In this document: positions 1 through 64,000 of the stretch, one piece after another
Layout of the letters: the number at the start of each line of letters is the position of its first letter
How positions within the stretch are numbered: position 1 is the first letter of the stretch
Assembly (NCBI GenBank): GCA_963700285.1
Contig: CAVOXA010000010.1
Location: 832,001 to 896,000 of the forward strand
Reading direction: 5' to 3'
Source of the DNA: an uncultured Chloroflexia bacterium
Lineage (GTDB): Bacteria > Chloroflexota > Anaerolineae > JAAYZQ01
Length of the DNA: 64,000 nucleotides
The notes under the pieces: model-generated
Database searches by the model: none
Seen by the model: the letters and a program-made list of their open reading frames with translations, nothing else
Told to the model about the DNA's origin: nothing
Position numbers and translations under genes: made by a program

Positions 1-93
1 GAACCGCTGCCACTGCTGGTCGCGCTGGCGATCCGGCTTATTTGGACGATCTACGACATCCTACTTGGCGTGGCAGCGTGGGCGACGACCTAG
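1..93 (+). CDS. 3' end of a membrane protein (partial)
   Basis: Frame 1 reads EPLPLLVALAIRLIWTIYDILLGVAAWATT* (hydrophobic helix) and ends at TAG 91-93. Confidence 0.6.
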   Translation, partial: EPLPLLVALAIRLIWTIYDILLGVAAWATT

Positions 94-322
94 GGAGCCC
101 GGCTGGGAGTTCGCGCATCGGAATGCATTCGCCCTTCAAGCCAACCCTGGACCGGTTTGGGGCAATGAAGGCGCATTATGGCCCATGATAATGGGTCGAT
201 AACCCAAATGGGTGATGTCGGTTCGCCGGGGATCTGAGAAGGAAGTAACCGATAAGGCGCAGAGGTCGGGAGACGCAAGGGCGGAACTGTGCTGGGTGGG
301 GGACAATACCCCAAAGGTGCTA

Positions 323-352
323 TTGACAAGGGACGTCCGGGAGTGTTATAAT
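323..352 (+). promoter_or_regulatory. sigma70-type promoter
   Basis: TTGACA-N18-TATAAT upstream of the 446 ORF. Confidence 0.7.
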
Positions 353-445
353 CGTGGCAATGGTGGACAGGAGTTTGCCCTGTTCAGTCTAGAGTAAACA
401 AGCGTGCTTGGGGTACGCGCAAAAAAGAAAGGGAGGATATCCAGC

Positions 446-1786
446 ATGAAGAAGTTTAGCGTTCTCTTGATTTTGGCTCTCTTGGCAGCCTTTATTGTGG
501 CACCGGGAGCATCCGCCCAGGGTATCACCTGGACCAGTGGTTTCCAGGTGCAGAACCTTGGTAGCTCGGCGGCCAATATCGTCATCAAGTACTACAACCA
601 GGATGGCTCACAGCCGATTGCCGATGTTTCCGACTCGGTACCGGCCATGAGTTCCAAGACCTATTATCCCATCCATACGTCGGATGGCTTTAACGGGTCG
701 GTGGTTGTCGAGGGCGACCAGCCTATCGTGGCCATTGCCAACACATTGGGCAATAACCCCCAGTATGCGGCCTCGACTGAGAGCTTTTCCGCAGGGGCTA
801 CCACCATCGGCCTGCCCCTGATCATGCGCGGCAACAGTGGCTACTATACCTGGTTCAACGTCCAGAATGCCGGATCGGGAGACGCCAACGTAACGGTCCA
901 GTATATTCCTGGTAGCTCGGGCAGCGCTCACACCGAGGGACCTGTCACCATCAAGCCGGGCGCGGCACACACCTTCGACCAGCGGGGTATGGGGGCGTTG
1001 GGCGCCAAGTTTGTCGGCTCGGCGGTTGTAACCAGCAACGAGCCCATCGTCGCTACCGTTATGCAGGTTGGCGAAACCTTCAAGAACATGATGGGGTACA
1101 ATGGCTTCACTGGCGGCTCCACAGAGGTTAGCTTGCCGCTGATCATGGCCAACAACAGTGGCTTCTACACCGGCATCCAGGTCCAGAACGTGGGTACATC
1201 CGCCACAAGCATCACCATCGACTATGGCAGCAACCTGGCCGGCTCTTTTGCGCCTGCGAACGATACGGCTTCATTGGCGGCGGGCGAGTCCAAGACCTTT
1301 CTCCAGGCTGGCGGCCAGTGGACGGGCACTTATATCGGGTCTGCGACCGTCACCACAACCGGTCAGCCGGTCGTCGCCATTGTGAACCAGGTAAAGCTGA
1401 CCGGCACGGCGCTGGGCACGGCCTACAATGGCTTTGACCCCGCCAAGGCGACCAACAAGGTGAGCGCGCCTCTGATCATGGCCAACAACAGCGGGTACTA
1501 TACCGGTGTCCAGGTCATGAACGTGGGTTCCAGCGCGACAACGATCACTGTCACTTATGGGCCGAACGTCGCGGGCACTTATGCGCCACCGGCAGAGACC
1601 GCCACGTTGCAGCCGGGCGACTCTTACAATTCGATCCAGAACTCGGGTGCGTGGACCGGGAAAAAGTACGTCGGTTCGATGTCAGTTTCGGCATCTGGTG
1701 GCGGCGAGGTTGTCTTGATTGCCAACCAGATCTGGCCCGCGGCTTCAGGGGACCAGTTCATGACCTACGACGGCTTTAACTACTAG
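446..1786 (+). CDS. Secreted protein with four internal ~110-aa beta-rich repeats (candidate surface/sheath protein)
   Basis: GGAGG RBS before ATG 446; signal peptide MKKFSVLLILALLAAFIVAPGASA; repeated LPLIMxxNSGxYTxxxVQNxG...GSxxV...PIVA units. Confidence 0.85.
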   Translation: MKKFSVLLILALLAAFIVAPGASAQGITWTSGFQVQNLGSSAANIVIKYYNQDGSQPIADVSDSVPAMSSKTYYPIHTSDGFNGSVVVEGDQPIVAIANTLGNNPQYAASTESFSAGATTIGLPLIMRGNSGYYTWFNVQNAGSGDANVTVQYIPGSSGSAHTEGPVTIKPGAAHTFDQRGMGALGAKFVGSAVVTSNEPIVATVMQVGETFKNMMGYNGFTGGSTEVSLPLIMANNSGFYTGIQVQNVGTSATSITIDYGSNLAGSFAPANDTASLAAGESKTFLQAGGQWTGTYIGSATVTTTGQPVVAIVNQVKLTGTALGTAYNGFDPAKATNKVSAPLIMANNSGYYTGVQVMNVGSSATTITVTYGPNVAGTYAPPAETATLQPGDSYNSIQNSGAWTGKKYVGSMSVSASGGGEVVLIANQIWPAASGDQFMTYDGFNY

Positions 1787-1864
1787 AGACCTTGCCTCCG
1801 GCGGAGTGAGAGTGCTCGGGTATGGTATGGAGGGTACTCGTAGCCGTTGAGTAAGAAGTCATTC

Positions 1865-1897
1865 CGAAGGCCATCTGGCGGCGCCAGATGGCCTTCG
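1865..1897. terminator. Perfect 15-bp hairpin (terminator-like or stabilising)
   Basis: CGAAGGCCATCTGGC-GGC-GCCAGATGGCCTTCG downstream of the secreted-protein gene; no U-tract. Confidence 0.5.
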
Positions 1898-1961
1898 CTA
1901 TGCATAGGAATGCGTCCGCTTTGTCATGCGCGGACGTTGTGTGAAAAAGGGTGTGTTAGAG

Positions 1962-2498
1962 ATGAATCATCAATGGTTGATGCCGTTGCGCCGTCCGTAT
2001 GCCATGCTGGCAGTGGTAGTACTGTTGCTTGTACTCGTTGGATGCGGCTCAGAGATGCCGGCGACTCCAACTACCGAGGTAGTGGCGACTGTCCCGCCGG
2101 CGGATGTGTTGAAGAGCCCGCTTCTGCCTACGGCCGCGCCGGCTGCGGTCCCGGCCGATCGGACGCCGGCTCCAGGGACCGGGCTTGTGCAGGGCCTACT
2201 GCTTCTGGATGGGGAGCCTGCGGCGGAGCGTACACTCTATCTGGCGCCCCTCATCGCCAGCGGGGAGGAGATAGAGATCGCGGCATTGGACCCCGTGGAG
2301 GATGACCGGGCGGAGTCGGATGGGGCGGGAGTCTTTGTCTTTGTAGACGTAGAACCGGGCCGGTATGCGCTGGGAATCAACAGCCCCATCGGGGCGGTGT
2401 TGATCCGGGGGGACGATGGGGACGAGATCGTTGCAGAGGTAGTAGCGGGCGAACTCGTCGATCTGGATGTGGTGAGGATCGTTCCCTTCTCTGAGTGA
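1962..2498 (+). CDS. Lipoprotein with Pro/Thr linker and carboxypeptidase-regulatory-like (transthyretin-fold) domain
   Basis: Lipobox LVGC, PT-rich linker, SDGAGVFVFVDVEPGRYAL motif. Confidence 0.75.
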   Translation: MNHQWLMPLRRPYAMLAVVVLLLVLVGCGSEMPATPTTEVVATVPPADVLKSPLLPTAAPAAVPADRTPAPGTGLVQGLLLLDGEPAAERTLYLAPLIASGEEIEIAALDPVEDDRAESDGAGVFVFVDVEPGRYALGINSPIGAVLIRGDDGDEIVAEVVAGELVDLDVVRIVPFSE

Positions 2499-2568
2499 TG
2501 GGCGAGATGTGACACATAAGCCGGGGAACCGGTGCCCGCGCTGGACCAAGGAAGCTTGGTTTGCGTGC

Positions 2569-2620
2569 AAGACCCCAAGAGTACGAACCTGCGGTTCGTA
2601 CTCTTGGGGTCTTTTGTTTC
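2569..2620 (+). terminator. Intrinsic terminator
   Basis: AAGACCCCAAGAGTACGAACC-TGC-GGTTCGTACTCTTGGGGTCTT, 21-bp perfect stem followed by a T-rich tail. Confidence 0.8.
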
Positions 2621-2711
2621 CTGCTTCTGACTCTGTAGTCGTTTTGCCGATGCATCATTCCTGCCTTGCCCTATCCGGGGCGGGGCGGTTGTATCTTGAC
2701 TATTCTCTGTT

Positions 2712-2740
2712 TTGCCCCTCCTGCGGCAACATGCTATAAT
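2712..2740 (+). promoter_or_regulatory. sigma70-type promoter for the sucCD leader
   Basis: TTGCCC-N17-TATAAT with extended -10 TG. Confidence 0.6.
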
Positions 2741-2858
2741 GGCCCAAAGCTTGGGGCCAACTCATCTCGCAATGAAGCGGATCCATGGGGGCGGGGGCCT
2801 GTCGGTAGAGAGTGGGCGCGCCGACCCAGGTGGAGGAGCAGACCTCTTGAACATGATC

Positions 2859-2984
2859 AAAGAGCCAGTCGCCGCAGTGTACAGGACATATGAGATGGGC
2901 CTGTGCAGGGGCCAGGGGAACTTGGTTTGAGTCCGCACAGAGGACCAAGCAAGCTTGCTTGGCGTGACGGCATCTGGCTCTTTT
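2859..2984 (+). ncRNA. Candidate structured RNA (rod with central bubble) in the sucC leader
   Basis: AAAGAGCCAG 2859-2868 pairs with CTGGCTCTTT 2974-2983; GCCG pairs with CGGC; CTGTGC 2901-2906 pairs with GCACAG 2935-2940. Confidence 0.4.
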
Positions 2985-3017
2985 CTGTGCCCGAGTCTAT
3001 GTGATGAGGAGGGGGAA

Positions 3018-4157
3018 TTGAAACTACACGAATACCAGTCAAAGAGGATCTTTGCCCAATATGGGGTACCGATCCCGCAGGGGGACGTGGCGTCGACACC
3101 GGCGCGGGCGCGGCAAATCGCGAGCCGGTTGAGCTCTAGAGTGGTGGTCAAGTCGCAGGTGCTGGTGGGGGGTCGAGGCAAGGCGGGGGGGATCCGCCTG
3201 GCGGACGACCCGGACGAGGCGGAAGAGGTGGCCGGAAAGATCCTGGGGATGAAGATCAAGGGCCTGACGGTGAAAAAGGTCTTGATTGACGAGGCAGCGG
3301 ATATTGGGCAAGAGATCTACCTGGGCATCGTGATCGATCGGGCCAAACGACGGCCGGTGATGATGGCTTCGGCGGAGGGCGGGGTGGAGATCGAAGAGGT
3401 GGCCCGGGCGACGCCGGAGCGGATCGTGAAGGCGACAGTAGATCCTTTTCTGGGCTTGCAGCCGTACCAGGGGAGGGAGCTGGCTTTCGGGATCGGCCTA
3501 CCAAAGGAGCTGGTACGGGATTTTGTCAAAATCGCGCAGGGGCTGAGTGAGGCTTTTGTTGGCTGCGATGCTTCGTTGGCAGAGATCAACCCGCTGGTAG
3601 TGACGGGGGAGGGAGACCTGCTGGCGGTGGACGGCAAGATGCTGATCGATGACAACGCGCTGTTCCGGCACTTTGAGCTGGGAGAGATGCGCGACGCCGA
3701 CGAGGAGAGTCCGGAGGAGCAGGAGGCGCGCCGCCACGGACTGAGCTACGTGAAGCTGGATGGGGAGATCGGCTGCATGGTGAACGGGGCGGGGCTGGCA
3801 ATGGCGACGATGGATGTCACCAAGCTCTATGGTGGGGCGCCTGCCAATTTTCTGGACATCGGCGGCGGGGCGCAAGCGGACAGGGTGGCTGCCGCCCTGC
3901 GGATTATCCTGCCAGATCCGAACGTGAAGGCGGTGTTGTTCAATATCTTTGGGGGGATTACGCGCTGCGACGAGGTGGCCAAGGGGATCTTGGCGGCGCT
4001 GGAGGAGGTGCCGACCAGCGTACCAATGGTGGCCCGCTTGGTGGGTACGAACGAGGAGGAGGGTCGCCGGATCCTGGCTGATGCAAAGATGGTCACAGCT
4101 GCGACGCTGGCGGAGGCGGCTGAGAAGGCTGTACGTGCGGCGCAAGGGGAGCTGTAG
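3018..4157 (+). CDS. sucC: Succinate--CoA ligase (ADP-forming) beta subunit
   Basis: TTG start after GAGGAGG; [50 protein letters not shown] motifs. Confidence 0.97.
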
Positions 4158-4159
4158 CG

Positions 4160-5026
4160 ATGAGTATTCTTGTCAACAAGGACACGAGACTGGTTGTGCA
4201 GGGCATCACGGGGCGGGAGGGAGAGTTCCACGCTCGGCAGATGGTGGACTATGGCACCAACGTGGTGGCCGGCGTGACGCCGGGCAAGGGGGGAGGCTGG
4301 GTGGCGGGCATCCCCGTGTTTGATACAGTGAGTGAGGCGGTGAACGCCACGGAGGCCAATGCTTCGATCATCTATGTGCCTGCTCGTTTTGCACCCGACG
4401 CCATTCTGGAAGCTGCGGATGCGGGCATCGAAATCGTGGTTTGCATCACCGAGGGCATTCCGGTGCTGGACATGATCCGGGTCCGGGCGCATCTCGACTG
4501 CGTGGAGACGCGCCTGATCGGGCCCAACTGCCCGGGCATCATCACACCGGGGGAGGCCAAGGTAGGCATCATGCCGGGACATATTCACATGCCGGGCCCG
4601 GTGGGCCTGGTGTCGCGCAGTGGGACGCTGACCTACGAGGTGGTGTACGCACTGACAGAGAAGGGACTGGGCCAGTCGACGGCCATTGGCATCGGCGGTG
4701 ACCCGATCATCGGCACGGACTTTATCGATGTGCTGACGTTGTTTGAGGAGGATCCGCAGACAAAACAAGTGGTGCTCATCGGCGAGATCGGTGGGACCGA
4801 CGAACAGCGGGCGGCAGAGTTTATCGCGCGGAGGATGAGCAAGCCGGTGACTGCCTTTATCGCTGGCCAGACCGCCCCTCCAGGCAAGCGGATGGGCCAC
4901 GCCGGGGCCATCATCGAGGGCGGCGAGGGCACGGCTGCGGAAAAGGTGGCGGCCTTTGAGGCAGTAGGTGTGCGGGTAGCCGAGCACCCGGCAGAGATTG
5001 CAGAACTGGTAGCCCAGCTGGGTTGA
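4160..5026 (+). CDS. sucD: Succinate--CoA ligase alpha subunit
   Basis: [32 protein letters not shown] (phospho-His). Confidence 0.97.
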
Positions 5027-5108
5027 GGACAAGGTTGAGGATGAGCAGAATTCGCAACCTGCCCCCCAATCTTTGCCTCAATCTTCACTTTTGGCTTGTA
5101 CAGGCTTC

Positions 5109-5137
5109 TTGACAATCGCCGCGTACGTTGGTATACT
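5109..5137 (+). promoter_or_regulatory. sigma70-type promoter for the oxidoreductase/hdr cluster
   Basis: TTGACA-N17-TATACT. Confidence 0.75.
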
Positions 5138-5381
5138 GGTGGCGGGTGTCAGGCCGAGAGAGCTTGGCTGGCGCTCGCGGCGTACCCTTGAAAATGCGGT
5201 CCAGGTGGTGGGCCGGCAATCTGTGGGTATATGGGTCGGGGAAAGTCACTTCGCCTTTCAATGGTTGCTAGCTGCTGGTTCAGCGAAGAACTAGGTTCTG
5301 TCTGACGAGAGCTCTGTCGCATGGTGGCCCTTCCCGGACAGGGGTTGAGAGCTGCTTGTGGATGGTTCTCAAGGAGGGATT

Positions 5382-5765
5382 GTGACCTATTGGAGACAGC
5401 CCCTGGATCGAGACCGGATCCAGGTACCTCATGGCATCGTTCACATTATTGAGGAACGCTGCAAAGGATGCGGTTACTGCGTCGAGTTTTGCCCCCAGGA
5501 TGTCCTTGTCATGTCTGAGCGCACCAACGCCAAGGGCTATCACCCCCCAGAAGTAGCTATTCCTGATGCGCGGGCGCATCAGGTTGGATCTGCACATCCT
5601 ACTTTGTCCGTGCCTGGAAATGTGTCCTCCCATCAGAGTAGCGCCTGCATCAACTGCGGTTTGTGCGCCATGCTGTGCCCCGATTTTGCCATTTATGTGG
5701 AGGATGGGGGGATGCAGGTCCCCGACAAGATCGAGCCGATACACAGAATTGAGGTGAGGTCATGA
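5382..5765 (+). CDS. korD: 2x[4Fe-4S] ferredoxin, delta subunit of 2-oxoacid:ferredoxin oxidoreductase (with ~24-aa insertion)
   Basis: [12 protein letters not shown] and [12 protein letters not shown]; GTG after AAGGAGG; ATGA overlap with the alpha subunit. Confidence 0.85.
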
Positions 5766-7042
5766 CGGACCATCCTGCGGAGACTGGGCTCGGTCAGGGA
5801 ACTTGTCCCGACAACAGCAAAGAGGCAGGAGCGCCCCAGAGTGACTTCAAGGGCGCTTTGACGGGCAAGCATTTCATGCTGGGGGATCATGCCGCGGCCG
5901 AGGGGGCTATCCTGGCCGGATGCCGCTTCTTTGCGGGTTACCCCATAACACCGGCCACCGAGATCGCCGAACGGATGTCGGTCCGGATGCCCCAGGTGGG
6001 CGGGGTCTATATCCAGATGGAGGATGAGCTGGCCTCGATGAATGCCATCCTGGGTGGCTCGTGGGCTGGCGTCAAGTCGATGACGGCTACCAGCGGCCCC
6101 GGTTTCTCGCTGATGATGGAGAACCTGGGCTTGGGCATTATGCTGGAGACACCCTGCGTGCTGGTCAACGTGCAGCGGGGCGGGCCGTCCACCGGTCTGC
6201 CTACCCTTGTGGGCCAGCAAGACATGATGCAGGCCCGGTGGGGCTCGCACGGCGACTATGAGATCATTGCTTTGGCCCCGACTTCACCCCAGGAGCTGTT
6301 CGACCTGACCATCCGAGCTTTCAACCTATCGGAAAAATACCGTACCCCCGTGTTGGTGATGACCGATGCCGAGGTGGGGCACATGACCGAAAAAGTGGTC
6401 ATTCCGCGGCTAGAGGAGATTGAACTCATCGACCGGCCCCAGGTGCGCAGGGGTGACGTAGAGCCAGATCACTTTCGTATCTTTCGGGATTCCATGCAGA
6501 GGAATCCGTCTGGGGCAGGGAATGGAGGTGGCTACGTCTCGCCCATGGCCATCGCCGGCGAGGGGTACCGCATCCACGTCACGGGCCTGACCCACGACGA
6601 GCGGGGCTATCCGGGCATGAACGCGGAGACGCAGGCGTGGAACATTGCACGGCTGATCGACAAGATCCGCGTCCATCGCCATGACATCATTCAGGTAGAA
6701 GAACAGTATCTGGAAGACGCTGAGGTGGTCGTCGTGTCCTATGGCATCTCGGCGCGCACCTCCCTGTGGCCCATCGAACTGGCGCGCCAGGAGGGCATCC
6801 GGGTGGGTTATCTCCGTCTTATCACCGTCTGGCCCTTTCCCGAGGAGCAGATCCGGAAGATTGCCAAAGGGATCCGCGCCTTTGTCGTCCCCGAGATCAA
6901 TATGGGCCAGATCGCCCGCGAGGTCGAGCGCTGCGCTGCGGGCCAGGCGCAGGTATTCGGTGCCAACCGGCCTGGTGGAGATATCCTCGAGCCTGAGCAC
7001 GTGCTAGATGTGATACGGCTGGCTGCCGGTCAGGAGGAATAG
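5762..7042 (+). CDS. korA: 2-oxoacid:ferredoxin oxidoreductase alpha subunit
   Basis: [38 protein letters not shown]. Confidence 0.92.
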
Positions 7043-7045
7043 CCC

Positions 7046-8611
7046 ATGCCTGTAGAAGAAATGCTACGCAGCGAGCGCTTGCATATGCTGGGCTACGAGC
7101 CCCCCGACGAGAGTGACTGGGTGACTGGACTGCATCCCATGGACGAGCTGCTGCGAGGCGAGAGGCTGCCCCACATTTGGTGCCAGGGCTGCGGCCTGGG
7201 CACGGCCTTGACCACGTTTATCAGCGCCCTGCAATGGCTGGAGGAGAACCGAGATTGGGACCTGGACAAGGTAGCCGTAGTGTCCGGTATCGGCTGTACG
7301 GGTCGCATCGCAGGCTATGTTCGCCTGGATTCTTTTCACACAACCCACGGCCGGGCTATCCCCTTTGCCACCGGTCTCAAGCTGGCAAACCCTGAATTGA
7401 AGGTTGTCGTCATTTCCGGCGATGGGGATATTGCCGGTATCGGCGGCAACCATTTCATCCACGCCGCCCGGCGGAACCTGGATATCACCGTCATCTGTGT
7501 CAACAACTTTAACTATGGCATGACCGGGGGGCAGGCAGGGCCGACCACTCCCCACGACGCTCGGGCGGTCACGACGCAGTACGGTAATTTTGAGTACCCT
7601 TTCAACCTGCCCTATTTGGCGGCAGCCAGTGGCGCTTCTTTCGTAGCTCGGTGGACTGTGCTCCACGCCAGGCGGCTGGACTGGACCCTGCGCGAGGCGA
7701 TGGAACACCCCGGCTTTAGTTTTGTGGAGGTCATTGCTCCCTGTTCCACGGCCTATGCGCGCTGGAACCCCGAGGGCAGTGGGCTCGATCCGGAGAATCT
7801 GCGCCGGCGTGGCCTGGAAGTGCTCAAGTACTACCAAAAGGTGGGCAAGATCGCCCAGGATACCCACCCCAAGGATGCGGGCGTGAAGGTGGATGAGCGG
7901 GGTCTGATTTCCGAGCTGATCGAGGGCAAGTTCTTGGACGACCCCAGGCCAGATCTCCAGGCAGCCATCGAACGTCTCTCTTCCGTCGGCGAGAAGCGAT
8001 GGGAAGGGGCCAAAAAGGCCCTGGATGACCGGCCCCAGTTGCCCACCCGGACGGAGCGAGTACCCCGGACCGAGATACAACTGGGGGGCTTTGGCGGCCA
8101 GGGCATCATCAGCGCCGGCAAGATCATCGGCCAGGCTGCCGCCATCTATGACAACCTGGAGGTCTCTTTCACCCAGAGCTATGGGCCAGAGGCCCGAGGG
8201 GGCTCGGCTGGCTCGCAGGTGGTCATTGCCTCTGACCCCATCCACCATCCGCATCTCACACAGCCAACCATTATGATCATCATTTCTCAAGGCGCCTATG
8301 CCAAGTACGCGCCCAACTTGGCGCCGGGCGGCATCCTGATCATCGATGATGGCCTGGTGGTCCTACCAAAAGATGGCTGCCAGGACATCACTGTCTATGG
8401 CCTGCCCGCCACCCAGATTGCCGAGGAACTTGGCAATAACCGGGCTGCCAATACAGTGATGCTCGGCTTTTGGACGGCCATCGTGGGTGTGGTCAGCCGC
8501 GAAGCCATGCGCCAGTCGGTAGCCGACTCGGTGCCTCCCAAGACGCTCGACGTGAACATGAAAGCCTTCGACGCAGGCTATGAGAGAGGCTTGGAGGTCA
8601 AAGTTGAGTAA
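7046..8611 (+). CDS. korB: 2-oxoacid:ferredoxin oxidoreductase fused beta-gamma subunit
   Basis: N-part WCQGCG, SGIGC, GDGD, YGMTGGQ (ThDP beta); C-part GGFGGQGII, QSYGPEARGG, NTVMLG (gamma). Confidence 0.9.
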   Translation: MPVEEMLRSERLHMLGYEPPDESDWVTGLHPMDELLRGERLPHIWCQGCGLGTALTTFISALQWLEENRDWDLDKVAVVSGIGCTGRIAGYVRLDSFHTTHGRAIPFATGLKLANPELKVVVISGDGDIAGIGGNHFIHAARRNLDITVICVNNFNYGMTGGQAGPTTPHDARAVTTQYGNFEYPFNLPYLAAASGASFVARWTVLHARRLDWTLREAMEHPGFSFVEVIAPCSTAYARWNPEGSGLDPENLRRRGLEVLKYYQKVGKIAQDTHPKDAGVKVDERGLISELIEGKFLDDPRPDLQAAIERLSSVGEKRWEGAKKALDDRPQLPTRTERVPRTEIQLGGFGGQGIISAGKIIGQAAAIYDNLEVSFTQSYGPEARGGSAGSQVVIASDPIHHPHLTQPTIMIIISQGAYAKYAPNLAPGGILIIDDGLVVLPKDGCQDITVYGLPATQIAEELGNNRAANTVMLGFWTAIVGVVSREAMRQSVADSVPPKTLDVNMKAFDAGYERGLEVKVE

Positions 8612-11600
8612 AGGTGCACTCATTGTCGGCGGAAGCATGTCCGGCATCCAGGCGGCGCTCGATCTGGCCAACTCTGGGATACAGGTGCATCTGGTCGAGC
8701 CCTCACCCTTCCTGGGCAACGGCGACGCGATCTGGCAGCGCTGGGGTACGAGCGCCGCGAAGATGCAGACTGCCGATCCTGGGAGACGTGCCGCACCGCC
8801 AACCGTGCCCCAACATCTGTTGAATGCCCGCTTTCTGGAAGTAGCGAAACACGCCAATGTCACGGTATGGACGAACACTTGCATCAGCCGTGCCGGGGTG
8901 GAGGCGCATGGCTTTCATGTTGAACTGCGCCAATACCCTCGCTACGTGGATCTCACCAGGTGCACGGCCTGCATGGACTGCATCGAGGTCTGCCCGGTCA
9001 CGGTGCCAGGTACTGACCACAAAGCCATCTACCTGGCAGACGGCGCCCAACCGGGATGCGCGGTCATCGACAAGCAGGGCAAGGCCCCCTGTTCCAACAC
9101 TTGCCCAGGTGGCATCCATGTCCAGGGCTACGTGGCGCTGATCGCCCAGGGCCGGTTTCAGGAGGCCCTAGATCTGATCCGCCAGGCCATTCCCTTTCCC
9201 GGCATCTGCGGCCGGATCTGCACCCATCCTTGTGAACTCAACTGCCGCCGCGCGGAGGTCGACGAGGCGGTCTCTATCCGCCTGCTCAAGCGCTTCGTGG
9301 CTGACTGGGAACGCCAGCAGGCGGCTGGAGTCCGCGCATCAGAATGCGTCCGCGCATCAGAATGCGTCCGCGCATCAGAATGCGTCAGCCCAACAGGGGT
9401 AGAAGTCCCGAACCTGGAACCTGTCCTGAGTGAATCTGAAGGATCCCCAGTTCCCAATCGCCAACGCGTGGCCGTAATAGGTGCCGGACCTGCCGGCTTG
9501 GCCGTCGCCGATGATCTGGCCCGCAGGCAGTACAGCGTCACGGTCTTTGAGGCCCAGCCTGTGGTGGGTGGGATGATGACCATGGGCATTCCCTCCTACC
9601 GGCTACCCCGTGACGTGATCCAGCAGGAGGTCAAGAGGATCGAAAGCCGGGGTGTTGAGATCCGTCTTGATTCGCCCATCGGCCCCGAGGGTAAGCACAC
9701 GTTGGACGATCTACTGGAACAGGGCTATGAAGCTGTCTTTGTCGGCGTGGGCGCACACAAGAGCTACAGACTGAGGATCCCTGGCGAGGAACTGCGGGGG
9801 GTGGTTCCAGGCATCGAGCTGCTGAAGGCCATCAACCTGTCACACCAGACCAACGACGAGGACGCGCGCATCCGCTGGCAGATGAAGGTCCTCAGCTACC
9901 TGCTGGGCGGTGCAGCCACCCGGGTGGCCATCATCGGTGGGGGGAACACGGCCATGGACGTGGCCCGTTCCCTCAAGCGGTTGGGGATAGACGACGTCCG
10001 GGTGCTCTATCGTCGTACCCGGACCGAGATGCCGGCCATGCCTGAGGAGATCGAAGAGGCGGAACACGAGGGCGTGCCCATCGAGTTCCTCGTCTCACCA
10101 GTGCGGATCCTGGGCAGCGAACCGGGGTCTGGAGCGAATGGGGTCGAGGGCCGGGTGATGGGCCTCGAGTGTGTGCGTATGAAGCTGGGCGAGCCGGACC
10201 ACTCGGGCCGGCGCAGGCCCGTTCCCATTGCCGGCAGCGAGTTCACGTTGGAATTGGACATGGTGGTACCAGCCATTGGCCAGTCGCCCGATCTGACCTT
10301 CCTGGGGCAAGGGCATCGCTTTGCCATCACCCGCGAAGGTACCTTCAACATCGATCGGGTATCTTATATGACCAACCTGCCCGGAGTCTTTGCCGCCGGC
10401 GATGCCATTACCCAGCCGGTATCTGTGATCGATGCCATTGGTTCGGCCAAACAGGCAGCAGCGGGCATTGACGCCTACCTGCGCGGCATGGAGGCCGAGG
10501 AAGTACAGGTATCTGACCGTGAGATGCCCATCTCTCGACGGGTGCTGGCGCCTGAGGAGTTGGTACCCAAGCCACGTCACCCATCGCCCATGATCCCCAT
10601 GGCCCGACGCCTGCGCAGTCACTCCGAGGTAGAACTGGGCTACAACGTGGCCGAGCCAGACGGGGTGGAGATGGCCGTCGCGGAGGCCCAACGGTGTCTC
10701 ATGTGCGGCCCCTGCTCCGAGTGTCTTGCCTGCGAGGCAGTCTGCGAGCCAAAGGCGATCCGCCATGACGATCATGAGCACTTTGAGCAGTTGGAGGTCG
10801 GCGCAGTCATCTGGGCAGACTATACGGATCCATTCTCCTTGGGGTTCAGGCCAGATGACCACGCTGCATCAGTGGACGGAGCGATGTCGGGTGGGGATTG
10901 GGGCCGGTGCCAAGACAACAGAGATGGCCATCCAGGCTTCTATCGGGTGGATCCGGGCGACCCCCTGGCCGGCTCGGCAGCAGCGGCGCGGGCGATGCTA
11001 GAGTTATTCGGCGAGCGACGGCATGCCGGACGTCAGGAACCCATGGTGAGCGCTGCAGGGACGGCCAGAATCGGAGTTTTTATCTGCCAATGCAACGGCC
11101 AGATCTCGGACATCGTGAATACGGCCTCACTTGAGGCCCAGGCCGGGATGTGGGAGGGCGTAGCCTACACCGATACGCTGGCCCAATCGTGCTCGCAGGA
11201 GGCGGCCGATGCCATCTACCAGGCCGTGACCGATCACGATCTGAACCATGTGGTGCTGGCCGCCTGCTCATGCTGCGCCGTGGATCAGGTCTGCTATAGC
11301 TGTACCTACCAGCGGGTGCGTTGCAAGGACAATCTGCTGGGGCGACATTTCGACCGCGGCAACCCATTATTTGAGTTCGTGAACATCCGGGAGCAGTGTG
11401 CGTGGATCCACGAAAACGATCCCCGGACTGCTACGGCTGCGGCCACGGCCATGGTCGCGGCTGCCGTTGCCAATACTCGGCTTTCGGTCGTGCGGCCCCG
11501 GGCATCGCTGCCTCTGGACAAGATGGTTCTGATCCTGGGCAACGGGCCGGCTGCGAACATTTGCCAGGACGCGCTGTCAAATCAGCAGATCCAGGCCCTG

Positions 11601-12185
11601 TGGCTGAGGACCCTACCCGGGCAGATCCGGCAGACGCCGAGTCACTTTACGGCGGTCCATAACAGCTCGCGGCTGGAACATGGATCGGCCCTGGTACTGG
11701 CCCCACGAGATGCCAGAGAGCAGGATCAGATCAACAAAGCCTTTGACACCGCAGGCCGCCAGCCGCGCAGCCGGCGCGATTGGGGCAGCGCTGATACCCA
11801 CCGGCCTGGCGTGTTCTTCTGTGATCCAACGGTGGATGCCATGATTGTCGGTATGGCCGTCGCAGCACGGACTGCAGCCTGGTTGGGCTCAGAACGTTCC
11901 TGGCCCAGAGCCATGGCCGCCCTGGTCGACCCCGATCGCTGCCGCGGCTGTGGGGACTGTGAATTGGTTTGTGAATATGGCGCTATACAACTGCAGCCAA
12001 TCCCGCATAGGCCTATCAGCGTTGCTTCAACCGGGCACGGAGAGATAGAGTATGTAGCCTGGATCGATCCCGCCATCTGCCAGGGCGAGGGCATCTGTGC
12101 CGTTCGCTGTCCGGCAGGAGCCATTTCCACAGGGCACCTCACCGGCGAGCAGATCGAGGCCATGCTGGAGGCTATGCTATCTTGA
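8604..12185 (+). CDS. HdrL-type multidomain flavoprotein: HdrA-like modules flanking a GltD/NfnB-like NAD(P)H oxidoreductase, with Fe-S domains
   Basis: TTG after GGAGG; CSNTCP, CGRICTHPCELNC, IGAGPAG, GGGNTAMD, AAGD; HdrA motifs IGVFICQC and VNIREQCAW; C-terminal 2x[4Fe-4S]. Confidence 0.85.
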   Translation: MSKGALIVGGSMSGIQAALDLANSGIQVHLVEPSPFLGNGDAIWQRWGTSAAKMQTADPGRRAAPPTVPQHLLNARFLEVAKHANVTVWTNTCISRAGVEAHGFHVELRQYPRYVDLTRCTACMDCIEVCPVTVPGTDHKAIYLADGAQPGCAVIDKQGKAPCSNTCPGGIHVQGYVALIAQGRFQEALDLIRQAIPFPGICGRICTHPCELNCRRAEVDEAVSIRLLKRFVADWERQQAAGVRASECVRASECVRASECVSPTGVEVPNLEPVLSESEGSPVPNRQRVAVIGAGPAGLAVADDLARRQYSVTVFEAQPVVGGMMTMGIPSYRLPRDVIQQEVKRIESRGVEIRLDSPIGPEGKHTLDDLLEQGYEAVFVGVGAHKSYRLRIPGEELRGVVPGIELLKAINLSHQTNDEDARIRWQMKVLSYLLGGAATRVAIIGGGNTAMDVARSLKRLGIDDVRVLYRRTRTEMPAMPEEIEEAEHEGVPIEFLVSPVRILGSEPGSGANGVEGRVMGLECVRMKLGEPDHSGRRRPVPIAGSEFTLELDMVVPAIGQSPDLTFLGQGHRFAITREGTFNIDRVSYMTNLPGVFAAGDAITQPVSVIDAIGSAKQAAAGIDAYLRGMEAEEVQVSDREMPISRRVLAPEELVPKPRHPSPMIPMARRLRSHSEVELGYNVAEPDGVEMAVAEAQRCLMCGPCSECLACEAVCEPKAIRHDDHEHFEQLEVGAVIWADYTDPFSLGFRPDDHAASVDGAMSGGDWGRCQDNRDGHPGFYRVDPGDPLAGSAAAARAMLELFGERRHAGRQEPMVSAAGTARIGVFICQCNGQISDIVNTASLEAQAGMWEGVAYTDTLAQSCSQEAADAIYQAVTDHDLNHVVLAACSCCAVDQVCYSCTYQRVRCKDNLLGRHFDRGNPLFEFVNIREQCAWIHENDPRTATAAATAMVAAAVANTRLSVVRPRASLPLDKMVLILGNGPAANICQDALSNQQIQALWLRTLPGQIRQTPSHFTAVHNSSRLEHGSALVLAPRDAREQDQINKAFDTAGRQPRSRRDWGSADTHRPGVFFCDPTVDAMIVGMAVAARTAAWLGSERSWPRAMAALVDPDRCRGCGDCELVCEYGAIQLQPIPHRPISVASTGHGEIEYVAWIDPAICQGEGICAVRCPAGAISTGHLTGEQIEAMLEAMLS
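9330..9386 (+). repeat. In-frame 18-bp tandem repeat x3 encoding (VRASEC)3
   Basis: GTCCGCGCATCAGAATGC repeated three times, followed by GTC. Confidence 0.95.
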
Positions 12186-12212
12186 GGTCATCGGAGCAAT
12201 GAGGAACGGCGA

Positions 12213-12617
12213 ATGACGGACACTGAAACGCGCATTGTCATCTTTACCTGCAACTGGAACGCCCACGAGAGCCTGCAGGACGCGGGTCAGCGCCATCTTC
12301 ACTTCCCCTCGGGGGTGATGCCGCTCAAAGTAGACTGCCTGGGGCAGCTCGGTGCCAGCGCGGTCCTGAGAGCATTCGAAAAGGGCGCCGATGGCGTCAT
12401 GCTGGTTGGTTGCCCACCTGAAGAGTGCCACTATGAGTTTGGCAGCCGGCGGGCGATGGAGCTTTTCGACCAAGTCCGAGAATTGGCCAAATTGCTGGGA
12501 TTCGGTGAGGAACGATTGGAACTTGTCCAGGTGTCCGCAGGTGGAGGTGAGGCATTGACCGAGAAGGTACGCCTCTTTGTCAAAGGCGTGTCCGCCAGGA
12601 ACGGGGCTGGGCGGTAG
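12213..12617 (+). CDS. mvhD: MvhD-family hydrogenase iron-sulfur subunit
   Basis: IFTCNW, KVDCLGQL, GADGVMLVGCPPEECHY, ERLEL. Confidence 0.85.
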   Translation: MTDTETRIVIFTCNWNAHESLQDAGQRHLHFPSGVMPLKVDCLGQLGASAVLRAFEKGADGVMLVGCPPEECHYEFGSRRAMELFDQVRELAKLLGFGEERLELVQVSAGGGEALTEKVRLFVKGVSARNGAGR

Positions 12618-12666
12618 GCCTGGTACGCCGGCTCTCCCACCAAGCCAAGGAGAGAATCACTCTTTC

Positions 12667-13815
12667 ATGAATTATCAGTCTATCGTTCAGAGGACACGCG
12701 CCTATCTGTGCCTAGATTGCGGCAAATGTACCGGCAGTTGCCCTTTGGCCCGGGTCGATCTGGAGTATTCGCCACGTCGCCTCGTCGAGCGAGTGGTCTT
12801 TGGCGAAGCCGAAGCCGTGATAGCCGATCCTCATCTGTGGAGCTGCATGACTTGCGGGTTGTGCAGTACCCGGTGCCCGTCGGACGTGGACTTTTCGCGG
12901 TTTATCATTGAACTGCGGTCCGAGGCCCTCCAGGCTGGCGAGCGGGGCACCTATGCCCACGACGGCGTCCTGCAAGAGGTTATGCGCCTCCAGACGAAGA
13001 ATGCTCACCAGGAGCGGACCGGCTGGCTCTCGGATGATATGCAAGTAGCGGAGGAAGGCGAGTACCTGTACTTTGTGGGCTGCCTGCCCTTCTTTGATGT
13101 TGTCTTTGCCGACCTGGACGTTAAGGCCCTGGACATCGCTCGCAGTGCGGTGCGGCTTCTGAATAAAGCCGGGATCGCTCCCATCATCAGCAACGAGGAA
13201 CGATGCTGCGGCGCAGATCTGCTGCTGGCGGGAGATGCAGACAGCTTTGGGCGCCTGGCAGAACTCAATGTTGAGGCTATCAAGGCCACCGGTGCGAAGA
13301 AGGTTATCTTTACCTGTGCCGAGTGCTACAACGCTTTCCGGACCGATTACCCAGCGTACGTGGGCGCGTTGCCCTTCGAGATGATGCATCTCACCGAACT
13401 GTTGGCGGAGAAGATCAGGGCTGGAGATCTCACGTTCGAGCCGCTGCCTGGATTGGTAACCTACCACGATCCCTGCCGCATGGGGCGCTACCTGGAGGTC
13501 TACGATCCACCGCGAGAAGTCATCAATGCCATCCCCGAGCTAAAGTTGGTTGAGATGGAGGACAATCGCGAGCGGGCGATGTGCTGTGGCTCTACGGCGT
13601 GGATCAACTGCAGCGGCTGCGCCAAGCTGATCCAAAAAGAGAAGCTGCGCCAGGCCGGGCAGACGGGGGCTGGGGTGATGTTGACGACCTGTCCCAAGTG
13701 CCAAATTCATTTGTCCTGTGCGGCGCGTGATCTGAAGGCTGCTGGCTCTGGAGAGCCGGCACAGGTGGTGGAAGTCGAGGACCTGGTAAGCTGGATTGGA
13801 CAGGCGTTAAGGTGA
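12667..13815 (+). CDS. HdrD/GlpC-like Fe-S oxidoreductase (4Fe-4S dicluster plus two CCG domains)
   Basis: CLDCGKCTGSCP, CMTCGLCSTRCP, FVGC, ERCCG, TYHDPCRMGR, MCCG, TCPKC. Confidence 0.88.
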   Translation: MNYQSIVQRTRAYLCLDCGKCTGSCPLARVDLEYSPRRLVERVVFGEAEAVIADPHLWSCMTCGLCSTRCPSDVDFSRFIIELRSEALQAGERGTYAHDGVLQEVMRLQTKNAHQERTGWLSDDMQVAEEGEYLYFVGCLPFFDVVFADLDVKALDIARSAVRLLNKAGIAPIISNEERCCGADLLLAGDADSFGRLAELNVEAIKATGAKKVIFTCAECYNAFRTDYPAYVGALPFEMMHLTELLAEKIRAGDLTFEPLPGLVTYHDPCRMGRYLEVYDPPREVINAIPELKLVEMEDNRERAMCCGSTAWINCSGCAKLIQKEKLRQAGQTGAGVMLTTCPKCQIHLSCAARDLKAAGSGEPAQVVEVEDLVSWIGQALR

Positions 13816-13909
13816 TGGAAAGCAGACAAGGATGGAGTGGCTGGCAGCCAGTCATCCTTTCCTGGGCAGCACCATGCGTACCGGGATCCCAGCGGTCAAG
13901 GGAGAATTG

Positions 13910-15238
13910 ATGGAACGAAACATTGTCGTGATCGGCATGGGCTACGTCGGCATTCCAGCGGCAGCGCTGCTGGCCGATGTACCAGGACACATTGTCACCG
14001 GTATCCAGCGGCGATCGCGTCGATCTGGTTGGAAGATCGACTGGATCAACGACGGCAAGAACCCCTTTGAGGGTGACGAACCGGGCATGGACGAGCTGAT
14101 CGCCCGGGTGGTTTTGCAAAAAAAGACCTTTCGAGTGACAGATGATTTTGCGGTCTGCAAGGACGCTGACGTCATCCTCATTGACGTCCAGACACCGACC
14201 AACACGGAGCGCATCCCCGAATACCTCAGCCTGCGCACAGTCAGCGCCCAGGCCGCCAATTACCTGCAGCCCGGGACGCTGGTGGTGATCGAGTCTACCG
14301 TGGCCCCCGGTACTACCGAGCACGTAGTCAAACCGATCCTGGAAGAGGGCTCGAGTCTGCAGTGTGGTACAGATTTTCACCTGGCCTTTTCCTACGAACG
14401 GGTTATGCCCGGCAAGTTGCTGGAGTATATCGTCGACTTTCCGCGGGTGGTGGGCGGCATTGACGAGGAAAGCACCCGTCGGGCGGTAGCATTGTACAAA
14501 ACGATCGTCCGCAAAGAGATCACGCCTGCCAGCGTGCTGACGGCGGAATTGGCCAAGACGATGGAAAACGCGTATCGCGACGTCAACATTGCCTTTGCCA
14601 ACGAGATGGCACGGATCTGCGAGGCGATGGGCGTAGACGTCTATGAGATACGAGAACTGATGAACGCCAGGCATGACCGGCACATGCACCTGGCAGGCGC
14701 CGGGGTGGGAGGCCACTGTCTGCCCAAAGACCCCTGGCTGCTCAAGTTCGGCGTGGATACCTACGGAGAGTACCCGGTGCCCTTGCGCATGATTGCCCTG
14801 GCCCGCGAGATCAACGATGAGATGCCCTTTCACCTGGCGGACCTGACTGTAGAAGCGCTGGCCGGGCAAGGCGTTGACCTGGACGAGGCCAAGATCACGG
14901 TACTCGGGGTGGCCTACCTTGAGGACTCGGACGATACCCGAAACACACCTGCAATAGCCGTGATCGACGCCCTCCAAGAGAAATGCGCCAGCGTAGTTGC
15001 CCACGATCCGTTTGTGCGGCATTTGGATGGCTATGAACTGACCCGTGACCTGGAGATGGCGTTGGCTGGCGCCGACGCAGCGGTCGTTGTCACCAAGCAC
15101 CGGCATTACTTTGATCTAGATCTGAACTGGCTCAGGGAAACGATGCGCACGCCCGTATTGATTGACGGCAGGAACGTCTTTGAGGCAACGGCAGTTCGAG
15201 AAGCTGGCCTCACTTACAGGGCCATTGGAAAAGCATGA
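13910..15238 (+). CDS. Nucleotide-sugar dehydrogenase (UDP-ManNAc/UDP-GlcNAc dehydrogenase family)
   Basis: IGMGYVG, ESTVAPGTT, ENAYRDVNIAFANE, GVGGHCLPKD, DGRN. Confidence 0.9.
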   Translation: MERNIVVIGMGYVGIPAAALLADVPGHIVTGIQRRSRRSGWKIDWINDGKNPFEGDEPGMDELIARVVLQKKTFRVTDDFAVCKDADVILIDVQTPTNTERIPEYLSLRTVSAQAANYLQPGTLVVIESTVAPGTTEHVVKPILEEGSSLQCGTDFHLAFSYERVMPGKLLEYIVDFPRVVGGIDEESTRRAVALYKTIVRKEITPASVLTAELAKTMENAYRDVNIAFANEMARICEAMGVDVYEIRELMNARHDRHMHLAGAGVGGHCLPKDPWLLKFGVDTYGEYPVPLRMIALAREINDEMPFHLADLTVEALAGQGVDLDEAKITVLGVAYLEDSDDTRNTPAIAVIDALQEKCASVVAHDPFVRHLDGYELTRDLEMALAGADAAVVVTKHRHYFDLDLNWLRETMRTPVLIDGRNVFEATAVREAGLTYRAIGKA

Positions 15239-15303
15239 TCTCAGAGTGCGATCGTTGTGTCGTCAGAGGGCTGGACGCGCGAGCGCTCTGAATAGGAACA
15301 CCG

Positions 15304-17022
15304 ATGCCATCTGGCCGGTCTGATTCGTGGCCAATTCAAGTCGCCGCCCCGGCTTTCCTGGGAAGCACTGCCCAGCAAGCCGCGCTCCTGCTGCGCGCCG
15401 CGGGAAGTGGCTTCTATGTCTGCGCGCCCGAGAACGGACCGGCCAAGTTGGTGGTCTCGCACAATCTGAGCGGAATACCCTGGGATGAGGCGCTGCCTGA
15501 GCGCGTAATAGAGTCCCGGGAAGCCGTTTTGGAAACGCACGTGGGCCGGCCGCCTGCGTTGGCCGTGCCTGCTATCTGGGGGGACATGGTGCGGGGCGTG
15601 CTCGTAGTGTTTGACGACACGCCGGACCGTACCTTTGACGAGCAGGACGTCGTTCTGCTCCAGCCGCTCGCCGACCTGGCAGCGACCATGCTTCGCCAGG
15701 CCGAGCGGCTGGCGAGGATGACGGCCCAATTCCGCGCTCTGCACGTGATCGACGTTGCGCTCACCTCCAGCGTGCATCTGGATCGTGTGCTGAGCTTGAT
15801 CCTGGACAAGGCGGTGGGATTGGTTGGCGCCGAGCATGGTTCGTTGCGTTTGCTCAACCCCGAAACCGGAGAGCTGGTACTGAAAGCCTACGTCGGCGAG
15901 GGCTGGACGCCGGAGGTAAGAGGCTACACTTTCCCCATCGGTCACGGGATCACAGGCTTGGTCGCACAGGAGCGCACACCATACCTCAGTCCCGACCTGC
16001 GCCAGGATCCGCAGAACGTCGTACTCTTTGACGAGATGCGCTCGGGCGTGGCAGTGCCCTTGCTGGTCGGCGATGGAGAATCGCACGAGCGCAAAGAACT
16101 GCTCGGCGTGCTGCTATTGGAGAGTACCCGTCGTGCCGCCTTTGACCGGCATGATGTCGAGTTGTTGCAAGCCCTGGCCCAGGAGGCCGTGATCGCCATC
16201 CAGAACGCCACCCAGCGTCAGAAGCTTCAATTGATGCACCAGACACTGCAGGACGAGCAGGAGCGACGGGTGGCTGCCGAAAAATGGACCGTCATGGGCC
16301 AGGCAGCCACGGCTCTGGCCCACCGCATCAACAACCTGATCGGCATTGTGCCCGCCAGCGCTGGTGAGATCCGCCGCACCCTGAGCGAGTTGCAGATGCC
16401 CCAAACCGACAGGGAGTGGATCGAAGCCAACCTGGACCGTATTCAGCGCAACAGCCATTTCGTGCTAAGGCTGGCCGATGCCTTGTTCCGGCCCTTTCAA
16501 GAGACCGGCCCGAGAGCGCGGTTCGATGTCAATAGGTTGCTGAACGAGGCCCTCCAGGCAGCCCACCTGAGCCCGGCCGGGCCCGGCGAACCCAGTCCCG
16601 TGGGCGCAAATGTTGAGGTACACGTCCTCCAGGACTATGCTCAGGCTCTGCCGGAAGTGGAGAGCAATTCGTTGCTGGTCGACGTCTTTTTGGAACTGAT
16701 CACCAACGCTCAGAAGGCGATGGAGGGCCAGCCGCGGAAGTGGTTGGAGCTTGGAACCCGGCTGGAACGGGATGAGGCCGGTTCCTGGGTCGTAGCCGAA
16801 GTGAGCGACACGGGGATCGGATTCACACCGGAACAGATGGTCCATCTGTGGGACATGTTCCAGCAAAGTACCGACGGGCTGGGGTTTGGTCTGTGGTGGG
16901 TGCGAACTTTTATCGAGCAGCAAGGCGGCACCATCGCTTGTGACAGCAGGCCGGGTGCAGGTGCCACTTTTACCGTGCGCTTGCCCTCGGTTTCCGACGG
17001 CGAGCACGAAAAGGCAAAGTAG
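15304..17022 (+). CDS. Cytoplasmic GAF-GAF sensor histidine kinase
   Basis: Two GAF-like segments; H-box AHRINNL, N-box ELITNA, DTGIG, GLGFGL. Confidence 0.88.
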   Translation: MPSGRSDSWPIQVAAPAFLGSTAQQAALLLRAAGSGFYVCAPENGPAKLVVSHNLSGIPWDEALPERVIESREAVLETHVGRPPALAVPAIWGDMVRGVLVVFDDTPDRTFDEQDVVLLQPLADLAATMLRQAERLARMTAQFRALHVIDVALTSSVHLDRVLSLILDKAVGLVGAEHGSLRLLNPETGELVLKAYVGEGWTPEVRGYTFPIGHGITGLVAQERTPYLSPDLRQDPQNVVLFDEMRSGVAVPLLVGDGESHERKELLGVLLLESTRRAAFDRHDVELLQALAQEAVIAIQNATQRQKLQLMHQTLQDEQERRVAAEKWTVMGQAATALAHRINNLIGIVPASAGEIRRTLSELQMPQTDREWIEANLDRIQRNSHFVLRLADALFRPFQETGPRARFDVNRLLNEALQAAHLSPAGPGEPSPVGANVEVHVLQDYAQALPEVESNSLLVDVFLELITNAQKAMEGQPRKWLELGTRLERDEAGSWVVAEVSDTGIGFTPEQMVHLWDMFQQSTDGLGFGLWWVRTFIEQQGGTIACDSRPGAGATFTVRLPSVSDGEHEKAK

Positions 17023-17037
17023 GGAGCAAAGCAGGTT

Positions 17038-17508
17038 ATGCGAGGCAAAATCCTGATTGTCGAAGATTTCGCAGACTGGCGAGAGCTGCTGAGCGGCTTG
17101 CTACAGCGCGAAGGCCATGAGACCCAGGCCGTGGACACGCTCCAGGAGGCGCAGGACTATCTTGACCACACCAAGGACCTGGATCTGGCGATCCTGGACA
17201 TCCGGCTGGTCGAGACCGACGAGAGCAACCAGGACGGAATGCGCTTGCTGGCTGAGATCCAGGGACGAAGAGACGCTACCAAGGTGATCATGATCACCGG
17301 TCACGGGACCATGGAGACCCAGCGACGGGCCTTCCGGGAGTACCATGCCTTTGACTTTTTCCGCAAAGAACAGTTCGACTCGGAGGAATTCAGGCAGACC
17401 GTGCACGAAGCGGTCGACCAGGCCGCCCGTGAGCGAAGCACAGTCAAGGAGACGGACTATATGCGTGGCCACCGCTACGAGACGTGGCAGCGCGAAAAAG
17501 ATGGCTAG
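17038..17508 (+). CDS. Single-domain response regulator
   Basis: ILIVED, LAILDIRL, VIMITGHG, FFRK. Confidence 0.9.
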   Translation: MRGKILIVEDFADWRELLSGLLQREGHETQAVDTLQEAQDYLDHTKDLDLAILDIRLVETDESNQDGMRLLAEIQGRRDATKVIMITGHGTMETQRRAFREYHAFDFFRKEQFDSEEFRQTVHEAVDQAARERSTVKETDYMRGHRYETWQREKDG

Positions 17509-17606
17509 CAAGCAGGACGAATCCCAGAGACGCGTGGCAGTGCTCAGCCGGCCCGTTGTAGGAAACGCTGAGCGCTGAACGCTGACCGCTTCCAAGGAGG
17601 AAAAAG

Positions 17607-20170
17607 TTGTCAACAGACAATCTGCGCATCGGCGTGTTTGTGTGTGACTGCGGCTCCAACATCGCTGGCGCAGTGGACACCGAAGCCTGCCGCGCGTACG
17701 CCGAGACGCTGCCCAATGTGGTCGTGGCCGTAGGGAACAAGTATACCTGCGCCGATCCGGGGCAGCAGGAGATCCAGCGCACGATCTACGAACACAATCT
17801 CAATCGGGTGGTCGTTGCTTCCTGCTCGCCGACCTCGTACGAGCCGATCTTTCGCCAGTGCATCGAGGAGGCCGGGCTCAACCCCTATCTGTTGGAGATG
17901 GCCAACATCCGCGAGCACTGCTCGTGGGTGACCCCCGGCGACCGGCAGGCGGCCACGCGAAAGGCCCAAGACATGGTCAAGGTGGCCGTGGCCCGCTCCC
18001 GGTGGCTCTATCCCCAGGACGAGGAGCAGATCCCGGTCACTCACGCGGCGCTGGTCATCGGCGGTGGTGTGGCCGGCATGCAGGCGGCCCTTGACCTGGC
18101 CGACTCGGGTCACAGGGTCTACCTGGTGGAAAAAAAGCCCTCTATCGGCGGCATCATGGCCCAGCTCGACAAGGTCTATCCCGACATCGAGTGTAGTATA
18201 TGAATTCTCGGGCCAAAGATGATGGATGTCGGTCGACATCCCAAGATTGAACTGCTGGCTTACTCGGAAGTCGAGGATATTACGGGTTATGTGGGCAACT
18301 TTCAGGGCCCGTGTCCGCAAGAAAGCTCGCTACGTGGACGAGAACGAGTGTACGTCCTGTGGCGACTGCGCCACCGTGTGCCCGGTCGTCGTGCCTGACG
18401 AATTCCAGATGGGACTGGGCAGCCGGAAAGCAGTCTACATTCCCTTCCCCCAGGCCGTGCCATCGTCCTACGTTGTGGCCGCCGACGAATGCCTGGGCCA
18501 GAACCCCATCGCCTGTGGCAAGTGCATCGAGGCCTGTGAAAAGAACTGTATCGACTTTGACATGCAGGACGAGATCGTCGACCTCGAAGTGGGCACCATC
18601 GTCGTCGCCACCGGCATGGATGTCTACGACCCCACCGCCACTGGACGAATATGGCTATACCCGTTTTTCTAACGTCATCACCAGCATGGAATTCGAGCGG
18701 CTGGTCTCCACGGGTGGTCCGCTGGGCGGGCATTGGGGGCGGCCCGGGGATCTGCAGCCGCCCAGGCGGATCGGCTTTGTACAATGCGTCGGCTCGCGGA
18801 CACAGGATGCCGAACGAGGCAACTCGTACTGCTCCAATGTATGCTGCATGAACACGGTCAAACAGGCGCAGTACCTGAAGGATAACTATCCCGATATCGA
18901 CATCACGGTCTTTTACATGGACATGCGGGCCTTTGGCAAAGGTTTCGAAGAGCTTTTGATGCGCAGCAAGAGGAACGGCGTGCGCTATATCCGCGGCCTG
19001 CCGGGCGAGGTGCGCCAGAACCCTGACAGCGGCAACCTGTGGGTCACGGTGGAAAACACCACGGCCAACCGCCTGGAGGTCCACGAATTCGAGATGCTGG
19101 TGCTGGCCGTGGGCGCCACGCCGGCCACCGATACGGAAGCGATCCGCCAGCTGGTCAGCCTGTCGCGGGCGCCCAGCGGCTTTCTGAAGGAGGCCCATCC
19201 CAAACTGCGCCCGGTGGATACGCCTACCAAAGGGGTCTATATTGCCGGAGCCGCCGAAAGCCCCAAGGATGTGCGGGAAAGCGTCACCCAGGCCAGCGCC
19301 GCCGCCTCACGGGCCTCCATCCTGCTGAGCAAGAGCCAGTTTTCGGTGGAGGCCATCACCGCCGTGGTGGACGAGGAGCTGTGCAAGATGTGCGGCCAGT
19401 GTGTCGACGTCTGCCCCTTTGGGGCAATCACCTGGCAGAAGAAGCAGGTGGCTCATGTGACCAGTGCGGCCTGCGCCGGGTGCGGCACCTGTGCCGCGGA
19501 ATGCAAGTTCGCCGCCATCGAGATGCGCCACTTCTCCGACCAGGCCATCTATGCCCAGATCGATGCCATCCTGGAGGCGGACCCCCTGGGCAAGATCGTG
19601 ACCTTTGCCTGCAACTGGTGCTCCTACGCCGGGGCGGATACGGCCGGCGTGGCCCGTATGGCTTACCCGCCCAACGCCCGCATCATCCGCACCATGTGCT
19701 CCGGCCGGGTGAATCCCGAGTTCGTGTGGTACGCCTTCAAAAAGGGCGCCCCGGTGGTACTGGTCTCGGGCTGCCACTATGTCGACTGCCACTACCTCGA
19801 TGCCAACCGCAGTACGGTGCGGCGCCAGGATGGCCTCTGGGACGGCCTAGAGAAAGCCGGCCTGCGCCCCCAGCGACTGCAGCTCGAATGGTGCTCGGCG
19901 GCCGAGGGCGGCCGCTGGCAGACCATCATGCGCGAAGCGGAAAAGATGCGCCAGGGCGTGACGCCCGAGGAGGTGGAGCAGAGCCGAGAGGTGCTGGCCC
20001 AGGCCCGGGTGCCCAGCCCGCGCAACCCACGACCAACAGATATCGGCCAGCCCGCGGACTATGCCTGTATGCGCTGCGCCTACCAGTGGGCCGACGTCTT
20101 CCAGATTGCGGAGCGAACCTGCCCGCAGTGCCGCTCCAACAGCGTACGGTGGTTGAAGGCAAAAAGGTAG
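17607..20170 (+). CDS. hdrA: Selenocysteine-containing HdrA fused to MvhD and a C-terminal zinc ribbon (TGA 18201-18203 = Sec; two +1 frameshifts near 18300 and 18640)
   Basis: Three ORF pieces join into one HdrA of ~853 aa: IGVFVCDCG...NIREHCSW...GGGVAG...ECSI*ILGPKMM...CVGSR...YCSNVCC...HPKLRPV...FACNWCSYAG...CHY...CMRC..CPQC. Confidence 0.85.
18224..18241 (+). promoter_or_regulatory. Putative bacterial SECIS element of hdrA
   Basis: GGATGTC-GGTC-GACATCC hairpin; loop begins 27 nt after the TGA. Confidence 0.75.
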
Positions 20171-20242
20171 TTTTTCCGTCAGGCTGAATCCCAATCAAGT
20201 TTTTTGCAACTGCCATACTTGACCACAGAGAGGAGACAAGTC

Positions 20243-21115
20243 ATGAGCTTCTGGAAGCGTTTGCTGGCCGTGGTTGTGATGGTGCTCAGCGTGGCCCTGG
20301 TCATCCTGTGCATCGCCGGCATCGTGGGCAATTGGGTTCTGAGCAAGAGCATGACTGACGGCTTCGTCCGCGTCCTCACAAGCGCAGAAAGGGCCCTGGA
20401 GGTCAGCGACACCGCCCTCACGGGGCTCGATGCCAAGCTGGGCAATGCCCGGGACAGGATCACCGAGTTTGAAGGGAACGTCGAAACGGCTAGCGAAAAC
20501 TTTGTCGAGAATCCAGTCATCCTGATCGCGCTCTCCGAGCGGCTGGACCTGGGGATCGCCCCGGCCATCCAGGAGGTGCTCGACACGGTCCAAACGGTCC
20601 GCGAGAAGGTGATCGCTGTCCAAAACACCATCCAGGCCCTCAACGCCCTGCCCTTTGTCTCTATAGGCCAGAACCCGGAACAGGAAGGGAAACTACAGCG
20701 GCTGTCCGAGGGCGCCGCGGCCCTCAACGAGGGCATACAGGAAACCAGGAACGGGGTCAGAGAGGCAAAGGCGGCCGCTGCCGGCGAGATCATGTTCCGC
20801 ATCGGCAAGGGGACTGCCAGGTTGGATACCGGGCTGGAGAGCATTCAAACAGGGGTACAGGGTTTGCTGGTCCAGGTGTCAGCGACACGCGCCCAGGTAT
20901 CGCGGCTGCGCTCGCAACTGCCACTCTGGCTTGACCTGGCATCCATCGCCATCACCCTGATTCTGCTGTGGATCACCTTCTCCCAGGTGGTCGTCTTTGT
21001 CTTTGGCCTGTCGACCTACAGGAATGAGAATCTGTTTGCGCGTTGGTTTGGACCTTCGGCCCAAGTCCTATCGGAACAACCGCTGACAGAGGACGCTTTG
21101 GCCTCGGAAACGTAG
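20243..21115 (+). CDS. Membrane protein with two TM helices flanking a coiled-coil region
   Basis: AGGAG RBS; N- and C-terminal hydrophobic helices; heptad-rich middle. Confidence 0.75.
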   Translation: MSFWKRLLAVVVMVLSVALVILCIAGIVGNWVLSKSMTDGFVRVLTSAERALEVSDTALTGLDAKLGNARDRITEFEGNVETASENFVENPVILIALSERLDLGIAPAIQEVLDTVQTVREKVIAVQNTIQALNALPFVSIGQNPEQEGKLQRLSEGAAALNEGIQETRNGVREAKAAAAGEIMFRIGKGTARLDTGLESIQTGVQGLLVQVSATRAQVSRLRSQLPLWLDLASIAITLILLWITFSQVVVFVFGLSTYRNENLFARWFGPSAQVLSEQPLTEDALASET

Positions 21116-21208
21116 CACCGCTTGGTTGGCCGGCTGGTGCGCATCAGCCGTTCGTGTGTGAACCTGGAATCGCCTCTCTGAGGCAATGGAAGGCAAGGAG
21201 GGATCAAA

Positions 21209-21628
21209 ATGGAAAGACCAACCGGTATCACCATCATCGCCATCGCGTACTTTGTCCTGGGTTTTCTGTCGCTGCTGTGGAGCGGCCTCGTATTCGGGCT
21301 TGGCGGCATTGGAGCCCTGTTTAGCGGGCTCCTTGGCGCCGAAAACGTAGCGGCCGCCAGCACCGCGGGCGCCTGGTCGGGGTTCCTCGGCATCCTGGCC
21401 GCCATCGTTCAGTTTGCCGTCGCCATCGGGCTGCTGAAAATGAAAAAGTGGGCCTGGGTCCTGGCTTTGGTCGGCGTGGCGCTGACTGTCATCCAGGGCA
21501 TCGCCGGCCTGTTCAGCGGCGGGCCTTTCGCCTTTATGTGCGGATTGCTGGGCCTGCTTGTCCCGGTGCTCATCCTCGTCTACCTGCTGACCGGCAAGGT
21601 GCGGCGCGTTTTTGATGTAGGGGCCTGA
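21209..21628 (+). CDS. Small multi-pass membrane protein
   Basis: AAGGAGG RBS; RPTGITIIAI start, several hydrophobic helices, GLLKMKKWAW. Confidence 0.8.
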   Translation: MERPTGITIIAIAYFVLGFLSLLWSGLVFGLGGIGALFSGLLGAENVAAASTAGAWSGFLGILAAIVQFAVAIGLLKMKKWAWVLALVGVALTVIQGIAGLFSGGPFAFMCGLLGLLVPVLILVYLLTGKVRRVFDVGA

Positions 21629-21677
21629 CCCCGCCTGCGCCTCCGGCGCAGGTAGGAGTTCTCTGCCGGGGAAAAGC

Positions 21678-22094
21678 GTGGAAGATCTAGAGCTGGTGAA
21701 CCAGGTCAAGACCACCTACATCGGCGACCACCGGGTCCGCATTGCCGCCGCGGATCGCAGCTTTGAGGCCGATCAGCGCACGCACCTGGATCGAATGGGC
21801 GCGGGCTTTTGTCCGTTGGAGCTGGTTGCCGCCGCCCTCGGGGCCTGAATGGTGCTCACCATGGCGGCGGTCGCCGACAACAAAGGGATCAAGCCTACGC
21901 GGCTGGCGGCTTCGGTGGAGGGCCGCACCGAGTTTGTGGGCCGCCAGACCACGACCCGTTTCCTCAGCCGCCTGGAGTTGGGCGAGGGGTTGACCCCCCG
22001 CGAGCAGCGCATTCTGTACAACTCGGCCCGGACCTGTGAGGTCCACAAGATGCTGCGGGGTGAGGTCACCTTCGAGGAACAACTGGCAGACTAG
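21678..22094 (+). CDS. OsmC/Ohr-family selenoprotein (138 aa; TGA 21846-21848 = Sec57)
   Basis: GTG 21678 is in frame with ORF 21849: ...ADQRTHLDRMGAGFCPLELVAAALGA*MVLTM...ARTCEVHKML; the TGA sits at the catalytic Cys of the OsmC PxELxxAALGxC motif. Confidence 0.8.
21862..21879 (+). promoter_or_regulatory. Putative bacterial SECIS element of the OsmC-like gene
   Basis: TGGCGGC-GGTC-GCCGACA hairpin (one mismatch); loop begins 20 nt after the TGA. Confidence 0.65.
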
Positions 22095-22344
22095 GCTACC
22101 GAGACCTCGTCCAGGCCTTCCCGGCCAAGATCCACCGTCAGATCACGGTCAAGATCTTTTGGCTCCAGGCAGATCCCCGCCCCCGGGACAGCAAGCGCAT
22201 TGGCGTCGGCTATCGGGCAGATGCGGGGGAGTACCGGCTTTTTGTACCGTGGACGACGAGCAGGAGATGATCATCGTCGAGTTGGTCGGACCACGCAACG
22301 ATGAGGAGATCTACAAGCTGGCAGAGCAACTGGGGATGTTGTAA
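22095..22344 (+). pseudogene. RelE/ParE-family toxin remnant (no start codon, frameshift near 22245)
   Basis: PAKIHRQITVKIFWLQADPRPRDSKRIGVGYRADAGEYRLLY continues in another frame as TVDDEQEMIIVELVGPRNDEEIYK. Confidence 0.7.
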
Positions 22345-22402
22345 GGCTTGTTCTCTTTGATGTCAGATGGTGGGTGATGATGCGTGGACTGTGGTCCACG
22401 CG

Positions 22403-22444
22403 GAGCAGGAGCAGGCGAAGCAAGAGCAGGCGAAGCAGGAGCAG
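22403..22444 (+). repeat. Short intergenic tandem repeat, 15-bp unit
   Basis: GAGCAG GAGCAGGCGAAGCAA GAGCAGGCGAAGCAG GAGCAG. Confidence 0.7.
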
Positions 22445-22518
22445 AGCCAGAGGTTTGGCGAACGCTTGAACTGTGGTCTACGCAGAGCATAGAGTGGAAC
22501 GAGGGCAGGGCGCCGGAT

Positions 22519-24387
22519 GTGAATCTTAAGATCGAACTCCTGGCTCCGGCCAGGGACCTGGACAGCGGCAAGGCCGCCATCGATAGCGGCGCCGATGCCG
22601 TCTATATTGGCGCCGGGCGCTTTGGGGCGCGGGGCAGAGCCGGCAATTCGCTGGACGACATCGCCGCGCTGGCGGCCTATGCCCACACCTATTGGACGCG
22701 CGTGTATGTCACCGTGAATACCCTGCTGCACGACGACGAGCTGCCCGAAGCAGTGCAACTGCTCCACCAGCTCTATGACATTGGCGTGGACGCCGCCATT
22801 ATCCAGGACGTGGGCCTGCTGGAAAGCGATCTCCCGCCACTGGCCCTCATCGCCAGCACGCAGATGCACAACCATACCCCCGAGCGCCTGGCCTTCCTGG
22901 AGCAAATCGGGATCCGGCGCGCTATCCTGGCCCGAGAGTTGAGCCTGGCACAGATTCGGGCCATCCGCGACCGCACTTCTATCGAGCTGGAGGCCTTTGT
23001 CCACGGCGCGCTGTGCGTGAGCTACAGCGGCCAGTGCTACATGAGCTACGCGATCGGAGGGCGAAGTGGCAACCGCGGCGAGTGCGCCCAGCCGTGCCGG
23101 CGCAGGTACACGCTCGTTGACGGCGATGGCAGGGAGGTGGTGAGGAACCGCCACCTGCTCTCGCTTCGGGATCTCAACCTCTCCGGGCACCTGGACGACC
23201 TGCTCGATGCGGGTGTTACGTCCTTCAAGATCGAGGGACGGCTCAAGGACCAGGCCTACGTCACCAACGTGGTGAGCTGGTACCGCCGCGAACTGGACCG
23301 TGTGCTTGCGGCGCGGGGCGGTGGCTCCAGTTCCGGGGGCCCCAATCCCTGGGGGCGCAGCTCTTCAGGCCGCAGCAGCATCGACTTTGAGCCCGACCTG
23401 AGCAAAACCTTCAACCGAGGCTACACGACCCATTTCCTGCAGGGGCGGGGGGAGCCGGCCGGGGCCCCGGATTCTCCCAAGATGGTGGGCGAGTACCTGG
23501 GCACGGTATCCGCCGTGCGAGGGCCCCACTTTGTGCTGGAAACTACTATCCCGCTGCACAGCGGCGATGGCCTGTGCTGGTTTGACGACCAGCACACGCT
23601 GGGGGGAACGGTCGTCAATGCCGTACAATCCGTTGCACCTGATTCCCTGGCCGTGAGGGTCACCCCAGACAAGATCACGGGCATCCACGAGGGCTTGAAG
23701 GTCTATCGAAACCACGATCACACCTTTCTGCGGCAGATCGAGCGCAGCCGGCCGGTGCGCAAGATCGCGGTGCGCCTGCGCCTGGAGAACAAGCCGGAGG
23801 GCTTTGTCCTGTACGCCAGGGATGAGGACGGCAACGTCGCGGCCGCGATGCTCGCAGCGGAAGCAGTACCCGCGCACAAGCCCGAAAGAGCCGGGGCCGC
23901 GGCGCGCAAGCAACTGGGCAAGACCGGAGATACGCCCTTTGCCTGCACACATGTGGATCTGGCCTGGGATCGGCCCTATTTCCTACCGGTCGCTGCGCTC
24001 AACGCCTTGCGCCGCGAGACGCTGGAACGTCTGGTTGCAGCACGCGCCGCCAACCGGCCTCGGATGCGGGGCGAGATCCTGCGAAATGAGGCCCCCTATC
24101 CAGAGACCGCGCTGACCTACCGCGGCAATGCGCTGAACCAGCAGGCCGTGGCTTTCTACCGGCGCCACGGCGTGGAGGAGGTCGCACCGGCCGCCGAATC
24201 GGGGCTCATGATGGGCGGCAGGGTGGTCATGCGCACCCGTTACTGCATCCAGCACCAACTGGGGCTGTGCGACGGCGTGTCCAAAGCCGGCCGGCTGAAG
24301 GGACCGCTGTACCTCGTCGATGAGGACGGGCACCGCTACCGCTTGCGCTTTGACTGTGGGGTTTGCGAGATGGAGGTACTCTACTGA
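22519..24387 (+). CDS. U32 peptidase-family protein with DUF3656 (RlhA-like RNA hydroxylase)
   Basis: ELLAPA, GADAVYIG, FVHGALCVSYSGQC, SGNRGECAQPCR, SFKIEGRLK, FNRGYT. Confidence 0.9.
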   Translation: MNLKIELLAPARDLDSGKAAIDSGADAVYIGAGRFGARGRAGNSLDDIAALAAYAHTYWTRVYVTVNTLLHDDELPEAVQLLHQLYDIGVDAAIIQDVGLLESDLPPLALIASTQMHNHTPERLAFLEQIGIRRAILARELSLAQIRAIRDRTSIELEAFVHGALCVSYSGQCYMSYAIGGRSGNRGECAQPCRRRYTLVDGDGREVVRNRHLLSLRDLNLSGHLDDLLDAGVTSFKIEGRLKDQAYVTNVVSWYRRELDRVLAARGGGSSSGGPNPWGRSSSGRSSIDFEPDLSKTFNRGYTTHFLQGRGEPAGAPDSPKMVGEYLGTVSAVRGPHFVLETTIPLHSGDGLCWFDDQHTLGGTVVNAVQSVAPDSLAVRVTPDKITGIHEGLKVYRNHDHTFLRQIERSRPVRKIAVRLRLENKPEGFVLYARDEDGNVAAAMLAAEAVPAHKPERAGAAARKQLGKTGDTPFACTHVDLAWDRPYFLPVAALNALRRETLERLVAARAANRPRMRGEILRNEAPYPETALTYRGNALNQQAVAFYRRHGVEEVAPAAESGLMMGGRVVMRTRYCIQHQLGLCDGVSKAGRLKGPLYLVDEDGHRYRLRFDCGVCEMEVLY

Positions 24388-24546
24388 GTGGGCTGGAGTA
24401 CAAAGCCGCCCCAGGTAACGGGTGATTCTGAGTAGTCCATGGCTCGGGGCGCCACTCTACGCGGAAAAAACTCGGTTCTTGGAAGGCCATCATCCAGAGT
24501 GAAACGAAGGATCTCTACTGTGCATAGCCGATATTCCCTTCGGTGC

Positions 24547-24630
24547 TCCTTTGATGATTCAGGAAATGCTCAGGGCATGCTTGACCCCACTACACTTTGT
24601 TCAGAGCATGTCCTGAGGGCAGCTGAAGGA
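24547..24630. repeat. Inverted REP-like pair (xxTGTCCTGAG...GAAGGA family)
   Basis: GCTCAGGGCATGCT 24568-24581 is inverted relative to AGCATGTCCTGAG 24605-24617; lies between convergent genes. Confidence 0.55.
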
Positions 24631-24671
24631 TGACGTAATTCCAGTTTCTTGGTAGCTCCTCAAGGGCCGAA

Positions 24672-25592
24672 TCACTTGAGAAGCGCAGCCGTCCGTAGCT
24701 GCTCCAAAACTCGCTCCACCTTCGCGCCGTTTGAAGCCGAATACAAAAGATCGAGCCGGTCGTTTTCCGGCAAGTGCAGCGACGTGACCAGGAGCCCGTC
24801 CTTTTTCTCATCAAGCGAAACCGAGGCAATCTTTGCCAGGGGGACAAAGGTCCGGGTGGCTCCATACTTGGAGTCCTTGCTGGGGTTGTCTCTGATCAGA
24901 ATCACTTCTCGATCCGTGAGGATGCTCAGGTGCGCGGGCGAGATCGTCCTGGACAGAGGTCTACCAAACAGAGATAGCCATTGGGCCTGGATCTCGGGCT
25001 GCCAGAGAACCCCGGCAAGCCTCTCCCCGGGCTGAATGCTCCCCTTGCCCAGGTTCAGCAGCTTGAGGCTCAGGCCGGCAATTTCGCTGAGCTTGGCTCG
25101 TTCCGCATTCAGATCGGTACCCGCCGGCTGGAGCGTACTGCCCCTGACCTTGTTCAGTATCGGGCCAAAGAGATGTTCGGAAACAGTATTGAACTTGAGC
25201 GTGACGGTCAGAATGCCGTCGCTTGTGATGCCTCTGATGTTGAGCCAGGATTGCAGCAGGAAGGATCCTACATCCACGTAGTGAATGTCTCTGAGGCGGA
25301 AAGCGATTGGTTTGAGCTGGCTGCCCTTGTTTTGCAGGACGTAGAGGTTGCTGTCCTGGCAGCAGACCAGCTTTTCCTGCTCTTGTCTCAAAAAGCCCTC
25401 GTACTTGGGTGTCAGCACGGCGTAGGGGAACACCCCATCGCTGTGAGGTGATGCGTCAAAAAAGTTCTTGTAGAGGTCCGGTACCTCGTCGTACGATTCG
25501 ACCGCCTTGGCCCAAGATCGCATCGACTGCCGGGCTCCGGTCAGCCACCTTGGTTTCCCTGATCTTGAGATGCGCCTTGCGTCAGAATGCAT
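24672..25592 (-). CDS. Hypothetical protein
   Basis: Open 306-codon frame with globular composition; start inferred at ATG 25592. Confidence 0.7.
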   Translation of the reverse strand: MHSDARRISRSGKPRWLTGARQSMRSWAKAVESYDEVPDLYKNFFDASPHSDGVFPYAVLTPKYEGFLRQEQEKLVCCQDSNLYVLQNKGSQLKPIAFRLRDIHYVDVGSFLLQSWLNIRGITSDGILTVTLKFNTVSEHLFGPILNKVRGSTLQPAGTDLNAERAKLSEIAGLSLKLLNLGKGSIQPGERLAGVLWQPEIQAQWLSLFGRPLSRTISPAHLSILTDREVILIRDNPSKDSKYGATRTFVPLAKIASVSLDEKKDGLLVTSLHLPENDRLDLLYSASNGAKVERVLEQLRTAALLK

Positions 25593-25746
25593 ACCTGGCT
25601 CTCCCATCGCTGAACACAGCGAGGGGCATGATACCATTGTTCAAGGGGCAGCACAAGCCGGATCCTCCGCTTTGCGACCCTTACTCCCCTCGAGGAGCAA
25701 TTGCGCCCAGATGCGAGCGCCCTCAGGTGCGAGCGGACGGGGTCAC

Positions 25747-26313
25747 CTATGCGGCTGCTCGTTTCATGGATATTCCATTCCTCTCGAAATCGACCGGCAG
25801 CCTGACCTCGAAACAGATCGCTCCCGGCTGGGATCGGACGTTGATCTCACCGTGGTGTTTCTGTACGACGAGGTTGTGGCTGATGTTCAGCTCCAGCCCG
25901 GTGCCTTCGCCTGGCGCCTTGGTGATAAAAAGGGGGTCAAAGATCTGGGGCAGAACGTCCTCTGGGATCCCGGGGCCCGTATCGTGGATCTCTACCACCA
26001 CTCAGGCGTCCCGCTGGTAGGTCTTCAGGACAAGTTCACCCTGGCCCTCCATAGCGCTGGCCGCGTTATCGATGATGTTGGTCCAAACCTGGTCCAACTT
26101 GCTGCCGTAGGCCTGGATGCGAGGCAGGTCCGGGGCATAGTCGCGCCGCACGTCAACGCCGCCCTTGAGTCTTTTGCGCAGCATGACCAACGTGTTATCC
26201 AGACCCTCGTGGACGTCAACGTTCTGTACCGACGCCTGGTCCAGGTAGGTATAGGATTTCAGCGCCCTGACAATTTCGACAATCCGGCCTGCCCCGTGTC
26301 CGATCTCTTCCAA
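25747..26313 (-). pseudogene. Histidine kinase C-terminal (HATPase) remnant with internal TGA at 26002-26004
   Basis: LKSYTYLDQA, LDQVWTNIIDNA, then RDA*VVVEIHDTGPGIP...IFDP...GTGL in the same frame; N-terminus replaced by an IS remnant. Confidence 0.85.
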
Positions 26314-26329
26314 ACTTCGCTGTCTCTTT

Positions 26330-26580
26330 CGTCAGAAGGGGAAAAAGAGGGCTTCCGCCCACGACCCGGTCTCACCTTCAGCCCTGGCGATCCTTCCGCC
26401 AAGTAGCGGTCGATCCAGTCTTTGACCGCCTCTGGCTCGTAAGGCCGCAGCAGGCCGTGCATTGCAGCCTGGCATATCGACTCGCTGGCAGTCACCTTTA
26501 GGATCGCGACTGCGCGTGTGCACACGTACGGTTTGGGACGATGATCGCGCGCCGTTTCAAGTTCTTTCTTCTGGCATGAC
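26330..26580 (-). mobile_element. IS630-family transposase N-terminal (HTH) fragment
   Basis: RAVAILKV...EAVKDWIDRYLAEGSPGLKVRPGRGRKPSFSP; abuts the truncated kinase; boundaries approximate. Confidence 0.65.
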
Positions 26581-26636
26581 TTGGATGCAATTCGTAGTGT
26601 GGCGGCAGTGCTCAGAATGACAGTGTGGTAGCAGTG

Positions 26637-27689
26637 CTAGTCCTGGTTTAGGGCGGTGCTGAGGTTCTCGCTAAGCGCTTTGGCTTCGTCCAAAGCCTCG
26701 GCCTGGGTCCAGAGGAGGATCCCGCGGCGTCCGAAAAAGCCCACCAGGTCAAGGCTGTATTGCAGCAAGTCGGGTGGATTGCCCTGGGCAAAGTCCCAGG
26801 AGTAGTATCTGAGGCACAACGCGGTCTGGCCGCCGGTGATTTCCCGTACTTTTGCCCAGTCGTTCTGCGGCGCGACGAGGTCGAGCCCTCGCAGGCCCGG
26901 GGTCTCTAGCATACCGGGCAGCACGTGCACGATGTCGCCGCAGGAGTGCAGCACAGTACCGCCAAAGGCCTCCGAGAGGCGAGCGTTATAGGGCAGACCA
27001 AACTCGCGGTAGGTACGGGGGGACATGACGGCCGCGGTGTCGTCGCTGATACGGATGCCCAGGTCGGGGGGCAGGTACCAGGGCTCGTGGGACAGGGAAA
27101 AGAGCCGCTCGATCCGTCGCATTTGCAGTTGCACGAACCGGATCGTGGCCTCCGTTACCTTTTCCAGCAGGACGTGAACCTCCCTGGGACAAAGCAGCGT
27201 GGCCGTGATAAAGGCGCTGTACTCCCAGATCAGCGAGGCGGTCACCAGCGGGGAAGGTACATTGACCAGCCGCAGGGGCAAGTCGCTGTGGGCCTGGAGA
27301 TAGTCGATGCGCTCTAGAGCCAGTGTGTTCATACCTGAGGTGGCCGGATCGGGCATCTCTAGTGCGTACACGTCCTGAGGATCGCCGCCAATGAGGGGTT
27401 TGATCCAGGGGTCGGCAGTAGGATCGGTGACCCACTCACAGCCAAAGGCTGCGGCCACAACACCGATGCCCAGGTTGGGCTTTAGGTTGGGGATGAAATA
27501 GTCATCCACCTCGGCCAGTTCGCGAAAGTGTTGTTCCTGCCAGGCCAGGTCAGCGGCCACATCGTCGAGGAACTGGGTGGTGGCATGGTGGGACTGGCCG
27601 ACCTCGATCATGAAGGGGACCTGATCGCTGTCCTCCAGCAGCCAGGTGTCGCGGATCACTGCTCGTTTTTGTGCCTCGGTCAAGGGCAT
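26637..27689 (-). CDS. Uroporphyrinogen decarboxylase/MtaA-CmuA superfamily protein
   Basis: SPLVTA, ISDD..VMSPRTYREFGLPY, metal motif LHSCG. Confidence 0.82.
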   Translation of the reverse strand: MPLTEAQKRAVIRDTWLLEDSDQVPFMIEVGQSHHATTQFLDDVAADLAWQEQHFRELAEVDDYFIPNLKPNLGIGVVAAAFGCEWVTDPTADPWIKPLIGGDPQDVYALEMPDPATSGMNTLALERIDYLQAHSDLPLRLVNVPSPLVTASLIWEYSAFITATLLCPREVHVLLEKVTEATIRFVQLQMRRIERLFSLSHEPWYLPPDLGIRISDDTAAVMSPRTYREFGLPYNARLSEAFGGTVLHSCGDIVHVLPGMLETPGLRGLDLVAPQNDWAKVREITGGQTALCLRYYSWDFAQGNPPDLLQYSLDLVGFFGRRGILLWTQAEALDEAKALSENLSTALNQD

Positions 27690-27704
27690 GATGCCCTCCT
27701 TCCT

Positions 27705-28751
27705 TTAGAGCCAGTTGGCACCGGCTCTGCGCATAAGGTCAGGGATGTCTGCTGGCCGGCCGGTCTCGCCCGACTGGACCGCACCCAGGACTACGGCCAG
27801 GGCGCTGAGCGCTTGCCGGGCGCCCACTTCGGCCTGCCCGCCAGTGCGAACCGCGCGCGAAAAATCGACCAGCGCTTCCTGGATCATCGCAATGGGGTCG
27901 GCGAAGGAGGCCGGCGGGACCACCCAATCTTCCGGTTGGCCGTCCAAAGGTTGCCCTTCGAAGCTCAGTCCCCTGTAGCGATCATATACACCCACGGCCG
28001 CATCGCCATAGATGCGGATCCAGGCTGCCGGGGCCGAGGCATAGCCCGAGCCCAGGTAGCCCAGCATGCCATTCTCAAATTCTAGCAGCGTGACCGTCGT
28101 GTCGTCAATGGGGGCGGCCAGGAAACGGTGCTTCTGCCAGCCCTGAACCCGTACGATGGGGCCCAGCCAGTATTGCAGCGTGTCGATGTGATGGATGCCG
28201 ATCTGGATCAGCGGCCCGCCTGGGCACTCGCTCCGCTCCCAGCGCCATTCGTTGGGCTCAATACGGACGCCGGTGCTAGAGGAGATGTTAGCATCGACCA
28301 TCAGCAGCTGGCCCAGTGCGCCTCGTTCCAACAGCTCTTTCATTCGACGCTGCGGACGCTCCCAGCGGCACAGGTGATCGGTGCCCAGTACCAATCCCGC
28401 CTGTTCGACAGCCTTGACCACATCGACACCCTCTTCCACTGTCGCCGTGATCGGTTTGTCAACAAAGACGTGCTTGCCATGCTCGACGGCCAGCAGGATC
28501 TGTTCGTGGTGAACGCGGTTCGGGGTGATGAGGGCGACCGCTTCTAGATCCTCGCGGTTCAGCATGTCTTGGTAGCTGGGCAGCGGCTGGTAGCCGTACC
28601 TGGCTGCGAATGCCTGGCGGGTCGCCTCGGTGCGGGCAAAACAGTGGGTGATCTCTACTTCGGGTGTGGCGGCTGCGGCCTCAGCCACCCGCTCTCCCCA
28701 GTAGCCCAGCCCAACCAGGCCGAGCCGGACAGGATTCTGCTTTAGATCCAT
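27705..28751 (-). CDS. Gfo/Idh/MocA-family oxidoreductase
   Basis: GLVGLGYWG, TPNRVH, GKHVFVDKP, GGPLIQIGIHHID. Confidence 0.92.
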   Translation of the reverse strand: MDLKQNPVRLGLVGLGYWGERVAEAAAATPEVEITHCFARTEATRQAFAARYGYQPLPSYQDMLNREDLEAVALITPNRVHHEQILLAVEHGKHVFVDKPITATVEEGVDVVKAVEQAGLVLGTDHLCRWERPQRRMKELLERGALGQLLMVDANISSSTGVRIEPNEWRWERSECPGGPLIQIGIHHIDTLQYWLGPIVRVQGWQKHRFLAAPIDDTTVTLLEFENGMLGYLGSGYASAPAAWIRIYGDAAVGVYDRYRGLSFEGQPLDGQPEDWVVPPASFADPIAMIQEALVDFSRAVRTGGQAEVGARQALSALAVVLGAVQSGETGRPADIPDLMRRAGANWL

Positions 28752-28819
28752 GCTATTTGGTCCTCCTTCTGTGAAAGCGCGCTGATGAACCTACAACTTG
28801 ATCAGGCAATAGATGAACA

Positions 28820-28923
28820 CGTCATTCTGAGCGTAGCGAAGAATCTCTTCTGCGCTTTTCAACTAATTCCATTTGACGAAGTGGAGATTCTTCGCCTCCG
28901 CTGCGCTCCGGCTCAGAATGACG
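28820..28923. repeat. REP-like inverted repeat element
   Basis: CGTCATTCTGAGCGTAGCGAAGAATCTC ... GAGATTCTTCGC...GCTCAGAATGACG; a half-copy GCTCAGAATGAC also lies at 26610-26621. Confidence 0.85.
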
Positions 28924-29029
28924 GGCTTCTAGAAGCTTGGACTTTTTCTATGCAGCTCGATCTTGTTACCAGTCTGAGCTGTCAAGACCCATACGCATTC
29001 ACTACAATCTTACGAGGTCGCGTTGCCGA

Positions 29030-30349
29030 TCAGCGTGCCATCCCGGCCAGCACCGCGTCAAACTGTTCCAGTGCCCAGTCTATGTCCTCGAGGGTGTGGG
29101 CGCCGCTGATGCCTGAATGGCCAATGGCGTGGCCGATGGTTTGAAAGTAGATGCCCCGCTGGAAGCAGCCTCGCACAAACCGGTGCATCATCTCGCTATC
29201 CAGTTTGACCGCCTCCTGGTAGTTGTGCACCGGTTCATCGATGCCAAAATAGATGCCAAAACGCGCGCCCAGACCCTGCACGCGCCCGGGCAGGCCATGT
29301 TTGGCAAAGAGTTGGTTCAGGCCTTCGTAGAGACGGCCGGCCAGGACGCGAATGTGCGGATAGAAGCTGGGCCGACCGAGTTCCCCAAGGGTGGCCAGCG
29401 CGGCCAGCACCCCGAATTGATGGCCGCTGTAAGTTCCGCTCTGAGATACCACCCCCAATGGGGCCAGTTCGTCCATGATCCCGGCCTTGCCGGCCAGGAT
29501 GGCGATGGGCACGCCGTTGGCAACCGCTTTGGCCAGCGTGCAGAGGTCGGGCGTGATGCCATAGTAGCCCTGCATGCAGTCCACGCCCGTGCGAAAGCCG
29601 GACAGGATCTCGTCAAAGATCAGCACAATGCCCTGCCGGGCTGTCACGTCGCGCACGTGGGCCAGAAAGCCGGGATCGGCGGGGATACAGCCCGAGTTGT
29701 AACAGACCGGCTCCATGATGACGGCCGCGATCTCGCTCCCCTCCAGGGCGATGGCCTGGCCAAAGGCGGCCGCATCATTCCAGGGCACGATGGTGACGAG
29801 ATTGCCAAACTCCTCCGGCACGCCAGCCGTCAGGGGAGTCCCCCTGCTGAACTTGACCTCGTCCGTCAGGCTATGGCGGGGACCATAGTAGATCAACTCG
29901 TGCATGCCGTGAAAGTGACCTTCAAACTTGAGGATCTTGGGACGCTGGGTGTACGCCCGCGCCAGGCGGAGGGCGACAAGCGTAACCTCAGTTCCGGAGG
30001 GCAGGTATCGAACCCGTTCTGCGCAGGGGATGACCTCACAGATCTGTTGGGCCAGCCGGGCCGTGTATTCGGTCTCGCAGCCGCAGATCAGGCCCATGTC
30101 CAGTACCTTTTCCACGGCCTGGCGGAGGGCGGGATGGTTGTGACCCAAGATGGTGGCCCCGTGGGACAGGTTGAAGTCCAGGTAGCGGTGTCCGTCGACG
30201 CCCCACAAGTAGGCGCCGTCTCCCCGCTCAAAGTAGGCGGGATGGCCCAGACTGCCGTTGAACCGGCCGGCCGCGCCAACGCCGCCTACCAGGTACTCCT
30301 GGGCGAATTCGTAGAGCGGGGCGTTTTCTGTGAATGTGGTGTCTTGCAT
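29030..30349 (-). CDS. Class III PLP aminotransferase, glutamate-1-semialdehyde aminomutase-like
   Basis: SGTE, KFEGHFHG, IFDEILSGFR, PDLCTLAKAVANG; start ATG 30349. Confidence 0.9.
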   Translation of the reverse strand: MQDTTFTENAPLYEFAQEYLVGGVGAAGRFNGSLGHPAYFERGDGAYLWGVDGHRYLDFNLSHGATILGHNHPALRQAVEKVLDMGLICGCETEYTARLAQQICEVIPCAERVRYLPSGTEVTLVALRLARAYTQRPKILKFEGHFHGMHELIYYGPRHSLTDEVKFSRGTPLTAGVPEEFGNLVTIVPWNDAAAFGQAIALEGSEIAAVIMEPVCYNSGCIPADPGFLAHVRDVTARQGIVLIFDEILSGFRTGVDCMQGYYGITPDLCTLAKAVANGVPIAILAGKAGIMDELAPLGVVSQSGTYSGHQFGVLAALATLGELGRPSFYPHIRVLAGRLYEGLNQLFAKHGLPGRVQGLGARFGIYFGIDEPVHNYQEAVKLDSEMMHRFVRGCFQRGIYFQTIGHAIGHSGISGAHTLEDIDWALEQFDAVLAGMAR

Positions 30350-30390
30350 GGTTTGCCTCACCTGCCATCTACAGACCTCACGGTTGCCTT

Positions 30391-32031
30391 CTATTCCTTG
30401 GGCAGTGTAGGGTCTTCGCGCGTGATTACCTCCAGCAGGGCGGCTCGACCAGATCCAACCTGCTGAATGCACCGCTTCAGGGCGGGTTGAATCTCCTCAG
30501 GCTGTTCGACGCGCTCCGCATATCCCCCCAGAGCTTCCGCCACTTGGCTGTAGCGGTTGCCCGGCATAAAGCGGAGTCGGTAGCGTTCGGACGAGACGGG
30601 GAGCAACTGATCATAGCCCCCCAACCTCCCGTTGTTTAGGACCACGGTCAACACGGGTATTTGGTTGCGCACAGCGGTCTCGAAATCCATCCCCACCATG
30701 CCAAAAGCTGCGTCACCCATCACATTGACGGAGAGCCAGTCTGGCCGAGCGAGCTTTGCTCCCATCGCCAGCCCCAGGCCGGTGCCCAGTTGGGTCGACT
30801 TGCCCCATCCCAGGTACGTTCTGGCGGCGATGGCCTCATAGAAAGGCAGCATCTGGTCTCGGGGATTGCCTGCATCGTGGGTTACTACTGTCGACCGGCG
30901 GTCAACCGCGCGCATTAGCTCCCAGACGACCCGATAGGGGTTGATGGGCACTTCATCAGAGGTCAGGCGTGGCATCCAGGCCCGCATAAATTGATCGCGT
31001 ACCACCCGGACCTCGCGGATCACCCCATCCTGCCCCCGCCGGCCGTCGGGCCCGGTCTGCGCCTGGACCCGTTCTATCATTTGTTGGAGGACGGCCCGGG
31101 CGTCACCAATCACCCCGATGGAGATCGAGTAATCCTTGCTGAGGTCGCGCTCGTCGATGGTGATCTGCCCCATCACCTTTCCGGGCGGGATGGGAGTCAC
31201 AAAGCTCGAGCGAGTGAAGCTGGTGCCAATCCCCAGCACGAAATCCGCCTTGTCCAGAAAGTGGGTCACCGTGCGGGGACGGGAGTTGCCGCCAGCGCCC
31301 AGGGCCAGCGCGTGGTCTTCGGGGAAAGCGCTCTTGCCGTTCATCGTGGTCATCACTGGAAGCTGAACCAACTCGGCCAAGCCTCGCAACTCTTCCCACG
31401 CCTGCGCAAAGTGAATGCCCTGCCCGGCCACGATCACTGGGCTCCGCGCCTTTAGCAATGCCTCGACGACCTCATTGACCAGTGCGGGGTCTCCTAGCGG
31501 AGCAGAACGCTTTGGCGGTAAATATTCAAAACGGTCATCGGCCAATTCCTCGGCCAGTACGTCTCGAGGCACCTCCAGCACAACCGGTCCAGGACAGCCG
31601 TTGCGCAACAGCGTGAAGGCCCTCTGCAGCATCTGCGGGATCCGTTCGACCAGGTTGATCTGGTCAGTCCACTTGGTGATGGGTTGGAAGCTGGGCAGCA
31701 CGCGGAAATTGGGCGAGACTCCCTGGGACGGTCGGGCATAGGCGCCGGGAAGCAAGAGGATTGGGCTGCTGTCTGAGTATGCCTGGGCCACCGCGCCAAA
31801 GGCATTCTCGATGCCTGGGCCGTCCTGCACCAGGCAGACCCCGATGCGCCGGCCGTTGGTCAGCCGTGAATAGCCATCGGCGATGTTGATCGCTACCCGT
31901 TCGGTGCGCGCCATGATGGGGCGGATGCTCTGCCCGGCACAGGCGTCGATGATCTCATTATGGGGAAAACAGGTTACGAACTCGACTGCTTCTTGCTTCA
32001 GAACCCGAGCGATCGCGTGTGACCCTTGCAT
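30391..32031 (-). CDS. ThDP-dependent enzyme (acetolactate synthase/decarboxylase-like family)
   Basis: ARTER..ADGYSR, GPVVLEVPRD, MGDAAFGM...VLNN. Confidence 0.9.
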   Translation of the reverse strand: MQGSHAIARVLKQEAVEFVTCFPHNEIIDACAGQSIRPIMARTERVAINIADGYSRLTNGRRIGVCLVQDGPGIENAFGAVAQAYSDSSPILLLPGAYARPSQGVSPNFRVLPSFQPITKWTDQINLVERIPQMLQRAFTLLRNGCPGPVVLEVPRDVLAEELADDRFEYLPPKRSAPLGDPALVNEVVEALLKARSPVIVAGQGIHFAQAWEELRGLAELVQLPVMTTMNGKSAFPEDHALALGAGGNSRPRTVTHFLDKADFVLGIGTSFTRSSFVTPIPPGKVMGQITIDERDLSKDYSISIGVIGDARAVLQQMIERVQAQTGPDGRRGQDGVIREVRVVRDQFMRAWMPRLTSDEVPINPYRVVWELMRAVDRRSTVVTHDAGNPRDQMLPFYEAIAARTYLGWGKSTQLGTGLGLAMGAKLARPDWLSVNVMGDAAFGMVGMDFETAVRNQIPVLTVVLNNGRLGGYDQLLPVSSERYRLRFMPGNRYSQVAEALGGYAERVEQPEEIQPALKRCIQQVGSGRAALLEVITREDPTLPKE

Positions 32032-32077
32032 GCCATGTCCTCCTTAGCGCGCATTTATGAATACCTCCCAAATGAGG

Positions 32078-33604
32078 TCATCCGTATACAACCGGTTCAG
32101 GGATCCATTCAAAGTCCTCGAAGGGGTAGAGCGGCCAGGGTCTGCGTTGAAAGGGCAGCGAGGTCAGTTCGGGGCTGGTCACACCGGGCCCAGCCACGAA
32201 CAGGATGCGCCGGGCGATAGGCGCGTAGCTGGCCTTGAACGTGGAATTGGACTTGGTGAGCACGATCCAGGCCTGCGCGGGCTCCAGGCCGACGGCCCTG
32301 TAGAAATCGGGCGAATGGGTCCAGGTCCTTTCGCTGGTGATGACGACCTTTAACCGGTCCACCTCTAGCACCGACGTCAGGCCCATGTGCATGATCAGGC
32401 CCGTGTAGGACGGACCCGAAATCCGAAACCGGCCGTCGAACAAGGTGCGCAGCACGCCTTCGAGGTGGATCGGCTGGTTGAACCGGCGGTCCATCTGGCC
32501 GCCAACCCTGAGGGAGACCCGTTCTCCAAGGTTGTGCCGGGCGGCCGCCCGGGCAGCAGCCGCGTCCACGACTGTCACCAGCGCGTCGCCCGGCAGGCGC
32601 TGCTCAACCTCCAACAGTTGCCGCAGCAAACGCGTTGCATCGCCGGTCGCCCCGCCGGCAATGGCATCAGCCGAGTCAGAGATCACAAAGGGCCCCGCCG
32701 ATGATACGGCGCCCCCGGCCAAGGCCAGGTCGACGGCCTGCTCGACCGAGTGATACTCGGCGCTGAATGCGCCCCTCAGATTCCAAAGCTGCTGAGCCAG
32801 AGACGCTGCCGTATCGGAAGCCCTGGCAGCAGTATCACCACTCGACTCCTCAAAGACCACCAAGATGGTTGCACCCAGGTGGGATACATCCAGCCAGGGC
32901 TGCGGGTAAAAGATGGAGGTGGAGAGAATTCCCGCTCGCTCCCGTTCCGTGCGAGCTGCCTGGAGGAGATCCGCTGCGGGACCAGGCTCGCTGGTGTCTA
33001 CCGCTTCGGCAGGCAGATCCAGGGGTACTCGGACAAACGCCGTCCTCGGCTTGACTTGCTCGCGGACGATTTTGACCAGCAACTCGGCGGCCCGCACGCC
33101 TGTCTCGAATAGGTCGGTGTGGGGGCAGGTGTCAAAGCCGACGACCGCGTCGGCGTGCTCCAGCAGGCCGGAGGTTGGAACGGCATGGAGATCCAGCGAT
33201 ACCACCACCGGAATGACGCCAGATATCGTACGAAGCCTGGCGAGCAGGTCGCCCTCAGGGTCATCAAAGCCCTCCACGAGCATGGCCCCATGCAGGGCCA
33301 GCAGGATGCCGTCCGCCGGGAGCAGGGATTCAACCCGCTGGAGCAACTCCTCGCTCAGCACCTCATAGGCACCCTGCTCGACCGGTCCCGAGGACATGGC
33401 CATGGTCGCCAGGGTGGGCGCCATCTCTGCGCCTTCGCGCCGGGCCACAGCATAGAAGCCGCCTATCTCGGTGCCCGTACCGGCCAGGTGGTTCTCGACC
33501 TCGGCCCCCCGGTACAGGTGGTAGCTGCCAAAGTCGTGGAGGCCGGTCCGCAGCGGGGAGAAACTGTTGGCCTCCTGCTTGAATTCAGCGCAGATGAAGC
33601 GCAA
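32078..33604 (-). CDS. M81/MlrC-family metallopeptidase
   Basis: QEANSF, LHGAM, SLDLHA, PHTD, DSAD..GG, KS. Confidence 0.88.
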   Translation of the reverse strand: MRFICAEFKQEANSFSPLRTGLHDFGSYHLYRGAEVENHLAGTGTEIGGFYAVARREGAEMAPTLATMAMSSGPVEQGAYEVLSEELLQRVESLLPADGILLALHGAMLVEGFDDPEGDLLARLRTISGVIPVVVSLDLHAVPTSGLLEHADAVVGFDTCPHTDLFETGVRAAELLVKIVREQVKPRTAFVRVPLDLPAEAVDTSEPGPAADLLQAARTERERAGILSTSIFYPQPWLDVSHLGATILVVFEESSGDTAARASDTAASLAQQLWNLRGAFSAEYHSVEQAVDLALAGGAVSSAGPFVISDSADAIAGGATGDATRLLRQLLEVEQRLPGDALVTVVDAAAARAAARHNLGERVSLRVGGQMDRRFNQPIHLEGVLRTLFDGRFRISGPSYTGLIMHMGLTSVLEVDRLKVVITSERTWTHSPDFYRAVGLEPAQAWIVLTKSNSTFKASYAPIARRILFVAGPGVTSPELTSLPFQRRPWPLYPFEDFEWIPEPVVYG

Positions 33605-33607
33605 GGT

Positions 33608-35467
33608 TCATCTCCAAAGATCGTCGGCCACGTCGGCCATGCCCAGCCGTTCAAGTACCTCGCGCTTGGGCACCGCGGCATCCTGCGTCCAGCCAACGTC
33701 GTCCAGATACTCTTTCTGCAGGCGCTCGATCTGGACGGATATGCCAGCCGTGGGACCGTCGGGCAGGGCGGGATAGCCATAGGCCCGCTTGGGGATGGAG
33801 TAGGCCACCGGGTTGATGCCGTCGCGCACGGTGAATGCCTGGCGGATGTTGGCGATGCGCTCGCCCGCGGCCAGCATGTCGTCGACGGTGAAGGGCTGGC
33901 CAGTGACGGCGCTCATGAACTCAGGCACGAACTCGACGCGCGTGGAGAGGTAGCCGAACAGGCAGGCACCCGAGGCGTTCATGGTGTGGCACAGGAAACT
34001 GGCCTCTTTGATCCACTCCCCGCGGCCCTCCTGCGCCTCCCGTTCGACGCCAAAGCCGGGGCGCGGGCTGTCATGGCCCTCCGGCACCAGGTATTGGCAG
34101 GCCTGGGTGTGCCGGCCTGGTGTGGCCTCGATCTTGTAGATAACGCCCATCGCAGGTTCAAAGCGCGGATCGTGCATGGCCAGTTCCTGCCCGCCGACGT
34201 GGACGGCAAAGGGCTCGGCCGCAGGTCCTAGGTGCTCGGCGGCACGCTGCACGCCATCGGCCAGCAGATCGCCGAAATCCTGACGCAGAGCCAGCTTTTG
34301 GAGCATGGTATTCATGGCCCGGTGATCGCCCCAGGAAAGCTCGAGGCCGCCAGTGTCTTCCAACCCGATGAGGCCCTCTTGGAAGCACTCGATGGCAAAG
34401 GCCACGCAGGCGCCGGCCGAGATGGTGTCCAGGCCGTAGCGGTTACACAGGTCGTTGGCCTTGATGAGCGCCGGGTAGTCATCGACCAGGGCCATGCTGC
34501 CAAAGGCGGCGCCGGTTTCGTACTCGGGCTGGTGCGCTTCGATGAGTTCGCCACCGTACTCAACACGGCTGGTTCCCCAGCAGGCGATGGGGCATTGCCA
34601 GCAGGCCTCCTTCTTGACGCGATATTTGAGCAGTTCCTGGAACGAAAGGCTGTCTGGATCAGAGATGGCTTTGACGCTGGCTCCCCAGTTGCGGGTGGGG
34701 GAATCGCCGTTCACTGCACCGACCGGGGTGTAGCCGGGCGTGGCCTCATTGCGGTACGAGTCGGAAAAGCCCACGCCGCTGGTGATCTGTTTGACGTACT
34801 TTTGCCTGACTTTTTTGACCGCCGCCGGGTCAGCCAGGGGTACCTCTTTACTGCCCCGGGCGGCGATCATCTTGAGTTTTTTGCTGCCCATCACCGCGCC
34901 GACGCCTGAGCGGCCGGCGGCACGGCCTTTGTAGTGGATCACCGACGAGATCAGGGACAGCTTTTCGCCGGCAGGACCGATGCAAGCCGCCTCAACATCG
35001 TCGCCCAGCTCGGCCTTGGTCCAATCTTCGATCTCGTAGCAGTCCATGCCCCATAGATGGCTAGCGTCACGAAGCTCGGCCTGGCCATCGTCCAGGTAAA
35101 GGTACACTGGATGGTCGGCGATGCCCCTGACATAGACCGCATCGTAGCCGGCCTGCTTGAGGGCGACGCCAAAGAACCCGCTGGCGTTGGCATCGCCCCA
35201 GGTTCCGGTCAGCGGGGACTTGCAGACGACGGTCCAACGCGTGCCGGTGGGTGCCGGCGTGCCGGTCAGCGGCCCCGTGGTAAAGCCCAAGATGTTGTCC
35301 GGCCCCAGCGGGTCGGTTCCCGGCTCCATCAGATCATAAAACAGGCGCGCGCTTGTGCCATAGCCGCCGATAAAGTCGCGCAGCAACCCCTCATCGGGGG
35401 TCTCTTCCCGGATCGATCCTTCGGTCAGGTCGACCCACAAAAACTTGCCCATATAGCCACCCAGCAT
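33608..35467 (-). CDS. Aldehyde:ferredoxin oxidoreductase (W/Mo-pterin AOR family)
   Basis: KSPLTG, AAGRSGVGAVMGSKKLK, CWQCPIAC, PEYET, GLDTIS. Confidence 0.93.
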   Translation of the reverse strand: MLGGYMGKFLWVDLTEGSIREETPDEGLLRDFIGGYGTSARLFYDLMEPGTDPLGPDNILGFTTGPLTGTPAPTGTRWTVVCKSPLTGTWGDANASGFFGVALKQAGYDAVYVRGIADHPVYLYLDDGQAELRDASHLWGMDCYEIEDWTKAELGDDVEAACIGPAGEKLSLISSVIHYKGRAAGRSGVGAVMGSKKLKMIAARGSKEVPLADPAAVKKVRQKYVKQITSGVGFSDSYRNEATPGYTPVGAVNGDSPTRNWGASVKAISDPDSLSFQELLKYRVKKEACWQCPIACWGTSRVEYGGELIEAHQPEYETGAAFGSMALVDDYPALIKANDLCNRYGLDTISAGACVAFAIECFQEGLIGLEDTGGLELSWGDHRAMNTMLQKLALRQDFGDLLADGVQRAAEHLGPAAEPFAVHVGGQELAMHDPRFEPAMGVIYKIEATPGRHTQACQYLVPEGHDSPRPGFGVEREAQEGRGEWIKEASFLCHTMNASGACLFGYLSTRVEFVPEFMSAVTGQPFTVDDMLAAGERIANIRQAFTVRDGINPVAYSIPKRAYGYPALPDGPTAGISVQIERLQKEYLDDVGWTQDAAVPKREVLERLGMADVADDLWR

Positions 35468-35494
35468 CTTACCCTCCTTTGTCTGTCTCCATGT

Positions 35495-36928
35495 CTATCG
35501 CCAGCCCCGCTGTCCGGCCAGCCCCCTGCTGGGAGCAGGGGTAAATTTCTTGTCCGGTTCGCCCACCAGTTGGCCATCCCTGACCCACTTGAGATCACTG
35601 CCATAGAGGCTGCTTGCTAGCAAACCGGCCAAGTCACTGCGCACATCGACATGCGCGGGATCGCCCGCCATGTCGTGCATCTCCTGGGGGTCCGATTCCA
35701 GGTCAAAGAGCTGAAAGCGGTTGCCGACGGGGTACCAGATCAACTTGTACCGGCCAGCGCGGACCATGCGCATGGCGCGGTCGTCCTCCCAATGCTCGCA
35801 GTAGAGGTGGTCGCGTCGATGGGTAGAGAGCAGTGAGTGACCCTCCACCGTCTCGGGGATCGGGATGCCGGCCAGGTCCAGCAGTGTGGGCATGACGTCG
35901 CGCAGGGCGACCAATCGGTCGTCGACTTGGTGGTGACCCATGCGCTCATACCTGGCCGTTGGCATCAGGATCATGGGTACCCGGGACGACCACTCGTGCA
36001 TGGTCGGCTTGGCCCACAGGTTGTGGTGGCCCAGCATATCGCCGTGATCGCTGGTGAACAGAAGGATGGTGTCGTCTAGCAGGCCCTCTTCGCTCAAGGT
36101 ACCGATGAGGAGCCTCATCTGGTGATCGATGTAGGTGCACTGGGCGTAGAAGCCCATACGGGCGAGCTTTGTCCCGGTCGGATCCAGCCGCGAGCGTTTG
36201 TCCATGTGGAGCTTCAGGGCGTAGGGCAGCTGGCAAAAGTCCTTAACCCACTCGCCGATGAAGGGCTCGTCCACACCCAGGTTGCGGTACATGTCCAGAT
36301 ACTCCTGAGGTGGTGTAACCGGCGGATGGGGTGTAACGAAGGAGCAGTACCAAAAACCAGGGCGCGTTGGATCGCGGCGCTGGATGACGCGGCACATCTG
36401 CCGCACCGTCCAATGGGTGGGATGGCAGTATTCCGGAAGGTGCCAGGGGCGCGTGCAGTACTCGTTGTTGCCCATGGCGTGAGTGAGTTCCTGGCCGGCA
36501 TAGCCTTCATCGGCCAGAAACAGCTCATAGTCATCCCTGCCACCGCCCAGATGGTGCCGTCCTTCCTCGTTGAGGATTACGTCATCAAAGCCGATGCGGT
36601 CCCGCTGGGGGTAGATGTGGAGTTTGCCCACGGCAAATGCCTGATAGCCGGCATCGCGGAACACCTGCGGCAGGGTAGGCAGCCCAGGGTCCATCTCCTG
36701 GTACTCGTCAAAAACGCGGTCGCCGTGGGTTTGGGCCCTGGTACCAGTCATGAGCGCCCGTCGCGCCGGGATGCAGGTGGCCGTCGTCGAGTAGGCCTGG
36801 GTATAGAGCGTGCCGTTGTCGGCCAGCCGGTCCAGCGTGGGGGTGAGAATACGTCCGTGGCCCACGGACCCGAGGAGTGGCCCGGGCCAATGGTCCACGC
36901 AGATGAGTAGTACATTCGGTCGCGTCAT
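35495..36928 (-). CDS. Cys-type sulfatase
   Basis: PNVLLICVD, CIPAR (CxPxR), GKLH, PHPP, SDHGDM, QLFDLESDP. Confidence 0.93.
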   Translation of the reverse strand: MTRPNVLLICVDHWPGPLLGSVGHGRILTPTLDRLADNGTLYTQAYSTTATCIPARRALMTGTRAQTHGDRVFDEYQEMDPGLPTLPQVFRDAGYQAFAVGKLHIYPQRDRIGFDDVILNEEGRHHLGGGRDDYELFLADEGYAGQELTHAMGNNEYCTRPWHLPEYCHPTHWTVRQMCRVIQRRDPTRPGFWYCSFVTPHPPVTPPQEYLDMYRNLGVDEPFIGEWVKDFCQLPYALKLHMDKRSRLDPTGTKLARMGFYAQCTYIDHQMRLLIGTLSEEGLLDDTILLFTSDHGDMLGHHNLWAKPTMHEWSSRVPMILMPTARYERMGHHQVDDRLVALRDVMPTLLDLAGIPIPETVEGHSLLSTHRRDHLYCEHWEDDRAMRMVRAGRYKLIWYPVGNRFQLFDLESDPQEMHDMAGDPAHVDVRSDLAGLLASSLYGSDLKWVRDGQLVGEPDKKFTPAPSRGLAGQRGWR

Positions 36929-36969
36929 GGACAGATCCTGTTTGAAACGCAGGCGAAATCCCGCCAGGG

Positions 36970-37020
36970 TGTAACCGGTTTCTCGGTTAACAGTTTACCA
37001 CAGGCCTGCCCCCGTGTCAA
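36970..37020 (-). promoter_or_regulatory. Promoter with LacI-type operator (sulfatase-AOR-MlrC-ThDP-aminotransferase operon)
   Basis: Minus strand TTGACA(37020-37015)-N17-TAAACT(36997-36992); operator TGTAACCGGTTTCT at 36970-36983. Confidence 0.75.
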
Positions 37021-38075
37021 GACTGAATAGAGACTGCCTGACCACTCCCGGCTGATTCGTAGGCGGCATCGAGTACCTGCAAAACACGGACGGCATCTGC
37101 GGCCGTATAGATGGGATCTCGAGCCTTCTCGTTGATGCAACGTGCAAAATCACGGAGCAGCAGCTCCCCGGTGCCGCTACCATAGGTGCCGACCGGAGGT
37201 CTGGGGAAATCAAATACTCTGGTAGGAGCAGCGATCCAGTCAGGGTGCTCGCTGTGAACGGTAAAGCGCCGGCCAGACATGGCATCCCAATGGACCCATC
37301 CCTGGGAACCGCGAAGGCCCAGGAATGTCTGCCCCCCGCTGGGCAGCAGATAGCCCACGTGCAGGCTGCCCAGCATGCCATTGCCGAACTTGAGCAGGCA
37401 GGCGGCCGTGTCCTCTACGTCGATCTCGTCCGTTGTCTGCTGCGCCGTCATGGCCATGACTGAGGTTATGGGCTGCCGGGTGACATGCAGCATCAGATCC
37501 AGAAAATGGCATCCCAACCACTGGAGCATGCCTCCGCGGCTCACCGTGTCGCGAAACAGGTAGGATGCGGGATCCCGATGGGCGGGTTCGCCCTCGCGGC
37601 GCCCCACCTTGGAGGTAATCCACTGCATCTCGATGGACCATAGCTGTCCCAGGATGCCATCATCGACCAGTGAGCAGATCTTCTGGATGATGGGATCGAG
37701 GCGCCAGCAGTACCCGGCGTAGAACACCGTGTCCGATTCCAGGGCGCCGGCCACCTCCTCCATCGCCTGCGCCGTCCGGGCCACCGGTTTCTCGGCCATG
37801 ACGTGTATTCCAGCCTTGGCCAGGGTCAGCAGGGCGCCTTCCGCCTCCTGAAGGGGAAGCATGACCAGCGCTGCCTGGATCTGATGGCCGGCCAGCAACT
37901 CGCCAAGATCGCCATAGACGGGGAGCTGGTCAAAAGGAGGGAGCAGGAGCTCCTGTGCCCTTGAGGGACAGGGATCATAGTGTGCGACCGGGGCAAGTTC
38001 GGGTACGGCAAGCAAGGTACTGTACCAGTCCATCGCGTGGGGATGATCTATACCGACCAGGGCTATGGGAATCAT
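37017..38075 (-). CDS. Gfo/Idh/MocA-family oxidoreductase
   Basis: HVMAEKP, GGMLQWLGCHFLD, DVEDTA. Confidence 0.88.
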   Translation of the reverse strand: MIPIALVGIDHPHAMDWYSTLLAVPELAPVAHYDPCPSRAQELLLPPFDQLPVYGDLGELLAGHQIQAALVMLPLQEAEGALLTLAKAGIHVMAEKPVARTAQAMEEVAGALESDTVFYAGYCWRLDPIIQKICSLVDDGILGQLWSIEMQWITSKVGRREGEPAHRDPASYLFRDTVSRGGMLQWLGCHFLDLMLHVTRQPITSVMAMTAQQTTDEIDVEDTAACLLKFGNGMLGSLHVGYLLPSGGQTFLGLRGSQGWVHWDAMSGRRFTVHSEHPDWIAAPTRVFDFPRPPVGTYGSGTGELLLRDFARCINEKARDPIYTAADAVRVLQVLDAAYESAGSGQAVSIQS

Positions 38076-38186
38076 TGTCACGTGGTATCTCCTTTTCGTG
38101 ATGTGCGTCAACTTCCGGTACAACGCGCTTGATCCTGTACGAGATCGCGGGTCGCCACCGGGATCTGCCTATTGAGCAGTGGCCGG

Positions 38187-39230
38187 CTAGGTAGCCAAGG
38201 GCGCCTTACTGCTCGCCGTATGATCTTGCACCGCTGGTGGTGGGGCTGTGGATTCCCCAACCACGAGCATCGGTGCCAGGCGCATCAGGACGTGGGATGG
38301 CGGCGCTTCGCCCCTGATACGCCGCAGCAGGAGGTTGGCAGCCTCCCGCCCGAGTTCATAGACAGGTTGCTGGATAACCGTCAGCGATGGCCTAAAGAGG
38401 GAAAAGCAGGGCATGTCGCCAAAGCTGGCTACAGAGAGATCGTTGGGGACCTGGATCCCCTTGGCCTGGATCGCTCTCAGTGCACCGAGAGCCATGTCGT
38501 TGTTGGTGACAAAGAGCGCGGTCGGACGGGTTTCGGGTTTCAAGATCTCCAGTGCTTTTTGATATCCGCCCTCCTCTGTCAGACCACCGTAGTGAACCAG
38601 ATCGGGATCGAAGGGAATGCCGGCATCCTCCAGCGCCCGCTTGTAGCCCTGAAAACGTTCCTGACTTACGATAGAGTCCCAGAGTCCTACGATCAATCCA
38701 ATGCGCCGGTGCCCCAGCTCGATGATGTGCTCAGTCACCATGCGGCTGCCTGATTCACAATCCAACAGAACCGTGTCGACAGGACACTCTGGTATGGGAC
38801 GCGCAACACATACAAGGGGGATATCCCGCGTCTGCAGGGGCTCGCACAGGTCCATGGATGCCGGGACGAGGATCACGCCGGCTACCCGTTGGGCCAGCAT
38901 GATCTCGGCATAGATCTGCTCTTTCTCAGGATCTTCGTCGGAATTGCACAGCAACAGACCGTAGCGATTCTCATGGGCGGCATCCTCGATGGCCCGGGCC
39001 AACGACGTGAAGAAGGGGTTCCCAATATCGGGCAGAATCAAGCCGATGACCTGCGCGGTCTGTGACCTCATGCCCTGGGCCAGGGCACTGGGCTGGTAGT
39101 CCAGATCCTGCATCGCCTGCTCGACGCGGGTTTGGAGGTGGGGCTTGACCTTGGGGTTGTTGTTGAGCACGCGTGAGACTGTGGCGACCGATACGCCTGC
39201 CTGCCGGGCAACGTCTCGGATTGTGGCCAT
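38187..39230 (-). CDS. LacI-family transcriptional regulator
   Basis: ATIRDVARQAGVSVATVSRVLN HTH, YQPSALAQGM hinge, periplasmic-binding-protein-like core. Confidence 0.96.
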   Translation of the reverse strand: MATIRDVARQAGVSVATVSRVLNNNPKVKPHLQTRVEQAMQDLDYQPSALAQGMRSQTAQVIGLILPDIGNPFFTSLARAIEDAAHENRYGLLLCNSDEDPEKEQIYAEIMLAQRVAGVILVPASMDLCEPLQTRDIPLVCVARPIPECPVDTVLLDCESGSRMVTEHIIELGHRRIGLIVGLWDSIVSQERFQGYKRALEDAGIPFDPDLVHYGGLTEEGGYQKALEILKPETRPTALFVTNNDMALGALRAIQAKGIQVPNDLSVASFGDMPCFSLFRPSLTVIQQPVYELGREAANLLLRRIRGEAPPSHVLMRLAPMLVVGESTAPPPAVQDHTASSKAPLAT

Positions 39231-39545
39231 CTTGCCCTCCTAGCTTGTATACAATTCCAGGATCAAGAATCGTATCCCGAGCGGATTGCGGTTTCTCGAG
39301 ACAGAATGACGGCCTTGACTCAGAGCGCCGGACTTTGGTCCGGCCAGAGCCAGACTGTGTGAAAATTCACTCACCAGCTCCAGGCGAACCACAGTCCGCC
39401 GATCCATGCGCGCAGGTACTGGACTGTGTCCCCAAAGTGCGGGGATCGGGTCCAGCACGAGCGTTTTCGCACGATCTCGAGCGGGACGAGACACGGGCTG
39501 CGCCGCCCTGCGAGCGAACAGCCCCTTGCCCTTCACCCTACGCAG

Positions 39546-40670
39546 TTATAGCTTCTCGGTATCCTTTCGTTGGCCATACTTTTCTACGACCGCCGTGACC
39601 CAGCGCACCCGGTCCAGGTTGCCATCGGTGGGAACGTTGTCGCCGGTGCCCAGGACCAGGTGCCCGTTGATCTGGGCGCAGTCCAGGATGTCCAGGACCT
39701 GGGTCTCATACTCCTCTCGTGATGATTCGGAACGAAAGTAAGTCGAGGCAATGCCGCCCCAGATGGCCATCTTCTGGCCCCAGATCTCTTGGGCCTCCCT
39801 GACAGTTAGGTGCGTCATCGGCGGCGAGGTGAATGCCTCGCCAACGTCAAAGCCCGACTCGAGGATCAGTTCCAGAAGTTGGCGGTTGTCGCCGTCCACG
39901 TGGGTGGATACAATTTTGCCCTCCGCGTGCAACCTGGATACTGCCTTTTCAAAGTAGGGCAGAAAGAACCTGCGATAGATCGGCGGCGGGGTGATGGCCA
40001 TGTCATAGTTGCCATCGAGGGAGGCGATGGCGGCTGCCGATTCGGCTACGACGCTCACCGTCTGGTCCCGGACCCGCTCCAGGGCGTCCAGCAATTGCTG
40101 CAGCAGGTCCGGGTGATCGTGCAACTCGTAGTAGAACTGTTCGTGGCCAACGTATTCGATCATGGCTGAGGATGCCGGACAGTGTCCGGTATGGACCAGA
40201 GCGCAGCCATCGTTGCCGATGAGGTCGAGTTCGGCCTGGAGCTTTTCGTGCTGGGGAATGATCTCGGTGTGCTCCAGCATAAAGAGAACTGGCCCATAGT
40301 CTTGGGGGCCGGAGATCAGGTACTTGGTTCTCAGTCCGCGAACAGCTTGAGCTTCCAGCTCGGCAGTGCGCTTCCAGACCATCGAAGCTGTACCGACCGG
40401 AGTGACGTATTCGACCAGCGTTTCGTGGCCCTTTTGGATCTCCCGCACCTCGACATCGTGCAATACCTGGCGCCAGGCGTCCCGAAAATGGGATTTGATG
40501 CCTATGCCCAGGTCGCGGGTAACGTCATAGATGTGCCAGCCACGGTACTTCTCTGGCAGCCGTCCGTCGCGCTGGGCAGCGTTGAACCACAGCTCCCAGC
40601 GCGGCGCCCAGGGGATGTGGTCCACAGGCTGCCCGCGGATCGTGGATAGGATGCGTTCCCTGTAGTTCAT
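39546..40670 (-). CDS. Uroporphyrinogen decarboxylase/MtaA-CmuA superfamily protein
   Basis: RERILSTIRG..DHIP, TPVG, PPIYRRFFLPY, HVDG, IWGGI; start ATG 40670. Confidence 0.82.
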   Translation of the reverse strand: MNYRERILSTIRGQPVDHIPWAPRWELWFNAAQRDGRLPEKYRGWHIYDVTRDLGIGIKSHFRDAWRQVLHDVEVREIQKGHETLVEYVTPVGTASMVWKRTAELEAQAVRGLRTKYLISGPQDYGPVLFMLEHTEIIPQHEKLQAELDLIGNDGCALVHTGHCPASSAMIEYVGHEQFYYELHDHPDLLQQLLDALERVRDQTVSVVAESAAAIASLDGNYDMAITPPPIYRRFFLPYFEKAVSRLHAEGKIVSTHVDGDNRQLLELILESGFDVGEAFTSPPMTHLTVREAQEIWGQKMAIWGGIASTYFRSESSREEYETQVLDILDCAQINGHLVLGTGDNVPTDGNLDRVRWVTAVVEKYGQRKDTEKL

Positions 40671-40781
40671 TGCGTCTGCCTCTCCTCCGGCAGCTCTCAG
40701 CGGGCCCAAGTTCCCGCGCAGCCGGGAGTTACCAGCAGGTGAGTGCCTATGGCCCAGAAAAGAATGGGGCTCCCGGGCACA

Positions 40782-41552
40782 TCATGCCAGTTGGCGGCGA
40801 TACTCGGCTTCGACGGCCTGCACCTGGGTGCGCATGTGGCTGAGCGCCGACCCAATCGAGAACATCCGCATGCCCATATCATAGTAGAAACGCACTTGCT
40901 GGGCGCTACATACAAGCCCTACCGCCAGATCGTTGTTCCGGGCCGCCTGGCATACGCGGCGGAACAGCTCGTGGCTTTGGTCGCTGGCTACGTCGCCCGG
41001 TATGCCCAGGGTCAGCGATAGGTCCAGCGGGCCGATAAAAAGGACGTCCACGCCCGGAACGGATGCTATCGCGTCTACATTGTTCACCGCTTCCACGGTC
41101 TCGATCTGCAACACCACCATGGTCTCCCGGTTCGAGATCTCGAGCCTCTCAGCGGGGGGCAGGGTAGAAAAATCGAACTGCGACGGGCTGCCCATGCCCC
41201 GGATACCCAGTGGTGGATGCTTGACCCACTGCACCGCCATCTCGGCTTGCTCCCGGTGTTCCACACGGGGGATCATGACGGAAAGCAGGCCGGTGTCCAG
41301 CGAGCGTGCCACCCAGTGATAGTCCAGGTTAGGGATGCGGGCCACGCCGTCGATCCCCAGCAGGTTTGAAACCTGGGCCACGTCCAGCAATCCGCTGATA
41401 TCTGCGGAGCCATGCTCCAGGTCCAGGAACAACCACTCTACGCCGCAGACGGCCAACGTCCGGAGCGTGGGCAGGTCAACAGGAAAGGTCGCTCCCACGC
41501 CAAATACAGGTTCGTCGTTTTTCAATGCTTGCTTGAGCTTGTTATGTAGCAC
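40782..41552 (-). CDS. HpcH/HpaI-family class II pyruvate aldolase
   Basis: LDLEHG, PPLGIRG, LQIET, FIGPLDLS. Confidence 0.92.
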   Translation of the reverse strand: MLHNKLKQALKNDEPVFGVGATFPVDLPTLRTLAVCGVEWLFLDLEHGSADISGLLDVAQVSNLLGIDGVARIPNLDYHWVARSLDTGLLSVMIPRVEHREQAEMAVQWVKHPPLGIRGMGSPSQFDFSTLPPAERLEISNRETMVVLQIETVEAVNNVDAIASVPGVDVLFIGPLDLSLTLGIPGDVASDQSHELFRRVCQAARNNDLAVGLVCSAQQVRFYYDMGMRMFSIGSALSHMRTQVQAVEAEYRRQLA

Positions 41553-41591
41553 CGTACACTCCTTTGTGTTGAAATGAAGATCTTTAAGAAT

Positions 41592-42425
41592 CTAACGGTT
41601 CGACTCGTCCCCACTGATCTGGAAGTCTTTCCCTGGAACCATCGCCCCTACCTTGGACCCCCCTGCCGGGACGACTTGCCTGAACTCTTCCAGGAACTCG
41701 ACCAGACGCTCGATGGCCGCAGAAAGGATGTGCTGGCCCTTTTCGGCTGTGGCCAGGGTGGGGTCGCCGATGACGCCAGAACGGGTCAGCATTTGGAATG
41801 GAGCTTTGAGGCTCACGGGAGACTGGTGCATGTCATACCAGACAAAGCGGCTGCCTTTGAAAGGATAATCGATCTCTTTGACCGCCCGGGACATGTCCAC
41901 ATGCTCCGGGTCCAGGGCGAGCTGGGCTGAGGTCTCCATCTCGCAGGCGTGGGACATACCACCGGGCAGTTCTGACTCGCGGATCTTGTCCAGGACATCA
42001 GCGCAGAGGGACCACCAGTTGGCGGTAGCACAATAGGCATCGGTCTGCTCGATGATGACCATACCCGCCGTGCCCACCATGTTTGAGTTGTAACCATGCC
42101 CATTCAGGATCAGGATCCGCTTGAAACCCGAGCGGGCCAGGCTGCGGCCGATCTCTACCAGGTATCGGGTAAAGGTCTCGGCGCTGACGGATACGGTGCC
42201 GGCAAAAGCCAGGTCCTTTTCATTGTAGCCATAGTTGACAGGAGGCAGCACGACGTCGCCAGTTTGCCCGGCGGCCTCGGCGGCGATGTAGGCAGGGATG
42301 GCAACATCGGTGTCTACGGGCAGGTGGTGGCCATGCTGTTCTACGGTGCCGACGGGCAAGATCGCGATGGCGCCGCGCTCAATGGCTTTTGCCACTTCCT
42401 GTTGTTTCATTTTGGCCAGCAGCAT
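41592..42425 (-). CDS. Creatininase/MftE-family amidohydrolase
   Basis: EQHGHHLPVDTD, NGHGYN, HACEMETS, GVIGDP. Confidence 0.92.
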   Translation of the reverse strand: MLLAKMKQQEVAKAIERGAIAILPVGTVEQHGHHLPVDTDVAIPAYIAAEAAGQTGDVVLPPVNYGYNEKDLAFAGTVSVSAETFTRYLVEIGRSLARSGFKRILILNGHGYNSNMVGTAGMVIIEQTDAYCATANWWSLCADVLDKIRESELPGGMSHACEMETSAQLALDPEHVDMSRAVKEIDYPFKGSRFVWYDMHQSPVSLKAPFQMLTRSGVIGDPTLATAEKGQHILSAAIERLVEFLEEFRQVVPAGGSKVGAMVPGKDFQISGDESNR

Positions 42426-42448
42426 CGCGTGTAACCCTCTCTCTCGTG

Positions 42449-43345
42449 CTAAAGGATACCCAGTTCGGAAAGCCGCACGCGGATCCTTTCTCGCTCTTCA
42501 GGCGTGCTGTCGCGGAGGGGTGGGCGGCTGCGCCCGAAAGTTGTGCCCCTCATGAGTTCGAGAGCCGTCTTGAAGGACATGGCATGGGGCGCCCCCTGGC
42601 AGGCATCTCTGAGCGTGATGGCACGGTCCTGGAGCTTGCGGGCAAGGTTCCAATCCCCGTTCCAGCACGCCTCGCAGAGCTCCACGAGGAGGCCGGGAAA
42701 GACGTTTGCCAGCGAGGCGACGACGCCGTGGCCCCCAACAGCCAGAACCGGTACGGTCAGCTCGTAGCTGCCGGTGAGCACGACGAACTCGGGTGGGGTA
42801 GCTGCCAAGAATTCCTGGACGCGGGCAACCGTCGCACTGGAATCCTTGATCCCGTGCAAGTGGTCATATTCCCGGGACAGGCGCGCGGCCAAACCAGGGG
42901 AGATGGTGTTGCTGGCGCAAGCCGGTATGTTGTAGAGATAGGTTGGAAAGCCCGGTACCGCTTCCAGCACCGTCCGGTAGTGGATCTCCAGGGCAAGCTC
43001 ATCCAGGCGGAAAAAGAAGGGACTGACGACTGCAGCAGCAGCGGCGCCTGCAGCCTGGGCATAGCGGGTGAGTTCGACGGCGTCCCGCGTAGTCAAGGCA
43101 CCGGTGTGCATGATGACGGGGACCCTGCCCCCGGCTTCCTCCACGCAAATGTCTGTGACCCGCTTTCGCTCGTCGACGGAAAGGAGGATGCCCTCGCCCA
43201 AAGTGCCCAGCGGAAAGAGTCCGTGCACGCCGTTGTCTATCAGGAAGCCAAGTTGGGCCCGAAACTGCTCTTCGGCGACACGGCCATCGGGTCCAAAAGG
43301 AGTCAATACTGGGACGACGATGCCTTTCAAGCGCTCAAGGTTCAT
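42449..43345 (-). CDS. DHDPS/NAL-family class I aldolase or dehydratase
   Basis: TPF, GTLGEG, YLYNIP, GIKDSS; start ATG 43345. Confidence 0.92.
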   Translation of the reverse strand: MNLERLKGIVVPVLTPFGPDGRVAEEQFRAQLGFLIDNGVHGLFPLGTLGEGILLSVDERKRVTDICVEEAGGRVPVIMHTGALTTRDAVELTRYAQAAGAAAAAVVSPFFFRLDELALEIHYRTVLEAVPGFPTYLYNIPACASNTISPGLAARLSREYDHLHGIKDSSATVARVQEFLAATPPEFVVLTGSYELTVPVLAVGGHGVVASLANVFPGLLVELCEACWNGDWNLARKLQDRAITLRDACQGAPHAMSFKTALELMRGTTFGRSRPPLRDSTPEERERIRVRLSELGIL

Positions 43346-43419
43346 GGGAATCCCCCAAGGAAACCAGCTTTCAATACCTTCAGAAGCGATACCACGCATG
43401 GTGCCAGCCCTTGGTACGT

Positions 43420-43448
43420 ATTGTAACCGTTTTCACGGGAACTGTCAA
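43420..43448 (-). promoter_or_regulatory. Promoter with overlapping LacI-type operator (DHDPS-creatininase-HpcH-UroD operon)
   Basis: Minus strand TTGACA-N17-TACAAT; operator TGTAACCGTTTTCA at 43422-43435 overlaps the -10. Confidence 0.8.
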
Positions 43449-43594
43449 GATTTTTGGTTGCCGCTGATGCCTCTGATTGCCAAACGATAGAACTCACCTG
43501 CCTCCGATTTGGCTTTTGACGAGGGGTAACCAGAACCCAGGCTGGTACTAGGTGTGCGCTGATCCACGCCGCAACTGACTGCTTGCGGCGTGGG

Positions 43595-44557
43595 TCAGGC
43601 GGATGCTTTCTCAGCAACTGTGCCCACCAGGGCAAGATAATCTACATCTCTGCCACCTATCTTTATCACACAAGTTCCATTACAGTCATCAGCCTCAAAG
43701 CTGATCTCAAACGGCCATCCTTCGGCCAAGAACTTGTTCGGGGCGCGTCGAATCAGGCGGGTCCATACTTTCAAAAAGATGTTGATACAAAGCTCTCCAG
43801 CCTCAAAACGCACGGCGAAATCCTGGCCGCTACGTCTATCTCTATAAAGCCCAACCAAACGACTTGCTTCAGTTGGTGAGATCGTCCCTTCCGGGATCCG
43901 TGGAATCGACAGATAGTCTAGTACCTGAAGGTTGTAGGTTTCCCAGTCGCCCGCGGGGTTGTCAATCTTGAGCTTTCGGTTGGGAAACCTCTCGAACAGT
44001 TCGTCTGTCAAGGCCACAAACTCTTGCCAGTAGAGCAACATGCCAGCATAACCTTCCCAGCCCCTGTCCTTTGCAAGGGGCGTGGAGATGGCTAATTCGA
44101 TGACAAAGTTACTGAAGCCAGGTCCTCTACGTTCAAAGTTCCGCACCAGCGCCTGCTCCACATCCTCCTGTACCAGATAGACCAAGGTCGGGTTGAGCGG
44201 CTCGCTAAAGGCCTGCAATTCAGCAGCAAATTGCAGAATCTGTGATCTTTCAACATTGTGAGCCAGCAGCATCTCGAGGAGATTGTTGAAGAAACACGCC
44301 TCTACGACACAGACCCTGGCGGTTGACTCAACCTGGTCAACGAAAGCTACCCAATTGACCCGTATCTTGGCCATATAGCTTTCAATGCCGCTATCCATAT
44401 CTACGAGGATTGGGTGAGATATTTCGCCCTCGTGAAGCCAACTGGCAGCGATACCATTATAGTTGAGTTGCCGGGCGAGAAAGTGAGCCATGGTGGATTT
44501 GCCGGAGCCGGTCAGCCCCTCAACAATGATGAGTTTACTCCCTACAGATTCGTTCAT
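43595..44557 (-). CDS. P-loop protein (thymidylate-kinase-like N-terminus)
   Basis: LIIVEGLTGSGKST Walker A. Confidence 0.75.
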   Translation of the reverse strand: MNESVGSKLIIVEGLTGSGKSTMAHFLARQLNYNGIAASWLHEGEISHPILVDMDSGIESYMAKIRVNWVAFVDQVESTARVCVVEACFFNNLLEMLLAHNVERSQILQFAAELQAFSEPLNPTLVYLVQEDVEQALVRNFERRGPGFSNFVIELAISTPLAKDRGWEGYAGMLLYWQEFVALTDELFERFPNRKLKIDNPAGDWETYNLQVLDYLSIPRIPEGTISPTEASRLVGLYRDRRSGQDFAVRFEAGELCINIFLKVWTRLIRRAPNKFLAEGWPFEISFEADDCNGTCVIKIGGRDVDYLALVGTVAEKASA

Positions 44558-44635
44558 CTTTGGTATTCGCCCAGTTCAACCTCTGCCCTATCCTCAGCCA
44601 GCATCTGCCTGGCGGCTGGCATAACCTTCTGCTCG

Positions 44636-45130
44636 TTATGTCTCAAGTTGCTTATACATCACAAGGGCATCCACAAATCCAAGCCGTCGATGCCGGAAAG
44701 CCTTCAGCAGGGTACCAACAATTTCAAACCCCTGTCTCTTCCAGAGCCGGACAGCACCCTCGTTTGTGGAAACAACCAGATTGTACTGCATCGCCCGAAA
44801 GCCTCGCGAAACGGCCTCACGCTGCGAATGCTTGCACATTTTGGACGCAATCCCCATGCCCCGGGCTTCTTCTGCAACGATATAGCCACAGTTGCAGACG
44901 TGAGCCCCAAGGGCAGGTTGGTTTGGTTTGATGTAGTAGGTGCCAAGAACTTTGTTGTTTCCATCCACAGCCACAAAGGTTGCAGAAGGCATCTCAACCC
45001 AAGCCTGGTGTGCCTCCTTCTCGGTGATATCCGGTGAAAAAGGGTAGGTCTCACCAGCCCGGAATACAGGTCTGATGACTTGCCACGTGACCGTCCAATC
45101 CTTCGGTTCAAATGGTCGAATCTCGATCAT
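44636..45130 (-). CDS. GNAT-family N-acetyltransferase
   Basis: HVCNCGY, ARGMGIA motif A, MQYNLVVSTN..AVRLW..GF. Confidence 0.9.
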   Translation of the reverse strand: MIEIRPFEPKDWTVTWQVIRPVFRAGETYPFSPDITEKEAHQAWVEMPSATFVAVDGNNKVLGTYYIKPNQPALGAHVCNCGYIVAEEARGMGIASKMCKHSQREAVSRGFRAMQYNLVVSTNEGAVRLWKRQGFEIVGTLLKAFRHRRLGFVDALVMYKQLET

Positions 45131-45401
45131 GTGTAGCTCCGTGAGACATTTCGGGTGCGGATTCATGTGGCGCCAAGCCGCCAGTTGGTCCAGAGTTGAA
45201 CCACGCCGTGTAGATTGTAGCCGTTATTGGAGTTTCATGCAAGTGCTTGCTGGGGGAGCCGCGCCTGTCGAGGGGCTGTCAGGTACTACTTGAGCCGGTG
45301 CACAGCTACGCCAGTGGCACGAACAGCCGCAGCACAGCCCCTCTGTTGGCAATCTTCTGTGAGGGCCAGGGTCATAATGGTCCAAAACCAAGTGGCTGCC
45401 T

Positions 45402-45430
45402 TTGACGAGAAAACGTTTTCATGGTATCCT
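45402..45430 (+). promoter_or_regulatory. Promoter with LacI-type operator in the spacer (Ldh_2-UroD-AKR operon)
   Basis: TTGACG-N17-TATCCT; perfect palindrome GAAAACGTTTTC at 45409-45420. Confidence 0.75.
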
Positions 45431-45499
45431 GGTCTCCAGCAATGGTTCTGGCCGGGCAAGTCACGGTGTAACTACCACATTCTACCCAAGCGAGGTGCT

Positions 45500-46540
45500 G
45501 TGTTGCCCGTTATCGGGGTTCCCAAGCTCCATGATCTGTCCTTCAAGTTCCTGAGGAAAGCGGGCGCTCCCCCCGCCGTTGCGGAACGCGTTGCCCAAGC
45601 GCTGGTGCAAAGCAGCCTCAAGGGGGTCGATTCCCACGGCGTAATGCGACTCCCGCAGTATCTTGAGCATGTCGAGGAAGGTCTCGTCATCCCCGATGCA
45701 CTGCCGGTGCTCGTCCGCGAAACGGCATGTACGGCGGTTGTTGATGGCCAGCGGGGCTTTGGCCACGTGGCGGCCGAGTTTTCCACGCGGATTGCGCTGG
45801 AGAAGGCACGGGTGCACGACCTGGCGGCGGTAACGCTGCATAATACGCGGCACATCGGGCGCGTCGGCGAGTATGTGGAGATGGCCACCGATGCCGGGTT
45901 CATCGGCTTTGTCTTTTGCAGCGCTCTCTCGCAAGTGGCGCCCCATGGAGGGCGGGACAGAATACTGGGTACCAACCCCGTCGCCATCGGCATCCCCTCC
46001 GATGGTGAGTTCCCCTTTGTACTGGATTTCGCCACGTCCGTGCTCTCGGAGGGCAAAGTGCGGGTGGCCAGGGACAAGGGCATTGAGCTGCAACCCGGCG
46101 CTATTCTCGATGCCCGAGGCCAGCCGTCCATCAGGCCCGAGGATCTCTACGAGGGCGGTGCCTTGCTCCCGCTGGGAACCTACAAGGGCTACGGGCTGGG
46201 CCTGGCTGTGCAGATCCTCGGCTCCTTGCTGGCCCAGGGCGGGACGGCACTGATCAACCAGCCGACGGTGGGCAATGGCGCGCTGTTTATCGTACTGAAT
46301 CCAGGGTCCTTCTGCGATGCAGCGGATCTGCGCGCGCAGACGGAGGAGTTGTGTGACGCGGTCAAAAGTTCGTCCCTTTGCGATGGTTTCGACGAGATCC
46401 TGATACCTGGTGAGCCGGAGTATCGGGCCGAGCGCCAGCGAGGACAGGATGGGATTCCGATTGCAGAGGCTACCTGGCAGCGCTGGCGAGAGGCTGGCTT
46501 CAGCATAGGCATGGAGCCGGCTGACTTTGAGATAGACTAG
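45500..46540 (+). CDS. Ldh_2-family (type 2 malate/lactate, ComC/AllD/DpkA-like) oxidoreductase
   Basis: GVDSHG, DGQRGFG, HIGR, GTNP, DFATS, YKGYGL, IPGE. Confidence 0.9.
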   Translation: MLPVIGVPKLHDLSFKFLRKAGAPPAVAERVAQALVQSSLKGVDSHGVMRLPQYLEHVEEGLVIPDALPVLVRETACTAVVDGQRGFGHVAAEFSTRIALEKARVHDLAAVTLHNTRHIGRVGEYVEMATDAGFIGFVFCSALSQVAPHGGRDRILGTNPVAIGIPSDGEFPFVLDFATSVLSEGKVRVARDKGIELQPGAILDARGQPSIRPEDLYEGGALLPLGTYKGYGLGLAVQILGSLLAQGGTALINQPTVGNGALFIVLNPGSFCDAADLRAQTEELCDAVKSSSLCDGFDEILIPGEPEYRAERQRGQDGIPIAEATWQRWREAGFSIGMEPADFEID

Positions 46541-46598
46541 CAGCGTGGGAATCTGATGATCCCAGATTCTGCCGGCTGAGGGGAAAGGGCGCCAGGAC

Positions 46599-47684
46599 GT
46601 GCATTCTCGTGAAAGGCTGCGACGGGCCTACTATCTGGAAGAGATGGACCGGCCTGCGGTGTATAGTCGCACGTCCAGTGTTCCGTGGGATGACTCAAGT
46701 TATGACAAATTAGGGGCATTCCTGGCCGCTGAGTGTGATCAGAAGGCGCACTGGGATGGCCGGGCGTTCGAAACAGCCTACCTGGTTAGCCACGCGGTCG
46801 AACCTTATTCCGAGGATTTCGAGCGGCAGATCACCATCCTACACGCACCCGCGGGCGATCTTTTGGCTTCGAAACGGGTTGGGCTCAAGTACCAGCCAGG
46901 GCTCCAGGAGACCTTTTTTATCAAAACACGGGAGGACGCCGCAAAGTACCTTTCGCTTCCCCTACCCCAACGGGTTGGGGATGTAGGTTCCTTCTTTGCC
47001 GTTGACCAGCAGGTTGGCGAGCGAGGGATCACCGACGTGTCCCTGGGTTTTAACCCCGCCGGCTTTGTCGCAGAACTCTGCGGTTCGGAAACCTTTGCCC
47101 TCATGTCCGTGACGGACCGTGACGTGCTCCATGCGTTGTGCCAGCGGCAGATGGAGATCATGCTGGAAACGGCCAAGTTTCTACTGGGTCAGGGGGTAGG
47201 CCCCTATTTTTCGATGGCGGGGGAGGAGTACCTCGTGCCACCTCTGCACGGCCCGACCGACTTTGGCGATTTTAACGTGAGGTACGACAAACCGATCGTT
47301 GATCTGATCCACGATGCTGGAGGAAGGGTACACATCCACTGCCACGGCTCGGTCAAAAGGGTTATGGCGGGCTTTCTCGAAATGGGGGTTGACGTACTGC
47401 ATCCTTTTGAGGCGCCGCCGATGGGCGACATCACACCGGCGGAGGCGAAAGAGGTGATACGGGGCAGGATGTGCTATGAGGGCAACATCCAGATCCATCA
47501 TATGTACGAGCATAGCCCGGAGCAAGTGCGCGAAGAGACCATCGCACTCATCGATGATGTTTTTGACGATGGACTGGGCCTCATTGTCTGTCCAACGGCG
47601 TCGCCCTACATCCCCGGCGAAGGGGAAGTATGTTTGGATCGGTTTAGCGCCATGATCGCAGCGGTCCGCGATTGGCAAGGATAG
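46599..47684 (+). CDS. Uroporphyrinogen decarboxylase/MtaA-CmuA superfamily protein
   Basis: SRERL..DRP, IHCHG, HPFEAPPMGDIT, EGNI. Confidence 0.8.
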   Translation: MHSRERLRRAYYLEEMDRPAVYSRTSSVPWDDSSYDKLGAFLAAECDQKAHWDGRAFETAYLVSHAVEPYSEDFERQITILHAPAGDLLASKRVGLKYQPGLQETFFIKTREDAAKYLSLPLPQRVGDVGSFFAVDQQVGERGITDVSLGFNPAGFVAELCGSETFALMSVTDRDVLHALCQRQMEIMLETAKFLLGQGVGPYFSMAGEEYLVPPLHGPTDFGDFNVRYDKPIVDLIHDAGGRVHIHCHGSVKRVMAGFLEMGVDVLHPFEAPPMGDITPAEAKEVIRGRMCYEGNIQIHHMYEHSPEQVREETIALIDDVFDDGLGLIVCPTASPYIPGEGEVCLDRFSAMIAAVRDWQG

Positions 47685-47775
47685 GGTCGGTTTTTGCACG
47701 GCGCAAACAGGAGCGTTTTCGACCGACGAAAACAGCGGTTGCTTCGACCGAAAATAGGACGTTCTGGAGGCGAAA

Positions 47776-48744
47776 ATGAAAAAGGTAGCTTTTGGCAAGA
47801 CCGGCGAAGAACTATCGGAGATGTGTCTGGGTACCATGATGTTCGGCGAGCGATGCGACCAGGCCGAATCAGATCGGATTCTGTCTGCGGCGTTGGAAGC
47901 CGGCGTCAACTTTGTGGACACAGCCTCGCTCTACGCGGGTGGGGTGACGGAGGAGATCCTCGGACACATACTAAAAGGGCGCCGGGACAGAGTCTTTCTG
48001 GCCAGCAAAGTCCGCCTTGATATGGCGAGCGTCGTAGAGAGCATCGAAGGTAGCCTGAGACGCCTGCAGACAGACTGCTTGGACCTGTACATGATCCATG
48101 CCCCCATGCGCGGCATGGATCCGGTCAAGATCATGAGGGACCTGGACCAGGTGGTACGGGAGGGCAAGGCTCGCTTTGTGGGCTGCTCCAACTATCCGGC
48201 CTGGTTGGTGACCCACAGCAACTGCATCGCCCAGCAGCAGGGCTGGCCCCAGTTTGTCTGCAACCAGGTCCCCTTCAGCCTCATCGAACGCCCGGCTGAC
48301 ATCGAGATCTTGCAGCAAGCGTATGTCCAGAACTTGGGGATCATGGCCTACCGCCCCATGTGCATGGGGCTGTTGGCCGGCAAATATAGACCCGGCGAAC
48401 CCCTGCCCGAGGACTCGCGGTCTGCGACTGACAAACGGCCCGCCTGGCTCCTGGGCGAGTTTGCCGACGCCATCTCGGGCCTGCTCCAGATGGCCGAGGA
48501 CATGGGGGTGCAGCCAGCAGATCTGGCGGTTGCCTGGTTGCGGGCCAATCCCGGCATCACCACGCCCATCATCGGGGTGAGCTCGCTGCGCCAGTTGCAG
48601 GCCAACCTCTCCGCCTTTGAGTTTGATTTAACCGATGAGCAATACCAGCAACTGGACGAGATGTTTGCTCTGAGAGACCTTGGTGGGGAGATCACGCCCT
48701 TTTTCCAGCCCCTCCGACGGGACCTGGAGCTGGTCCGGCGCTAG
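47776..48744 (+). CDS. Aldo/keto reductase
   Basis: LGTMMFG, DTASLY, SLRRLQTDCLDLY, GCSN. Confidence 0.93.
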   Translation: MKKVAFGKTGEELSEMCLGTMMFGERCDQAESDRILSAALEAGVNFVDTASLYAGGVTEEILGHILKGRRDRVFLASKVRLDMASVVESIEGSLRRLQTDCLDLYMIHAPMRGMDPVKIMRDLDQVVREGKARFVGCSNYPAWLVTHSNCIAQQQGWPQFVCNQVPFSLIERPADIEILQQAYVQNLGIMAYRPMCMGLLAGKYRPGEPLPEDSRSATDKRPAWLLGEFADAISGLLQMAEDMGVQPADLAVAWLRANPGITTPIIGVSSLRQLQANLSAFEFDLTDEQYQQLDEMFALRDLGGEITPFFQPLRRDLELVRR

Positions 48745-48757
48745 CCAAGGAAGCGGG

Positions 48758-48795
48758 CTCAACCTCCCACAGGTTGCCGTCTGCGGGAGGTTGAG
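48758..48795. terminator. Hairpin between convergent operons
   Basis: CTCAACCTCCCACAG...CTGCGGGAGGTTGAG. Confidence 0.65.
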
Positions 48796-48796
48796 G

Positions 48797-50107
48797 TTAG
48801 CGTATCTCTCTGAACACGTCCTCGATGATGTTCAGGGCCTCGTCAATGTCTTCCACGGTGTGTTGTGAGGAGTAGCCGTGGTGCATGGGGGTCTTGTGGG
48901 CATAGTCGTGCAGATAAAGCCCCCTCTCCACGCAGCCGAGTAGGAACTGGACCTCCATCTCGCGGTCGTTTTTGACCGCCTGCCGGTAGTTGGAGACCGG
49001 TTCTGTGACCCCGAAATAGATGCCAAAACGGGCCCCAACCCCCTGTACCACGCCGGGCACGCCAGTGACCTGGAGCAGTTGGGTCATACCGCTGTACAGC
49101 CGCTCCGCCAACAGGTTAATGTGGTCATAGAAGCCCGGCCTGGCAATCTCTTTCTGGCAGGCCAGCGCGCCCAGGACGGCCGGGATATGCCCGGTATAGG
49201 TGCCGCTGATAACCGTATGCCCCATGGGGTTGAGCACGTTCATGATCTCGGTCCTACCACAGATGGCAGCGATGGCGACCCCACCGCCCAGGGCCTTGGC
49301 CAGGGTGCACATGTCCGGCGTCACGCCATAGTACTCCTGGGCGCCGCCCCGGCACATGCGGTAGCCGGACAATACCTCGTCAAAGATCAGTACGATGCCC
49401 GTTTCGTCACAGATCTGGCGAACCTGGCGCAGAAACTCGGGGTCCGAGGGGACACAACCCTGGTTGTAGGAGATGGGCTCCAGGATGACGGCGGCCAGCT
49501 CATGCCGGTGGGCTTCGATCGCTGACGAAAAGGCGTCGATATCATTGAAGGGTACCACGACGATCAGGTCTGACAAAGCTTCTGGCATGCCGTCGGTATC
49601 GGGCATCGGCGCCACCGTACCATCATCGCGCAGGTCGCCCAGTTCCGTGGAGCAATTGTACCACAAGTAGTCGTGCATGCCGTGGAAATGACCTTCAAAC
49701 TTGAGGATCTTGGGCTTGCCCGTGTAGGCTCGGGCAACGCGGATGGCGCCAAGGGTGGCCTCGGTACCGCTGTTCTGCAGGCGGATCTTTTCCGCGCTGG
49801 GAACGGCATCAAAGATCAGCTCGGCCAACTCGGAGTGGTACTCTGTCTCAGCGTTGGCAATCATCCCGATCTCCAGGGCCTGCTCCAGTGCTGCCCGGAT
49901 GGCAGGGTGATTGTGCCCCAAGAAGGTCGCACCGCTCCCTGTGAAAAAGTCAATGTACTCGTTGCCGTCCACATCCCAGAAACGGGACCCCTGGCCGTGG
50001 GTCAGGTAGAGCGGGCGTTTGAGCAAGGGGTTGTAGCGCCCTCCGGCTACAGCTCCGCCGATGAGGTGTTCCTGGGCTGAAGCGAACAACTGATCCGATT
50101 TTCGCAT
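48797..50107 (-). CDS. Class III PLP aminotransferase, GSA-aminomutase-like (paralog of 29030-30349)
   Basis: NSGTEAT, KFEGHFHG, FDEVLSGYR, TLAKALGGG; start ATG 50107. Confidence 0.9.
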   Translation of the reverse strand: MRKSDQLFASAQEHLIGGAVAGGRYNPLLKRPLYLTHGQGSRFWDVDGNEYIDFFTGSGATFLGHNHPAIRAALEQALEIGMIANAETEYHSELAELIFDAVPSAEKIRLQNSGTEATLGAIRVARAYTGKPKILKFEGHFHGMHDYLWYNCSTELGDLRDDGTVAPMPDTDGMPEALSDLIVVVPFNDIDAFSSAIEAHRHELAAVILEPISYNQGCVPSDPEFLRQVRQICDETGIVLIFDEVLSGYRMCRGGAQEYYGVTPDMCTLAKALGGGVAIAAICGRTEIMNVLNPMGHTVISGTYTGHIPAVLGALACQKEIARPGFYDHINLLAERLYSGMTQLLQVTGVPGVVQGVGARFGIYFGVTEPVSNYRQAVKNDREMEVQFLLGCVERGLYLHDYAHKTPMHHGYSSQHTVEDIDEALNIIEDVFREIR

Positions 50108-50132
50108 TTGTGCTCTCCTTGAAGTGATAGCC

Positions 50133-51338
50133 TTAGCCAGCAGCCGCCACCATGGCCAGCGCACCCTGCGGTATCAGGTTCAAGCGGGGGCCGGATGCCA
50201 GTTCTTCCAGGACTGACAGCGCTTCTCCCAGGTCGCGGAACAGCAGGCTGCCGGGCGGCATCAAATAGTCCACCTCTTTGTCCCGCAGGTTGGGCGAGTA
50301 GACGATCAACCTGCGCGAGTCCAGGCTCTTTTCCATGGCCCGAGCGTGCAGATCCTCATAGTAGCCGCCCCGGCTGCCGATGTAGTGGTGGCCGGCGCCC
50401 TCGGGACAGGCCGCTACGAGCAGGATAGGGCCACCGGGCACGACGCTCATGGTCCCCGTGCCGGCCAGGATAGCCTTGCCGGCCTGGATAAAGTCGCACT
50501 CTACGGGAGAGGCGCCGATGACGGCCGCGTCGGCCAGAGGGGGCGCTGCGACCTGATAGACTTCCCGGGCAAAAGGCACTGCCCGGCGGTGGGTCAGGCT
50601 GTAGTCCCCGGCGAACAGGCCCACGATCTCACACCTTTCGTTGATGACCGAGTCCACGACAAAGTCCAGACCGCACATCCCGGCAATGTCCTCGATGTCC
50701 GCCCGGTAGTCGCCCACCTCCTCCGAGTCCGCGGCCCCGCGGGGGCGCACCGAATGGTGGTAGGTGACGGTCTTGGCCCCGCAGACACCAGGCATGAGGG
50801 TCTTGGCCCCACCGCTAAAGCCAGCGTGGGTGTGAGGGATGACGCTGCCGATGGTGACCTTGATTTCAGAGCGGTTGACGAGGCTGTTGAGATAGACAGG
50901 TGTGCCAAGCTCACTGATACCCAAAAAGTCAAGCTGGTCGTAAAAGTTGTGGTTGTAGGTCTCAAAGCGATCGACGACCTCGGTGCCCAACTTGGCACAG
51001 AAGTCGTGGCCGAATTGGGGACGGTGCGCGGCGATGGCGGAAAAGAACCGGATCTCCCCCTCAGCGATGCCTGCCTCCAGCAGTTCATCCACAACCAGGG
51101 GGGTGACCAAGTGCGTTGGCGTGGGGCGCGTGGCGTCTTCGACGATGACGGCGGCGCTCCTTTTGCCGCGGGCCAAGTCTCTCAGCCGCGGTGTGCCGTG
51201 CGGCGAACGGAAGGCTGCCACCCGCTGCTCGGGCGTTAGAGCGGGGGCGCCCTGAATGGAACACTCGTGGACGCGCCAGGCATCGGATAGCGGTAGCGCC
51301 AACTGGCCATCAGCGTAAGGTATGGATAACGTGGGCAT
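50133..51338 (-). CDS. LarA-family nickel-pincer-dependent racemase/epimerase
   Basis: EDATRPTP, AAHR, PHTHAGFSGGAK, ACPEG. Confidence 0.88.
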   Translation of the reverse strand: MPTLSIPYADGQLALPLSDAWRVHECSIQGAPALTPEQRVAAFRSPHGTPRLRDLARGKRSAAVIVEDATRPTPTHLVTPLVVDELLEAGIAEGEIRFFSAIAAHRPQFGHDFCAKLGTEVVDRFETYNHNFYDQLDFLGISELGTPVYLNSLVNRSEIKVTIGSVIPHTHAGFSGGAKTLMPGVCGAKTVTYHHSVRPRGAADSEEVGDYRADIEDIAGMCGLDFVVDSVINERCEIVGLFAGDYSLTHRRAVPFAREVYQVAAPPLADAAVIGASPVECDFIQAGKAILAGTGTMSVVPGGPILLVAACPEGAGHHYIGSRGGYYEDLHARAMEKSLDSRRLIVYSPNLRDKEVDYLMPPGSLLFRDLGEALSVLEELASGPRLNLIPQGALAMVAAAG

Positions 51339-51401
51339 GGGTTCATTCCTTCATCTGTATCGCACAACGCATTGGCAGGGCTGTAGATTCGGATACCCCG
51401 G

Positions 51402-52733
51402 CTAGGTTGGCAGCTCCCAGCCGCGCGGACCGGTGCTGCTGGCCAGCGCGCTGTCGAGGACGATCTGTCCCTGGTTCGCGACGAGCTTGCCGTCGCGAAA
51501 GACCATGGCCACCTTCCGCAGGGAGTGGATATCGGCCAGGGGATCTCCATCCAAGAGGATCAGATCGGCGCGTAGCCCCTCTTTGACCGCGCCGATCTCT
51601 CTGTCCAGGCGCAGGGCCTGAGCTGCCCGCTCTGTGACCATGCTGATAGCCTCCAGCGGCGTGAACTCTGCCCAGCGTACCATGATCTCTATGGCGCGGG
51701 CCATCTCCTCAAAGCCAGGCCAGAGGTCAGTACCAGGCCAGGGACCAAAGGCCGCGTCTGTGCCCAGGAACAGGCTGACCCCCTGCTCTCGCATGTAGTG
51801 TAGGAACGGCCAACGTACCTGGAGCATCTTTAGCCACCATTCCTCTTCGGCAGAGCGCCCTTGGCCATGCTCATCTGGGAATAGGTAGGGCCGGGGGATG
51901 ATGGCGTGGTCGACGCGAACATCGTTGGCCACCATGAATTCAACCGCCTTTTTGTCAGGCACGGTCGATCTGGCATCACGGCCGATCCAGGAACAGTGTT
52001 CGATGGTATCCACTCCCACCTCGGCGGCGAGCCGAATGCTGTCGGTGGAGATGGCGTGCACGGCCACCTGCAAACCCAGGCGGTGGGCGTCATCGACGGC
52101 GGCGTCCAACTCCTGGGCCGTGTATTGGGATCGGGAAATGTTTGTTCCTGGCGTCGTGGTTCCACCGCTGAGGATAATCTTGATAAAGTCAACGCCTTTG
52201 CTGGCCAGGGTTCGTACGGCTTTGACGATTTCTATGGCGCTGTCCACCCCCCAGTCGGTATAGATGTGCCCGCCGGTGGTTGTGATGGGACGGCCGCTGG
52301 CCAGGATACGCGGCCCGACAAAGTTGCCCGTGTCGATCATGTCGCGCAGAGCCAGTATCGAAAAGTCGTCGGCGCCACAGTCCCGCAGCGTCGTCACCCC
52401 GGCGGCCAGGGCGGTCTGGGCATAGTGGCCAGCGCGTACCAACTGGCGTTCCAATCCCTGGGCTGAGACCAGGTGCTGCCCGACTGAGCGAGGGGCATAG
52501 AGCAGTTTGTCCCAAGCGAGGTGTACGTGGCTGTCGATCAGCCCGGGCATCAGCGTCAAGCCACCGGCTTGCAGGCTGGGGATCCCATGGGGAACGGATA
52601 TTTGGTCCGATGGTCCGGCCGCCGCGATCCGGCCGGACAGATCCACGAGAACGGTGCCGGAAGGGATAGGTTTGGAACCCGTGCCATCCAATAGCTGGGC
52701 GCCTGTAATGGCAAGCTTGAGGGTCGTCTCCAT
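51402..52733 (-). CDS. Metal-dependent amidohydrolase (Xaa-Pro dipeptidase-like)
   Basis: PGLIDSHVH, GVTTLRD, VHA, TIEH, GTDA, GLRADLILLDGDP. Confidence 0.92.
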   Translation of the reverse strand: METTLKLAITGAQLLDGTGSKPIPSGTVLVDLSGRIAAAGPSDQISVPHGIPSLQAGGLTLMPGLIDSHVHLAWDKLLYAPRSVGQHLVSAQGLERQLVRAGHYAQTALAAGVTTLRDCGADDFSILALRDMIDTGNFVGPRILASGRPITTTGGHIYTDWGVDSAIEIVKAVRTLASKGVDFIKIILSGGTTTPGTNISRSQYTAQELDAAVDDAHRLGLQVAVHAISTDSIRLAAEVGVDTIEHCSWIGRDARSTVPDKKAVEFMVANDVRVDHAIIPRPYLFPDEHGQGRSAEEEWWLKMLQVRWPFLHYMREQGVSLFLGTDAAFGPWPGTDLWPGFEEMARAIEIMVRWAEFTPLEAISMVTERAAQALRLDREIGAVKEGLRADLILLDGDPLADIHSLRKVAMVFRDGKLVANQGQIVLDSALASSTGPRGWELPT

Positions 52734-52760
52734 GTGTCTCCCCGCTTTGAGGCAATGGTC

Positions 52761-52803
52761 TGTAACCGTTTACAATTGTACTTGTTACCCTGTCTGGTGT
52801 CAA
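52761..52803 (-). promoter_or_regulatory. Promoter with LacI-type operator (amidohydrolase-LarA-aminotransferase operon)
   Basis: Minus strand TTGACA-N17-TACAAT followed directly by TGTAAACGGTTACA (52774-52761). Confidence 0.8.
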
Positions 52804-52850
52804 GCTGCCTTGTGCATGGGGCGCCTTTGGTTTAGGAGGTTTCTGGCTGG

Positions 52851-54636
52851 CTAAAAGGCGCTGTAGAGCAACCCGCCGTAGACGGCCATGGTCAGAAAGC
52901 TATCAACGAGGGCATAGCTGATCACGAAAACCAAAGCCGAGTTGCTGTGGGTGCGTTTTATCACGTACCAAGCTGCGGCGAGGCCGAGTAGGGCGATGAG
53001 AACCGGCACCGCAAACTGGAGCACGACCCCCAGCCCCGAGGGAATGATCGGGATCCAACCGGAAAAGGGGACATAGCTGCCTGCTTGAGCAAAGGTGACC
53101 AGTTTGCCCCCCCAGTAGGCGATCAGGGCCAGGGCGATGCTGAGGAGCGACGCGCGGCTGGTGATTGTTTCACTCCCCCGCCGGAATACCCAGGTCGCCG
53201 CCAACAGCAGGAAGGGAAGGACGAGCCACAGTAGCATGGCAACGGGAAAGAATACCGCACCCGTCAGCAGGCCAAAGAAGGTGTTGGTGACCATGCGGCC
53301 AGTGTCCCCGCGGGTCAGGGGACTCAGAACCTGGCGGATGTCATCGGCGGTGCTGGCAAAATAGATCTGGTAGCCGGGCATCTCTTCTCTACGCTCTATC
53401 CAGGTGGCATAGAGGTACCCTGTACCGTCACTGGTGATGGCGGGCGACTGCGAGAACTTGGGATTGAAGCTGAGGAGTTGATAGGTCGTTGGCGTACCAT
53501 TCTGCATGAACAGGGTACCTATCTGACCCACGGCGGGCTCACGCTGGTACCGGAGGTCAGCCCGAATCGCCAGCACTAATTCCCCTGCACGGGTCGGGTT
53601 GATCCATATCTCCGAGGAAGGCACGGTCCGTGGATACTCGCCTGTTGCCAAGCGTACGCGCTGCCCGGCTGCCAGGGTGCCATCAGGGAATGGCTCGTAA
53701 AGGAGATTCTCCGTATTGGGCACAGCAATGAGCTTTGGCTCAGAGGCCAAAGCCGGCTCGTACGGGGGAAAGGACATGTACTCTGTCTGAGTCAGGTAGC
53801 CGTGCTCGTGCGATTGGAATGACTCTGTCCAAAACAAGTAGATCTGTTCGCTATCGACGCCGATCCACGGCCCCAGCAAGGTGGCATCGCGTTCCAGGAC
53901 AAGTTCGGCGACCAGGGCCTGTTGCTCTGGGCGATAGTTGCCCTCAGAATAGGCCGCGTAGTGCAGACTGGGCTGGGTCCCCAGGGGCGGATAGGTGACC
54001 CAGGTCGTGTGCAAGTCTCCATGGCTGTCTACCTGGGCCGCGAGTTGCATTCCCTCCGCATCAACGAGCGTGGCCTTGGCTGTGGGATCCTGGAGGGGTT
54101 GGGTATAAACGCCAGGATCCCGCCGGGTACCACCATACCAAACAGTTGCACCCTCGGGACCAGGGGCGAAGTCGTAGCTGCCAACTGCCCGGCCCCCTGA
54201 CAAGAGGGCCGGTGCGGCTAGGCTGTTCCCGGAGGTATCAAGCTGGGCGGAATAGAGGCCGCCGTCATCGAGCCAGAAGAGATGGAGGCCCTGCTCATCC
54301 CAGAGGATCGTTGGATCCTGAGGTTCGGAGAAGGCGCCGTCGAGCGTATGATCCCAGACGACGTCTGCCGCACGGTTCAGGGCGACAATGCGGGCGCGAT
54401 GCGTGCTGCCCTTCAGCTTGAAGGGCAAAGAGATAGATCGTACCCGCGTCATCGAGGGCCAGGGCCACGGGCTGCCGGGCTGACGTGTCGCCGACCAGCT
54501 TGGCCCGGCTCCAGTCGGGGGCATTGAGCCAGAGACGGTCGACCTCACTGGTCGTGGCAGATATCGCGGCCAGGCCAAGGAACAGGATGAGGAAAAGTAT
54601 TGGACCCCACAACCACGCTTTGGATAGCAGTTTCAT
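52851..54636 (-). CDS. Membrane-anchored protein with extracellular beta-propeller-like domain and C-terminal TM helices (+1 frameshift near 54410)
   Basis: ORF 54636 (N-terminal TM) joins ORF 52851 if one base of CCC 54409-54411 is removed: ...LQAEGSTHRARIVAL. Confidence 0.7.
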
Positions 54637-55001
54637 CTTGAATGCCCAGTCCTCGATGACCCTTCATACCACAGAGTTGAGTTTTCAGCAAGATCCAAGC
54701 AAGCACAGTGTCGCAGGTTCGTCCAGAAACAGAGGTCCCGCCTGACACCAGTATACGAGAAAGGCCCCCAGATAGCATCGGCCATCTGGGTGATTGCACG
54801 ATTGGCCAAGTGGCCAATCTTTGAGCGACAAGTTCAACTGGATGCGAGGCTATCTTGTGCGCCGCACCACCAGAGGCAGGATAATCCTCCGCGCTTCCAC
54901 CGAGCATGGGAGGTAAGGCATAGCTTGTACCACGACGGGAGCAAAGTTACCAGGGGGAGACCGGCGCAGCGCGTAAGTGGTGCTGGGCAGCAAAAGGTTG
55001 G

Positions 55002-55223
55002 TCAGAGAAGAAAACGGCCCAATAGGGCAGCCATGCCACTCAGGGACAGTAGCAGAGCTAGGAGAACCAGGAACCACACACCTCCAGCCCGCAAACGCCC
55101 TACCGAGTGCGTTTTCTTTTCCTGCTGTACCACCTCTGCTCCCTTGAGGCATATGCCGCAGTAGCTGCAGTACAGCTTTTCCCATGGATTACGCCTATCG
55201 CACTGAGGGCACACGGACTCCAT
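55002..55223 (-). CDS. Small zinc-ribbon protein with C-terminal TM helix
   Basis: CPQC...CSYCG followed by a hydrophobic helix. Confidence 0.65.
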   Translation of the reverse strand: MESVCPQCDRRNPWEKLYCSYCGICLKGAEVVQQEKKTHSVGRLRAGGVWFLVLLALLLSLSGMAALLGRFLL

Positions 55224-55480
55224 CACTCGCACTCCTTTGGTCTTGGTCATCGTTGTTGTGCAGCCATTCTGCCGAAAAGCGAAATCGAGAATCGGACAAG
55301 CTCGAGAATGCGGAATGACTGTTGTCTACCCAAAAGACCGCAGGAGCGGGCAAAAGGATACGGCCAGCGGCAGAATGTGCGGATCCTGTCCTATTTTACC
55401 AGTTTCTGGCTCTAACCGGCCATTCTGCCATCAGCCACCAGACCAGGGGGAGCGGCTGTGTGCGATGGCCATGTACGGGG

Positions 55481-56008
55481 CTACCAGTAGAGCCCAAGCA
55501 CCTCCAGGGCCTCCAGGATTGGCTCGTTGGTATTCAGCACGGGAGCGCCAGCGCGATAGTGTCCCTGGTCGCCCAGCAATACGATAGGCGGCTCGGCATG
55601 GGGGCCGGTGATGGGAAACAGCATCATGGTCGTCCGGCCCGTAGGAAACCAGGTGTGTATCTTGGCGGGGTGGGCAAAGAATACCTCCAGTGTGACGTAT
55701 TGGGTATGGGCCTTCTGGAGGGTCTCTTCTGAGAAGCCGGTGCTCGAGAGGCGGGCAAAGCCTTCGGCCAGGCTGGCTATGACGGCGGCGGCCAGCTCAT
55801 CGTAGCCGGTCTGGCCGGGCAGGTACTCGGTAGGCTGGCCAGCCTGATAGACGACCATGCGGGTGGGCTGGTCCTGGAACCCTCTCAGGAACCACTGCAG
55901 GTCGCGGCTGGTCAGGCTGACCATGAGATAGTAGGCCAATAGCACGAAACCAGCCAGGAGGAGAAACATCTGGACGGCGTTCGCGCCAGATCTTTGGCGT
56001 AGGCTCAT
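55481..56008 (-). CDS. Membrane-anchored hypothetical protein
   Basis: N-terminal TM helix; directly follows the cupin gene. Confidence 0.7.
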   Translation of the reverse strand: MSLRQRSGANAVQMFLLLAGFVLLAYYLMVSLTSRDLQWFLRGFQDQPTRMVVYQAGQPTEYLPGQTGYDELAAAVIASLAEGFARLSSTGFSEETLQKAHTQYVTLEVFFAHPAKIHTWFPTGRTTMMLFPITGPHAEPPIVLLGDQGHYRAGAPVLNTNEPILEALEVLGLYW

Positions 56009-56018
56009 CTTGGACTTG

Positions 56019-56348
56019 TCAGAATTGATAGTCCTCTCGGACAGGGCTGAAAACGTCCAACACTTTGGCCGGGGCGTTGCCCACCTTGACGCCATGCTCT
56101 ACATCACCGGGAATGATGAACGTGTCCCCAGGCTTGATCAGGTGTGATTCTCCATCGATGGTAATCTCGAACTCGCCAGAAATGACGTGTCCCACCTGCT
56201 CGTGGGGGTGGCTGTGCAGGGGCAGCACCGCGTTGGGCTCCAGGTCGGCGATGGACACCAGCATCTCGTTGCCCCAAAAGGTGCGAAGGTGCACGCCGGG
56301 GACAACCTCTACGGCTTCTCTGTCTTCTAGATCACAGAAGTATCGCAT
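56019..56348 (-). CDS. Cupin-domain protein
   Basis: HSHPHEQ...G..FIIPGDVEH; GGAGG RBS. Confidence 0.9.
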   Translation of the reverse strand: MRYFCDLEDREAVEVVPGVHLRTFWGNEMLVSIADLEPNAVLPLHSHPHEQVGHVISGEFEITIDGESHLIKPGDTFIIPGDVEHGVKVGNAPAKVLDVFSPVREDYQF

Positions 56349-56370
56349 CTGTCCTCCGTTGAAAATTCTG

Positions 56371-56440
56371 AACCACAGAGACGCAGAGAGCACAGAGATG
56401 ATTGGATCTACTCAGGTCTCTGTCTTTTGGGTCTCTGGTG
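56371..56440. repeat. Short CAGAG-type intergenic repeat element
   Basis: AACCACAGAGACGCAGAGAGCACAGAG with a degenerate inverted partner TCTCTGTC...GTCTCTGGT. Confidence 0.55.
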
Positions 56441-56453
56441 AAACCCTGCCGGA

Positions 56454-56918
56454 TTAGTCCTCTGCCAGAATACGGCCGGCTCGTTTCATCCGGTTCAGCG
56501 TGACAAACATGGCCCCCAGGGCGGTTATGAAGGCCAGAGCGATTTTGGTGACATCCACCACCGGCTGAACCTCCACTCCTTCTGGGCCAATGCTGATGGC
56601 GGCCACCGGACGGCTGCCGGAGAAACCCCCGCCCCCACCACCACCGCCTGCGCCGGCGTCTGCTTCCTCCACCTCGCCTGCGTCGCCTTCCTCTTCGGTG
56701 CTCGCTGCCTCGGTACTGGTACCCGTACCACCGCCAAAGCCGTAGCCCATCCCAACTCCGACTTCCGAGGCGGTGATGACCGTGTATTCGCCAGCAGTGA
56801 CGGGCTCGCCATAGACCGCGCCCGGCTGTGCCACCTCGAACAGCTTCTCTACCACAGCTGCGGCATCCTTCTGACCCTCTAACAGGGATACTGCAATTCC
56901 ACCCAAGTCCACACTCAT
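56454..56918 (-). CDS. GerW/YtfJ-family protein
   Basis: VYGEPV...VGVGMGYGFGGG...GGGGGGG..RPVAAI. Confidence 0.8.
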   Translation of the reverse strand: MSVDLGGIAVSLLEGQKDAAAVVEKLFEVAQPGAVYGEPVTAGEYTVITASEVGVGMGYGFGGGTGTSTEAASTEEEGDAGEVEEADAGAGGGGGGGGFSGSRPVAAISIGPEGVEVQPVVDVTKIALAFITALGAMFVTLNRMKRAGRILAED

Positions 56919-56919
56919 G

Positions 56920-57204
56920 TCACTTTCTCCTTTGGATTGCGGATAAGACAATCGTTGTGATAGCAAAGGCTGCGCCCAGGGCGAGCAGCGCCACCTGGGC
57001 CACCAGGGTAACGTCCACGATGGGGATACGCTCGCTTTCATCACCCCGTTCCACCACTACGGCTACGGGCCGGTTCCAGACAAAGCCCCCGTTGGGCCAG
57101 CGAATGGTGAGCGCCTGGGACTGGGGCGTGAGGCGGATGTCGCCGACGGTCACCGGCTCGCCCGAGCGAGTTTTCAGATCAAAGTTCCCGTTCGAATCTT
57201 GCAT
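56920..57204 (-). CDS. GerW/YtfJ-related small membrane protein
   Basis: GEPVTVGD...RPVAVVV...DVT plus a TM helix; paralog-like to the downstream gene. Confidence 0.65.
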   Translation of the reverse strand: MQDSNGNFDLKTRSGEPVTVGDIRLTPQSQALTIRWPNGGFVWNRPVAVVVERGDESERIPIVDVTLVAQVALLALGAAFAITTIVLSAIQRRK

Positions 57205-57410
57205 ATCACCTCCGTTTTCGCACCTTGTACTATCTGATCTCGATAACGGGCGCTCATGCTCATTTTCGCCCTGACCGGGTCTCTGTGCCCACATGGTCTC
57301 AGATCTGTTGCTCCTTCTGCCAAGTTTCGGTAAGCGGCCTCAGCACTGACTCTGCAGATTGTGACGCCCTCTCGCCAAAGGCAGCGGTGAGGCTCGCCAC
57401 CAGGTTTTGT

Positions 57411-58143
57411 CTATCCACCGGGCTTGCATTCGCAGACAAAAGTCCACTTGGGACTGGGTGCCCCAAGTTCAACACCCACAGGCTTGCCATGTTCATCTTC
57501 ACCGGTCTTGCGAACAACGTGGACCCGCCAGTTTACCACCGACTGTCCATCCGCTTCAGGTGGGTGGAAGGGAGCTAAAAAAGCCCGGGGCTATCTCGAC
57601 GGTCGTGTCCTTGGTAAAGAGATAGTCGCCATACCAGTGCGCGTTATCCATCCGGCGGTAGGCGTCCAGGTGCAGGTGATAGTATTCGTCCTCGGCCAGT
57701 GGACCGACCGCGCGCCACTTTAGCACTATGCCGGATTTCCAGCCGACAGGGTAGCCGTCTGGCGGCCCCAAGAGTTCGGGGGATGGATACTTGAGAACGG
57801 GAGCCGGCGTGGGCTGCTGGGCTACATCCGGGGTCGCCGTGTCCACATCTGGAACAGAGGTCATCGTGGCTGTAGGCGCAGGCGGCGTCGCCGTGCCCAG
57901 TTCCAGAACTGCGGCGGACGTGGAAGCAGCTGCCGGGGTTGGCGGTAGCGTCAAGGTTGGCTGCGGTATCCCCTGGTTCGTAGGGGTTGGCCCCTGCTGT
58001 TCAAGTTCAGAAGGCAAAAGAGTTTTTGTGATGAACGGATTTGCAAAGGTTAGGATAGCCAGAATGGTCGCTACGATGGTTGCCAGCGAGGACATGATCG
58101 CCAGCCTACCTCGGAATCCGAGTTTGTGGGCGCCGTTGCTCAT
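57411..58143 (-). CDS. Membrane-anchored Pro/Thr-rich protein with C-terminal Ig/FnIII-like domain (+1 frameshift in A6 run 57577-57582)
   Basis: Removing one base extends the ORF: GFLAPFHPPEADGQSVVNWRVHVVRKTGEDEHGKPVGVELGAPSPKWTFVCECKPGG*. Confidence 0.7.
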
Positions 58144-58278
58144 TCTCCTTCCTCCATGTTCAGTTGGCTCGGTAAGAGCCCTGACGCTTCTAACTGGTGA
58201 GTAGGATTATACCATGATTGGGGAAAGAGGACAAAGGAAGATGAGGAGCCTGGCCCTTGTTTATGATAATCGAAAAGA

Positions 58279-59774
58279 GGTTCTTCCGCAATTTTCGTGA
58301 AATTGCGGTCTGCAGTGTGCGAGTATAATAGGGACTTTACCAAACAGGAGGAAAGTCCCTATGCTTGCCCAAGTGCTCTTGCCGTGCTCGACCAATCTGG
58401 AGCTTGACGAAGCAGTTGTTGAGGATGAAGTGATCACCGTAACGGTCAACTCGCAGCGGACAGACGCAGGCTGTCGGACATGCTATCAATCGTCTGCGCG
58501 GGTACAGAGCCGCTATTGGCGAATAGTGGCCGATTTATCGTGTGCCGAACGCAGTGTTCGACTTCTCACCTGCGGGTCCGTCGCTTCTTCTGTGACAATG
58601 CAGTGTGCAAACGCAAGACCTTTGCCGAAAGGTTTCCAGGAATCGTTGCACCCTATTCCCGGCGAACCAGTCGCCTGGCTGCCACACGGCGTCGGGTGGG
58701 CTTGGCGATTGGCGGTGAAGCTGGAGTGCGAGTCCTGATCGAAGTGGCGATGCCGACCAGTGGCGATACGCTTCTGCGACTGATTCGCGACGCTCCCCAA
58801 GAGGAAACTGCTACACCCCGAGTTCTGGGAGTTGACAATTGGGCCTGGTGCAAAGGACAGCGTTACGGTACCATTCTCGTTGACCTTGAGCGTCGCTGTG
58901 TCATCGACTTGCTCCCAGATCGCAAGGCAGAAACCCTGGCAGATTGGCTTCGAGATCATCCGGGCATCGAGATCATCAGCCGCGACCGGGCAGGCGCGTA
59001 CATCAAGGGCATCAATCAAGGTGCTCCCGATGCAATCCAGGTCGCTGATCGCTGGCATCTACTGCAAAACTTGACGCTCTCATACGCGTTCTTGAGCAGA
59101 ATCGAGCCTGCTTGCATGCTGCGGCAACTGAACCCAATGATGAACGCGAGCCCGAATCACAGCCTGAAATAAGTATGCGTGAAGAGAAAGAAGATCATTC
59201 ACTGCTGACCAAGTTAGAACAAAGACAACAAGGATACTCGCACTCGCGTCCATTGGTCAGCCGTTGGGCGGCGCAGATGCGCAAGCAGGAGCCTACGCTC
59301 TCGGCAGATGCTCAAGTGCATGTCAAACCGAAAAGGCAGGTGAAACGACCCTGCTCGGCACGGTACGCCGTTTGGTTGCTTTGCGGCCAGCCAGAAACGT
59401 TGTCAGACGAGAAGCCGCCCTGGAGCGCATGCTGAGTGTCAGCCCCACAATTCGGCGAGTCTACAACTTTGCACAAGCATTCACTCGAATTGTCCGCGAC
59501 CGCTATTATGCCAAGTCCATGGAACCTTGGTTGACCGCTGTGATCGAGTCCAGGATTCCAGAACTGAATGGCTTTGCCCGAAGCCTCAGTCGAGACAAAG
59601 ATGCGGTTCTCGCTGCTTTGTCATTGCCTTGGAGCAACGGGCAGGTTGAAGGACAAGTCAACCGTCTGAAACTGATCAAACGTCAGATGTACGGGCGGGC
59701 CAAGTTCGATCTGCTCCGCTTGCGGGTCTTGGCCCACTCATGATCGTAGCTTTCACGGAAATTGCGGAAGAGCC
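58279..59774 (+). mobile_element. ISL3-family insertion sequence with frameshifted, internally deleted transposase
   Basis: TIRs GGTTCTTCCGCAATTTTCGTGAAA / TTTCACGGAAATTGCGGAAGAGCC; zinc finger, [41 protein letters not shown] spread over three frames. Confidence 0.92.
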
Positions 59775-59783
59775 TGTTTTCAG

Positions 59784-59812
59784 TTGACAAGAACACGATT
59801 CTACAGTAGAAT
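59784..59812 (+). promoter_or_regulatory. sigma70-type promoter
   Basis: TTGACA-N17-TAGAAT, 9 bp right of the IS end. Confidence 0.7.
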
Positions 59813-59866
59813 TTAGGATAATCGTCTAATACGGAAGCATTCAGAGAATTGAAAGGAGGTTCGGTC

Positions 59867-60115
59867 ATGGGTTTTATCAAGCGGTTGGCTTTCTACTGGG
59901 GGTTTGCCCTGGGCCTTGTCACTTTGGCCGCGGTTGGAATCGTTGCCCTCACCTATCTGTTCACAGGCAAGTTTCCCTCAGTCGACATGGACGAGGGCGA
60001 ACCCAAGGTACTGCTAATGACACCCGACGAAGTGGTGGTCATGGTCCGCGAGCAAGTAGCAAAGGCAAAAGCAGCCCAGCAGGCCGAGGATGGAGGAGGT
60101 GAGTCCGATGAGTAG
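59867..60115 (+). CDS. Small membrane protein
   Basis: AAAGGAGG RBS; TM helix then YLFTGKFP. Confidence 0.75.
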   Translation: MGFIKRLAFYWGFALGLVTLAAVGIVALTYLFTGKFPSVDMDEGEPKVLLMTPDEVVVMVREQVAKAKAAQQAEDGGGESDE

Positions 60116-60494
60116 GGGCAACGATGCATCATTCCCGTTCCTGAGTGCCATCTGGGACATTCTTGGTACCCTGTGCAACTTTGTTTCGGGCTTTGTGTTG
60201 GGGCTGGCAGCGCCGCTGGCAGCGATAGTTGCCATCGTGGCGGGTGTTCGCTACCTGACAGGCCAGGTGCCGTTTTTTGGTGACTTTTTGGAGGATCCGG
60301 AGGGCGGGCGGCAGTTATCCCTGCAACTGATGTCCACCGATCAGGCCAAAGTAGCCTTTGATGGGCACAAGGAGCAGATAGGCGGCGACCTAGCCAGGAT
60401 GAAAGAGGAAATTCAGCTCATCATCCAGGACGCCAGGGCCGGAACCGAGGCCTCTGTTCCCGAGGAGGAAGTGGTGGTGTCCGACGAGGCCTAG
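60108..60494 (+). CDS. Small membrane protein (paralog-like to the upstream gene)
   Basis: GGAGG RBS; TM helix then YLTGQVPF. Confidence 0.75.
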   Translation: MSRGNDASFPFLSAIWDILGTLCNFVSGFVLGLAAPLAAIVAIVAGVRYLTGQVPFFGDFLEDPEGGRQLSLQLMSTDQAKVAFDGHKEQIGGDLARMKEEIQLIIQDARAGTEASVPEEEVVVSDEA

Positions 60495-60632
60495 CCTGTA
60501 CCCCCAGATCGGTGGTAACCCGCACGCCCCTTGACCTTGACGAGGGGCGTGTTGCTGTATGCAAAAGGCTGCCCTGATCGCGCGCACACCTGTACGGTTG
60601 GGGGAACATGGGTTCTGATCTCGTGGATCTCG

Positions 60633-62652
<2,020 letters not shown>

Positions 62653-62673
62653 GCTGGTATCTGGAATCGCAGG

Positions 62674-62710
62674 GCGAGCGGGCTAAAGTGTTTAGCTCGC
62701 TCGCTTTTTT
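62674..62710 (+). terminator. Intrinsic terminator of gyrB
   Basis: GCGAGCGGGCTAAA-GTG-TTTAGCTCGCTCGC followed by TTTTTT. Confidence 0.85.
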
Positions 62711-62712
62711 GT

Positions 62713-63348
62713 TCAAGGGGTGTCTTGTCGGTTCGGTACCAGTGGCCACCAGCTATCGGCTTCTGGCTCGTAGGCTTCCACCACACCGGTCTCTAGCTGG
62801 TAGACCCAGCCGTGCAATTTAATCGCTGCAGATCGCTCACCTTCACGTACCGGGTCGTAAGACCGCAGGTTTTCTAGTTGCAGAAGAACGTTTTCGCGTA
62901 CTGTCGCTAGGTGCCGATCCGCCTCCGGCAGGCCACTGGCATCGATCTTGGTCTTGGCCGGGCGAGCGTACTCGATCCAGCGGGCAATATGCGGTCTTTC
63001 ACTCCAATCAGGCATCTCCTCCAAAGCTCTGATGCCACCACAGTCTGTGTGCCCCATTATGACGACGTGCTGCACACGCAAGTGCAGAATTGCATACTCA
63101 ATCACAGCGCCAGTGCCTATTTGACCAGCGCCGAAGGGCGGTACGATATTGGCCACATTGCGTGTGGCAAAAAGGGATCCAGGATCAAGCTGGGCAATCA
63201 GCGCCACCGGAATGCGTGCATCCGAGCAACTGATGAACAGGACCTTTGGGGAATGCGCCAGGGTCGCCGAGCCCTGTGTGGGATCCCGGTCGTGCTGGAG
63301 TCCCTCATAGAAGCGGTCAAGGCCGGTTAGGATTTCAGTGGTAGGCAT
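62713..63348 (-). CDS. Beta-class carbonic anhydrase
   Basis: SCSDARI, RNVANIV, GHTDCGG. Confidence 0.95.
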   Translation of the reverse strand: MPTTEILTGLDRFYEGLQHDRDPTQGSATLAHSPKVLFISCSDARIPVALIAQLDPGSLFATRNVANIVPPFGAGQIGTGAVIEYAILHLRVQHVVIMGHTDCGGIRALEEMPDWSERPHIARWIEYARPAKTKIDASGLPEADRHLATVRENVLLQLENLRSYDPVREGERSAAIKLHGWVYQLETGVVEAYEPEADSWWPLVPNRQDTP

Positions 63349-63379
63349 ATCACTCTTCCCAGGTGGCTAAGGTACGATT

Positions 63380-64000
63380 CTACTTCTTTAACAACTGCCG
63401 GCTCGCCGCGTAGGGATCTAGCCGACGCTGGGCAATCTGGTCAACCAGGGAGGCCAGTTGGTCCTTGGCCGTACCCTCCAGGATCCGGCGCAGCGATTCC
63501 TGTTGGATGATTGCCTCCAGCTCAGCGGCGGCCCGCTCCCGCTCGCGCCAGGCCAGCTCCCCCGTTTGCTCCAGGTAAGCCCGGTGTGCCAGGACGGCTT
63601 CGGCCAGTTCGGCGATCCCTTCCCGTCTGGTGGCTACAGTCTTGTGGATGGAGGGAAGCCAACCCGAGGCGTCGATGGCCATATCCTCTTCGCGGCAGGC
63701 TGTGGTGACCGCTTCTATCAATCGCCCATGGTGCATGGCCCTGGATTCTGCCCCTGCGTTGAGGTTGAGCATCATGCTCAGGGCCATTACTGCATGGTCG
63801 GCACCCTCCCGGTCGGCTTTGTTCACGGCAAAAACGTCGGCAATCTCCAAAAGCCCAGCCTTGATGGCCTGGATGTCGTCGCCCAACCCCGGTACTTGGA
63901 CGACGACTGTGGTGTGTGCTGCCTTGGCAACATCTACCTCCGCCTGACCAGCACCGACCGTCTCGACGATAATCAAATCATAGCCCGCCGCATCCAATAT
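63380..64000 (-). CDS. meaB: Methylmalonyl-CoA mutase-associated GTPase (partial, 5' end outside window)
   Basis: IIVETVGAGQAEV, GDDIQAIKAGLLEIAD..VNKAD. Confidence 0.92.
   Translation of the reverse strand: MLDAAGYDLIIVETVGAGQAEVDVAKAAHTTVVVQVPGLGDDIQAIKAGLLEIADVFAVNKADREGADHAVMALSMMLNLNAGAESRAMHHGRLIEAVTTACREEDMAIDASGWLPSIHKTVATRREGIAELAEAVLAHRAYLEQTGELAWRERERAAAELEAIIQQESLRRILEGTAKDQLASLVDQIAQRRLDPYAASRQLLKK

Follow-up and report, generated by a model that had tools for sequence, protein, structure and literature searches.

The question raised by this locus is whether an in-frame TGA codon, which interrupts a short gene of an uncultured Chloroflexia bacterium, acts as a stop or as a selenocysteine (Sec) codon and, if the latter, what the resulting selenoprotein might do. 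The gene lies on the forward strand of the window (the whole 64,000-nt stretch of DNA that was analysed), at 21678..22094, where a frame of 138 codons runs from a GTG start to a TAG stop at 22092-22094. Gene calling under translation table 11 yields only an 81-aa C-terminal half (21849-22094), and the claim of the sequence-only reading that a 138-aa frame had been missed by ORF calling is therefore borne out. A purine-rich, Shine–Dalgarno-like GGGGA (21668..21672) ends 5 nt ahead of the GTG and, judging from its sequence, would be the ribosome-binding site; the start position is shared by the orthologs in the alignment. The read-through protein scores 51.1 bits against PF02566 (cut-off 27.5) and is annotated here as an Ohr-like selenoprotein.

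The TGA (21846..21848) is codon 57, within PLELVAAALGA-U-MVLTM, and falls in the column of the peroxidatic cysteine (Cp), aligning with the first Cys of the structures 2PN2, 1UKK and 1QWI. The second Cys of the same three structures, the resolving one (Cr), aligns with Cys120 (22035..22037, TCEV/CEVH), and a third cysteine, which is specific to the clade, is found in a GFCP motif as Cys45-Pro46 (21810..21815), at the start of helix 1 (residues 46-69 in the model). In this regard, the TGA at the Cp position, the intact resolving Cys and the extra Cys are all as had been proposed from the letters of the sequence. In alignment A1, C45, U57 and C120 are invariant and H123 is present in at least 90% of rows; the CP pair at 45-46 is kept in 44 of 45 distinct TGA orthologs and in 23 of 25 full-length clade proteins, and positions U+3 and U+4 are Leu and Thr in 45/45, giving a clade motif of U-[MIV]-x-L-T. 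An AlphaFold2 monomer model built from a 20-row alignment has a mean pLDDT of 87.5, and the Foldseek matches listed for it are Ohr/OsmC-fold structures, headed by 2PN2. Residue 47, which aligns with the catalytic Glu of 1UKK and 1QWI, is L in 16, V in 12, I in 12, T in three and M in two of the 45 orthologs. An arginine in loop 3, R34, is found in at least 90% of A1 but is offset by three residues from the Arg of this genome's true OsmC (a different gene, L040), and it is gone in deep members.

From comparison of these sequences, the TGA at codon 57 is almost certainly read as Sec. A search of 61 related genomes returned matches in 25, of which 22 were strong; 21 of the 22 have one TGA and one has Cys (TGT, locus L030), with a frameshift after the TGA in the genes of two of the 21 TGA-bearing genomes. 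Scanning GTDB contigs turned up 44 loci, 35 on contigs titled Chloroflexota/Anaerolineae and nine on contigs titled Desulfobacterota/Deltaproteobacteria; one is a fragment and the remaining 43 all carry TGA. When pooled, 63 loci reduce to 46 distinct sequences, 45 with TGA. Homologs without Cys or Sec at this column had been named beforehand as evidence that would count against a selenoprotein, and TGA or Cys is what was found. Public protein databases tell a similar story, in that 157 of 268 retrieved proteins are halves cut at the Sec codon, seven being N-halves whose last residue stands directly before U and 150 being C-halves that start after it. Among 25 full-length clade proteins (>80 bits), the column holds Cys in 21 and Trp in four, the latter probably reflecting TGA read under another code. 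Tryptophan was also considered for the window's own TGA and rejected, since the genome has a tRNA-Sec(UCA) and its ordinary genes end in TGA.

A true stop, whether it reflects a pseudogene, an error in sequencing or the junction (TGA-ATG) of two halves coupled in translation, is hardly credible, even though an ATG directly follows the TGA in 32 of the 45 orthologs, this assembly has many indels and the hairpin discussed below lacks significance on a single sequence. Set against it is the fact that the stop is TGA in 45/45 distinct stop-bearing orthologs from Anaerolineae and Desulfobacterota and never TAA or TAG; in addition, Ile or Val follows directly in 13 of 45, and what the stop replaces is the catalytic Cys. 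Moreover, purifying selection acts on both halves, with omega against nine orthologs of the same family at 0.09-0.23 and 0.11-0.39 (one N-half being saturated), and the hairpin covaries. The TGA is furthermore present in two independent contigs, one from an RNA library (X1, 21732-22092), with no change listed at the TGA, and one from DNA (X2, 21819-22136), with no other letters, from which it follows that it is not an assembly error. The RNA-library contigs, X1 over the gene and X8 over its upstream part, do not as such show transcription.

The GGUC-loop hairpin that had been noticed 20 nt past the TGA is present at 21865-21876, with a 4-bp stem (21865-21868/21873-21876) and the loop at 21869-21872. 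A consensus structure over 19 orthologs (RNAalifold) gives the same 4-bp stem, nt 20-23/28-31 counted from the U of the UGA, closed by a 4-nt loop. Three of the four stem pairs are fixed by protein coding and are hence uninformative. The remaining pair, nt21-nt30, is between two third codon positions, both synonymous, and is intact in 45/45 sequences as GC (23), UA (13), CG (5), AU (2) or UG (2). Its mutual information is 1.44 bits, as against 0.41 for the next best of 153 fourfold-site pairs, and 100,000 shuffles paired these positions in at most 33 of 45 sequences, a figure that is uncorrected for kinship. The loop is GGUC in 38, GGUU in four and AGUY in three of the 45, and the pair is broken in the Cys-coding gene L030 (n=1). 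The gene's own sequence folded singly, on the other hand, does no better than shuffles (z -0.33 to +0.13), such that support for it is comparative. A rival register with 5 bp and a GCGGU loop folds at -6.6, and a slide of -3 pairs 97% of cells, but it has no two-sided change; it was rejected and the 4-bp GGUC register retained. The published bSECIS model has a loop of 3-9 nt, a stem of 4-16 bp, a G in the first two loop positions, a spacing of 16-37 nt and an energy of -7.5 or lower (PMC13188914, as given in the part of that source consulted). The hairpin, with its 4-nt GGUC loop, 4-bp stem and 20-nt spacing, lies within this geometry; its energy is borderline, at -7.6 kcal/mol for nt 10-48, the bare 12-nt hairpin reaching -5.0. 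The same GGUC loop follows the Sec codon in the two hdrA genes of this genome, there on 7-bp hairpins.

The genome, which is 89% complete, has the machinery for Sec insertion. Absence of selA, selB, selC and selD had been put forward as grounds for abandoning the proposal, and all four are present with profile matches over cut-off: selA at 579 bits, selB at 288, selD at 196 and tRNA-Sec (selC) at 67.5. The selD gene has a UxxK Sec codon of its own. Both selB and selD are frameshifted in the assembly, as is the hdrA of the window; since four of five relatives, including one of the same genus, have selB as an uninterrupted frame of 640-692 aa, we infer that these are assembly indels. Gene calls in this assembly need care, there being several single-base frameshifts at C9:55360-58818 (L005) and C10:2125454-2129233 (L003) of this genome (G000); the gene in front of selD is presumably a TusA/YedF-DsrE selenium-metabolism protein. 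Across genomes, selA is found in 20 of 21 with the TGA gene, which discriminates little given that 55 of all 61 have selA; G003 has the TGA gene and no selA match.

Further Sec codons are seen elsewhere in the genome. The hdrA-mvhD fusion of the window (17607..20170, forward strand) has a CxxU Sec codon at 18201-18203 followed by its 7-bp GGUC-loop hairpin at 18224-18241, and is split by the TGA together with an assembly frameshift into three ORFs. The second Sec-type hdrA is at C7:68812, and a TxxU Sec motif with a downstream hairpin lies at C10:1161571 on the reverse strand, its peroxiredoxin-like label being a reading of the motif. The regex scan behind these gave mostly chance matches, and only the two hdrA genes, selD and the one TxxU peroxiredoxin were used. 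In a relative, G010:C78:35965-36273 (L136) is a PF02566 match with one in-frame TGA and no match when the window gene is the query; it is possibly a further Sec-bearing gene of the OsmC fold.

Within the Ohr/OsmC family, the window gene belongs to what is apparently an uncatalogued, separate Ohr-like Sec lineage. The Ohr-like assignment follows from replacement of the conserved Glu of Ohr and OsmC in 45/45 orthologs; the Cys pair is present and the clade falls outside those of Ohr and OsmC. Scores on the models TIGR03562 (22.5 bits, cut-off 85.8) and TIGR03561 (13.9, cut-off 88.85) are low, and so is that on NF041052, the known OsmC-like selenoprotein family (25.3, cut-off 95), for which a search of this genome found nothing at an E-value of 0.001 or lower. 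In a tree of 41 rows with the Sec column dropped, the CP clade is supported at 97/91 and NF041052 (25 loci fetched; 22 of 401 genomes over cut-off) at 98/94, with Cys-only rows between them, and a joint clade of the two is rejected (p-AU 0.003; 41/89 rows, 135 columns). Groups were named before any tree was made, and the 41 rows were chosen from 89 after viewing a quick tree. Sec and Cys rows are intermixed within the clade, and starred branches of the quick 89-row tree force at least three changes. On the simplest reading of these sequences, Sec was gained a second time, independently, in the Ohr/OsmC fold; the alternative is an ancestral Sec with many losses.

The sequence-only reading of an OsmC-family selenoprotein accordingly stands as regards a Sec protein of the PF02566 fold, and falls as regards the strict OsmC subfamily or the reported NF041052/UxxT family. 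Its statement that Sec-containing OsmC-like proteins are known in bacteria is sound, the UxxT family, NF041052, having been first reported from the Sargasso Sea (PMC1088965, seen in part). A catalogue of 119 prokaryotic selenoprotein families has one OsmC-like entry, and it has UxxT. The literature searched contains no description of the window clade, although BSepDB and RefSeq U-bearing records, which stand outside that search, may hold members as OsmC-like; one supplementary file of PMC13326102 gives no match to OsmC, PF02566 or NF041052. The gene is also rare: 400 further genomes of the phylum gave one weak, stop-free match and no clear member.

The genes around the locus bear on its function. 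Upstream are, as had been noted, Fe-S enzymes of the Hdr/Kor kind, namely a 2-oxoacid:ferredoxin oxidoreductase (5762-8611) and HdrA/MvhD/CCG proteins. In the window's family, eight of 14 loci lie directly behind hdrA-mvhD (within 416 nt) and six are in unrelated contexts. Between hdrA-mvhD and the Sec gene of the window are a coiled-coil membrane protein (20204-21115) and a small membrane protein (21209-21628), both on the forward strand and without Pfam matches, which look inserted because in a genome of the same genus hdrA lies 57 nt ahead of the gene. None of the 14 loci has a lipoate-protein ligase in its flank, and in the window there is neither a ligase nor a GcvH within 6 kb of the gene; the partners in this genome are elsewhere, with the ligase standing alone at C10:727332-728378 and GcvH at C1:63893-64303. 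From C1:62724-64303 onward (L086:8707-14252), an HdrD-like CCG protein and this GcvH carrier directly precede NuoE/F/G-like genes and molybdopterin, NADH-linked formate-dehydrogenase-like genes, and the stretch read holds no glycine-cleavage partners of the carrier. Downstream of the Sec gene is a frameshifted remnant (22093-22344, forward strand), the tested pieces of which have no Pfam or NCBIfam match and which looks to be of the RelE/ParE addiction-module type. Short imperfect purine-rich repeats (GCAGGA/GCGAAGCA units) follow at 22400-22450, ahead of a U32 peptidase gene. A promoter and terminator scan of 20100-22600 was uninformative, with no promoter-like sites and four terminator-like sites where 2.3 were expected.

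Outside the window's family the picture differs, in that a lipoate-protein ligase is within 400 nt in 23 of 29 loci, upstream of the gene in Chloroflexota and downstream in Desulfobacterota. A ligase or GcvH is in the flank of 26 of these 29, always on the same strand; within 400 nt, the ligase is found in 23 loci and GcvH in one. Taking all 44 regions (43 loci and the window; flanks of up to 6 kb, often shorter), GcvH occurs in 16, an HdrD-like CCG protein in 21 and HdrA in 13, and at least one of ligase, GcvH, HdrD-like protein or HdrA occurs in 36, all on the strand of the gene. The link to Hdr that the earlier reading drew from the adjacent genes is conserved in the window's own family, but elsewhere the tighter link is to lipoate ligase and GcvH. 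Protection of Hdr and Kor, as suggested in that reading, may be a role of the product, the Kor link having been looked at in this window. By way of control, none of 33 other OsmC-family loci has a ligase- or GcvH-type neighbour within 1.5 kb on each side, and neither does the Cys member L030. Among the other listed PF02566 matches, 1 of 131 has a match to GcvH or the ligase less than 6 kb away, as judged by eye. This one (L137, G020:C19:32500-37500) is a stop-free OsmC-family gene 1.4 kb from GcvH that adjoins an E3-like gene, the label being a reading of the sequence.

The neighbouring GcvH ORFs show the lipoyl-Lys motif ESGKW in 14 of 15 cases, and it is also present in this genome's own copy. 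This GcvH subtype is found in 20 of 22 genomes with the Sec gene, the two exceptions being 75% and 81% complete. Among 38 genomes of the same class but other families it is in seven of seven with the gene and six of 31 without, a comparison that is inflated by kinship, uses a query from one such locus and has a threshold set post hoc. Conversely, 14 of 34 genomes with the subtype lack the Sec gene, which makes the gene an accessory of a cytochrome/NarI-HdrD-GcvH-LplA module that runs without it in those genomes; 20 fetched LplA/GcvH regions contained no divergent clade member.

Some loci hold further genes of sulfur and lipoate metabolism. Three have genes of a sulfur relay (DsrE/F/H, TusA and DsrE2), and in Desulfobacterota four loci have LipS2-like and LipT-like genes, two of the four also a LipS1-like gene. 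The Desulfobacterota cluster of L078 (1-11941), L081 and L084 reads as 2-oxoacid/acetoin dehydrogenase E1 beta, an NAD-kinase-like protein, a cytochrome c-NarI fusion, GcvH, an HdrD-like protein and the Sec gene, continuing with LplA-DUF116, a LipT-like flavoprotein, LipS1, LipS2 and a methyltransferase (L084 ends after the ligase). Judged by gene content, reoxidation of the lipoyl carrier in these organisms may fall to a membrane complex of the Hdr-like kind. In another locus, L082, a forward-strand dihydropteroate synthase (1010-2260), in a folate operon next to the ligase, reaches 407 of 600 bits on the Sul4 model and is hence Sul4-related, under cut-off. A combination of GcvH, HdrD and lipoate was found in no paper of the literature search.

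With these features in hand, we put at about one half the probability that the window's product is a lipoyl-dependent seleno-peroxidase working by the whole of the following mechanism, which draws on sequence and on analogy with Ohr and OsmC. SelB would read the hairpin and insert Sec57, and the protein would dimerise. The Sec57 selenolate, in the role of Cp, would attack a hydroperoxide, after which Cys120 would close a selenenyl-sulfide with Sec57. This bond would be reduced by the dihydrolipoyl arm of a GcvH-type carrier that had been loaded by the neighbouring lipoate ligase, and the carrier would in turn be re-reduced by dihydrolipoamide dehydrogenase (E3) or by the co-encoded HdrD-like/Hdr electron chain. 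Selenium would take the place of the thiolate activation by Glu and Arg that is found in true Ohr and OsmC and is apparently missing here. The pKa of Sec is low, such that Sec57 would be ionised without help from Glu or Arg. The lipoyl pool and the Fe-S/flavin Hdr complexes, which are sensitive to O2, would be the likely beneficiaries.

The chemistry invoked is that described for Ohr and OsmC in the available text of PMC5384416 and PMC5962072, in which Cp reacts with the peroxide, Cr then resolves it, and the resulting disulfide is reduced by lipoylated proteins. The Cys pKa rises on loss of the Arg or Glu, and Ohr activity is impaired on loss of the Glu (PMC5962072, seen in part). As to the carrier, an Ohr-like enzyme from Trichomonas may depend on H and L proteins (PMC5384416, same extent), and a GcvH-like protein has been proposed as the OsmC donor in Hyphomicrobium (bioRxiv 10.64898/2026.10.01.755906, seen in part). 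Ohr-like proteins are nonetheless poorly characterised, and the Trichomonas one showed no peroxidase activity for its authors, as far as the accessible text of PMC5384416 goes. The lipoyl-peroxidase reading is moreover weakened by features of the present data: the absence of the catalytic Glu in 45/45 (L/V/I/T/M), the lack of a flanking ligase in all 14 loci of the window's family, with the window's partners elsewhere, the carrier module without the gene in 14 of 34 genomes, and the near-invariant Cys45, which a two-Cys peroxidase cycle does not explain. An E3 search was over cut-off in four of five genomes, G000 giving only partial matches.

The main rival, which is possible if clearly the lesser bet, is a selenoenzyme that acts on the lipoyl group rather than on peroxides, through a three-centre Cys45/Sec57/Cys120 relay. 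Its tasks, also tentative, could be to repair oxidised or mixed-disulfide lipoate, to pass reduced lipoate to the ligase, or to move sulfur or persulfide between the carrier and HdrD/HdrA. It would account for the missing peroxidase Glu and the conserved Cys45, and it fits the ligase (23 loci), not GcvH (one), as the tightest neighbour, the sulfur-relay genes of three loci and the LipS2-like and LipS1-like genes in Desulfobacterota. Outside this clade, sulfur oxidisers use lipoyl carriers in Hdr-like sulfur chemistry (PMC10332631), and the lplA2-gcvH-L operon shields lipoate from oxidation in S. aureus (PMC12440151), each according to the part of the source available. However, the literature searched, in so far as its text was accessible, nowhere ascribes such an activity to the Ohr/OsmC fold; the module and ligase occur without the gene in 14 of 34 genomes, so the gene is dispensable for maturation, and the window's family no longer has it beside the ligase. 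A selenoprotein antioxidant that takes its electrons from thioredoxin-like proteins or directly from Hdr, for which ligase adjacency would be inherited synteny without functional meaning, is unlikely. It would suit the window's family, with its eight loci behind hdrA-mvhD and six in unrelated contexts, and the loci are related, such that adjacency counts are not independent; yet the adjacency recurs in two phyla and in two arrangements, upstream in one and downstream in the other, and the known reductants of the family are lipoyl proteins (PMC5384416, in the part seen).

Quite unlikely, too, is a selenoprotein that binds metal or handles Fe-S clusters or metals at a site made of Cys45, Sec57, Cys120 and His123. 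These four potential ligands are conserved and the neighbours are rich in Fe-S proteins, but His123 also occurs in ordinary Ohr-like proteins with CPVH and gives way to Y, G, S, A or K in the deeper members, the C45 column is held in related proteins by a helix-capping S, T, N or P, and ligase adjacency is left unexplained. A wider and more speculative reading, which we regard as doubtful, would join the second independent recruitment of Sec to a three-chalcogen enzyme (Cys45/Sec57/Cys120) in Anaerolineae and Desulfobacterota. It would serve as terminal partner to a lipoyl shuttle of anaerobes that is as yet undescribed (cytochrome c/NarI-like, HdrD-like, GcvH and LplA), and its target would be the lipoyl arm or sulfur species, in place of a plain peroxidase role. 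If true, it would amount to a selenoprotein tied directly to lipoate chemistry, without an entry in the 119-family catalogue.

Whichever function applies, a selenoprotein subfamily is added that public gene calls have missed, as the 157 halves among 268 retrieved proteins attest. The poorly characterised Ohr-like group gains a testable partner, in that the neighbouring genes name a likely reductant, and the natural Sec and Cys versions within one clade offer a direct test of whether selenium offsets the apparently missing Glu/Arg activation. The loci also point to a conserved HdrD-GcvH-LplA module in sediment anaerobes, the chemistry of which is without description in the literature searched. 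The reach is modest, the gene being rare and a Sec-for-Cys swap in a redox fold a familiar pattern.

Compared with known systems, the window clade has in common with the OsmC-like selenoprotein NF041052 the PF02566 fold, a Sec column 11 residues past a conserved Pro, a downstream resolving Cys and occurrence in Chloroflexota. The remainder of the sequence is dissimilar, UxxT is found in none of the 45 members of the window clade, and NF041052 members are without the CP and CEVH motifs and without a ligase or GcvH within 1.5 kb. With the Ohr and OsmC subfamilies it shares the fold, the Cp/Cr pair and, probably, the lipoyl reductant, but the conserved Glu directly after the helix-1 Pro is exchanged for a hydrophobic residue or Thr and, in contrast to OsmC, no Arg in register with that of OsmC is kept across the clade. 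The Ohr-like third group (2PN2; PMC5384416, seen in part) likewise has a Cys pair about 60 residues apart (57/120 here) and no catalytic Glu, 2PN2 being the best match in both sequence and structure. What distinguishes the window clade from that group is the Sec that stands in for the first Cys in the majority of genes seen, the additional Cys of the CP motif, and a C-E-V triplet in place of the C-P-V of its closest relatives outside the clade. At the level of gene arrangement, the L/H-protein-OsmC grouping of L137 resembles that of Trichomonas. Judged from the available parts of their descriptions, the Trichomonas hydrogenosome, the Hyphomicrobium GcvH_1-OsmC pair and the sHdr-LbpA / sLpl(AB)-LipS1/S2 systems have in common with the present loci that an enzyme of the OsmC fold or Hdr type is paired with a free-standing lipoyl carrier that has a ligase of its own; what sets the present loci apart is the setting in anaerobes, with cytochrome c/NarI-like, HdrD-like (CCG), GcvH and LplA components, and a partner of the OsmC fold that has Sec.

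Follow-up and report, generated by a model that had tools for sequence, protein, structure and literature searches.

A 14-bp LacI-type operator, newly found here, is common to a 26-kb catabolic gene cluster of an uncultured Chloroflexia bacterium and to two distant loci of the same genome. The cluster occupies positions 26637..52803 of the window, by which we mean the whole stretch of 64,000 nucleotides analysed. On the sequence evidence it is very likely that the operons bearing this palindrome form one LacI-type regulon. That the regulon serves the catabolism of sugar acids or amino-sugar acids is probable, as is its action on several related substrates rather than on one; we somewhat favour the fuller reading, in which it would be an anaerobic, repressor-controlled funnel that converts decorated amino-sugar and uronic acids to pyruvate and C3 units.

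Gene content of the cluster

Profile searches (Pfam, NCBIfam) identified 18 enzyme genes and a LacI gene: URO-D (three), Aminotran_3 (two), Gfo/Idh/MocA (two), ThDP, MlrC/M81, AOR, sulfatase, HpcH, DHDPS, creatininase, Ldh_2, AKR, Lar_N, Amidohydro_1 and LacI (Table 1). Every family named in an earlier note on this DNA lies where that note placed it, so the gene set is real, but its count of 17 enzyme genes plus LacI was wrong, as the families that it listed make 18. Two genes absent from its list encode a P-loop protein, which is probably outside the regulon, and a GNAT acetyltransferase, which was not found at the corresponding place in G001, a genome of the same genus. The start of the Ldh_2 gene was moved from 45227 to about 45500 because a promoter and operator occupy 45402-45430. 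A REP-like hairpin insert, with 13 similar places in the host genome, lies between AT1 and Gfo1; the gap between these genes is shorter in G001 than in the host.

No characterised enzyme is close to any cluster enzyme (best approximately 35-40% identity), and nearly all score under the NCBIfam cut-offs; the ThDP enzyme scores 790 bits for PRK06154 (cut-off 607). All regulon enzymes are cytoplasmic in appearance.

Table 1. Features of the cluster and its operators (window positions, except operators 5 and 6)
Feature	Position	Strand	Basis or remark
UroD1, URO-D/MtaA-fold protein, H248-S-C250	26637..27689	-	Pfam; left end is synteny breakpoint
Gfo1, Gfo/Idh/MocA NAD(P) oxidoreductase	27705..28751	-	Pfam
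REP-like hairpin insert	28820..28923		
AT1, HemL-like class III transaminase, MlrC-linked clade (not HemL)	29030..30349	-	NCBIfam
ThDP enzyme, PRK06154 family	30391..32031	-	NCBIfam; family-level assignment only
MlrC/M81 metallo-amidase, predicted N-deacylase partner of AT1	32078..33604	-	Pfam
Aldehyde:ferredoxin oxidoreductase (AOR)	33608..35467	-	Pfam
Cys-type S1 sulfatase (C52-IPAR)	35495..36928	-	nearest solved relative PDB 7OZ8
Operator 1, TGTAACCGGTTTCT	36970..36983		directly downstream of TTGACA-17-TAAACT promoter (37020-36992, minus), sulfatase operon
Gfo2, Gfo/Idh/MocA oxidoreductase	37017..38123	-	Pfam
LacI-family repressor with HTH and effector domains, recognition helix VSVATVSR	38187..39230	-	Pfam
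UroD2, URO-D/MtaA-fold protein, His-x-Asp at 270	39546..40670	-	Pfam
HpcH/GarL-type class II aldolase	40782..41552	-	Pfam, NCBIfam
Creatininase-family hydrolase, metal motifs intact	41592..42425	-	Pfam, NCBIfam
DHDPS/KDG-aldolase-family class I aldolase, Tyr156 and Lys185 present	42449..43399	-	Pfam, NCBIfam
Operator 2, TGTAACCGTTTTCA	43422..43435		within TTGACA-17-TACAAT promoter (43448-43420, minus)
P-loop protein, function unassigned	43595..44557	-	NCBIfam; upstream of operator 2
GNAT acetyltransferase	44636..45166	-	Pfam
Operator 3, AGAAAACGTTTTCA	45408..45421		within TTGACG-17-TATCCT promoter (45402-45430, plus)
Ldh_2-family 2-hydroxyacid dehydrogenase	45500..46540	+	Pfam; corrected start
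UroD3, URO-D/MtaA-fold protein, His-x-His at 245	46599..47684	+	Pfam
Aldo-keto reductase (AKR)	47776..48744	+	Pfam
AT2, HemL-like class III transaminase, amidohydrolase-linked clade (not HemL)	48797..50110	-	NCBIfam
LarA-superfamily 2-hydroxyacid racemase/epimerase, catalytic motifs present	50133..51338	-	NCBIfam
Amidohydrolase, N-acyl-amino-acid carboxypeptidase-like, predicted AT2 deacylase partner	51402..52733	-	Pfam
Operator 4, TGTAACCGTTTACA	52761..52774		abuts TTGACA-17-TACAAT promoter (52803-52775, minus)
Operator 5	host contig C10:1486354		divergent promoter; unchanged in G001
Operator 6	host contig C10:1608701		before glycerate-kinase operon; unchanged in G001

Operators and extent of the predicted regulon

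In the window, the palindrome WGWAAMCGKTTWCW, with a central CG, overlaps or directly adjoins a sigma-70-like promoter at each of the four operon heads, and all four of these promoters are near consensus. The 7.05 Mb host genome has seven sites, six of them unchanged in G001; across these six, 84 of 84 operator bases are identical, as against 474 of 534 (89%) in the flanks, with one relative compared. The reversed pattern gave no match in either genome, and sites with one mismatch occur at chance level. As the pattern was built from the window's own sites, the zero count obtained in shuffled sequence is inflated. The recognition helix of the cluster's LacI is unique among the nine LacI genes found, and its three nearest homologues among 400 genomes of the phylum (48-52%) have versions of the operator with one or two mismatches at their own promoters, where they head sugar or sugar-acid operons. 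The earlier proposal of LacI control is thus supported as a prediction, and the shared operator is stronger evidence than gene clustering that the cluster genes belong together.

The earlier note had treated the 26 kb as the whole unit; the regulon reaches two other loci. Since two further conserved sites add an importer/lyase locus and a glycerate-kinase locus, the cluster would make up the greater part of a single predicted regulon with some 45 genes. At operator 5, an operon for a family-5 ABC importer and a sulfatase diverges from one for a GT4-fold protein and a PL17-like lyase; operator 6, whose promoter is weak, precedes genes for a MOFRL glycerate kinase, a glyoxylate/hydroxypyruvate reductase and an HpcH protein. 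The regulon totals three sulfatases, four URO-D proteins, four aldolases, three Gfo enzymes and two deacylase-transaminase pairs, and also holds C45, M20 and M24-like enzymes. MlrC, the amidohydrolase and the C45, M20 and M24-like enzymes are equally suited to peptides or N-acyl amino acids. Among solved structures, the importer's binding protein is nearest to proteins that bind peptides, glutathione and opines, and not to those that bind oligosaccharides. No sugar-acid dehydratase was found among the regulon genes scanned. Beyond the importer operon, at 0.5-1.5 kb, there is a fructokinase-like ROK gene, so a phosphorylative branch is possible.

Occurrence in other genomes

Only one other genome, G001, carries the gene set. 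There 55 bp separate UroD1 from the end of the importer/lyase locus, which directly abuts the cluster, and five of the six conserved operators fall in one contiguous block; UroD3 and LarA are read in broken frames. One sulfatase and one dehydrogenase kept in the G001 regulon are absent from the host, where they have been lost. The term island, used earlier in the sense of foreign DNA, does not hold: GC is 0.608 against 0.610, the window has no tRNA, and in tetranucleotide distance the cluster ranks at the 18th percentile of 261 host-genome windows, under the median. The only border-type element, 5.7 kb rightward, is a broken ISL3 transposase.

The same families are numerous in the host genome (AOR 19, sulfatase 18, Gfo 28, class-III AT 23, MlrC 9, LarA 7, and 52 URO-D matches at about 48 loci). 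No other 26-kb stretch of it has more than 7 of the 15 families; the cluster's own 15 of 15 is circular, because the family list was drawn from it. The whole set was not found outside the genus, where the genes travel as separate modules of two to four genes, so that the scattering of orthologs named earlier as a refutation is partly seen, beside the clustering in G001. The cluster is a mosaic of widespread, uncharacterised modules, namely MlrC with a HemL-like transaminase, amidohydrolase with a second transaminase, and GT4 with lyase, which occur across Chloroflexota, NC10, Acidobacteriota, Spirochaetota and KSB3. Homologues of the ThDP enzyme, the creatininase-family hydrolase and UroD2 are found elsewhere, not beside these partner genes.

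Enzyme families

AT1 and AT2 score 366 and 369 bits for TIGR00713 (HemL; cut-off 527), as against 625 bits for the host's true hemL, near hemA on contig C1. The Tyr of FEGCYHG and a C-terminal Glu are important in HemL; the Tyr is Phe in AT1, AT2 and 78 of 79 relatives, the Glu has no match in AT1, and the N-terminal Arg is kept in 77 of 79 relatives. HemL was rejected as an identity for both on the score, the Phe and the absence of tetrapyrrole context. Amidohydrolase is present in 15 of 21 AT2-clade loci and MlrC at 26 of 42 AT1-clade tips, and within these loci and tips the partners are never swapped; by gene neighbourhood, each transaminase clade thus appears to have its own amide-hydrolase partner. 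Such loci often also contain TRAP transporters and the uronate genes UxuA/UxaC.

In UroD1 the His-x-Cys is invariant in 46 of 46 sequences; this is the zinc motif of MtaA/CmuA-type methyltransferases. UroD2 has His-x-Asp and UroD3 His-x-His, and no third Cys is conserved. The top fold match of UroD1 is MtaA (TM 0.69, vs 0.58-0.68 for HemE), although these scores barely separate the two, and the proteins score 33-63 bits for TIGR01463 (cut-off 235). They are more likely to be zinc methyltransferase-like than decarboxylases. The host encodes acetyl-CoA synthase and has 16 corrinoid-domain matches, none within the regulon.

The best solved match of the sulfatase is PDB 7OZ8 (E 9e-79), the S1_46 sulfatase BT1918, which acts on 3-O-sulfo-GlcNAc (bioRxiv 10.1101/2021.07.23.453482) and has ring-binding R143 and N174 and N-acetyl-binding Y94, R327 and Y408. 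In a manual mapping of the equivalents, where the numbering is shifted by two residues, the C/S-x-P-x-R motif, Arg143 and Asn174 are kept and two of the three N-acetyl-binding residues are missing (Ala at R327; no HATCY motif for Y408), an aromatic being kept around Y94. Two anaerobic sulfatase maturases are encoded by the host. The lyase has invariant HNF, SYH and GHGH motifs and scores 78 for NF042990 (cut-off 1400); its relatives are found in the company of sugar-acid genes (MR/MLE, DHDPS, HpcH, Ldh_2, lactonase).

The LarA-superfamily protein has the catalytic Arg, His, His, Lys and His and the NPN-binding motifs by motif match, not by alignment to LarA1, using residues named in PMC11770544. 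It falls under all four LarAH cut-offs (best 231 vs 500 bits); larC is present in the host genome, read in split frames.

Proposed route and alternatives

The family-5 importer would take up a small decorated glycoside or oligomer, from which the three sulfatases would remove sulfate esters. The lyase, its GT4-fold partner and the Gfo and AKR redox enzymes may then yield a 2-keto-3-deoxy-type acid by elimination, which would stand in for the missing dehydratase. MlrC, the amidohydrolase and the creatininase-family and C45 hydrolases would free amino groups, to be passed by AT1 and AT2 to a keto-acid acceptor, while the URO-D/MtaA proteins might transfer methyl groups from O or N to corrinoid proteins whose genes lie elsewhere, and from these to the Wood-Ljungdahl pathway. 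LarA, Ldh_2 and the 2-hydroxyacid dehydrogenases could adjust C2 stereochemistry and redox state before DHDPS- and HpcH-type aldolases release pyruvate and an aldehyde, the latter oxidised by AOR; decarboxylation of a 2-oxo acid might fall to the ThDP enzyme, and glycerate, in which the C3 units would end, would enter glycolysis through glycerate kinase.

The catabolic and anaerobic character claimed in the earlier note is supported, and our searches, like its author, matched no described pathway. Its substrate, a sulfated or N-acylated amino sugar or sugar acid, is still the best class; the single route that it assumed is unproven. A linear pathway for one heavily decorated compound, such as a sulfated, methylated, di-N-acylated or amidino amino-uronic acid unit of a microbial surface glycan whose two amino groups the two hydrolase-transaminase pairs would take off, seems to us unlikely. 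One operator, importer and lyase serve the whole set, which is contiguous in G001, and a single regulon that unites two distinct pairs with a C2 epimerase and an amidine-type hydrolase would suit it; however, the numbers of sulfatases, URO-D proteins, aldolases and Gfo enzymes exceed the needs of one small molecule, each module is found alone in many distant genomes, and the host has dropped two genes that G001 retains. The two deacylase-transaminase pairs and the multiple sulfatases, URO-D proteins and aldolases fit a multi-substrate funnel better.

It is similarly doubtful that amide hydrolysis and transamination of non-carbohydrate nitrogen compounds (opine-like or Amadori conjugates, modified peptides, N-acyl beta/gamma-amino acids, aminocyclitols) form the core, with sugar-acid steps secondary. 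This would account for a binding protein near peptide and mannityl-opine binders, the many amide hydrolases, the resemblance of HemL-like transaminases to beta-amino-acid and D-phenylglycine transaminases, the inosose hydrolase IolN in the creatininase family and IolG among the Gfo matches (NCBIfam), and the MlrC, AT and Dpp kits that recur in the host under GntR/IclR control (C14:905-945 kb, C1:945-975 kb), but it leaves the lyase and three sulfatases of carbohydrate-type kinship unexplained, and the LacI relatives govern sugar-acid operons. Least probable is a patchwork of unrelated paralogues under a more general catabolite-control site, with no shared chemistry implied. The family expansions of the host, the failure to find the whole set outside the genus and the motif's similarity to generic LacI/CcpA-type sites favour it; only six sites are conserved genome-wide, however, none before housekeeping carbon genes, and the end-point glycerate-kinase operon chemically suits the needs of the aldolases and AOR. 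A further reading is speculative and rather unlikely: an undescribed pathway for anaerobic recycling of sulfated, methylated, di-N-acylated or amidino amino-uronic acids from microbial surface glycans, with GT4-fold protein and lyase as a new glycoside-cleaving pair and a separate clade of HemL-like transaminases, each with a deacylase of its own, taking off amino groups.

Little has been mapped of the ways in which anaerobes recycle unusual amino sugars and uronic acids from dead cells and the matrix of biofilms. A defined operator, together with a single repressor and a single binding protein, opens the substrate of the cluster to a direct ligand screen. Its outcome would give functions to three widespread orphan modules, MlrC with AT1, amidohydrolase with AT2 and GT4 with lyase, whose genes now go under the names hemL, microcystinase-like, prolidase or heparinase, as well as to some of the many URO-D proteins by which the family has expanded in these bacteria. 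Should the set prove a loose funnel of ordinary chemistry, it would still be a well-bounded regulon of an uncultured genus.

Comparison with known systems

HemL is the closest named family to AT1 and AT2, which keep the PLP Lys and N-terminal Arg; they differ in scoring below its cut-off and in being paired with amide hydrolases, the true hemL lying elsewhere. The URO-D proteins share with HemE and the zinc methyltransferases of MtaA/CmuA and O-demethylase systems a TIM-barrel and a His-based metal motif, but are far below TIGR01463 and have no corrinoid partner in the regulon. BT1918 and heparin/GAG utilisation loci resemble the regulon in catalytic motif, ring-binding Arg/Asn and the joining of lyase with sulfatases, whereas here the enzymes look cytoplasmic, import is by a family-5 ABC system and a NagA/NagB-type route is absent from the regulon. 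The lyase has the same two-domain fold as the PL17 exo-oligoalginate lyases Alg17c and AlgL17 (TM approximately 0.7, fold comparison), but is 18-20% identical to them, with a constant GT4-fold neighbour and no alginate-locus context. The LarA protein shares catalytic motifs with the NPN epimerases of the LarA superfamily (PMC11770544), but lies outside the four LarAH models matched. The non-phosphorylative Entner-Doudoroff route of Thermoproteus/Sulfolobus (PMC2063504) has in common with the regulon sugar dehydrogenases, an aldolase of the DHDPS family, an enzyme that oxidises aldehydes and a glycerate kinase of the MOFRL type, as well as one predicted control; the KDG-type aldolase, aldehyde-oxidation and glycerate-kinase families are present here below equivalog cut-offs. 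The regulon differs in being bacterial and without a gluconate dehydratase-type gene, and adds sulfatases, a lyase, deacylases, transaminases, LarA and URO-D proteins.

Content and setting of the cluster

Pfam and NCBIfam scans recovered every enzyme family named in the earlier note at its position, although that note counted 17 enzymes and its own list holds LacI and 18 enzymes; it leaves out two mid-cluster genes, which encode a P-loop protein and a GNAT protein. By motif matches, the catalytic motifs of the sulfatase, LarA, the amidohydrolase, the DHDPS-type aldolase, the creatininase-family protein, the ThDP enzyme and MlrC are intact. The 26-kb cluster contains neither a transporter nor a recognisable sugar kinase, and a hydropathy proxy indicates a hydrophobic N-terminus for none of its enzymes; only the binding protein and one permease of a second locus have one.

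The host (G000) is a Chloroflexota genome of 7.05 Mb that encodes two anaerobic sulfatase maturases and larC. The cluster's enzyme families are strongly expanded across this genome, so family names by themselves do not set the cluster apart. Its composition equals the genome average; this indicates a native cluster, and the suggestion of a foreign island is rejected. Atlas look-ups of the P-loop protein and of a GT4-fold protein of the second locus returned generic names only, and the P-loop protein's Atlas clusters are unnamed.

Features of the window and of related loci in the host genome (C1, C10, C14 and C15 are host contigs; L numbers are locus stretches; G001 is a relative of the same genus)
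Feature	Position	Content
Operon, site 1	window 36970	sulfatase-AOR-MlrC-ThDP-AT1-(Gfo1-UroD1)
Operon, site 2	window 43422	DHDPS-creatininase-HpcH-UroD2-(LacI-Gfo2)
Operon, site 3	window 45408	Ldh_2-UroD3-AKR
Operon, site 4	window 52761	amidohydrolase-LarA-AT2
Site 5, left	C10:1486354	GntR, family-5 binding lipoprotein (C10:1483630-1485315), two permeases, fumarate-reductase-like flavoprotein, fourth URO-D; further, one sulfatase (two in G001), second DHDPS-type protein, HAD, methyltransferase; more distant ROK kinase
Site 5, right	C10:1486354	AKR, Gfo, GT4-fold protein, heparinase II/III-like lyase, C45 hydrolase; in G001 only, a 2-hydroxyacid dehydrogenase between lyase and C45 hydrolase
After site 6		MOFRL glycerate kinase, glyoxylate/hydroxypyruvate-reductase-like dehydrogenase, second HpcH, M24-like protein, M20 hydrolase
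Seventh perfect site	C15:50486	not conserved in G001; treated as chance
Related site	C10:1945168	TGAAAACGATTTCA at start of another LacI gene; probably that gene's own operator
GT4-fold + PL17-like lyase pair	C10:1488829-1492057 (L006:18829-19944, L007:51-2057)	across many phyla, in catabolic not biosynthetic contexts
Tandem repeat	L006:5990-6670 (C10 ~1,476 kb)	~126-base unit, between sulfatase and DHDPS-type genes of importer operon
Two further kits	C14:905-945 kb, C1:945-975 kb (L092-L095)	MlrC x3, HemL-like transaminase, LarA, Dpp transporters
URO-D/MtaA-fold genes	dense at C10:440-524 kb and C14:97-120 kb	about 48 in genome; MtmB pairs (L009)
P-loop protein	window 43595-44557	no Pfam family; PRK06761-like; 94% identical in G001
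Histidine-kinase fragment	window 25640-26320 (minus)	broken C-terminal fragment, in-frame stop, at synteny breakpoint
REP-like hairpin	window 28820-28923	13 similar places in genome; directly after TTGACA element resembling amidohydrolase promoter
Transposase	window 58480-59743	broken ISL3, ahead of gyrB
Electron-bifurcating module	window 2955-21628	Succinyl-CoA-ligase-like pair, 2-oxoacid:ferredoxin oxidoreductase, HdrA/MvhD/HdrD-like genes, second HdrA-MvhD fusion

A shared predicted operator and the probable extent of the regulon

Reading of the intergenic gaps revealed the 14-bp palindrome WGWAAMCGKTTWCW at the heads of four operons, in each case overlapping or directly following a TTGAC(A/G)-17-hexamer promoter that is among the region's best-scoring promoter-like sites. 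A shuffle test gave 0 occurrences in 100, but this overstates the case, as the pattern was derived from the same sites; out-of-sample tests carry the weight. Seven perfect sites are present in G000 and seven in G001, six of them orthologous, against none in either genome for the reversed pattern used as control. The six orthologous sites are identical at 84/84 bases, compared with 474/534 in their 45-bp flanks (P ~4e-5 if sites drifted like flanks, from a single genome comparison). The order's other 21 genomes contain six perfect sites in total, in five genomes, and the control pattern has 10 matches in 23 genomes; none of these six adjoins a cluster enzyme except one distant 2-hydroxyacid dehydrogenase. 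Widening the regulon to sites with one mismatch was rejected, as their numbers are at chance level (29 vs 23 for the control in G000, 24 vs 28 in G001) and two promising ones in G000 are absent from G001.

Versions of the palindrome with one or two mismatches lie at the promoters of the three closest LacI homologues in 400 phylum genomes (48-52% identity, two from one genus), which head operons of the TctCBA-DHDPS-PfkB-SIS or sugar-ABC-FGGY type. The recognition helix of the cluster LacI differs from those of the other eight LacI proteins found. These operator data support the proposed LacI control, with the cluster LacI as the protein predicted to bind the palindrome.

The 26-kb block, taken earlier as the entire unit, is part of a larger one that extends past the window to the loci of sites 5 and 6, two conserved copies on C10. 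Site 5 lies between two divergent TTGACA promoters and has about 30 bases in common with the sulfatase promoter. In G001, the site 5 locus runs directly into UroD1, giving ~45 contiguous kb, and the site 6 operon is 35 kb from the main block; in the G000 assembly there is a synteny break exactly at the cluster's left edge (junction at window 26.3-26.6 kb). We are highly confident that the cluster and these two loci form one regulon.

Conservation as a set and as modules

Apart from G000, the entire set turned up only in G001, in the same order (84-96% protein identity, with UroD3 and LarA in broken frames); the searches elsewhere covered genome samples in which many genomes are incomplete. Of the order's 22 other genomes one has the ThDP enzyme, and a DNA search of 50 chosen genomes, scoring six candidates per genome, returned scattered single genes. 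Sulfatase relatives are present in 27/400 phylum genomes, one above 50% identity, and none of seven sulfatase neighbourhoods examined has the cluster set. UroD1 was found in 2/301 genomes of another phylum, and UroD2 (7/33) and the creatininase (2/33) among 33 hand-picked genomes. Beyond the genus, the expected co-occurrence of these families was not seen for the whole set in these samples; parts of it are conserved as modules. A full-text literature search, largely of journals open without subscription, listed no description of this gene set or its modules. A distant Chloroflexota genus, g83 of family f29, often has relatives of both the sulfatase and the lyase, at separate loci (13 and 16, respectively, of the family's 26 genomes).

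The modules centre on the two HemL-like class III transaminases, AT1 and AT2. Of 397 confirmed stretches with AT2 relatives, the 80 best were retrieved (G001 locus left out of the counts). An amidohydrolase (57-70%) adjoins the transaminase in 15/21 AT2-clade loci of Chloroflexota, NC10 and Acidobacteriota, and among all 79 loci MlrC is near in 26, DppB-like permeases in 22, LarA in five and UroD1 in four. Culturable hosts of the AT1 module exist, for example Thermalbibacter longus (locus L066). In a tree of 85 sequences (the 79 loci, after dropping frameshifted L033, plus own-genome genes), MlrC-linked loci all fall in the AT1 clade (26/42 tips; support 0.67), amidohydrolase-linked loci all fall in the AT2 clade, and in KSB3 and Spirochaetes a third clade is associated with UroD1, LarA and an Amidohydro_2. 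Through kinship these counts are not independent, and they serve as descriptions rather than statistics. The two further MlrC kits of G000 have GntR/IclR genes without the operator, and one has a SelA/DgaE-like PLP lyase.

Assignment of AT1 and AT2 as HemL was rejected, as their scores of 366-369 bits fall short of the 527-bit cut-off and the true hemL lies near hemA. Their clade keeps the PLP lysine and, in 77/79, an N-terminal arginine; phenylalanine replaces HemL's tyrosine in 78/79. The arginine would bind a distal carboxylate. This role, in keeping with the TRAP transporters in many of the loci, points to a putative amino acid or amino-sugar acid substrate.

Among 34 loci with relatives of the second-locus lyase, several of them near-duplicates, GT4 (41-60%) adjoins the lyase in 22 and a Gfo relative is present in 14; lyase-relative loci also contain MR/MLE dehydratases, DHDPS, HpcH, Ldh_2, lactonase and MFS genes. 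For the structure model of the lyase (pLDDT 83), the best match is PL17, at 18-20% identity. The pair is possibly a new glycoside-cleaving unit.

Sulfatase, URO-D proteins and LarA

The best solved match of the sulfatase is 7OZ8, one of the structures of a Bacteroides sulfatase paper (bioRxiv 10.1101/2021.07.23.453482). Six BT1918 residues map onto the 7OZ8 chain with their numbers shifted by two throughout, and His318 does not fit. On that mapping, R143 and N174 are retained in the cluster sulfatase, an aromatic residue stands near Y94, and R327 and Y408 are missing. Such variants, according to that paper, likely act on a different, unknown sulfated sugar.

The UroD1 model (pLDDT 95) has MtaA as first match and HemE as a close second. 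As MtaA is the top fold match and the HxC motif is invariant, methyl transfer appears more likely than decarboxylation. A role of the URO-D proteins as haem decarboxylases is unlikely, given the metal motif and about 48 paralogues. No corrinoid gene was found in the regulon. Genome-wide, the URO-D genes, 16 corrinoid-domain matches, the MtmB pairs and an acetyl-CoA synthase constitute a very large methyl-transfer toolkit. The LarA1 residues given in PMC11770544 are retained by the cluster LarA, which fits none of the characterised LarA subgroups.

Interpretation of the regulon

On balance, and with moderate confidence, we read the regulon as one for breaking down decorated amino-sugar or uronic acids via a mainly non-phosphorylative funnel. 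Several points count against this reading: the binding protein is of a peptide type, a ROK kinase lies nearby, each enzyme has low identity to any characterised one, and a single relative supports it. The peptide-type binding protein would favour a regulon centred on peptide/opine/aminocyclitol compounds, which we nevertheless regard as unlikely; solved relatives of this family-5 protein are uninformative on substrate. The single linear route for one compound, as the earlier note had it, seems improbable to us, and a patchwork more doubtful still. The breakdown of aminoglycosides/aminocyclitols, nonulosonic acids, mannityl opines, bacillithiol/mycothiol or glucosinolates was also considered, as a set of candidate leads. 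The operator and two ligand-binding proteins make the regulon directly testable.

The funnel reading bears comparison with the non-phosphorylative Entner-Doudoroff branch, whose steps, according to PMC2063504, include an aldolase, aldehyde oxidation and a MOFRL glycerate kinase. The regulon has candidate families for all three. No dehydratase is present among its scanned genes, and elimination by the lyase could supply a 2-keto-3-deoxy acid in its place. The system would be LacI-controlled sugar-acid catabolism, of a known kind, assembled from orphan modules.

Follow-up and report, generated by a model that had tools for sequence, protein, structure and literature searches.

The enzyme cluster and its operators

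The window, that is the whole 64-kb stretch of DNA analysed, carries at 26.6-52.9 kb a cluster of enzyme genes in four units, one of which includes the gene for a LacI-family regulator, P0001 (Table 1; coordinates without a contig prefix are positions in the window). Unit 1 was annotated with Pfam and NCBIfam and its gene gaps were examined, and its co-transcription is predicted. The gene order of unit 2 is identical in the relative L041.

Table 1. Operators, promoters, gene units and distal features of the putative regulon.
Feature	Position	Strand	Description
Unit 1 (site 1)	26637..36928	-	sulfatase, aldehyde:ferredoxin oxidoreductase, MlrC/M81 hydrolase, ThDP enzyme, class III aminotransferase, Gfo/Idh/MocA oxidoreductase, URO-D-family protein
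Operator 1	36970..36983		TGTAACCGGTTTCT; just downstream of predicted start of promoter 1
Promoter 1	36992..37020	-	TTGACA 37020-37015, 17 nt, TAAACT 36997-36992; TG before -10; operator 8 nt after -10
Unit 2 (site 2)	37017..43345	-	DHDPS-family aldolase/lyase, creatininase-family amidohydrolase, HpcH/HpaI aldolase, URO-D-family protein, LacI, Gfo/Idh/MocA oxidoreductase
LacI-family regulator P0001	38187..39230	-	347 aa; V15 A16 TVSR, hinge A51/M54; fifth gene of unit 2
Operator 2	43422..43435		TGTAACCGTTTTCA; covers spacer and -10 of promoter 2
Promoter 2	43420..43448	-	TTGACA 43448-43443, 17 nt, TACAAT 43425-43420
Promoter 3	45402..45430	+	TTGACG 45402-45407, 17 nt, TATCCT 45425-45430; TG before -10
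Operator 3	45408..45421		AGAAAACGTTTTCA; fills spacer, -35 to -10, of promoter 3
Unit 3 (site 3)	45500..48744	+	Ldh_2 dehydrogenase, URO-D-family protein, aldo-keto reductase
Unit 4 (site 4)	48797..52733	-	amidohydrolase, LarA-family nickel-pincer racemase/epimerase, class III aminotransferase
Operator 4	52761..52774		TGTAACCGTTTACA; over predicted start site of promoter 4, directly after -10
Promoter 4	52775..52803	-	TTGACA 52803-52798, 17 nt, TACAAT 52780-52775
Fifth operator	C10:1486354		between two face-to-face promoters
Distal block, side A	C10:1486354		GntR/FCD regulator, family-5 (Dpp-type) binding protein, two permeases, FAD oxidoreductase, URO-D, sulfatase, DHDPS-family, HAD genes
Distal block, side B	C10:1486354		AKR, Gfo/Idh/MocA, GT1, heparinase II/III-like, C45 hydrolase genes
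Sixth operator	C10:1608701		precedes glycerate 2-kinase / 2-hydroxyacid dehydrogenase / HpcH operon

Four palindromic 14-mers that an earlier note had located in this DNA are found exactly at the first positions of operators 1 to 4, and each of them overlaps or directly follows a TTGAC(A/G)-N17-TAnnnT promoter, as that note had also claimed. Its statement that each lies at the head of an operon stands apart from site 1, where the promoter (minus strand) is internal, occupying the 88-bp gap between two co-directional units with its -35 overlapping the end of the upstream gene. All four TTGACN-N17-TANNNT sites in 26.6-52.9 kb carry an operator; across the 7.05-Mb genome G000, the exact refined motif, WGWAAMCGKTTWCW, is carried by 6 of 684 promoter-like sites. 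All four window sites show consensus promoter geometry, as do both promoters at the distal site described below (start sites are predicted), and the operators lie 28-107 bp upstream of called start codons. The 33-bp tract at 36970-37002 is identical at 32 of 33 positions to that distal promoter (G000:C10:1486k).

With at most one mismatch to the consensus TGWAANCGNTTWCA, the window holds four matches against 0.15 expected, a count reached by 0/100 shuffles; at two mismatches it holds seven against 3.0 expected. This enrichment test is partly circular because the consensus was drawn from the same four sites; the independent check is a matrix built from the lacI sites of a sister clade. The refined motif has seven exact sites in G000, where an order-4 Markov model predicts 0.28, all seven of them between called genes and three of them beyond the four defining ones. 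The window and distal sites are even palindromes with a central CG, site 1 of L041 being the exception.

Between sites 2 and 3, a kinase-like gene (43595-44557) and a GNAT gene (44636-45166) were considered as members and set aside: neither has a promoter facing it, most of the GNAT gene is deleted in the congener G001, and L041 carries other DNA upstream of site 2.

Probable further members outside the window

The four sites, which the earlier note had taken to define the regulon, form part of it, as there is at least one further unit elsewhere, and probably a second. The missing transporter at which that note had guessed was indeed reached by a genome-wide motif match, behind which stands an ABC transporter block. 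The operator at this block (C10:1486354) likely belongs to the regulon, and the distal block directly adjoins the cluster in G001 (at C9:448020 and 448147). The operator of the glycerate-kinase operon is probably a member too, with less certainty than the former; no clear consensus promoter was seen at this site. Membership of the seventh exact match, at C15:50486, was left doubtful, as it lies in a low-GC patch, in a region not found in G001 and with no strong promoter. The regulon would thus comprise some 33-38 genes in 6-7 units, found at 2-3 separate places on the G000 chromosome, and the motif links the cluster of enzymes with its transporter, 600 kb distant, and probably with the glycerate-kinase operon as well. 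The split in G000 (junctions at C10:858.6 kb and 1493.2 kb) may be a real rearrangement or a misassembly.

Conservation of the sites and attribution to P0001

P0001 has LacI helix-turn-helix and periplasmic-binding-protein-like sensor domains (PF00356 at 73 bits, with PF13377/PF00532). Among the nine LacI heads of G000 it alone has a VA-TVSR head, and its residue at hinge position 54 is Met in place of the Leu of the other heads. No operator was found directly upstream of the P0001 gene itself. The sequence TTGTATACAA, just upstream of lacI (~39245) and unique in the genome, was considered as a GntR-type site and rejected, being conserved in neither G001 nor L041.

In G001, whose LacI is 92% identical to P0001, the six orthologous operators keep 84/84 bases (14/14 at each of sites 1-4), against 396/460 in ungapped 40-bp flanks. 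Indels depress the flank identity; even if it were 90%, 84/84 would have a chance of about 1e-4 with bases treated as independent. A seventh match in G001 (C8:2029) reads as coding sequence and was treated as chance. In L041 (LacI 86%), site 1 keeps 13/14 bases with the central C changed (AGAAACTGGTTACA), and site 2 keeps 14/14 while its flanks diverge.

A search for closer LacI orthologues matched 23 of the 401 genomes of the class at E<=1e-85, with identities of at most 50% outside the genus, which is probably of the Chloroflexota (class Anaerolineae); the family-5 binding protein matches only G000 and G001 of the 401 at E<=1e-110. The nearest homologues outside the genus (G295, G353 and G371; 49-50% identity) have the VA-TVSR helix and MRSQ hinge of P0001 and form its sister clade in a quick tree (SH-aLRT 96). 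Directly upstream of their own lacI genes, G295, G353 and G371 carry three, two and three copies of the motif in tandem, and 1/1, 2/2 and 2/5 of their exact genome-wide matches, respectively, lie upstream of lacI. A matrix made from these eight sites alone ranks the seven G000 sites 1-7 in 7.05 Mb, and beyond rank 7-8 the scores are at the level of coding-region background. The cargo of the sister-clade loci is different (a CUT1-type ABC transporter and an RraA aldolase, with URO-D proteins that barely align), and these loci are therefore uninformative on the effector.

The VA class of the TVSR group (Camas et al. 2010, PMC2978694; E. coli GalR/GalS numbering) has V15, A16 and TVSR, as does P0001, and in the part of that paper used here its tabulated half-sites, TGTAA/TGAAA, are those of the operators. 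Table S1 of the same source, whose columns are of uncertain reading, lists at NT-5/NT-4 mainly TA, along with TA/AA mixtures, for the VA class and AA for the PA class; the half-sites of the six operators comprise six TA and six AA, a TA half being present in five of the six. Unlike the VA class as tabulated there, P0001 has Met at hinge 54, NT-2 is only A or C in 12/12 half-sites, and the enzyme cargo is unrelated to galactose or ribose use. The recognition code and the recurrence of the motif upstream of sister-clade homologues support the attribution to this LacI in the earlier note, and P0001 is likely the binder of the operators. Matrices of TA-, IA- and other VA-class regulators also place several sites in their top 10; because the motif marks a class and not a clade, the attribution leans on genomes that are 89-90% complete.

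Alternative binders

A global regulator of the CcpA/cre type, acting within genome-wide catabolite repression, would bind similar sites. The consensus in the earlier note resembles cre, the best PDB sequence matches of P0001 are CcpA structures, in keeping with a similar overall fold, and a loose consensus finds 27 genome-wide sites at no more than one mismatch. However, 16 of these 27 lie inside called genes, and the loose consensus at this threshold occurs in only 7/684 strong promoter-like sites. P0001 scores 226.8 against the CcpA model TIGR01481 (cut-off 442.35), and CcpA residues A299, V300 and R303, which we take to be its HPr contacts, are R, E and N in P0001. HPr and HPr kinase (PF00381, PF07475) were not found in G000 (89% complete), whereas control genomes gave matches. 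The earlier note had named a genome-wide, cre-like distribution as grounds for abandoning the local LacI; the search gave 7 exact sites in 7.05 Mb, all between genes, and hence the motif is not a global cre-like signal. The CcpA/cre reading is largely refuted, and we give it a very slim chance. It is unlikely, too, that some or all of the sites are bound by another LacI paralogue, either of the PA class (C14:265918 or C10:1944937) or one missing from the assembly, as the 89% completeness of G000 allows. The PA paralogues have related sites adjoining their own genes (TGAAAACGATACCA, TGAAATCGTTTTCA), and a PA matrix ranks site 3 2nd and the glycerate-kinase site 12th, but it places site 1 at 1836, site 2 at 98, site 4 at 1413 and the distal site at 214. 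Moreover, the PA orthologue of G001 has a frameshift at about residue 47, which may be an assembly error, whereas the six operators of that genome are all intact; its 11 LacI heads showed no second one of the PA class. Cross-talk by a PA-class paralogue is possible at site 3 because of its rank under the PA matrix, and such partial cross-talk is compatible with P0001 as the main binder.

The GntR/FCD regulator is the first gene behind the distal operator, and an imperfect 15-bp palindrome, GGTWAACWGTTWACC, has exactly two genomic copies, adjoining site 1 and the distal site; this regulator might therefore be the real binder or a co-binder. We hold this to be quite improbable, as the 14-bp motif has the even palindrome with central CG of the LacI pattern (PMC4052901, section 9, in the part covered) and recurs upstream of homologous lacI genes in other genomes, whereas the 15-bp element has two changes in L041 and is missing from sites 2-4. 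Given their shared 33-bp tract, site 1 and the distal site may descend from one copy and so not be independent. That all the palindromes simply result from AT-rich, duplicated promoter DNA, with no regulator behind them, is nevertheless scarcely credible: sites 2, 3 and 4 have differing offsets to their promoters and unrelated flanks, the motif is present in so few of the promoter-like sites, and site 2 is fully kept in L041 despite its diverged flanks.

Proposed regulation and comparison with known regulons

From the sites, their overlap with promoters, their rarity, their conservation in the congener and the motif upstream of sister-clade lacI genes, we infer binding and repression by P0001, its release by an inducer and autoregulation through site 2. 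Very probably, P0001 binds the 14-bp sites and blocks transcription at the four promoters until the substrate or a product releases it, with the regulon likely extending to the fifth operator and, less certainly, to the sixth. A P0001 dimer would bind the palindromes on or just after the polymerase footprint and so block transcription; the imported substrate or its product would then release P0001; and lacI, as the fifth gene of unit 2, would be autoregulated via site 2.

Local LacI regulons of sugar catabolism, in the sections of Ravcheev et al. 2014 (PMC4052901) considered here, likewise have even palindromes with central CG that overlap promoters and a regulator clustered with catabolic and ABC-transport genes. 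They are also autoregulated, which here would occur via the operon promoter. Whereas 93% of the regulons in that source have <=20 genes, the present one would be larger and is scattered, and its number of units is near the size line given there ('at least 7 operons, more than 15 genes'), with a single pathway suggested by enzyme families only. By eye, none of 13 listed Chloroflexi regulator sequences in its supplement, a part of the Chloroflexi rows, has the VA-TVSR head. Because the palindrome recurs at a distant transporter block that adjoins the cluster in the sister species, this is likely an ordinary though unusually large local LacI repressor circuit. Its regulatory logic is textbook, and its value lies in the genes that the motif connects. 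No description of this regulon was found in the literature, which, with partial coverage, is weak evidence.

Candidate pathway and substrate

Non-phosphorylative Entner-Doudoroff and sugar-acid routes that end in class II (MOFRL) glycerate kinase (PMC2063504, in the part covered) offer the closest likeness to the enzyme set, since the regulon also has DHDPS- and HpcH-type aldolases, aldehyde:ferredoxin oxidoreductase and MOFRL glycerate kinase. In contrast to those routes, no enzyme among those just named passes a specific NCBIfam threshold for a characterised activity, and the additional sulfatases, amidohydrolases, aminotransferases, LarA and URO-D-family proteins suggest that the upstream substrate is an undescribed one. 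Searching the PDB by sequence with the binding protein, the DHDPS-family enzyme and MlrC yielded no clue to it. We tentatively suggest, with more doubt than confidence, that a sulfated or N-acylated sugar-acid-type substrate is imported and broken down non-phosphorylatively to pyruvate and a C3 aldehyde, the latter passing via glycerate to 2-phosphoglycerate. More speculatively still, the ~35 genes might form a complete, undescribed pathway under a two-tier LacI-to-GntR cascade, in which a sulfated or N-acylated amino-sugar-acid oligomer would enter via the Dpp-type ABC transporter, be stripped by sulfatases, amidohydrolases, aminotransferases and the nickel-pincer epimerase, and end in aldol cleavage, ferredoxin-linked aldehyde oxidation and glycerate kinase. 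If so, orphan URO-D-, MlrC- and LarA-family enzymes would share one substrate. The bounded gene set, together with the sensor domain of the LacI and the family-5 binding protein as two ligand binders, gives a handle on the substrate of these many orphan enzymes.

Predicted operators and promoters in the window

The earlier note had described four LacI-type palindromes at the heads of operons. All four 14-mers are present, and they are exactly the window's matches to the note's consensus at one mismatch or fewer (0.15 expected; 0 of 100 shuffles reached four), an enrichment test that is partly circular because the consensus was drawn from these sites. Each lies, as claimed, on a TTGAC(A/G)-N17-TAnnnT promoter, and between 26.6 and 52.9 kb all four promoter-like sites of this type carry the palindrome. 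LacI-type repressors bound at such promoter positions obstruct polymerase; the placement of all four predicted operators would do so, which fits repression.

No operator lies directly upstream of lacI (within 400 bp, even the closest match differs at 4 positions), and the gap preceding the gene is 315 bp in the host genome, about 190 in its congener G001 and about 110 in L041, a metagenomic relative. Therefore, lacI transcription probably starts at site 2, which would make the gene autoregulated.

Predicted operators with their gene units (content from Pfam, NCBIfam and a simple gene caller), and other features of the host genome and its relatives
Feature	Location	Strand	Description
Site 1, unit 1	window 36970	minus	8 nt past -10; sulfatase, aldehyde:ferredoxin oxidoreductase, MlrC/M81 hydrolase, ThDP enzyme, class III aminotransferase, Gfo/Idh/MocA, URO-D family
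Site 2, unit 2	window 43422	minus	spans spacer and -10; DHDPS-family, creatininase-family, HpcH aldolase, URO-D, LacI, Gfo/Idh/MocA
Site 3, unit 3	window 45408	plus	between -35 and -10; Ldh_2, URO-D, aldo-keto reductase
Site 4, unit 4	window 52761	minus	immediately past -10; amidohydrolase, LarA family, class III aminotransferase
Distal site	C10:1486354		between two face-to-face consensus promoters; one direction: GntR/FCD, family-5 binding protein, two permeases, FAD oxidoreductase, URO-D, sulfatase, DHDPS-family, HAD; other direction: AKR, Gfo/Idh/MocA, GT1, heparinase II/III-like, C45 hydrolase
Glycerate-kinase site	C10:1608701		ahead of MOFRL glycerate kinase, cyclophilin-like protein, glyoxylate-reductase-like dehydrogenase, HpcH aldolase
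Low-GC site	C15:50486		in low-GC patch
Face-to-face promoters	C10:1486317-1486395 (L018:12317-12395)		single operator between
33-bp tract	window 36970-37002; C10:1486336-1486368 (L018:12336-12368)		promoter 1 and rightward distal promoter; 32/33 identical
Tandem repeat	C10:1476134-1476515 (L018:2134-2515)		period about 56 bp (staggered BLAST hits); between distal sulfatase and DHDPS-family genes
Cluster split	window 26637; C10:1493216		about 630 kb apart; continuous in G001 (C9:448020-448147)
Sister-clade tandem operators	L088:17569-17612; L092:11417-11460; L090:8940-8968		2-3 copies, exact 15-bp period
LacI-URO-D fusion	C14:265918-268095 (L026:10972-13092)		one 707-aa called frame
Short frames	window 25747-26313		two, just left of cluster
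525-aa gene	window 52851-54428		directly upstream of promoter 4
ISL3-family transposase	window 58480-59743		in at least 2 frames, apparently broken
REP-like short repeats	window 28740-29030, 39280-39330, 26600-26630		intergenic gaps

A probable regulon extending beyond the window

A global cre-like regulator, whose motif would be expected genome-wide, was considered. The loose consensus at one mismatch or fewer gives 27 sites in 7.05 Mb, 16 of them inside called genes. The refined motif WGWAAMCGKTTWCW, derived from the four window sites, has only 7 exact matches in the same genome, all intergenic (0.28 expected), and is present at only 6 of the 684 strong promoter-like sites. A search of this genome (89% complete) detected neither HPr nor HPr kinase, and the LacI-family protein P0001 (38187-39230, minus strand) scores 226.8 against the CcpA model, below the cut-off of 442. 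Together, the few exact sites, the two partners not found and the sub-cut-off score argue strongly against such a regulator.

The proposal that the four window sites define the regulon holds for the presence of predicted LacI-type operators there, but not for its extent, since the genome has distal sites. A single repressor dimer could shut off both face-to-face promoters. The distal block has 14 called genes, none of which was recognised as encoding an ATPase; in G001 the block has one extra sulfatase and directly adjoins the window's cluster (junction C9:448020/448147). The split in the host lies where two convergent genes meet and may be either a rearrangement or a misassembly. The glycerate-kinase site is kept in G001 and has no clear consensus promoter. 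The region of the C15 site was not found in G001, and its membership is doubtful.

The six operators orthologous between host and G001 are identical at 84/84 bases, against 396/460 in flanks counted ungapped, an underestimate of flank identity. In L041 (LacI 86%), site 2 is kept at 14/14 while its flanks diverged; a C-to-T change in the centre of site 1 counts against a uniform function of that site. At the thresholds used, a search of 401 class genomes recovered neither the LacI orthologue nor the distal family-5 binding protein from outside the genus. The host probably belongs to Chloroflexota, class Anaerolineae, judging from the named closest LacI relatives and a rough comparison of proteins, which are not conclusive.

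The 33-bp tract covers an extended -10, a 15-bp imperfect palindrome (exactly two occurrences in the host genome) and the operator, with several changes in L041. It could reflect a duplicated promoter, an additional, degenerate LacI site or the binding site of another factor.

The probable regulator

P0001 alone among the host's nine LacI heads has V15-A16-TVSR. Residues 15/16 are linked to operator positions 5/4, VA mainly to TA with TA/AA mixtures and PA to AA, according to Table S1 of Camas et al. (PMC2978694), whose columns are uncertain in the machine-read PDF; of the half-sites in the six operators, 6 are TA and 6 AA. As an independent line, the closest homologues from beyond the genus (G295, G353 and G371; 49-50% identity) form a sister clade (SH-aLRT 96, quick tree of 39 rows), and 3, 2 and 3 tandem motif copies, respectively, lie directly upstream of their own lacI at 15-bp spacing, one copy being identical to site 2. 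Cargo genes at these loci differ from those of the window's cluster, so that the loci are informative for the DNA motif alone. A matrix from the 8 sister-clade sites alone ranks the seven host sites 1-7.

As a control, the PA-class matrix, representing the sole host paralogues that have similar sites, puts sites 1-4 at ranks 1836, 98, 2 and 1413. TA-, IA- and other VA-class matrices place several host sites in their top 10. The motif therefore marks a recognition class, and attribution to P0001 presupposes that the host assembly has missed no such paralogue. Among the 11 LacI heads of G001, a further VA-TVSR head was not observed, one of the 11 being assigned through the host paralogue to which it maps, which is of another class; one head combines TA and TVSY, and the PA orthologue carries a frameshift that may be an assembly error. 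The recognition residues and the motif ahead of sister-clade lacI genes support the earlier note's reading that P0001 would bind sites 1-4.

The LacI-URO-D fusion, a paralogue, has tandem operators spaced 14 bp apart and is followed by a sugar ABC transporter; a frameshift lies near residue 47 of its orthologue in G001.

Proposed function

The sequence data show the sites, their promoter overlap, rarity and conservation, and the co-occurrence of motif and regulator; the operator observation is confirmed, and its interpretation as a LacI regulon is supported and extended. P0001 dimers would keep 6-7 units, about 33-38 genes in all, repressed as long as no inducer is bound, and the GntR regulator encoded in one of these units may add a second tier. 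According to Ravcheev et al. (PMC4052901), about 90% of LacI regulons are local, 93% have 20 genes or fewer, and operators are as a rule even palindromes with a central CG, close to start codons; the predicted regulon conforms to this kind, at its large end. Among 13 Chloroflexi regulator sequences from the supplement, inspected by eye, none has a VA-TVSR head like that of P0001, and the literature searched gave no description of this regulon.

None of the regulon's enzymes scores above a cut-off that would assign it a specific characterised activity, and searches against the PDB did not point to a substrate. Tentatively, a sugar-acid-type compound that is sulfated or N-acylated might serve as the substrate; its breakdown, without phosphorylation, would yield pyruvate and a C3 aldehyde and continue through glycerate to 2-phosphoglycerate, a last step that MOFRL glycerate kinases perform in sugar-acid routes (PMC2063504).

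Around the cluster, one of the two short frames matches a histidine-kinase ATPase domain, which suggests a fragmented kinase gene. The 525-aa gene is kept in G001 and has no Pfam or NCBIfam match. 11-mers related to the REP-like repeats occur 8-45 times genome-wide, and in G001 the repeat-bearing gap at 28.7-29.0 kb has a much smaller length.
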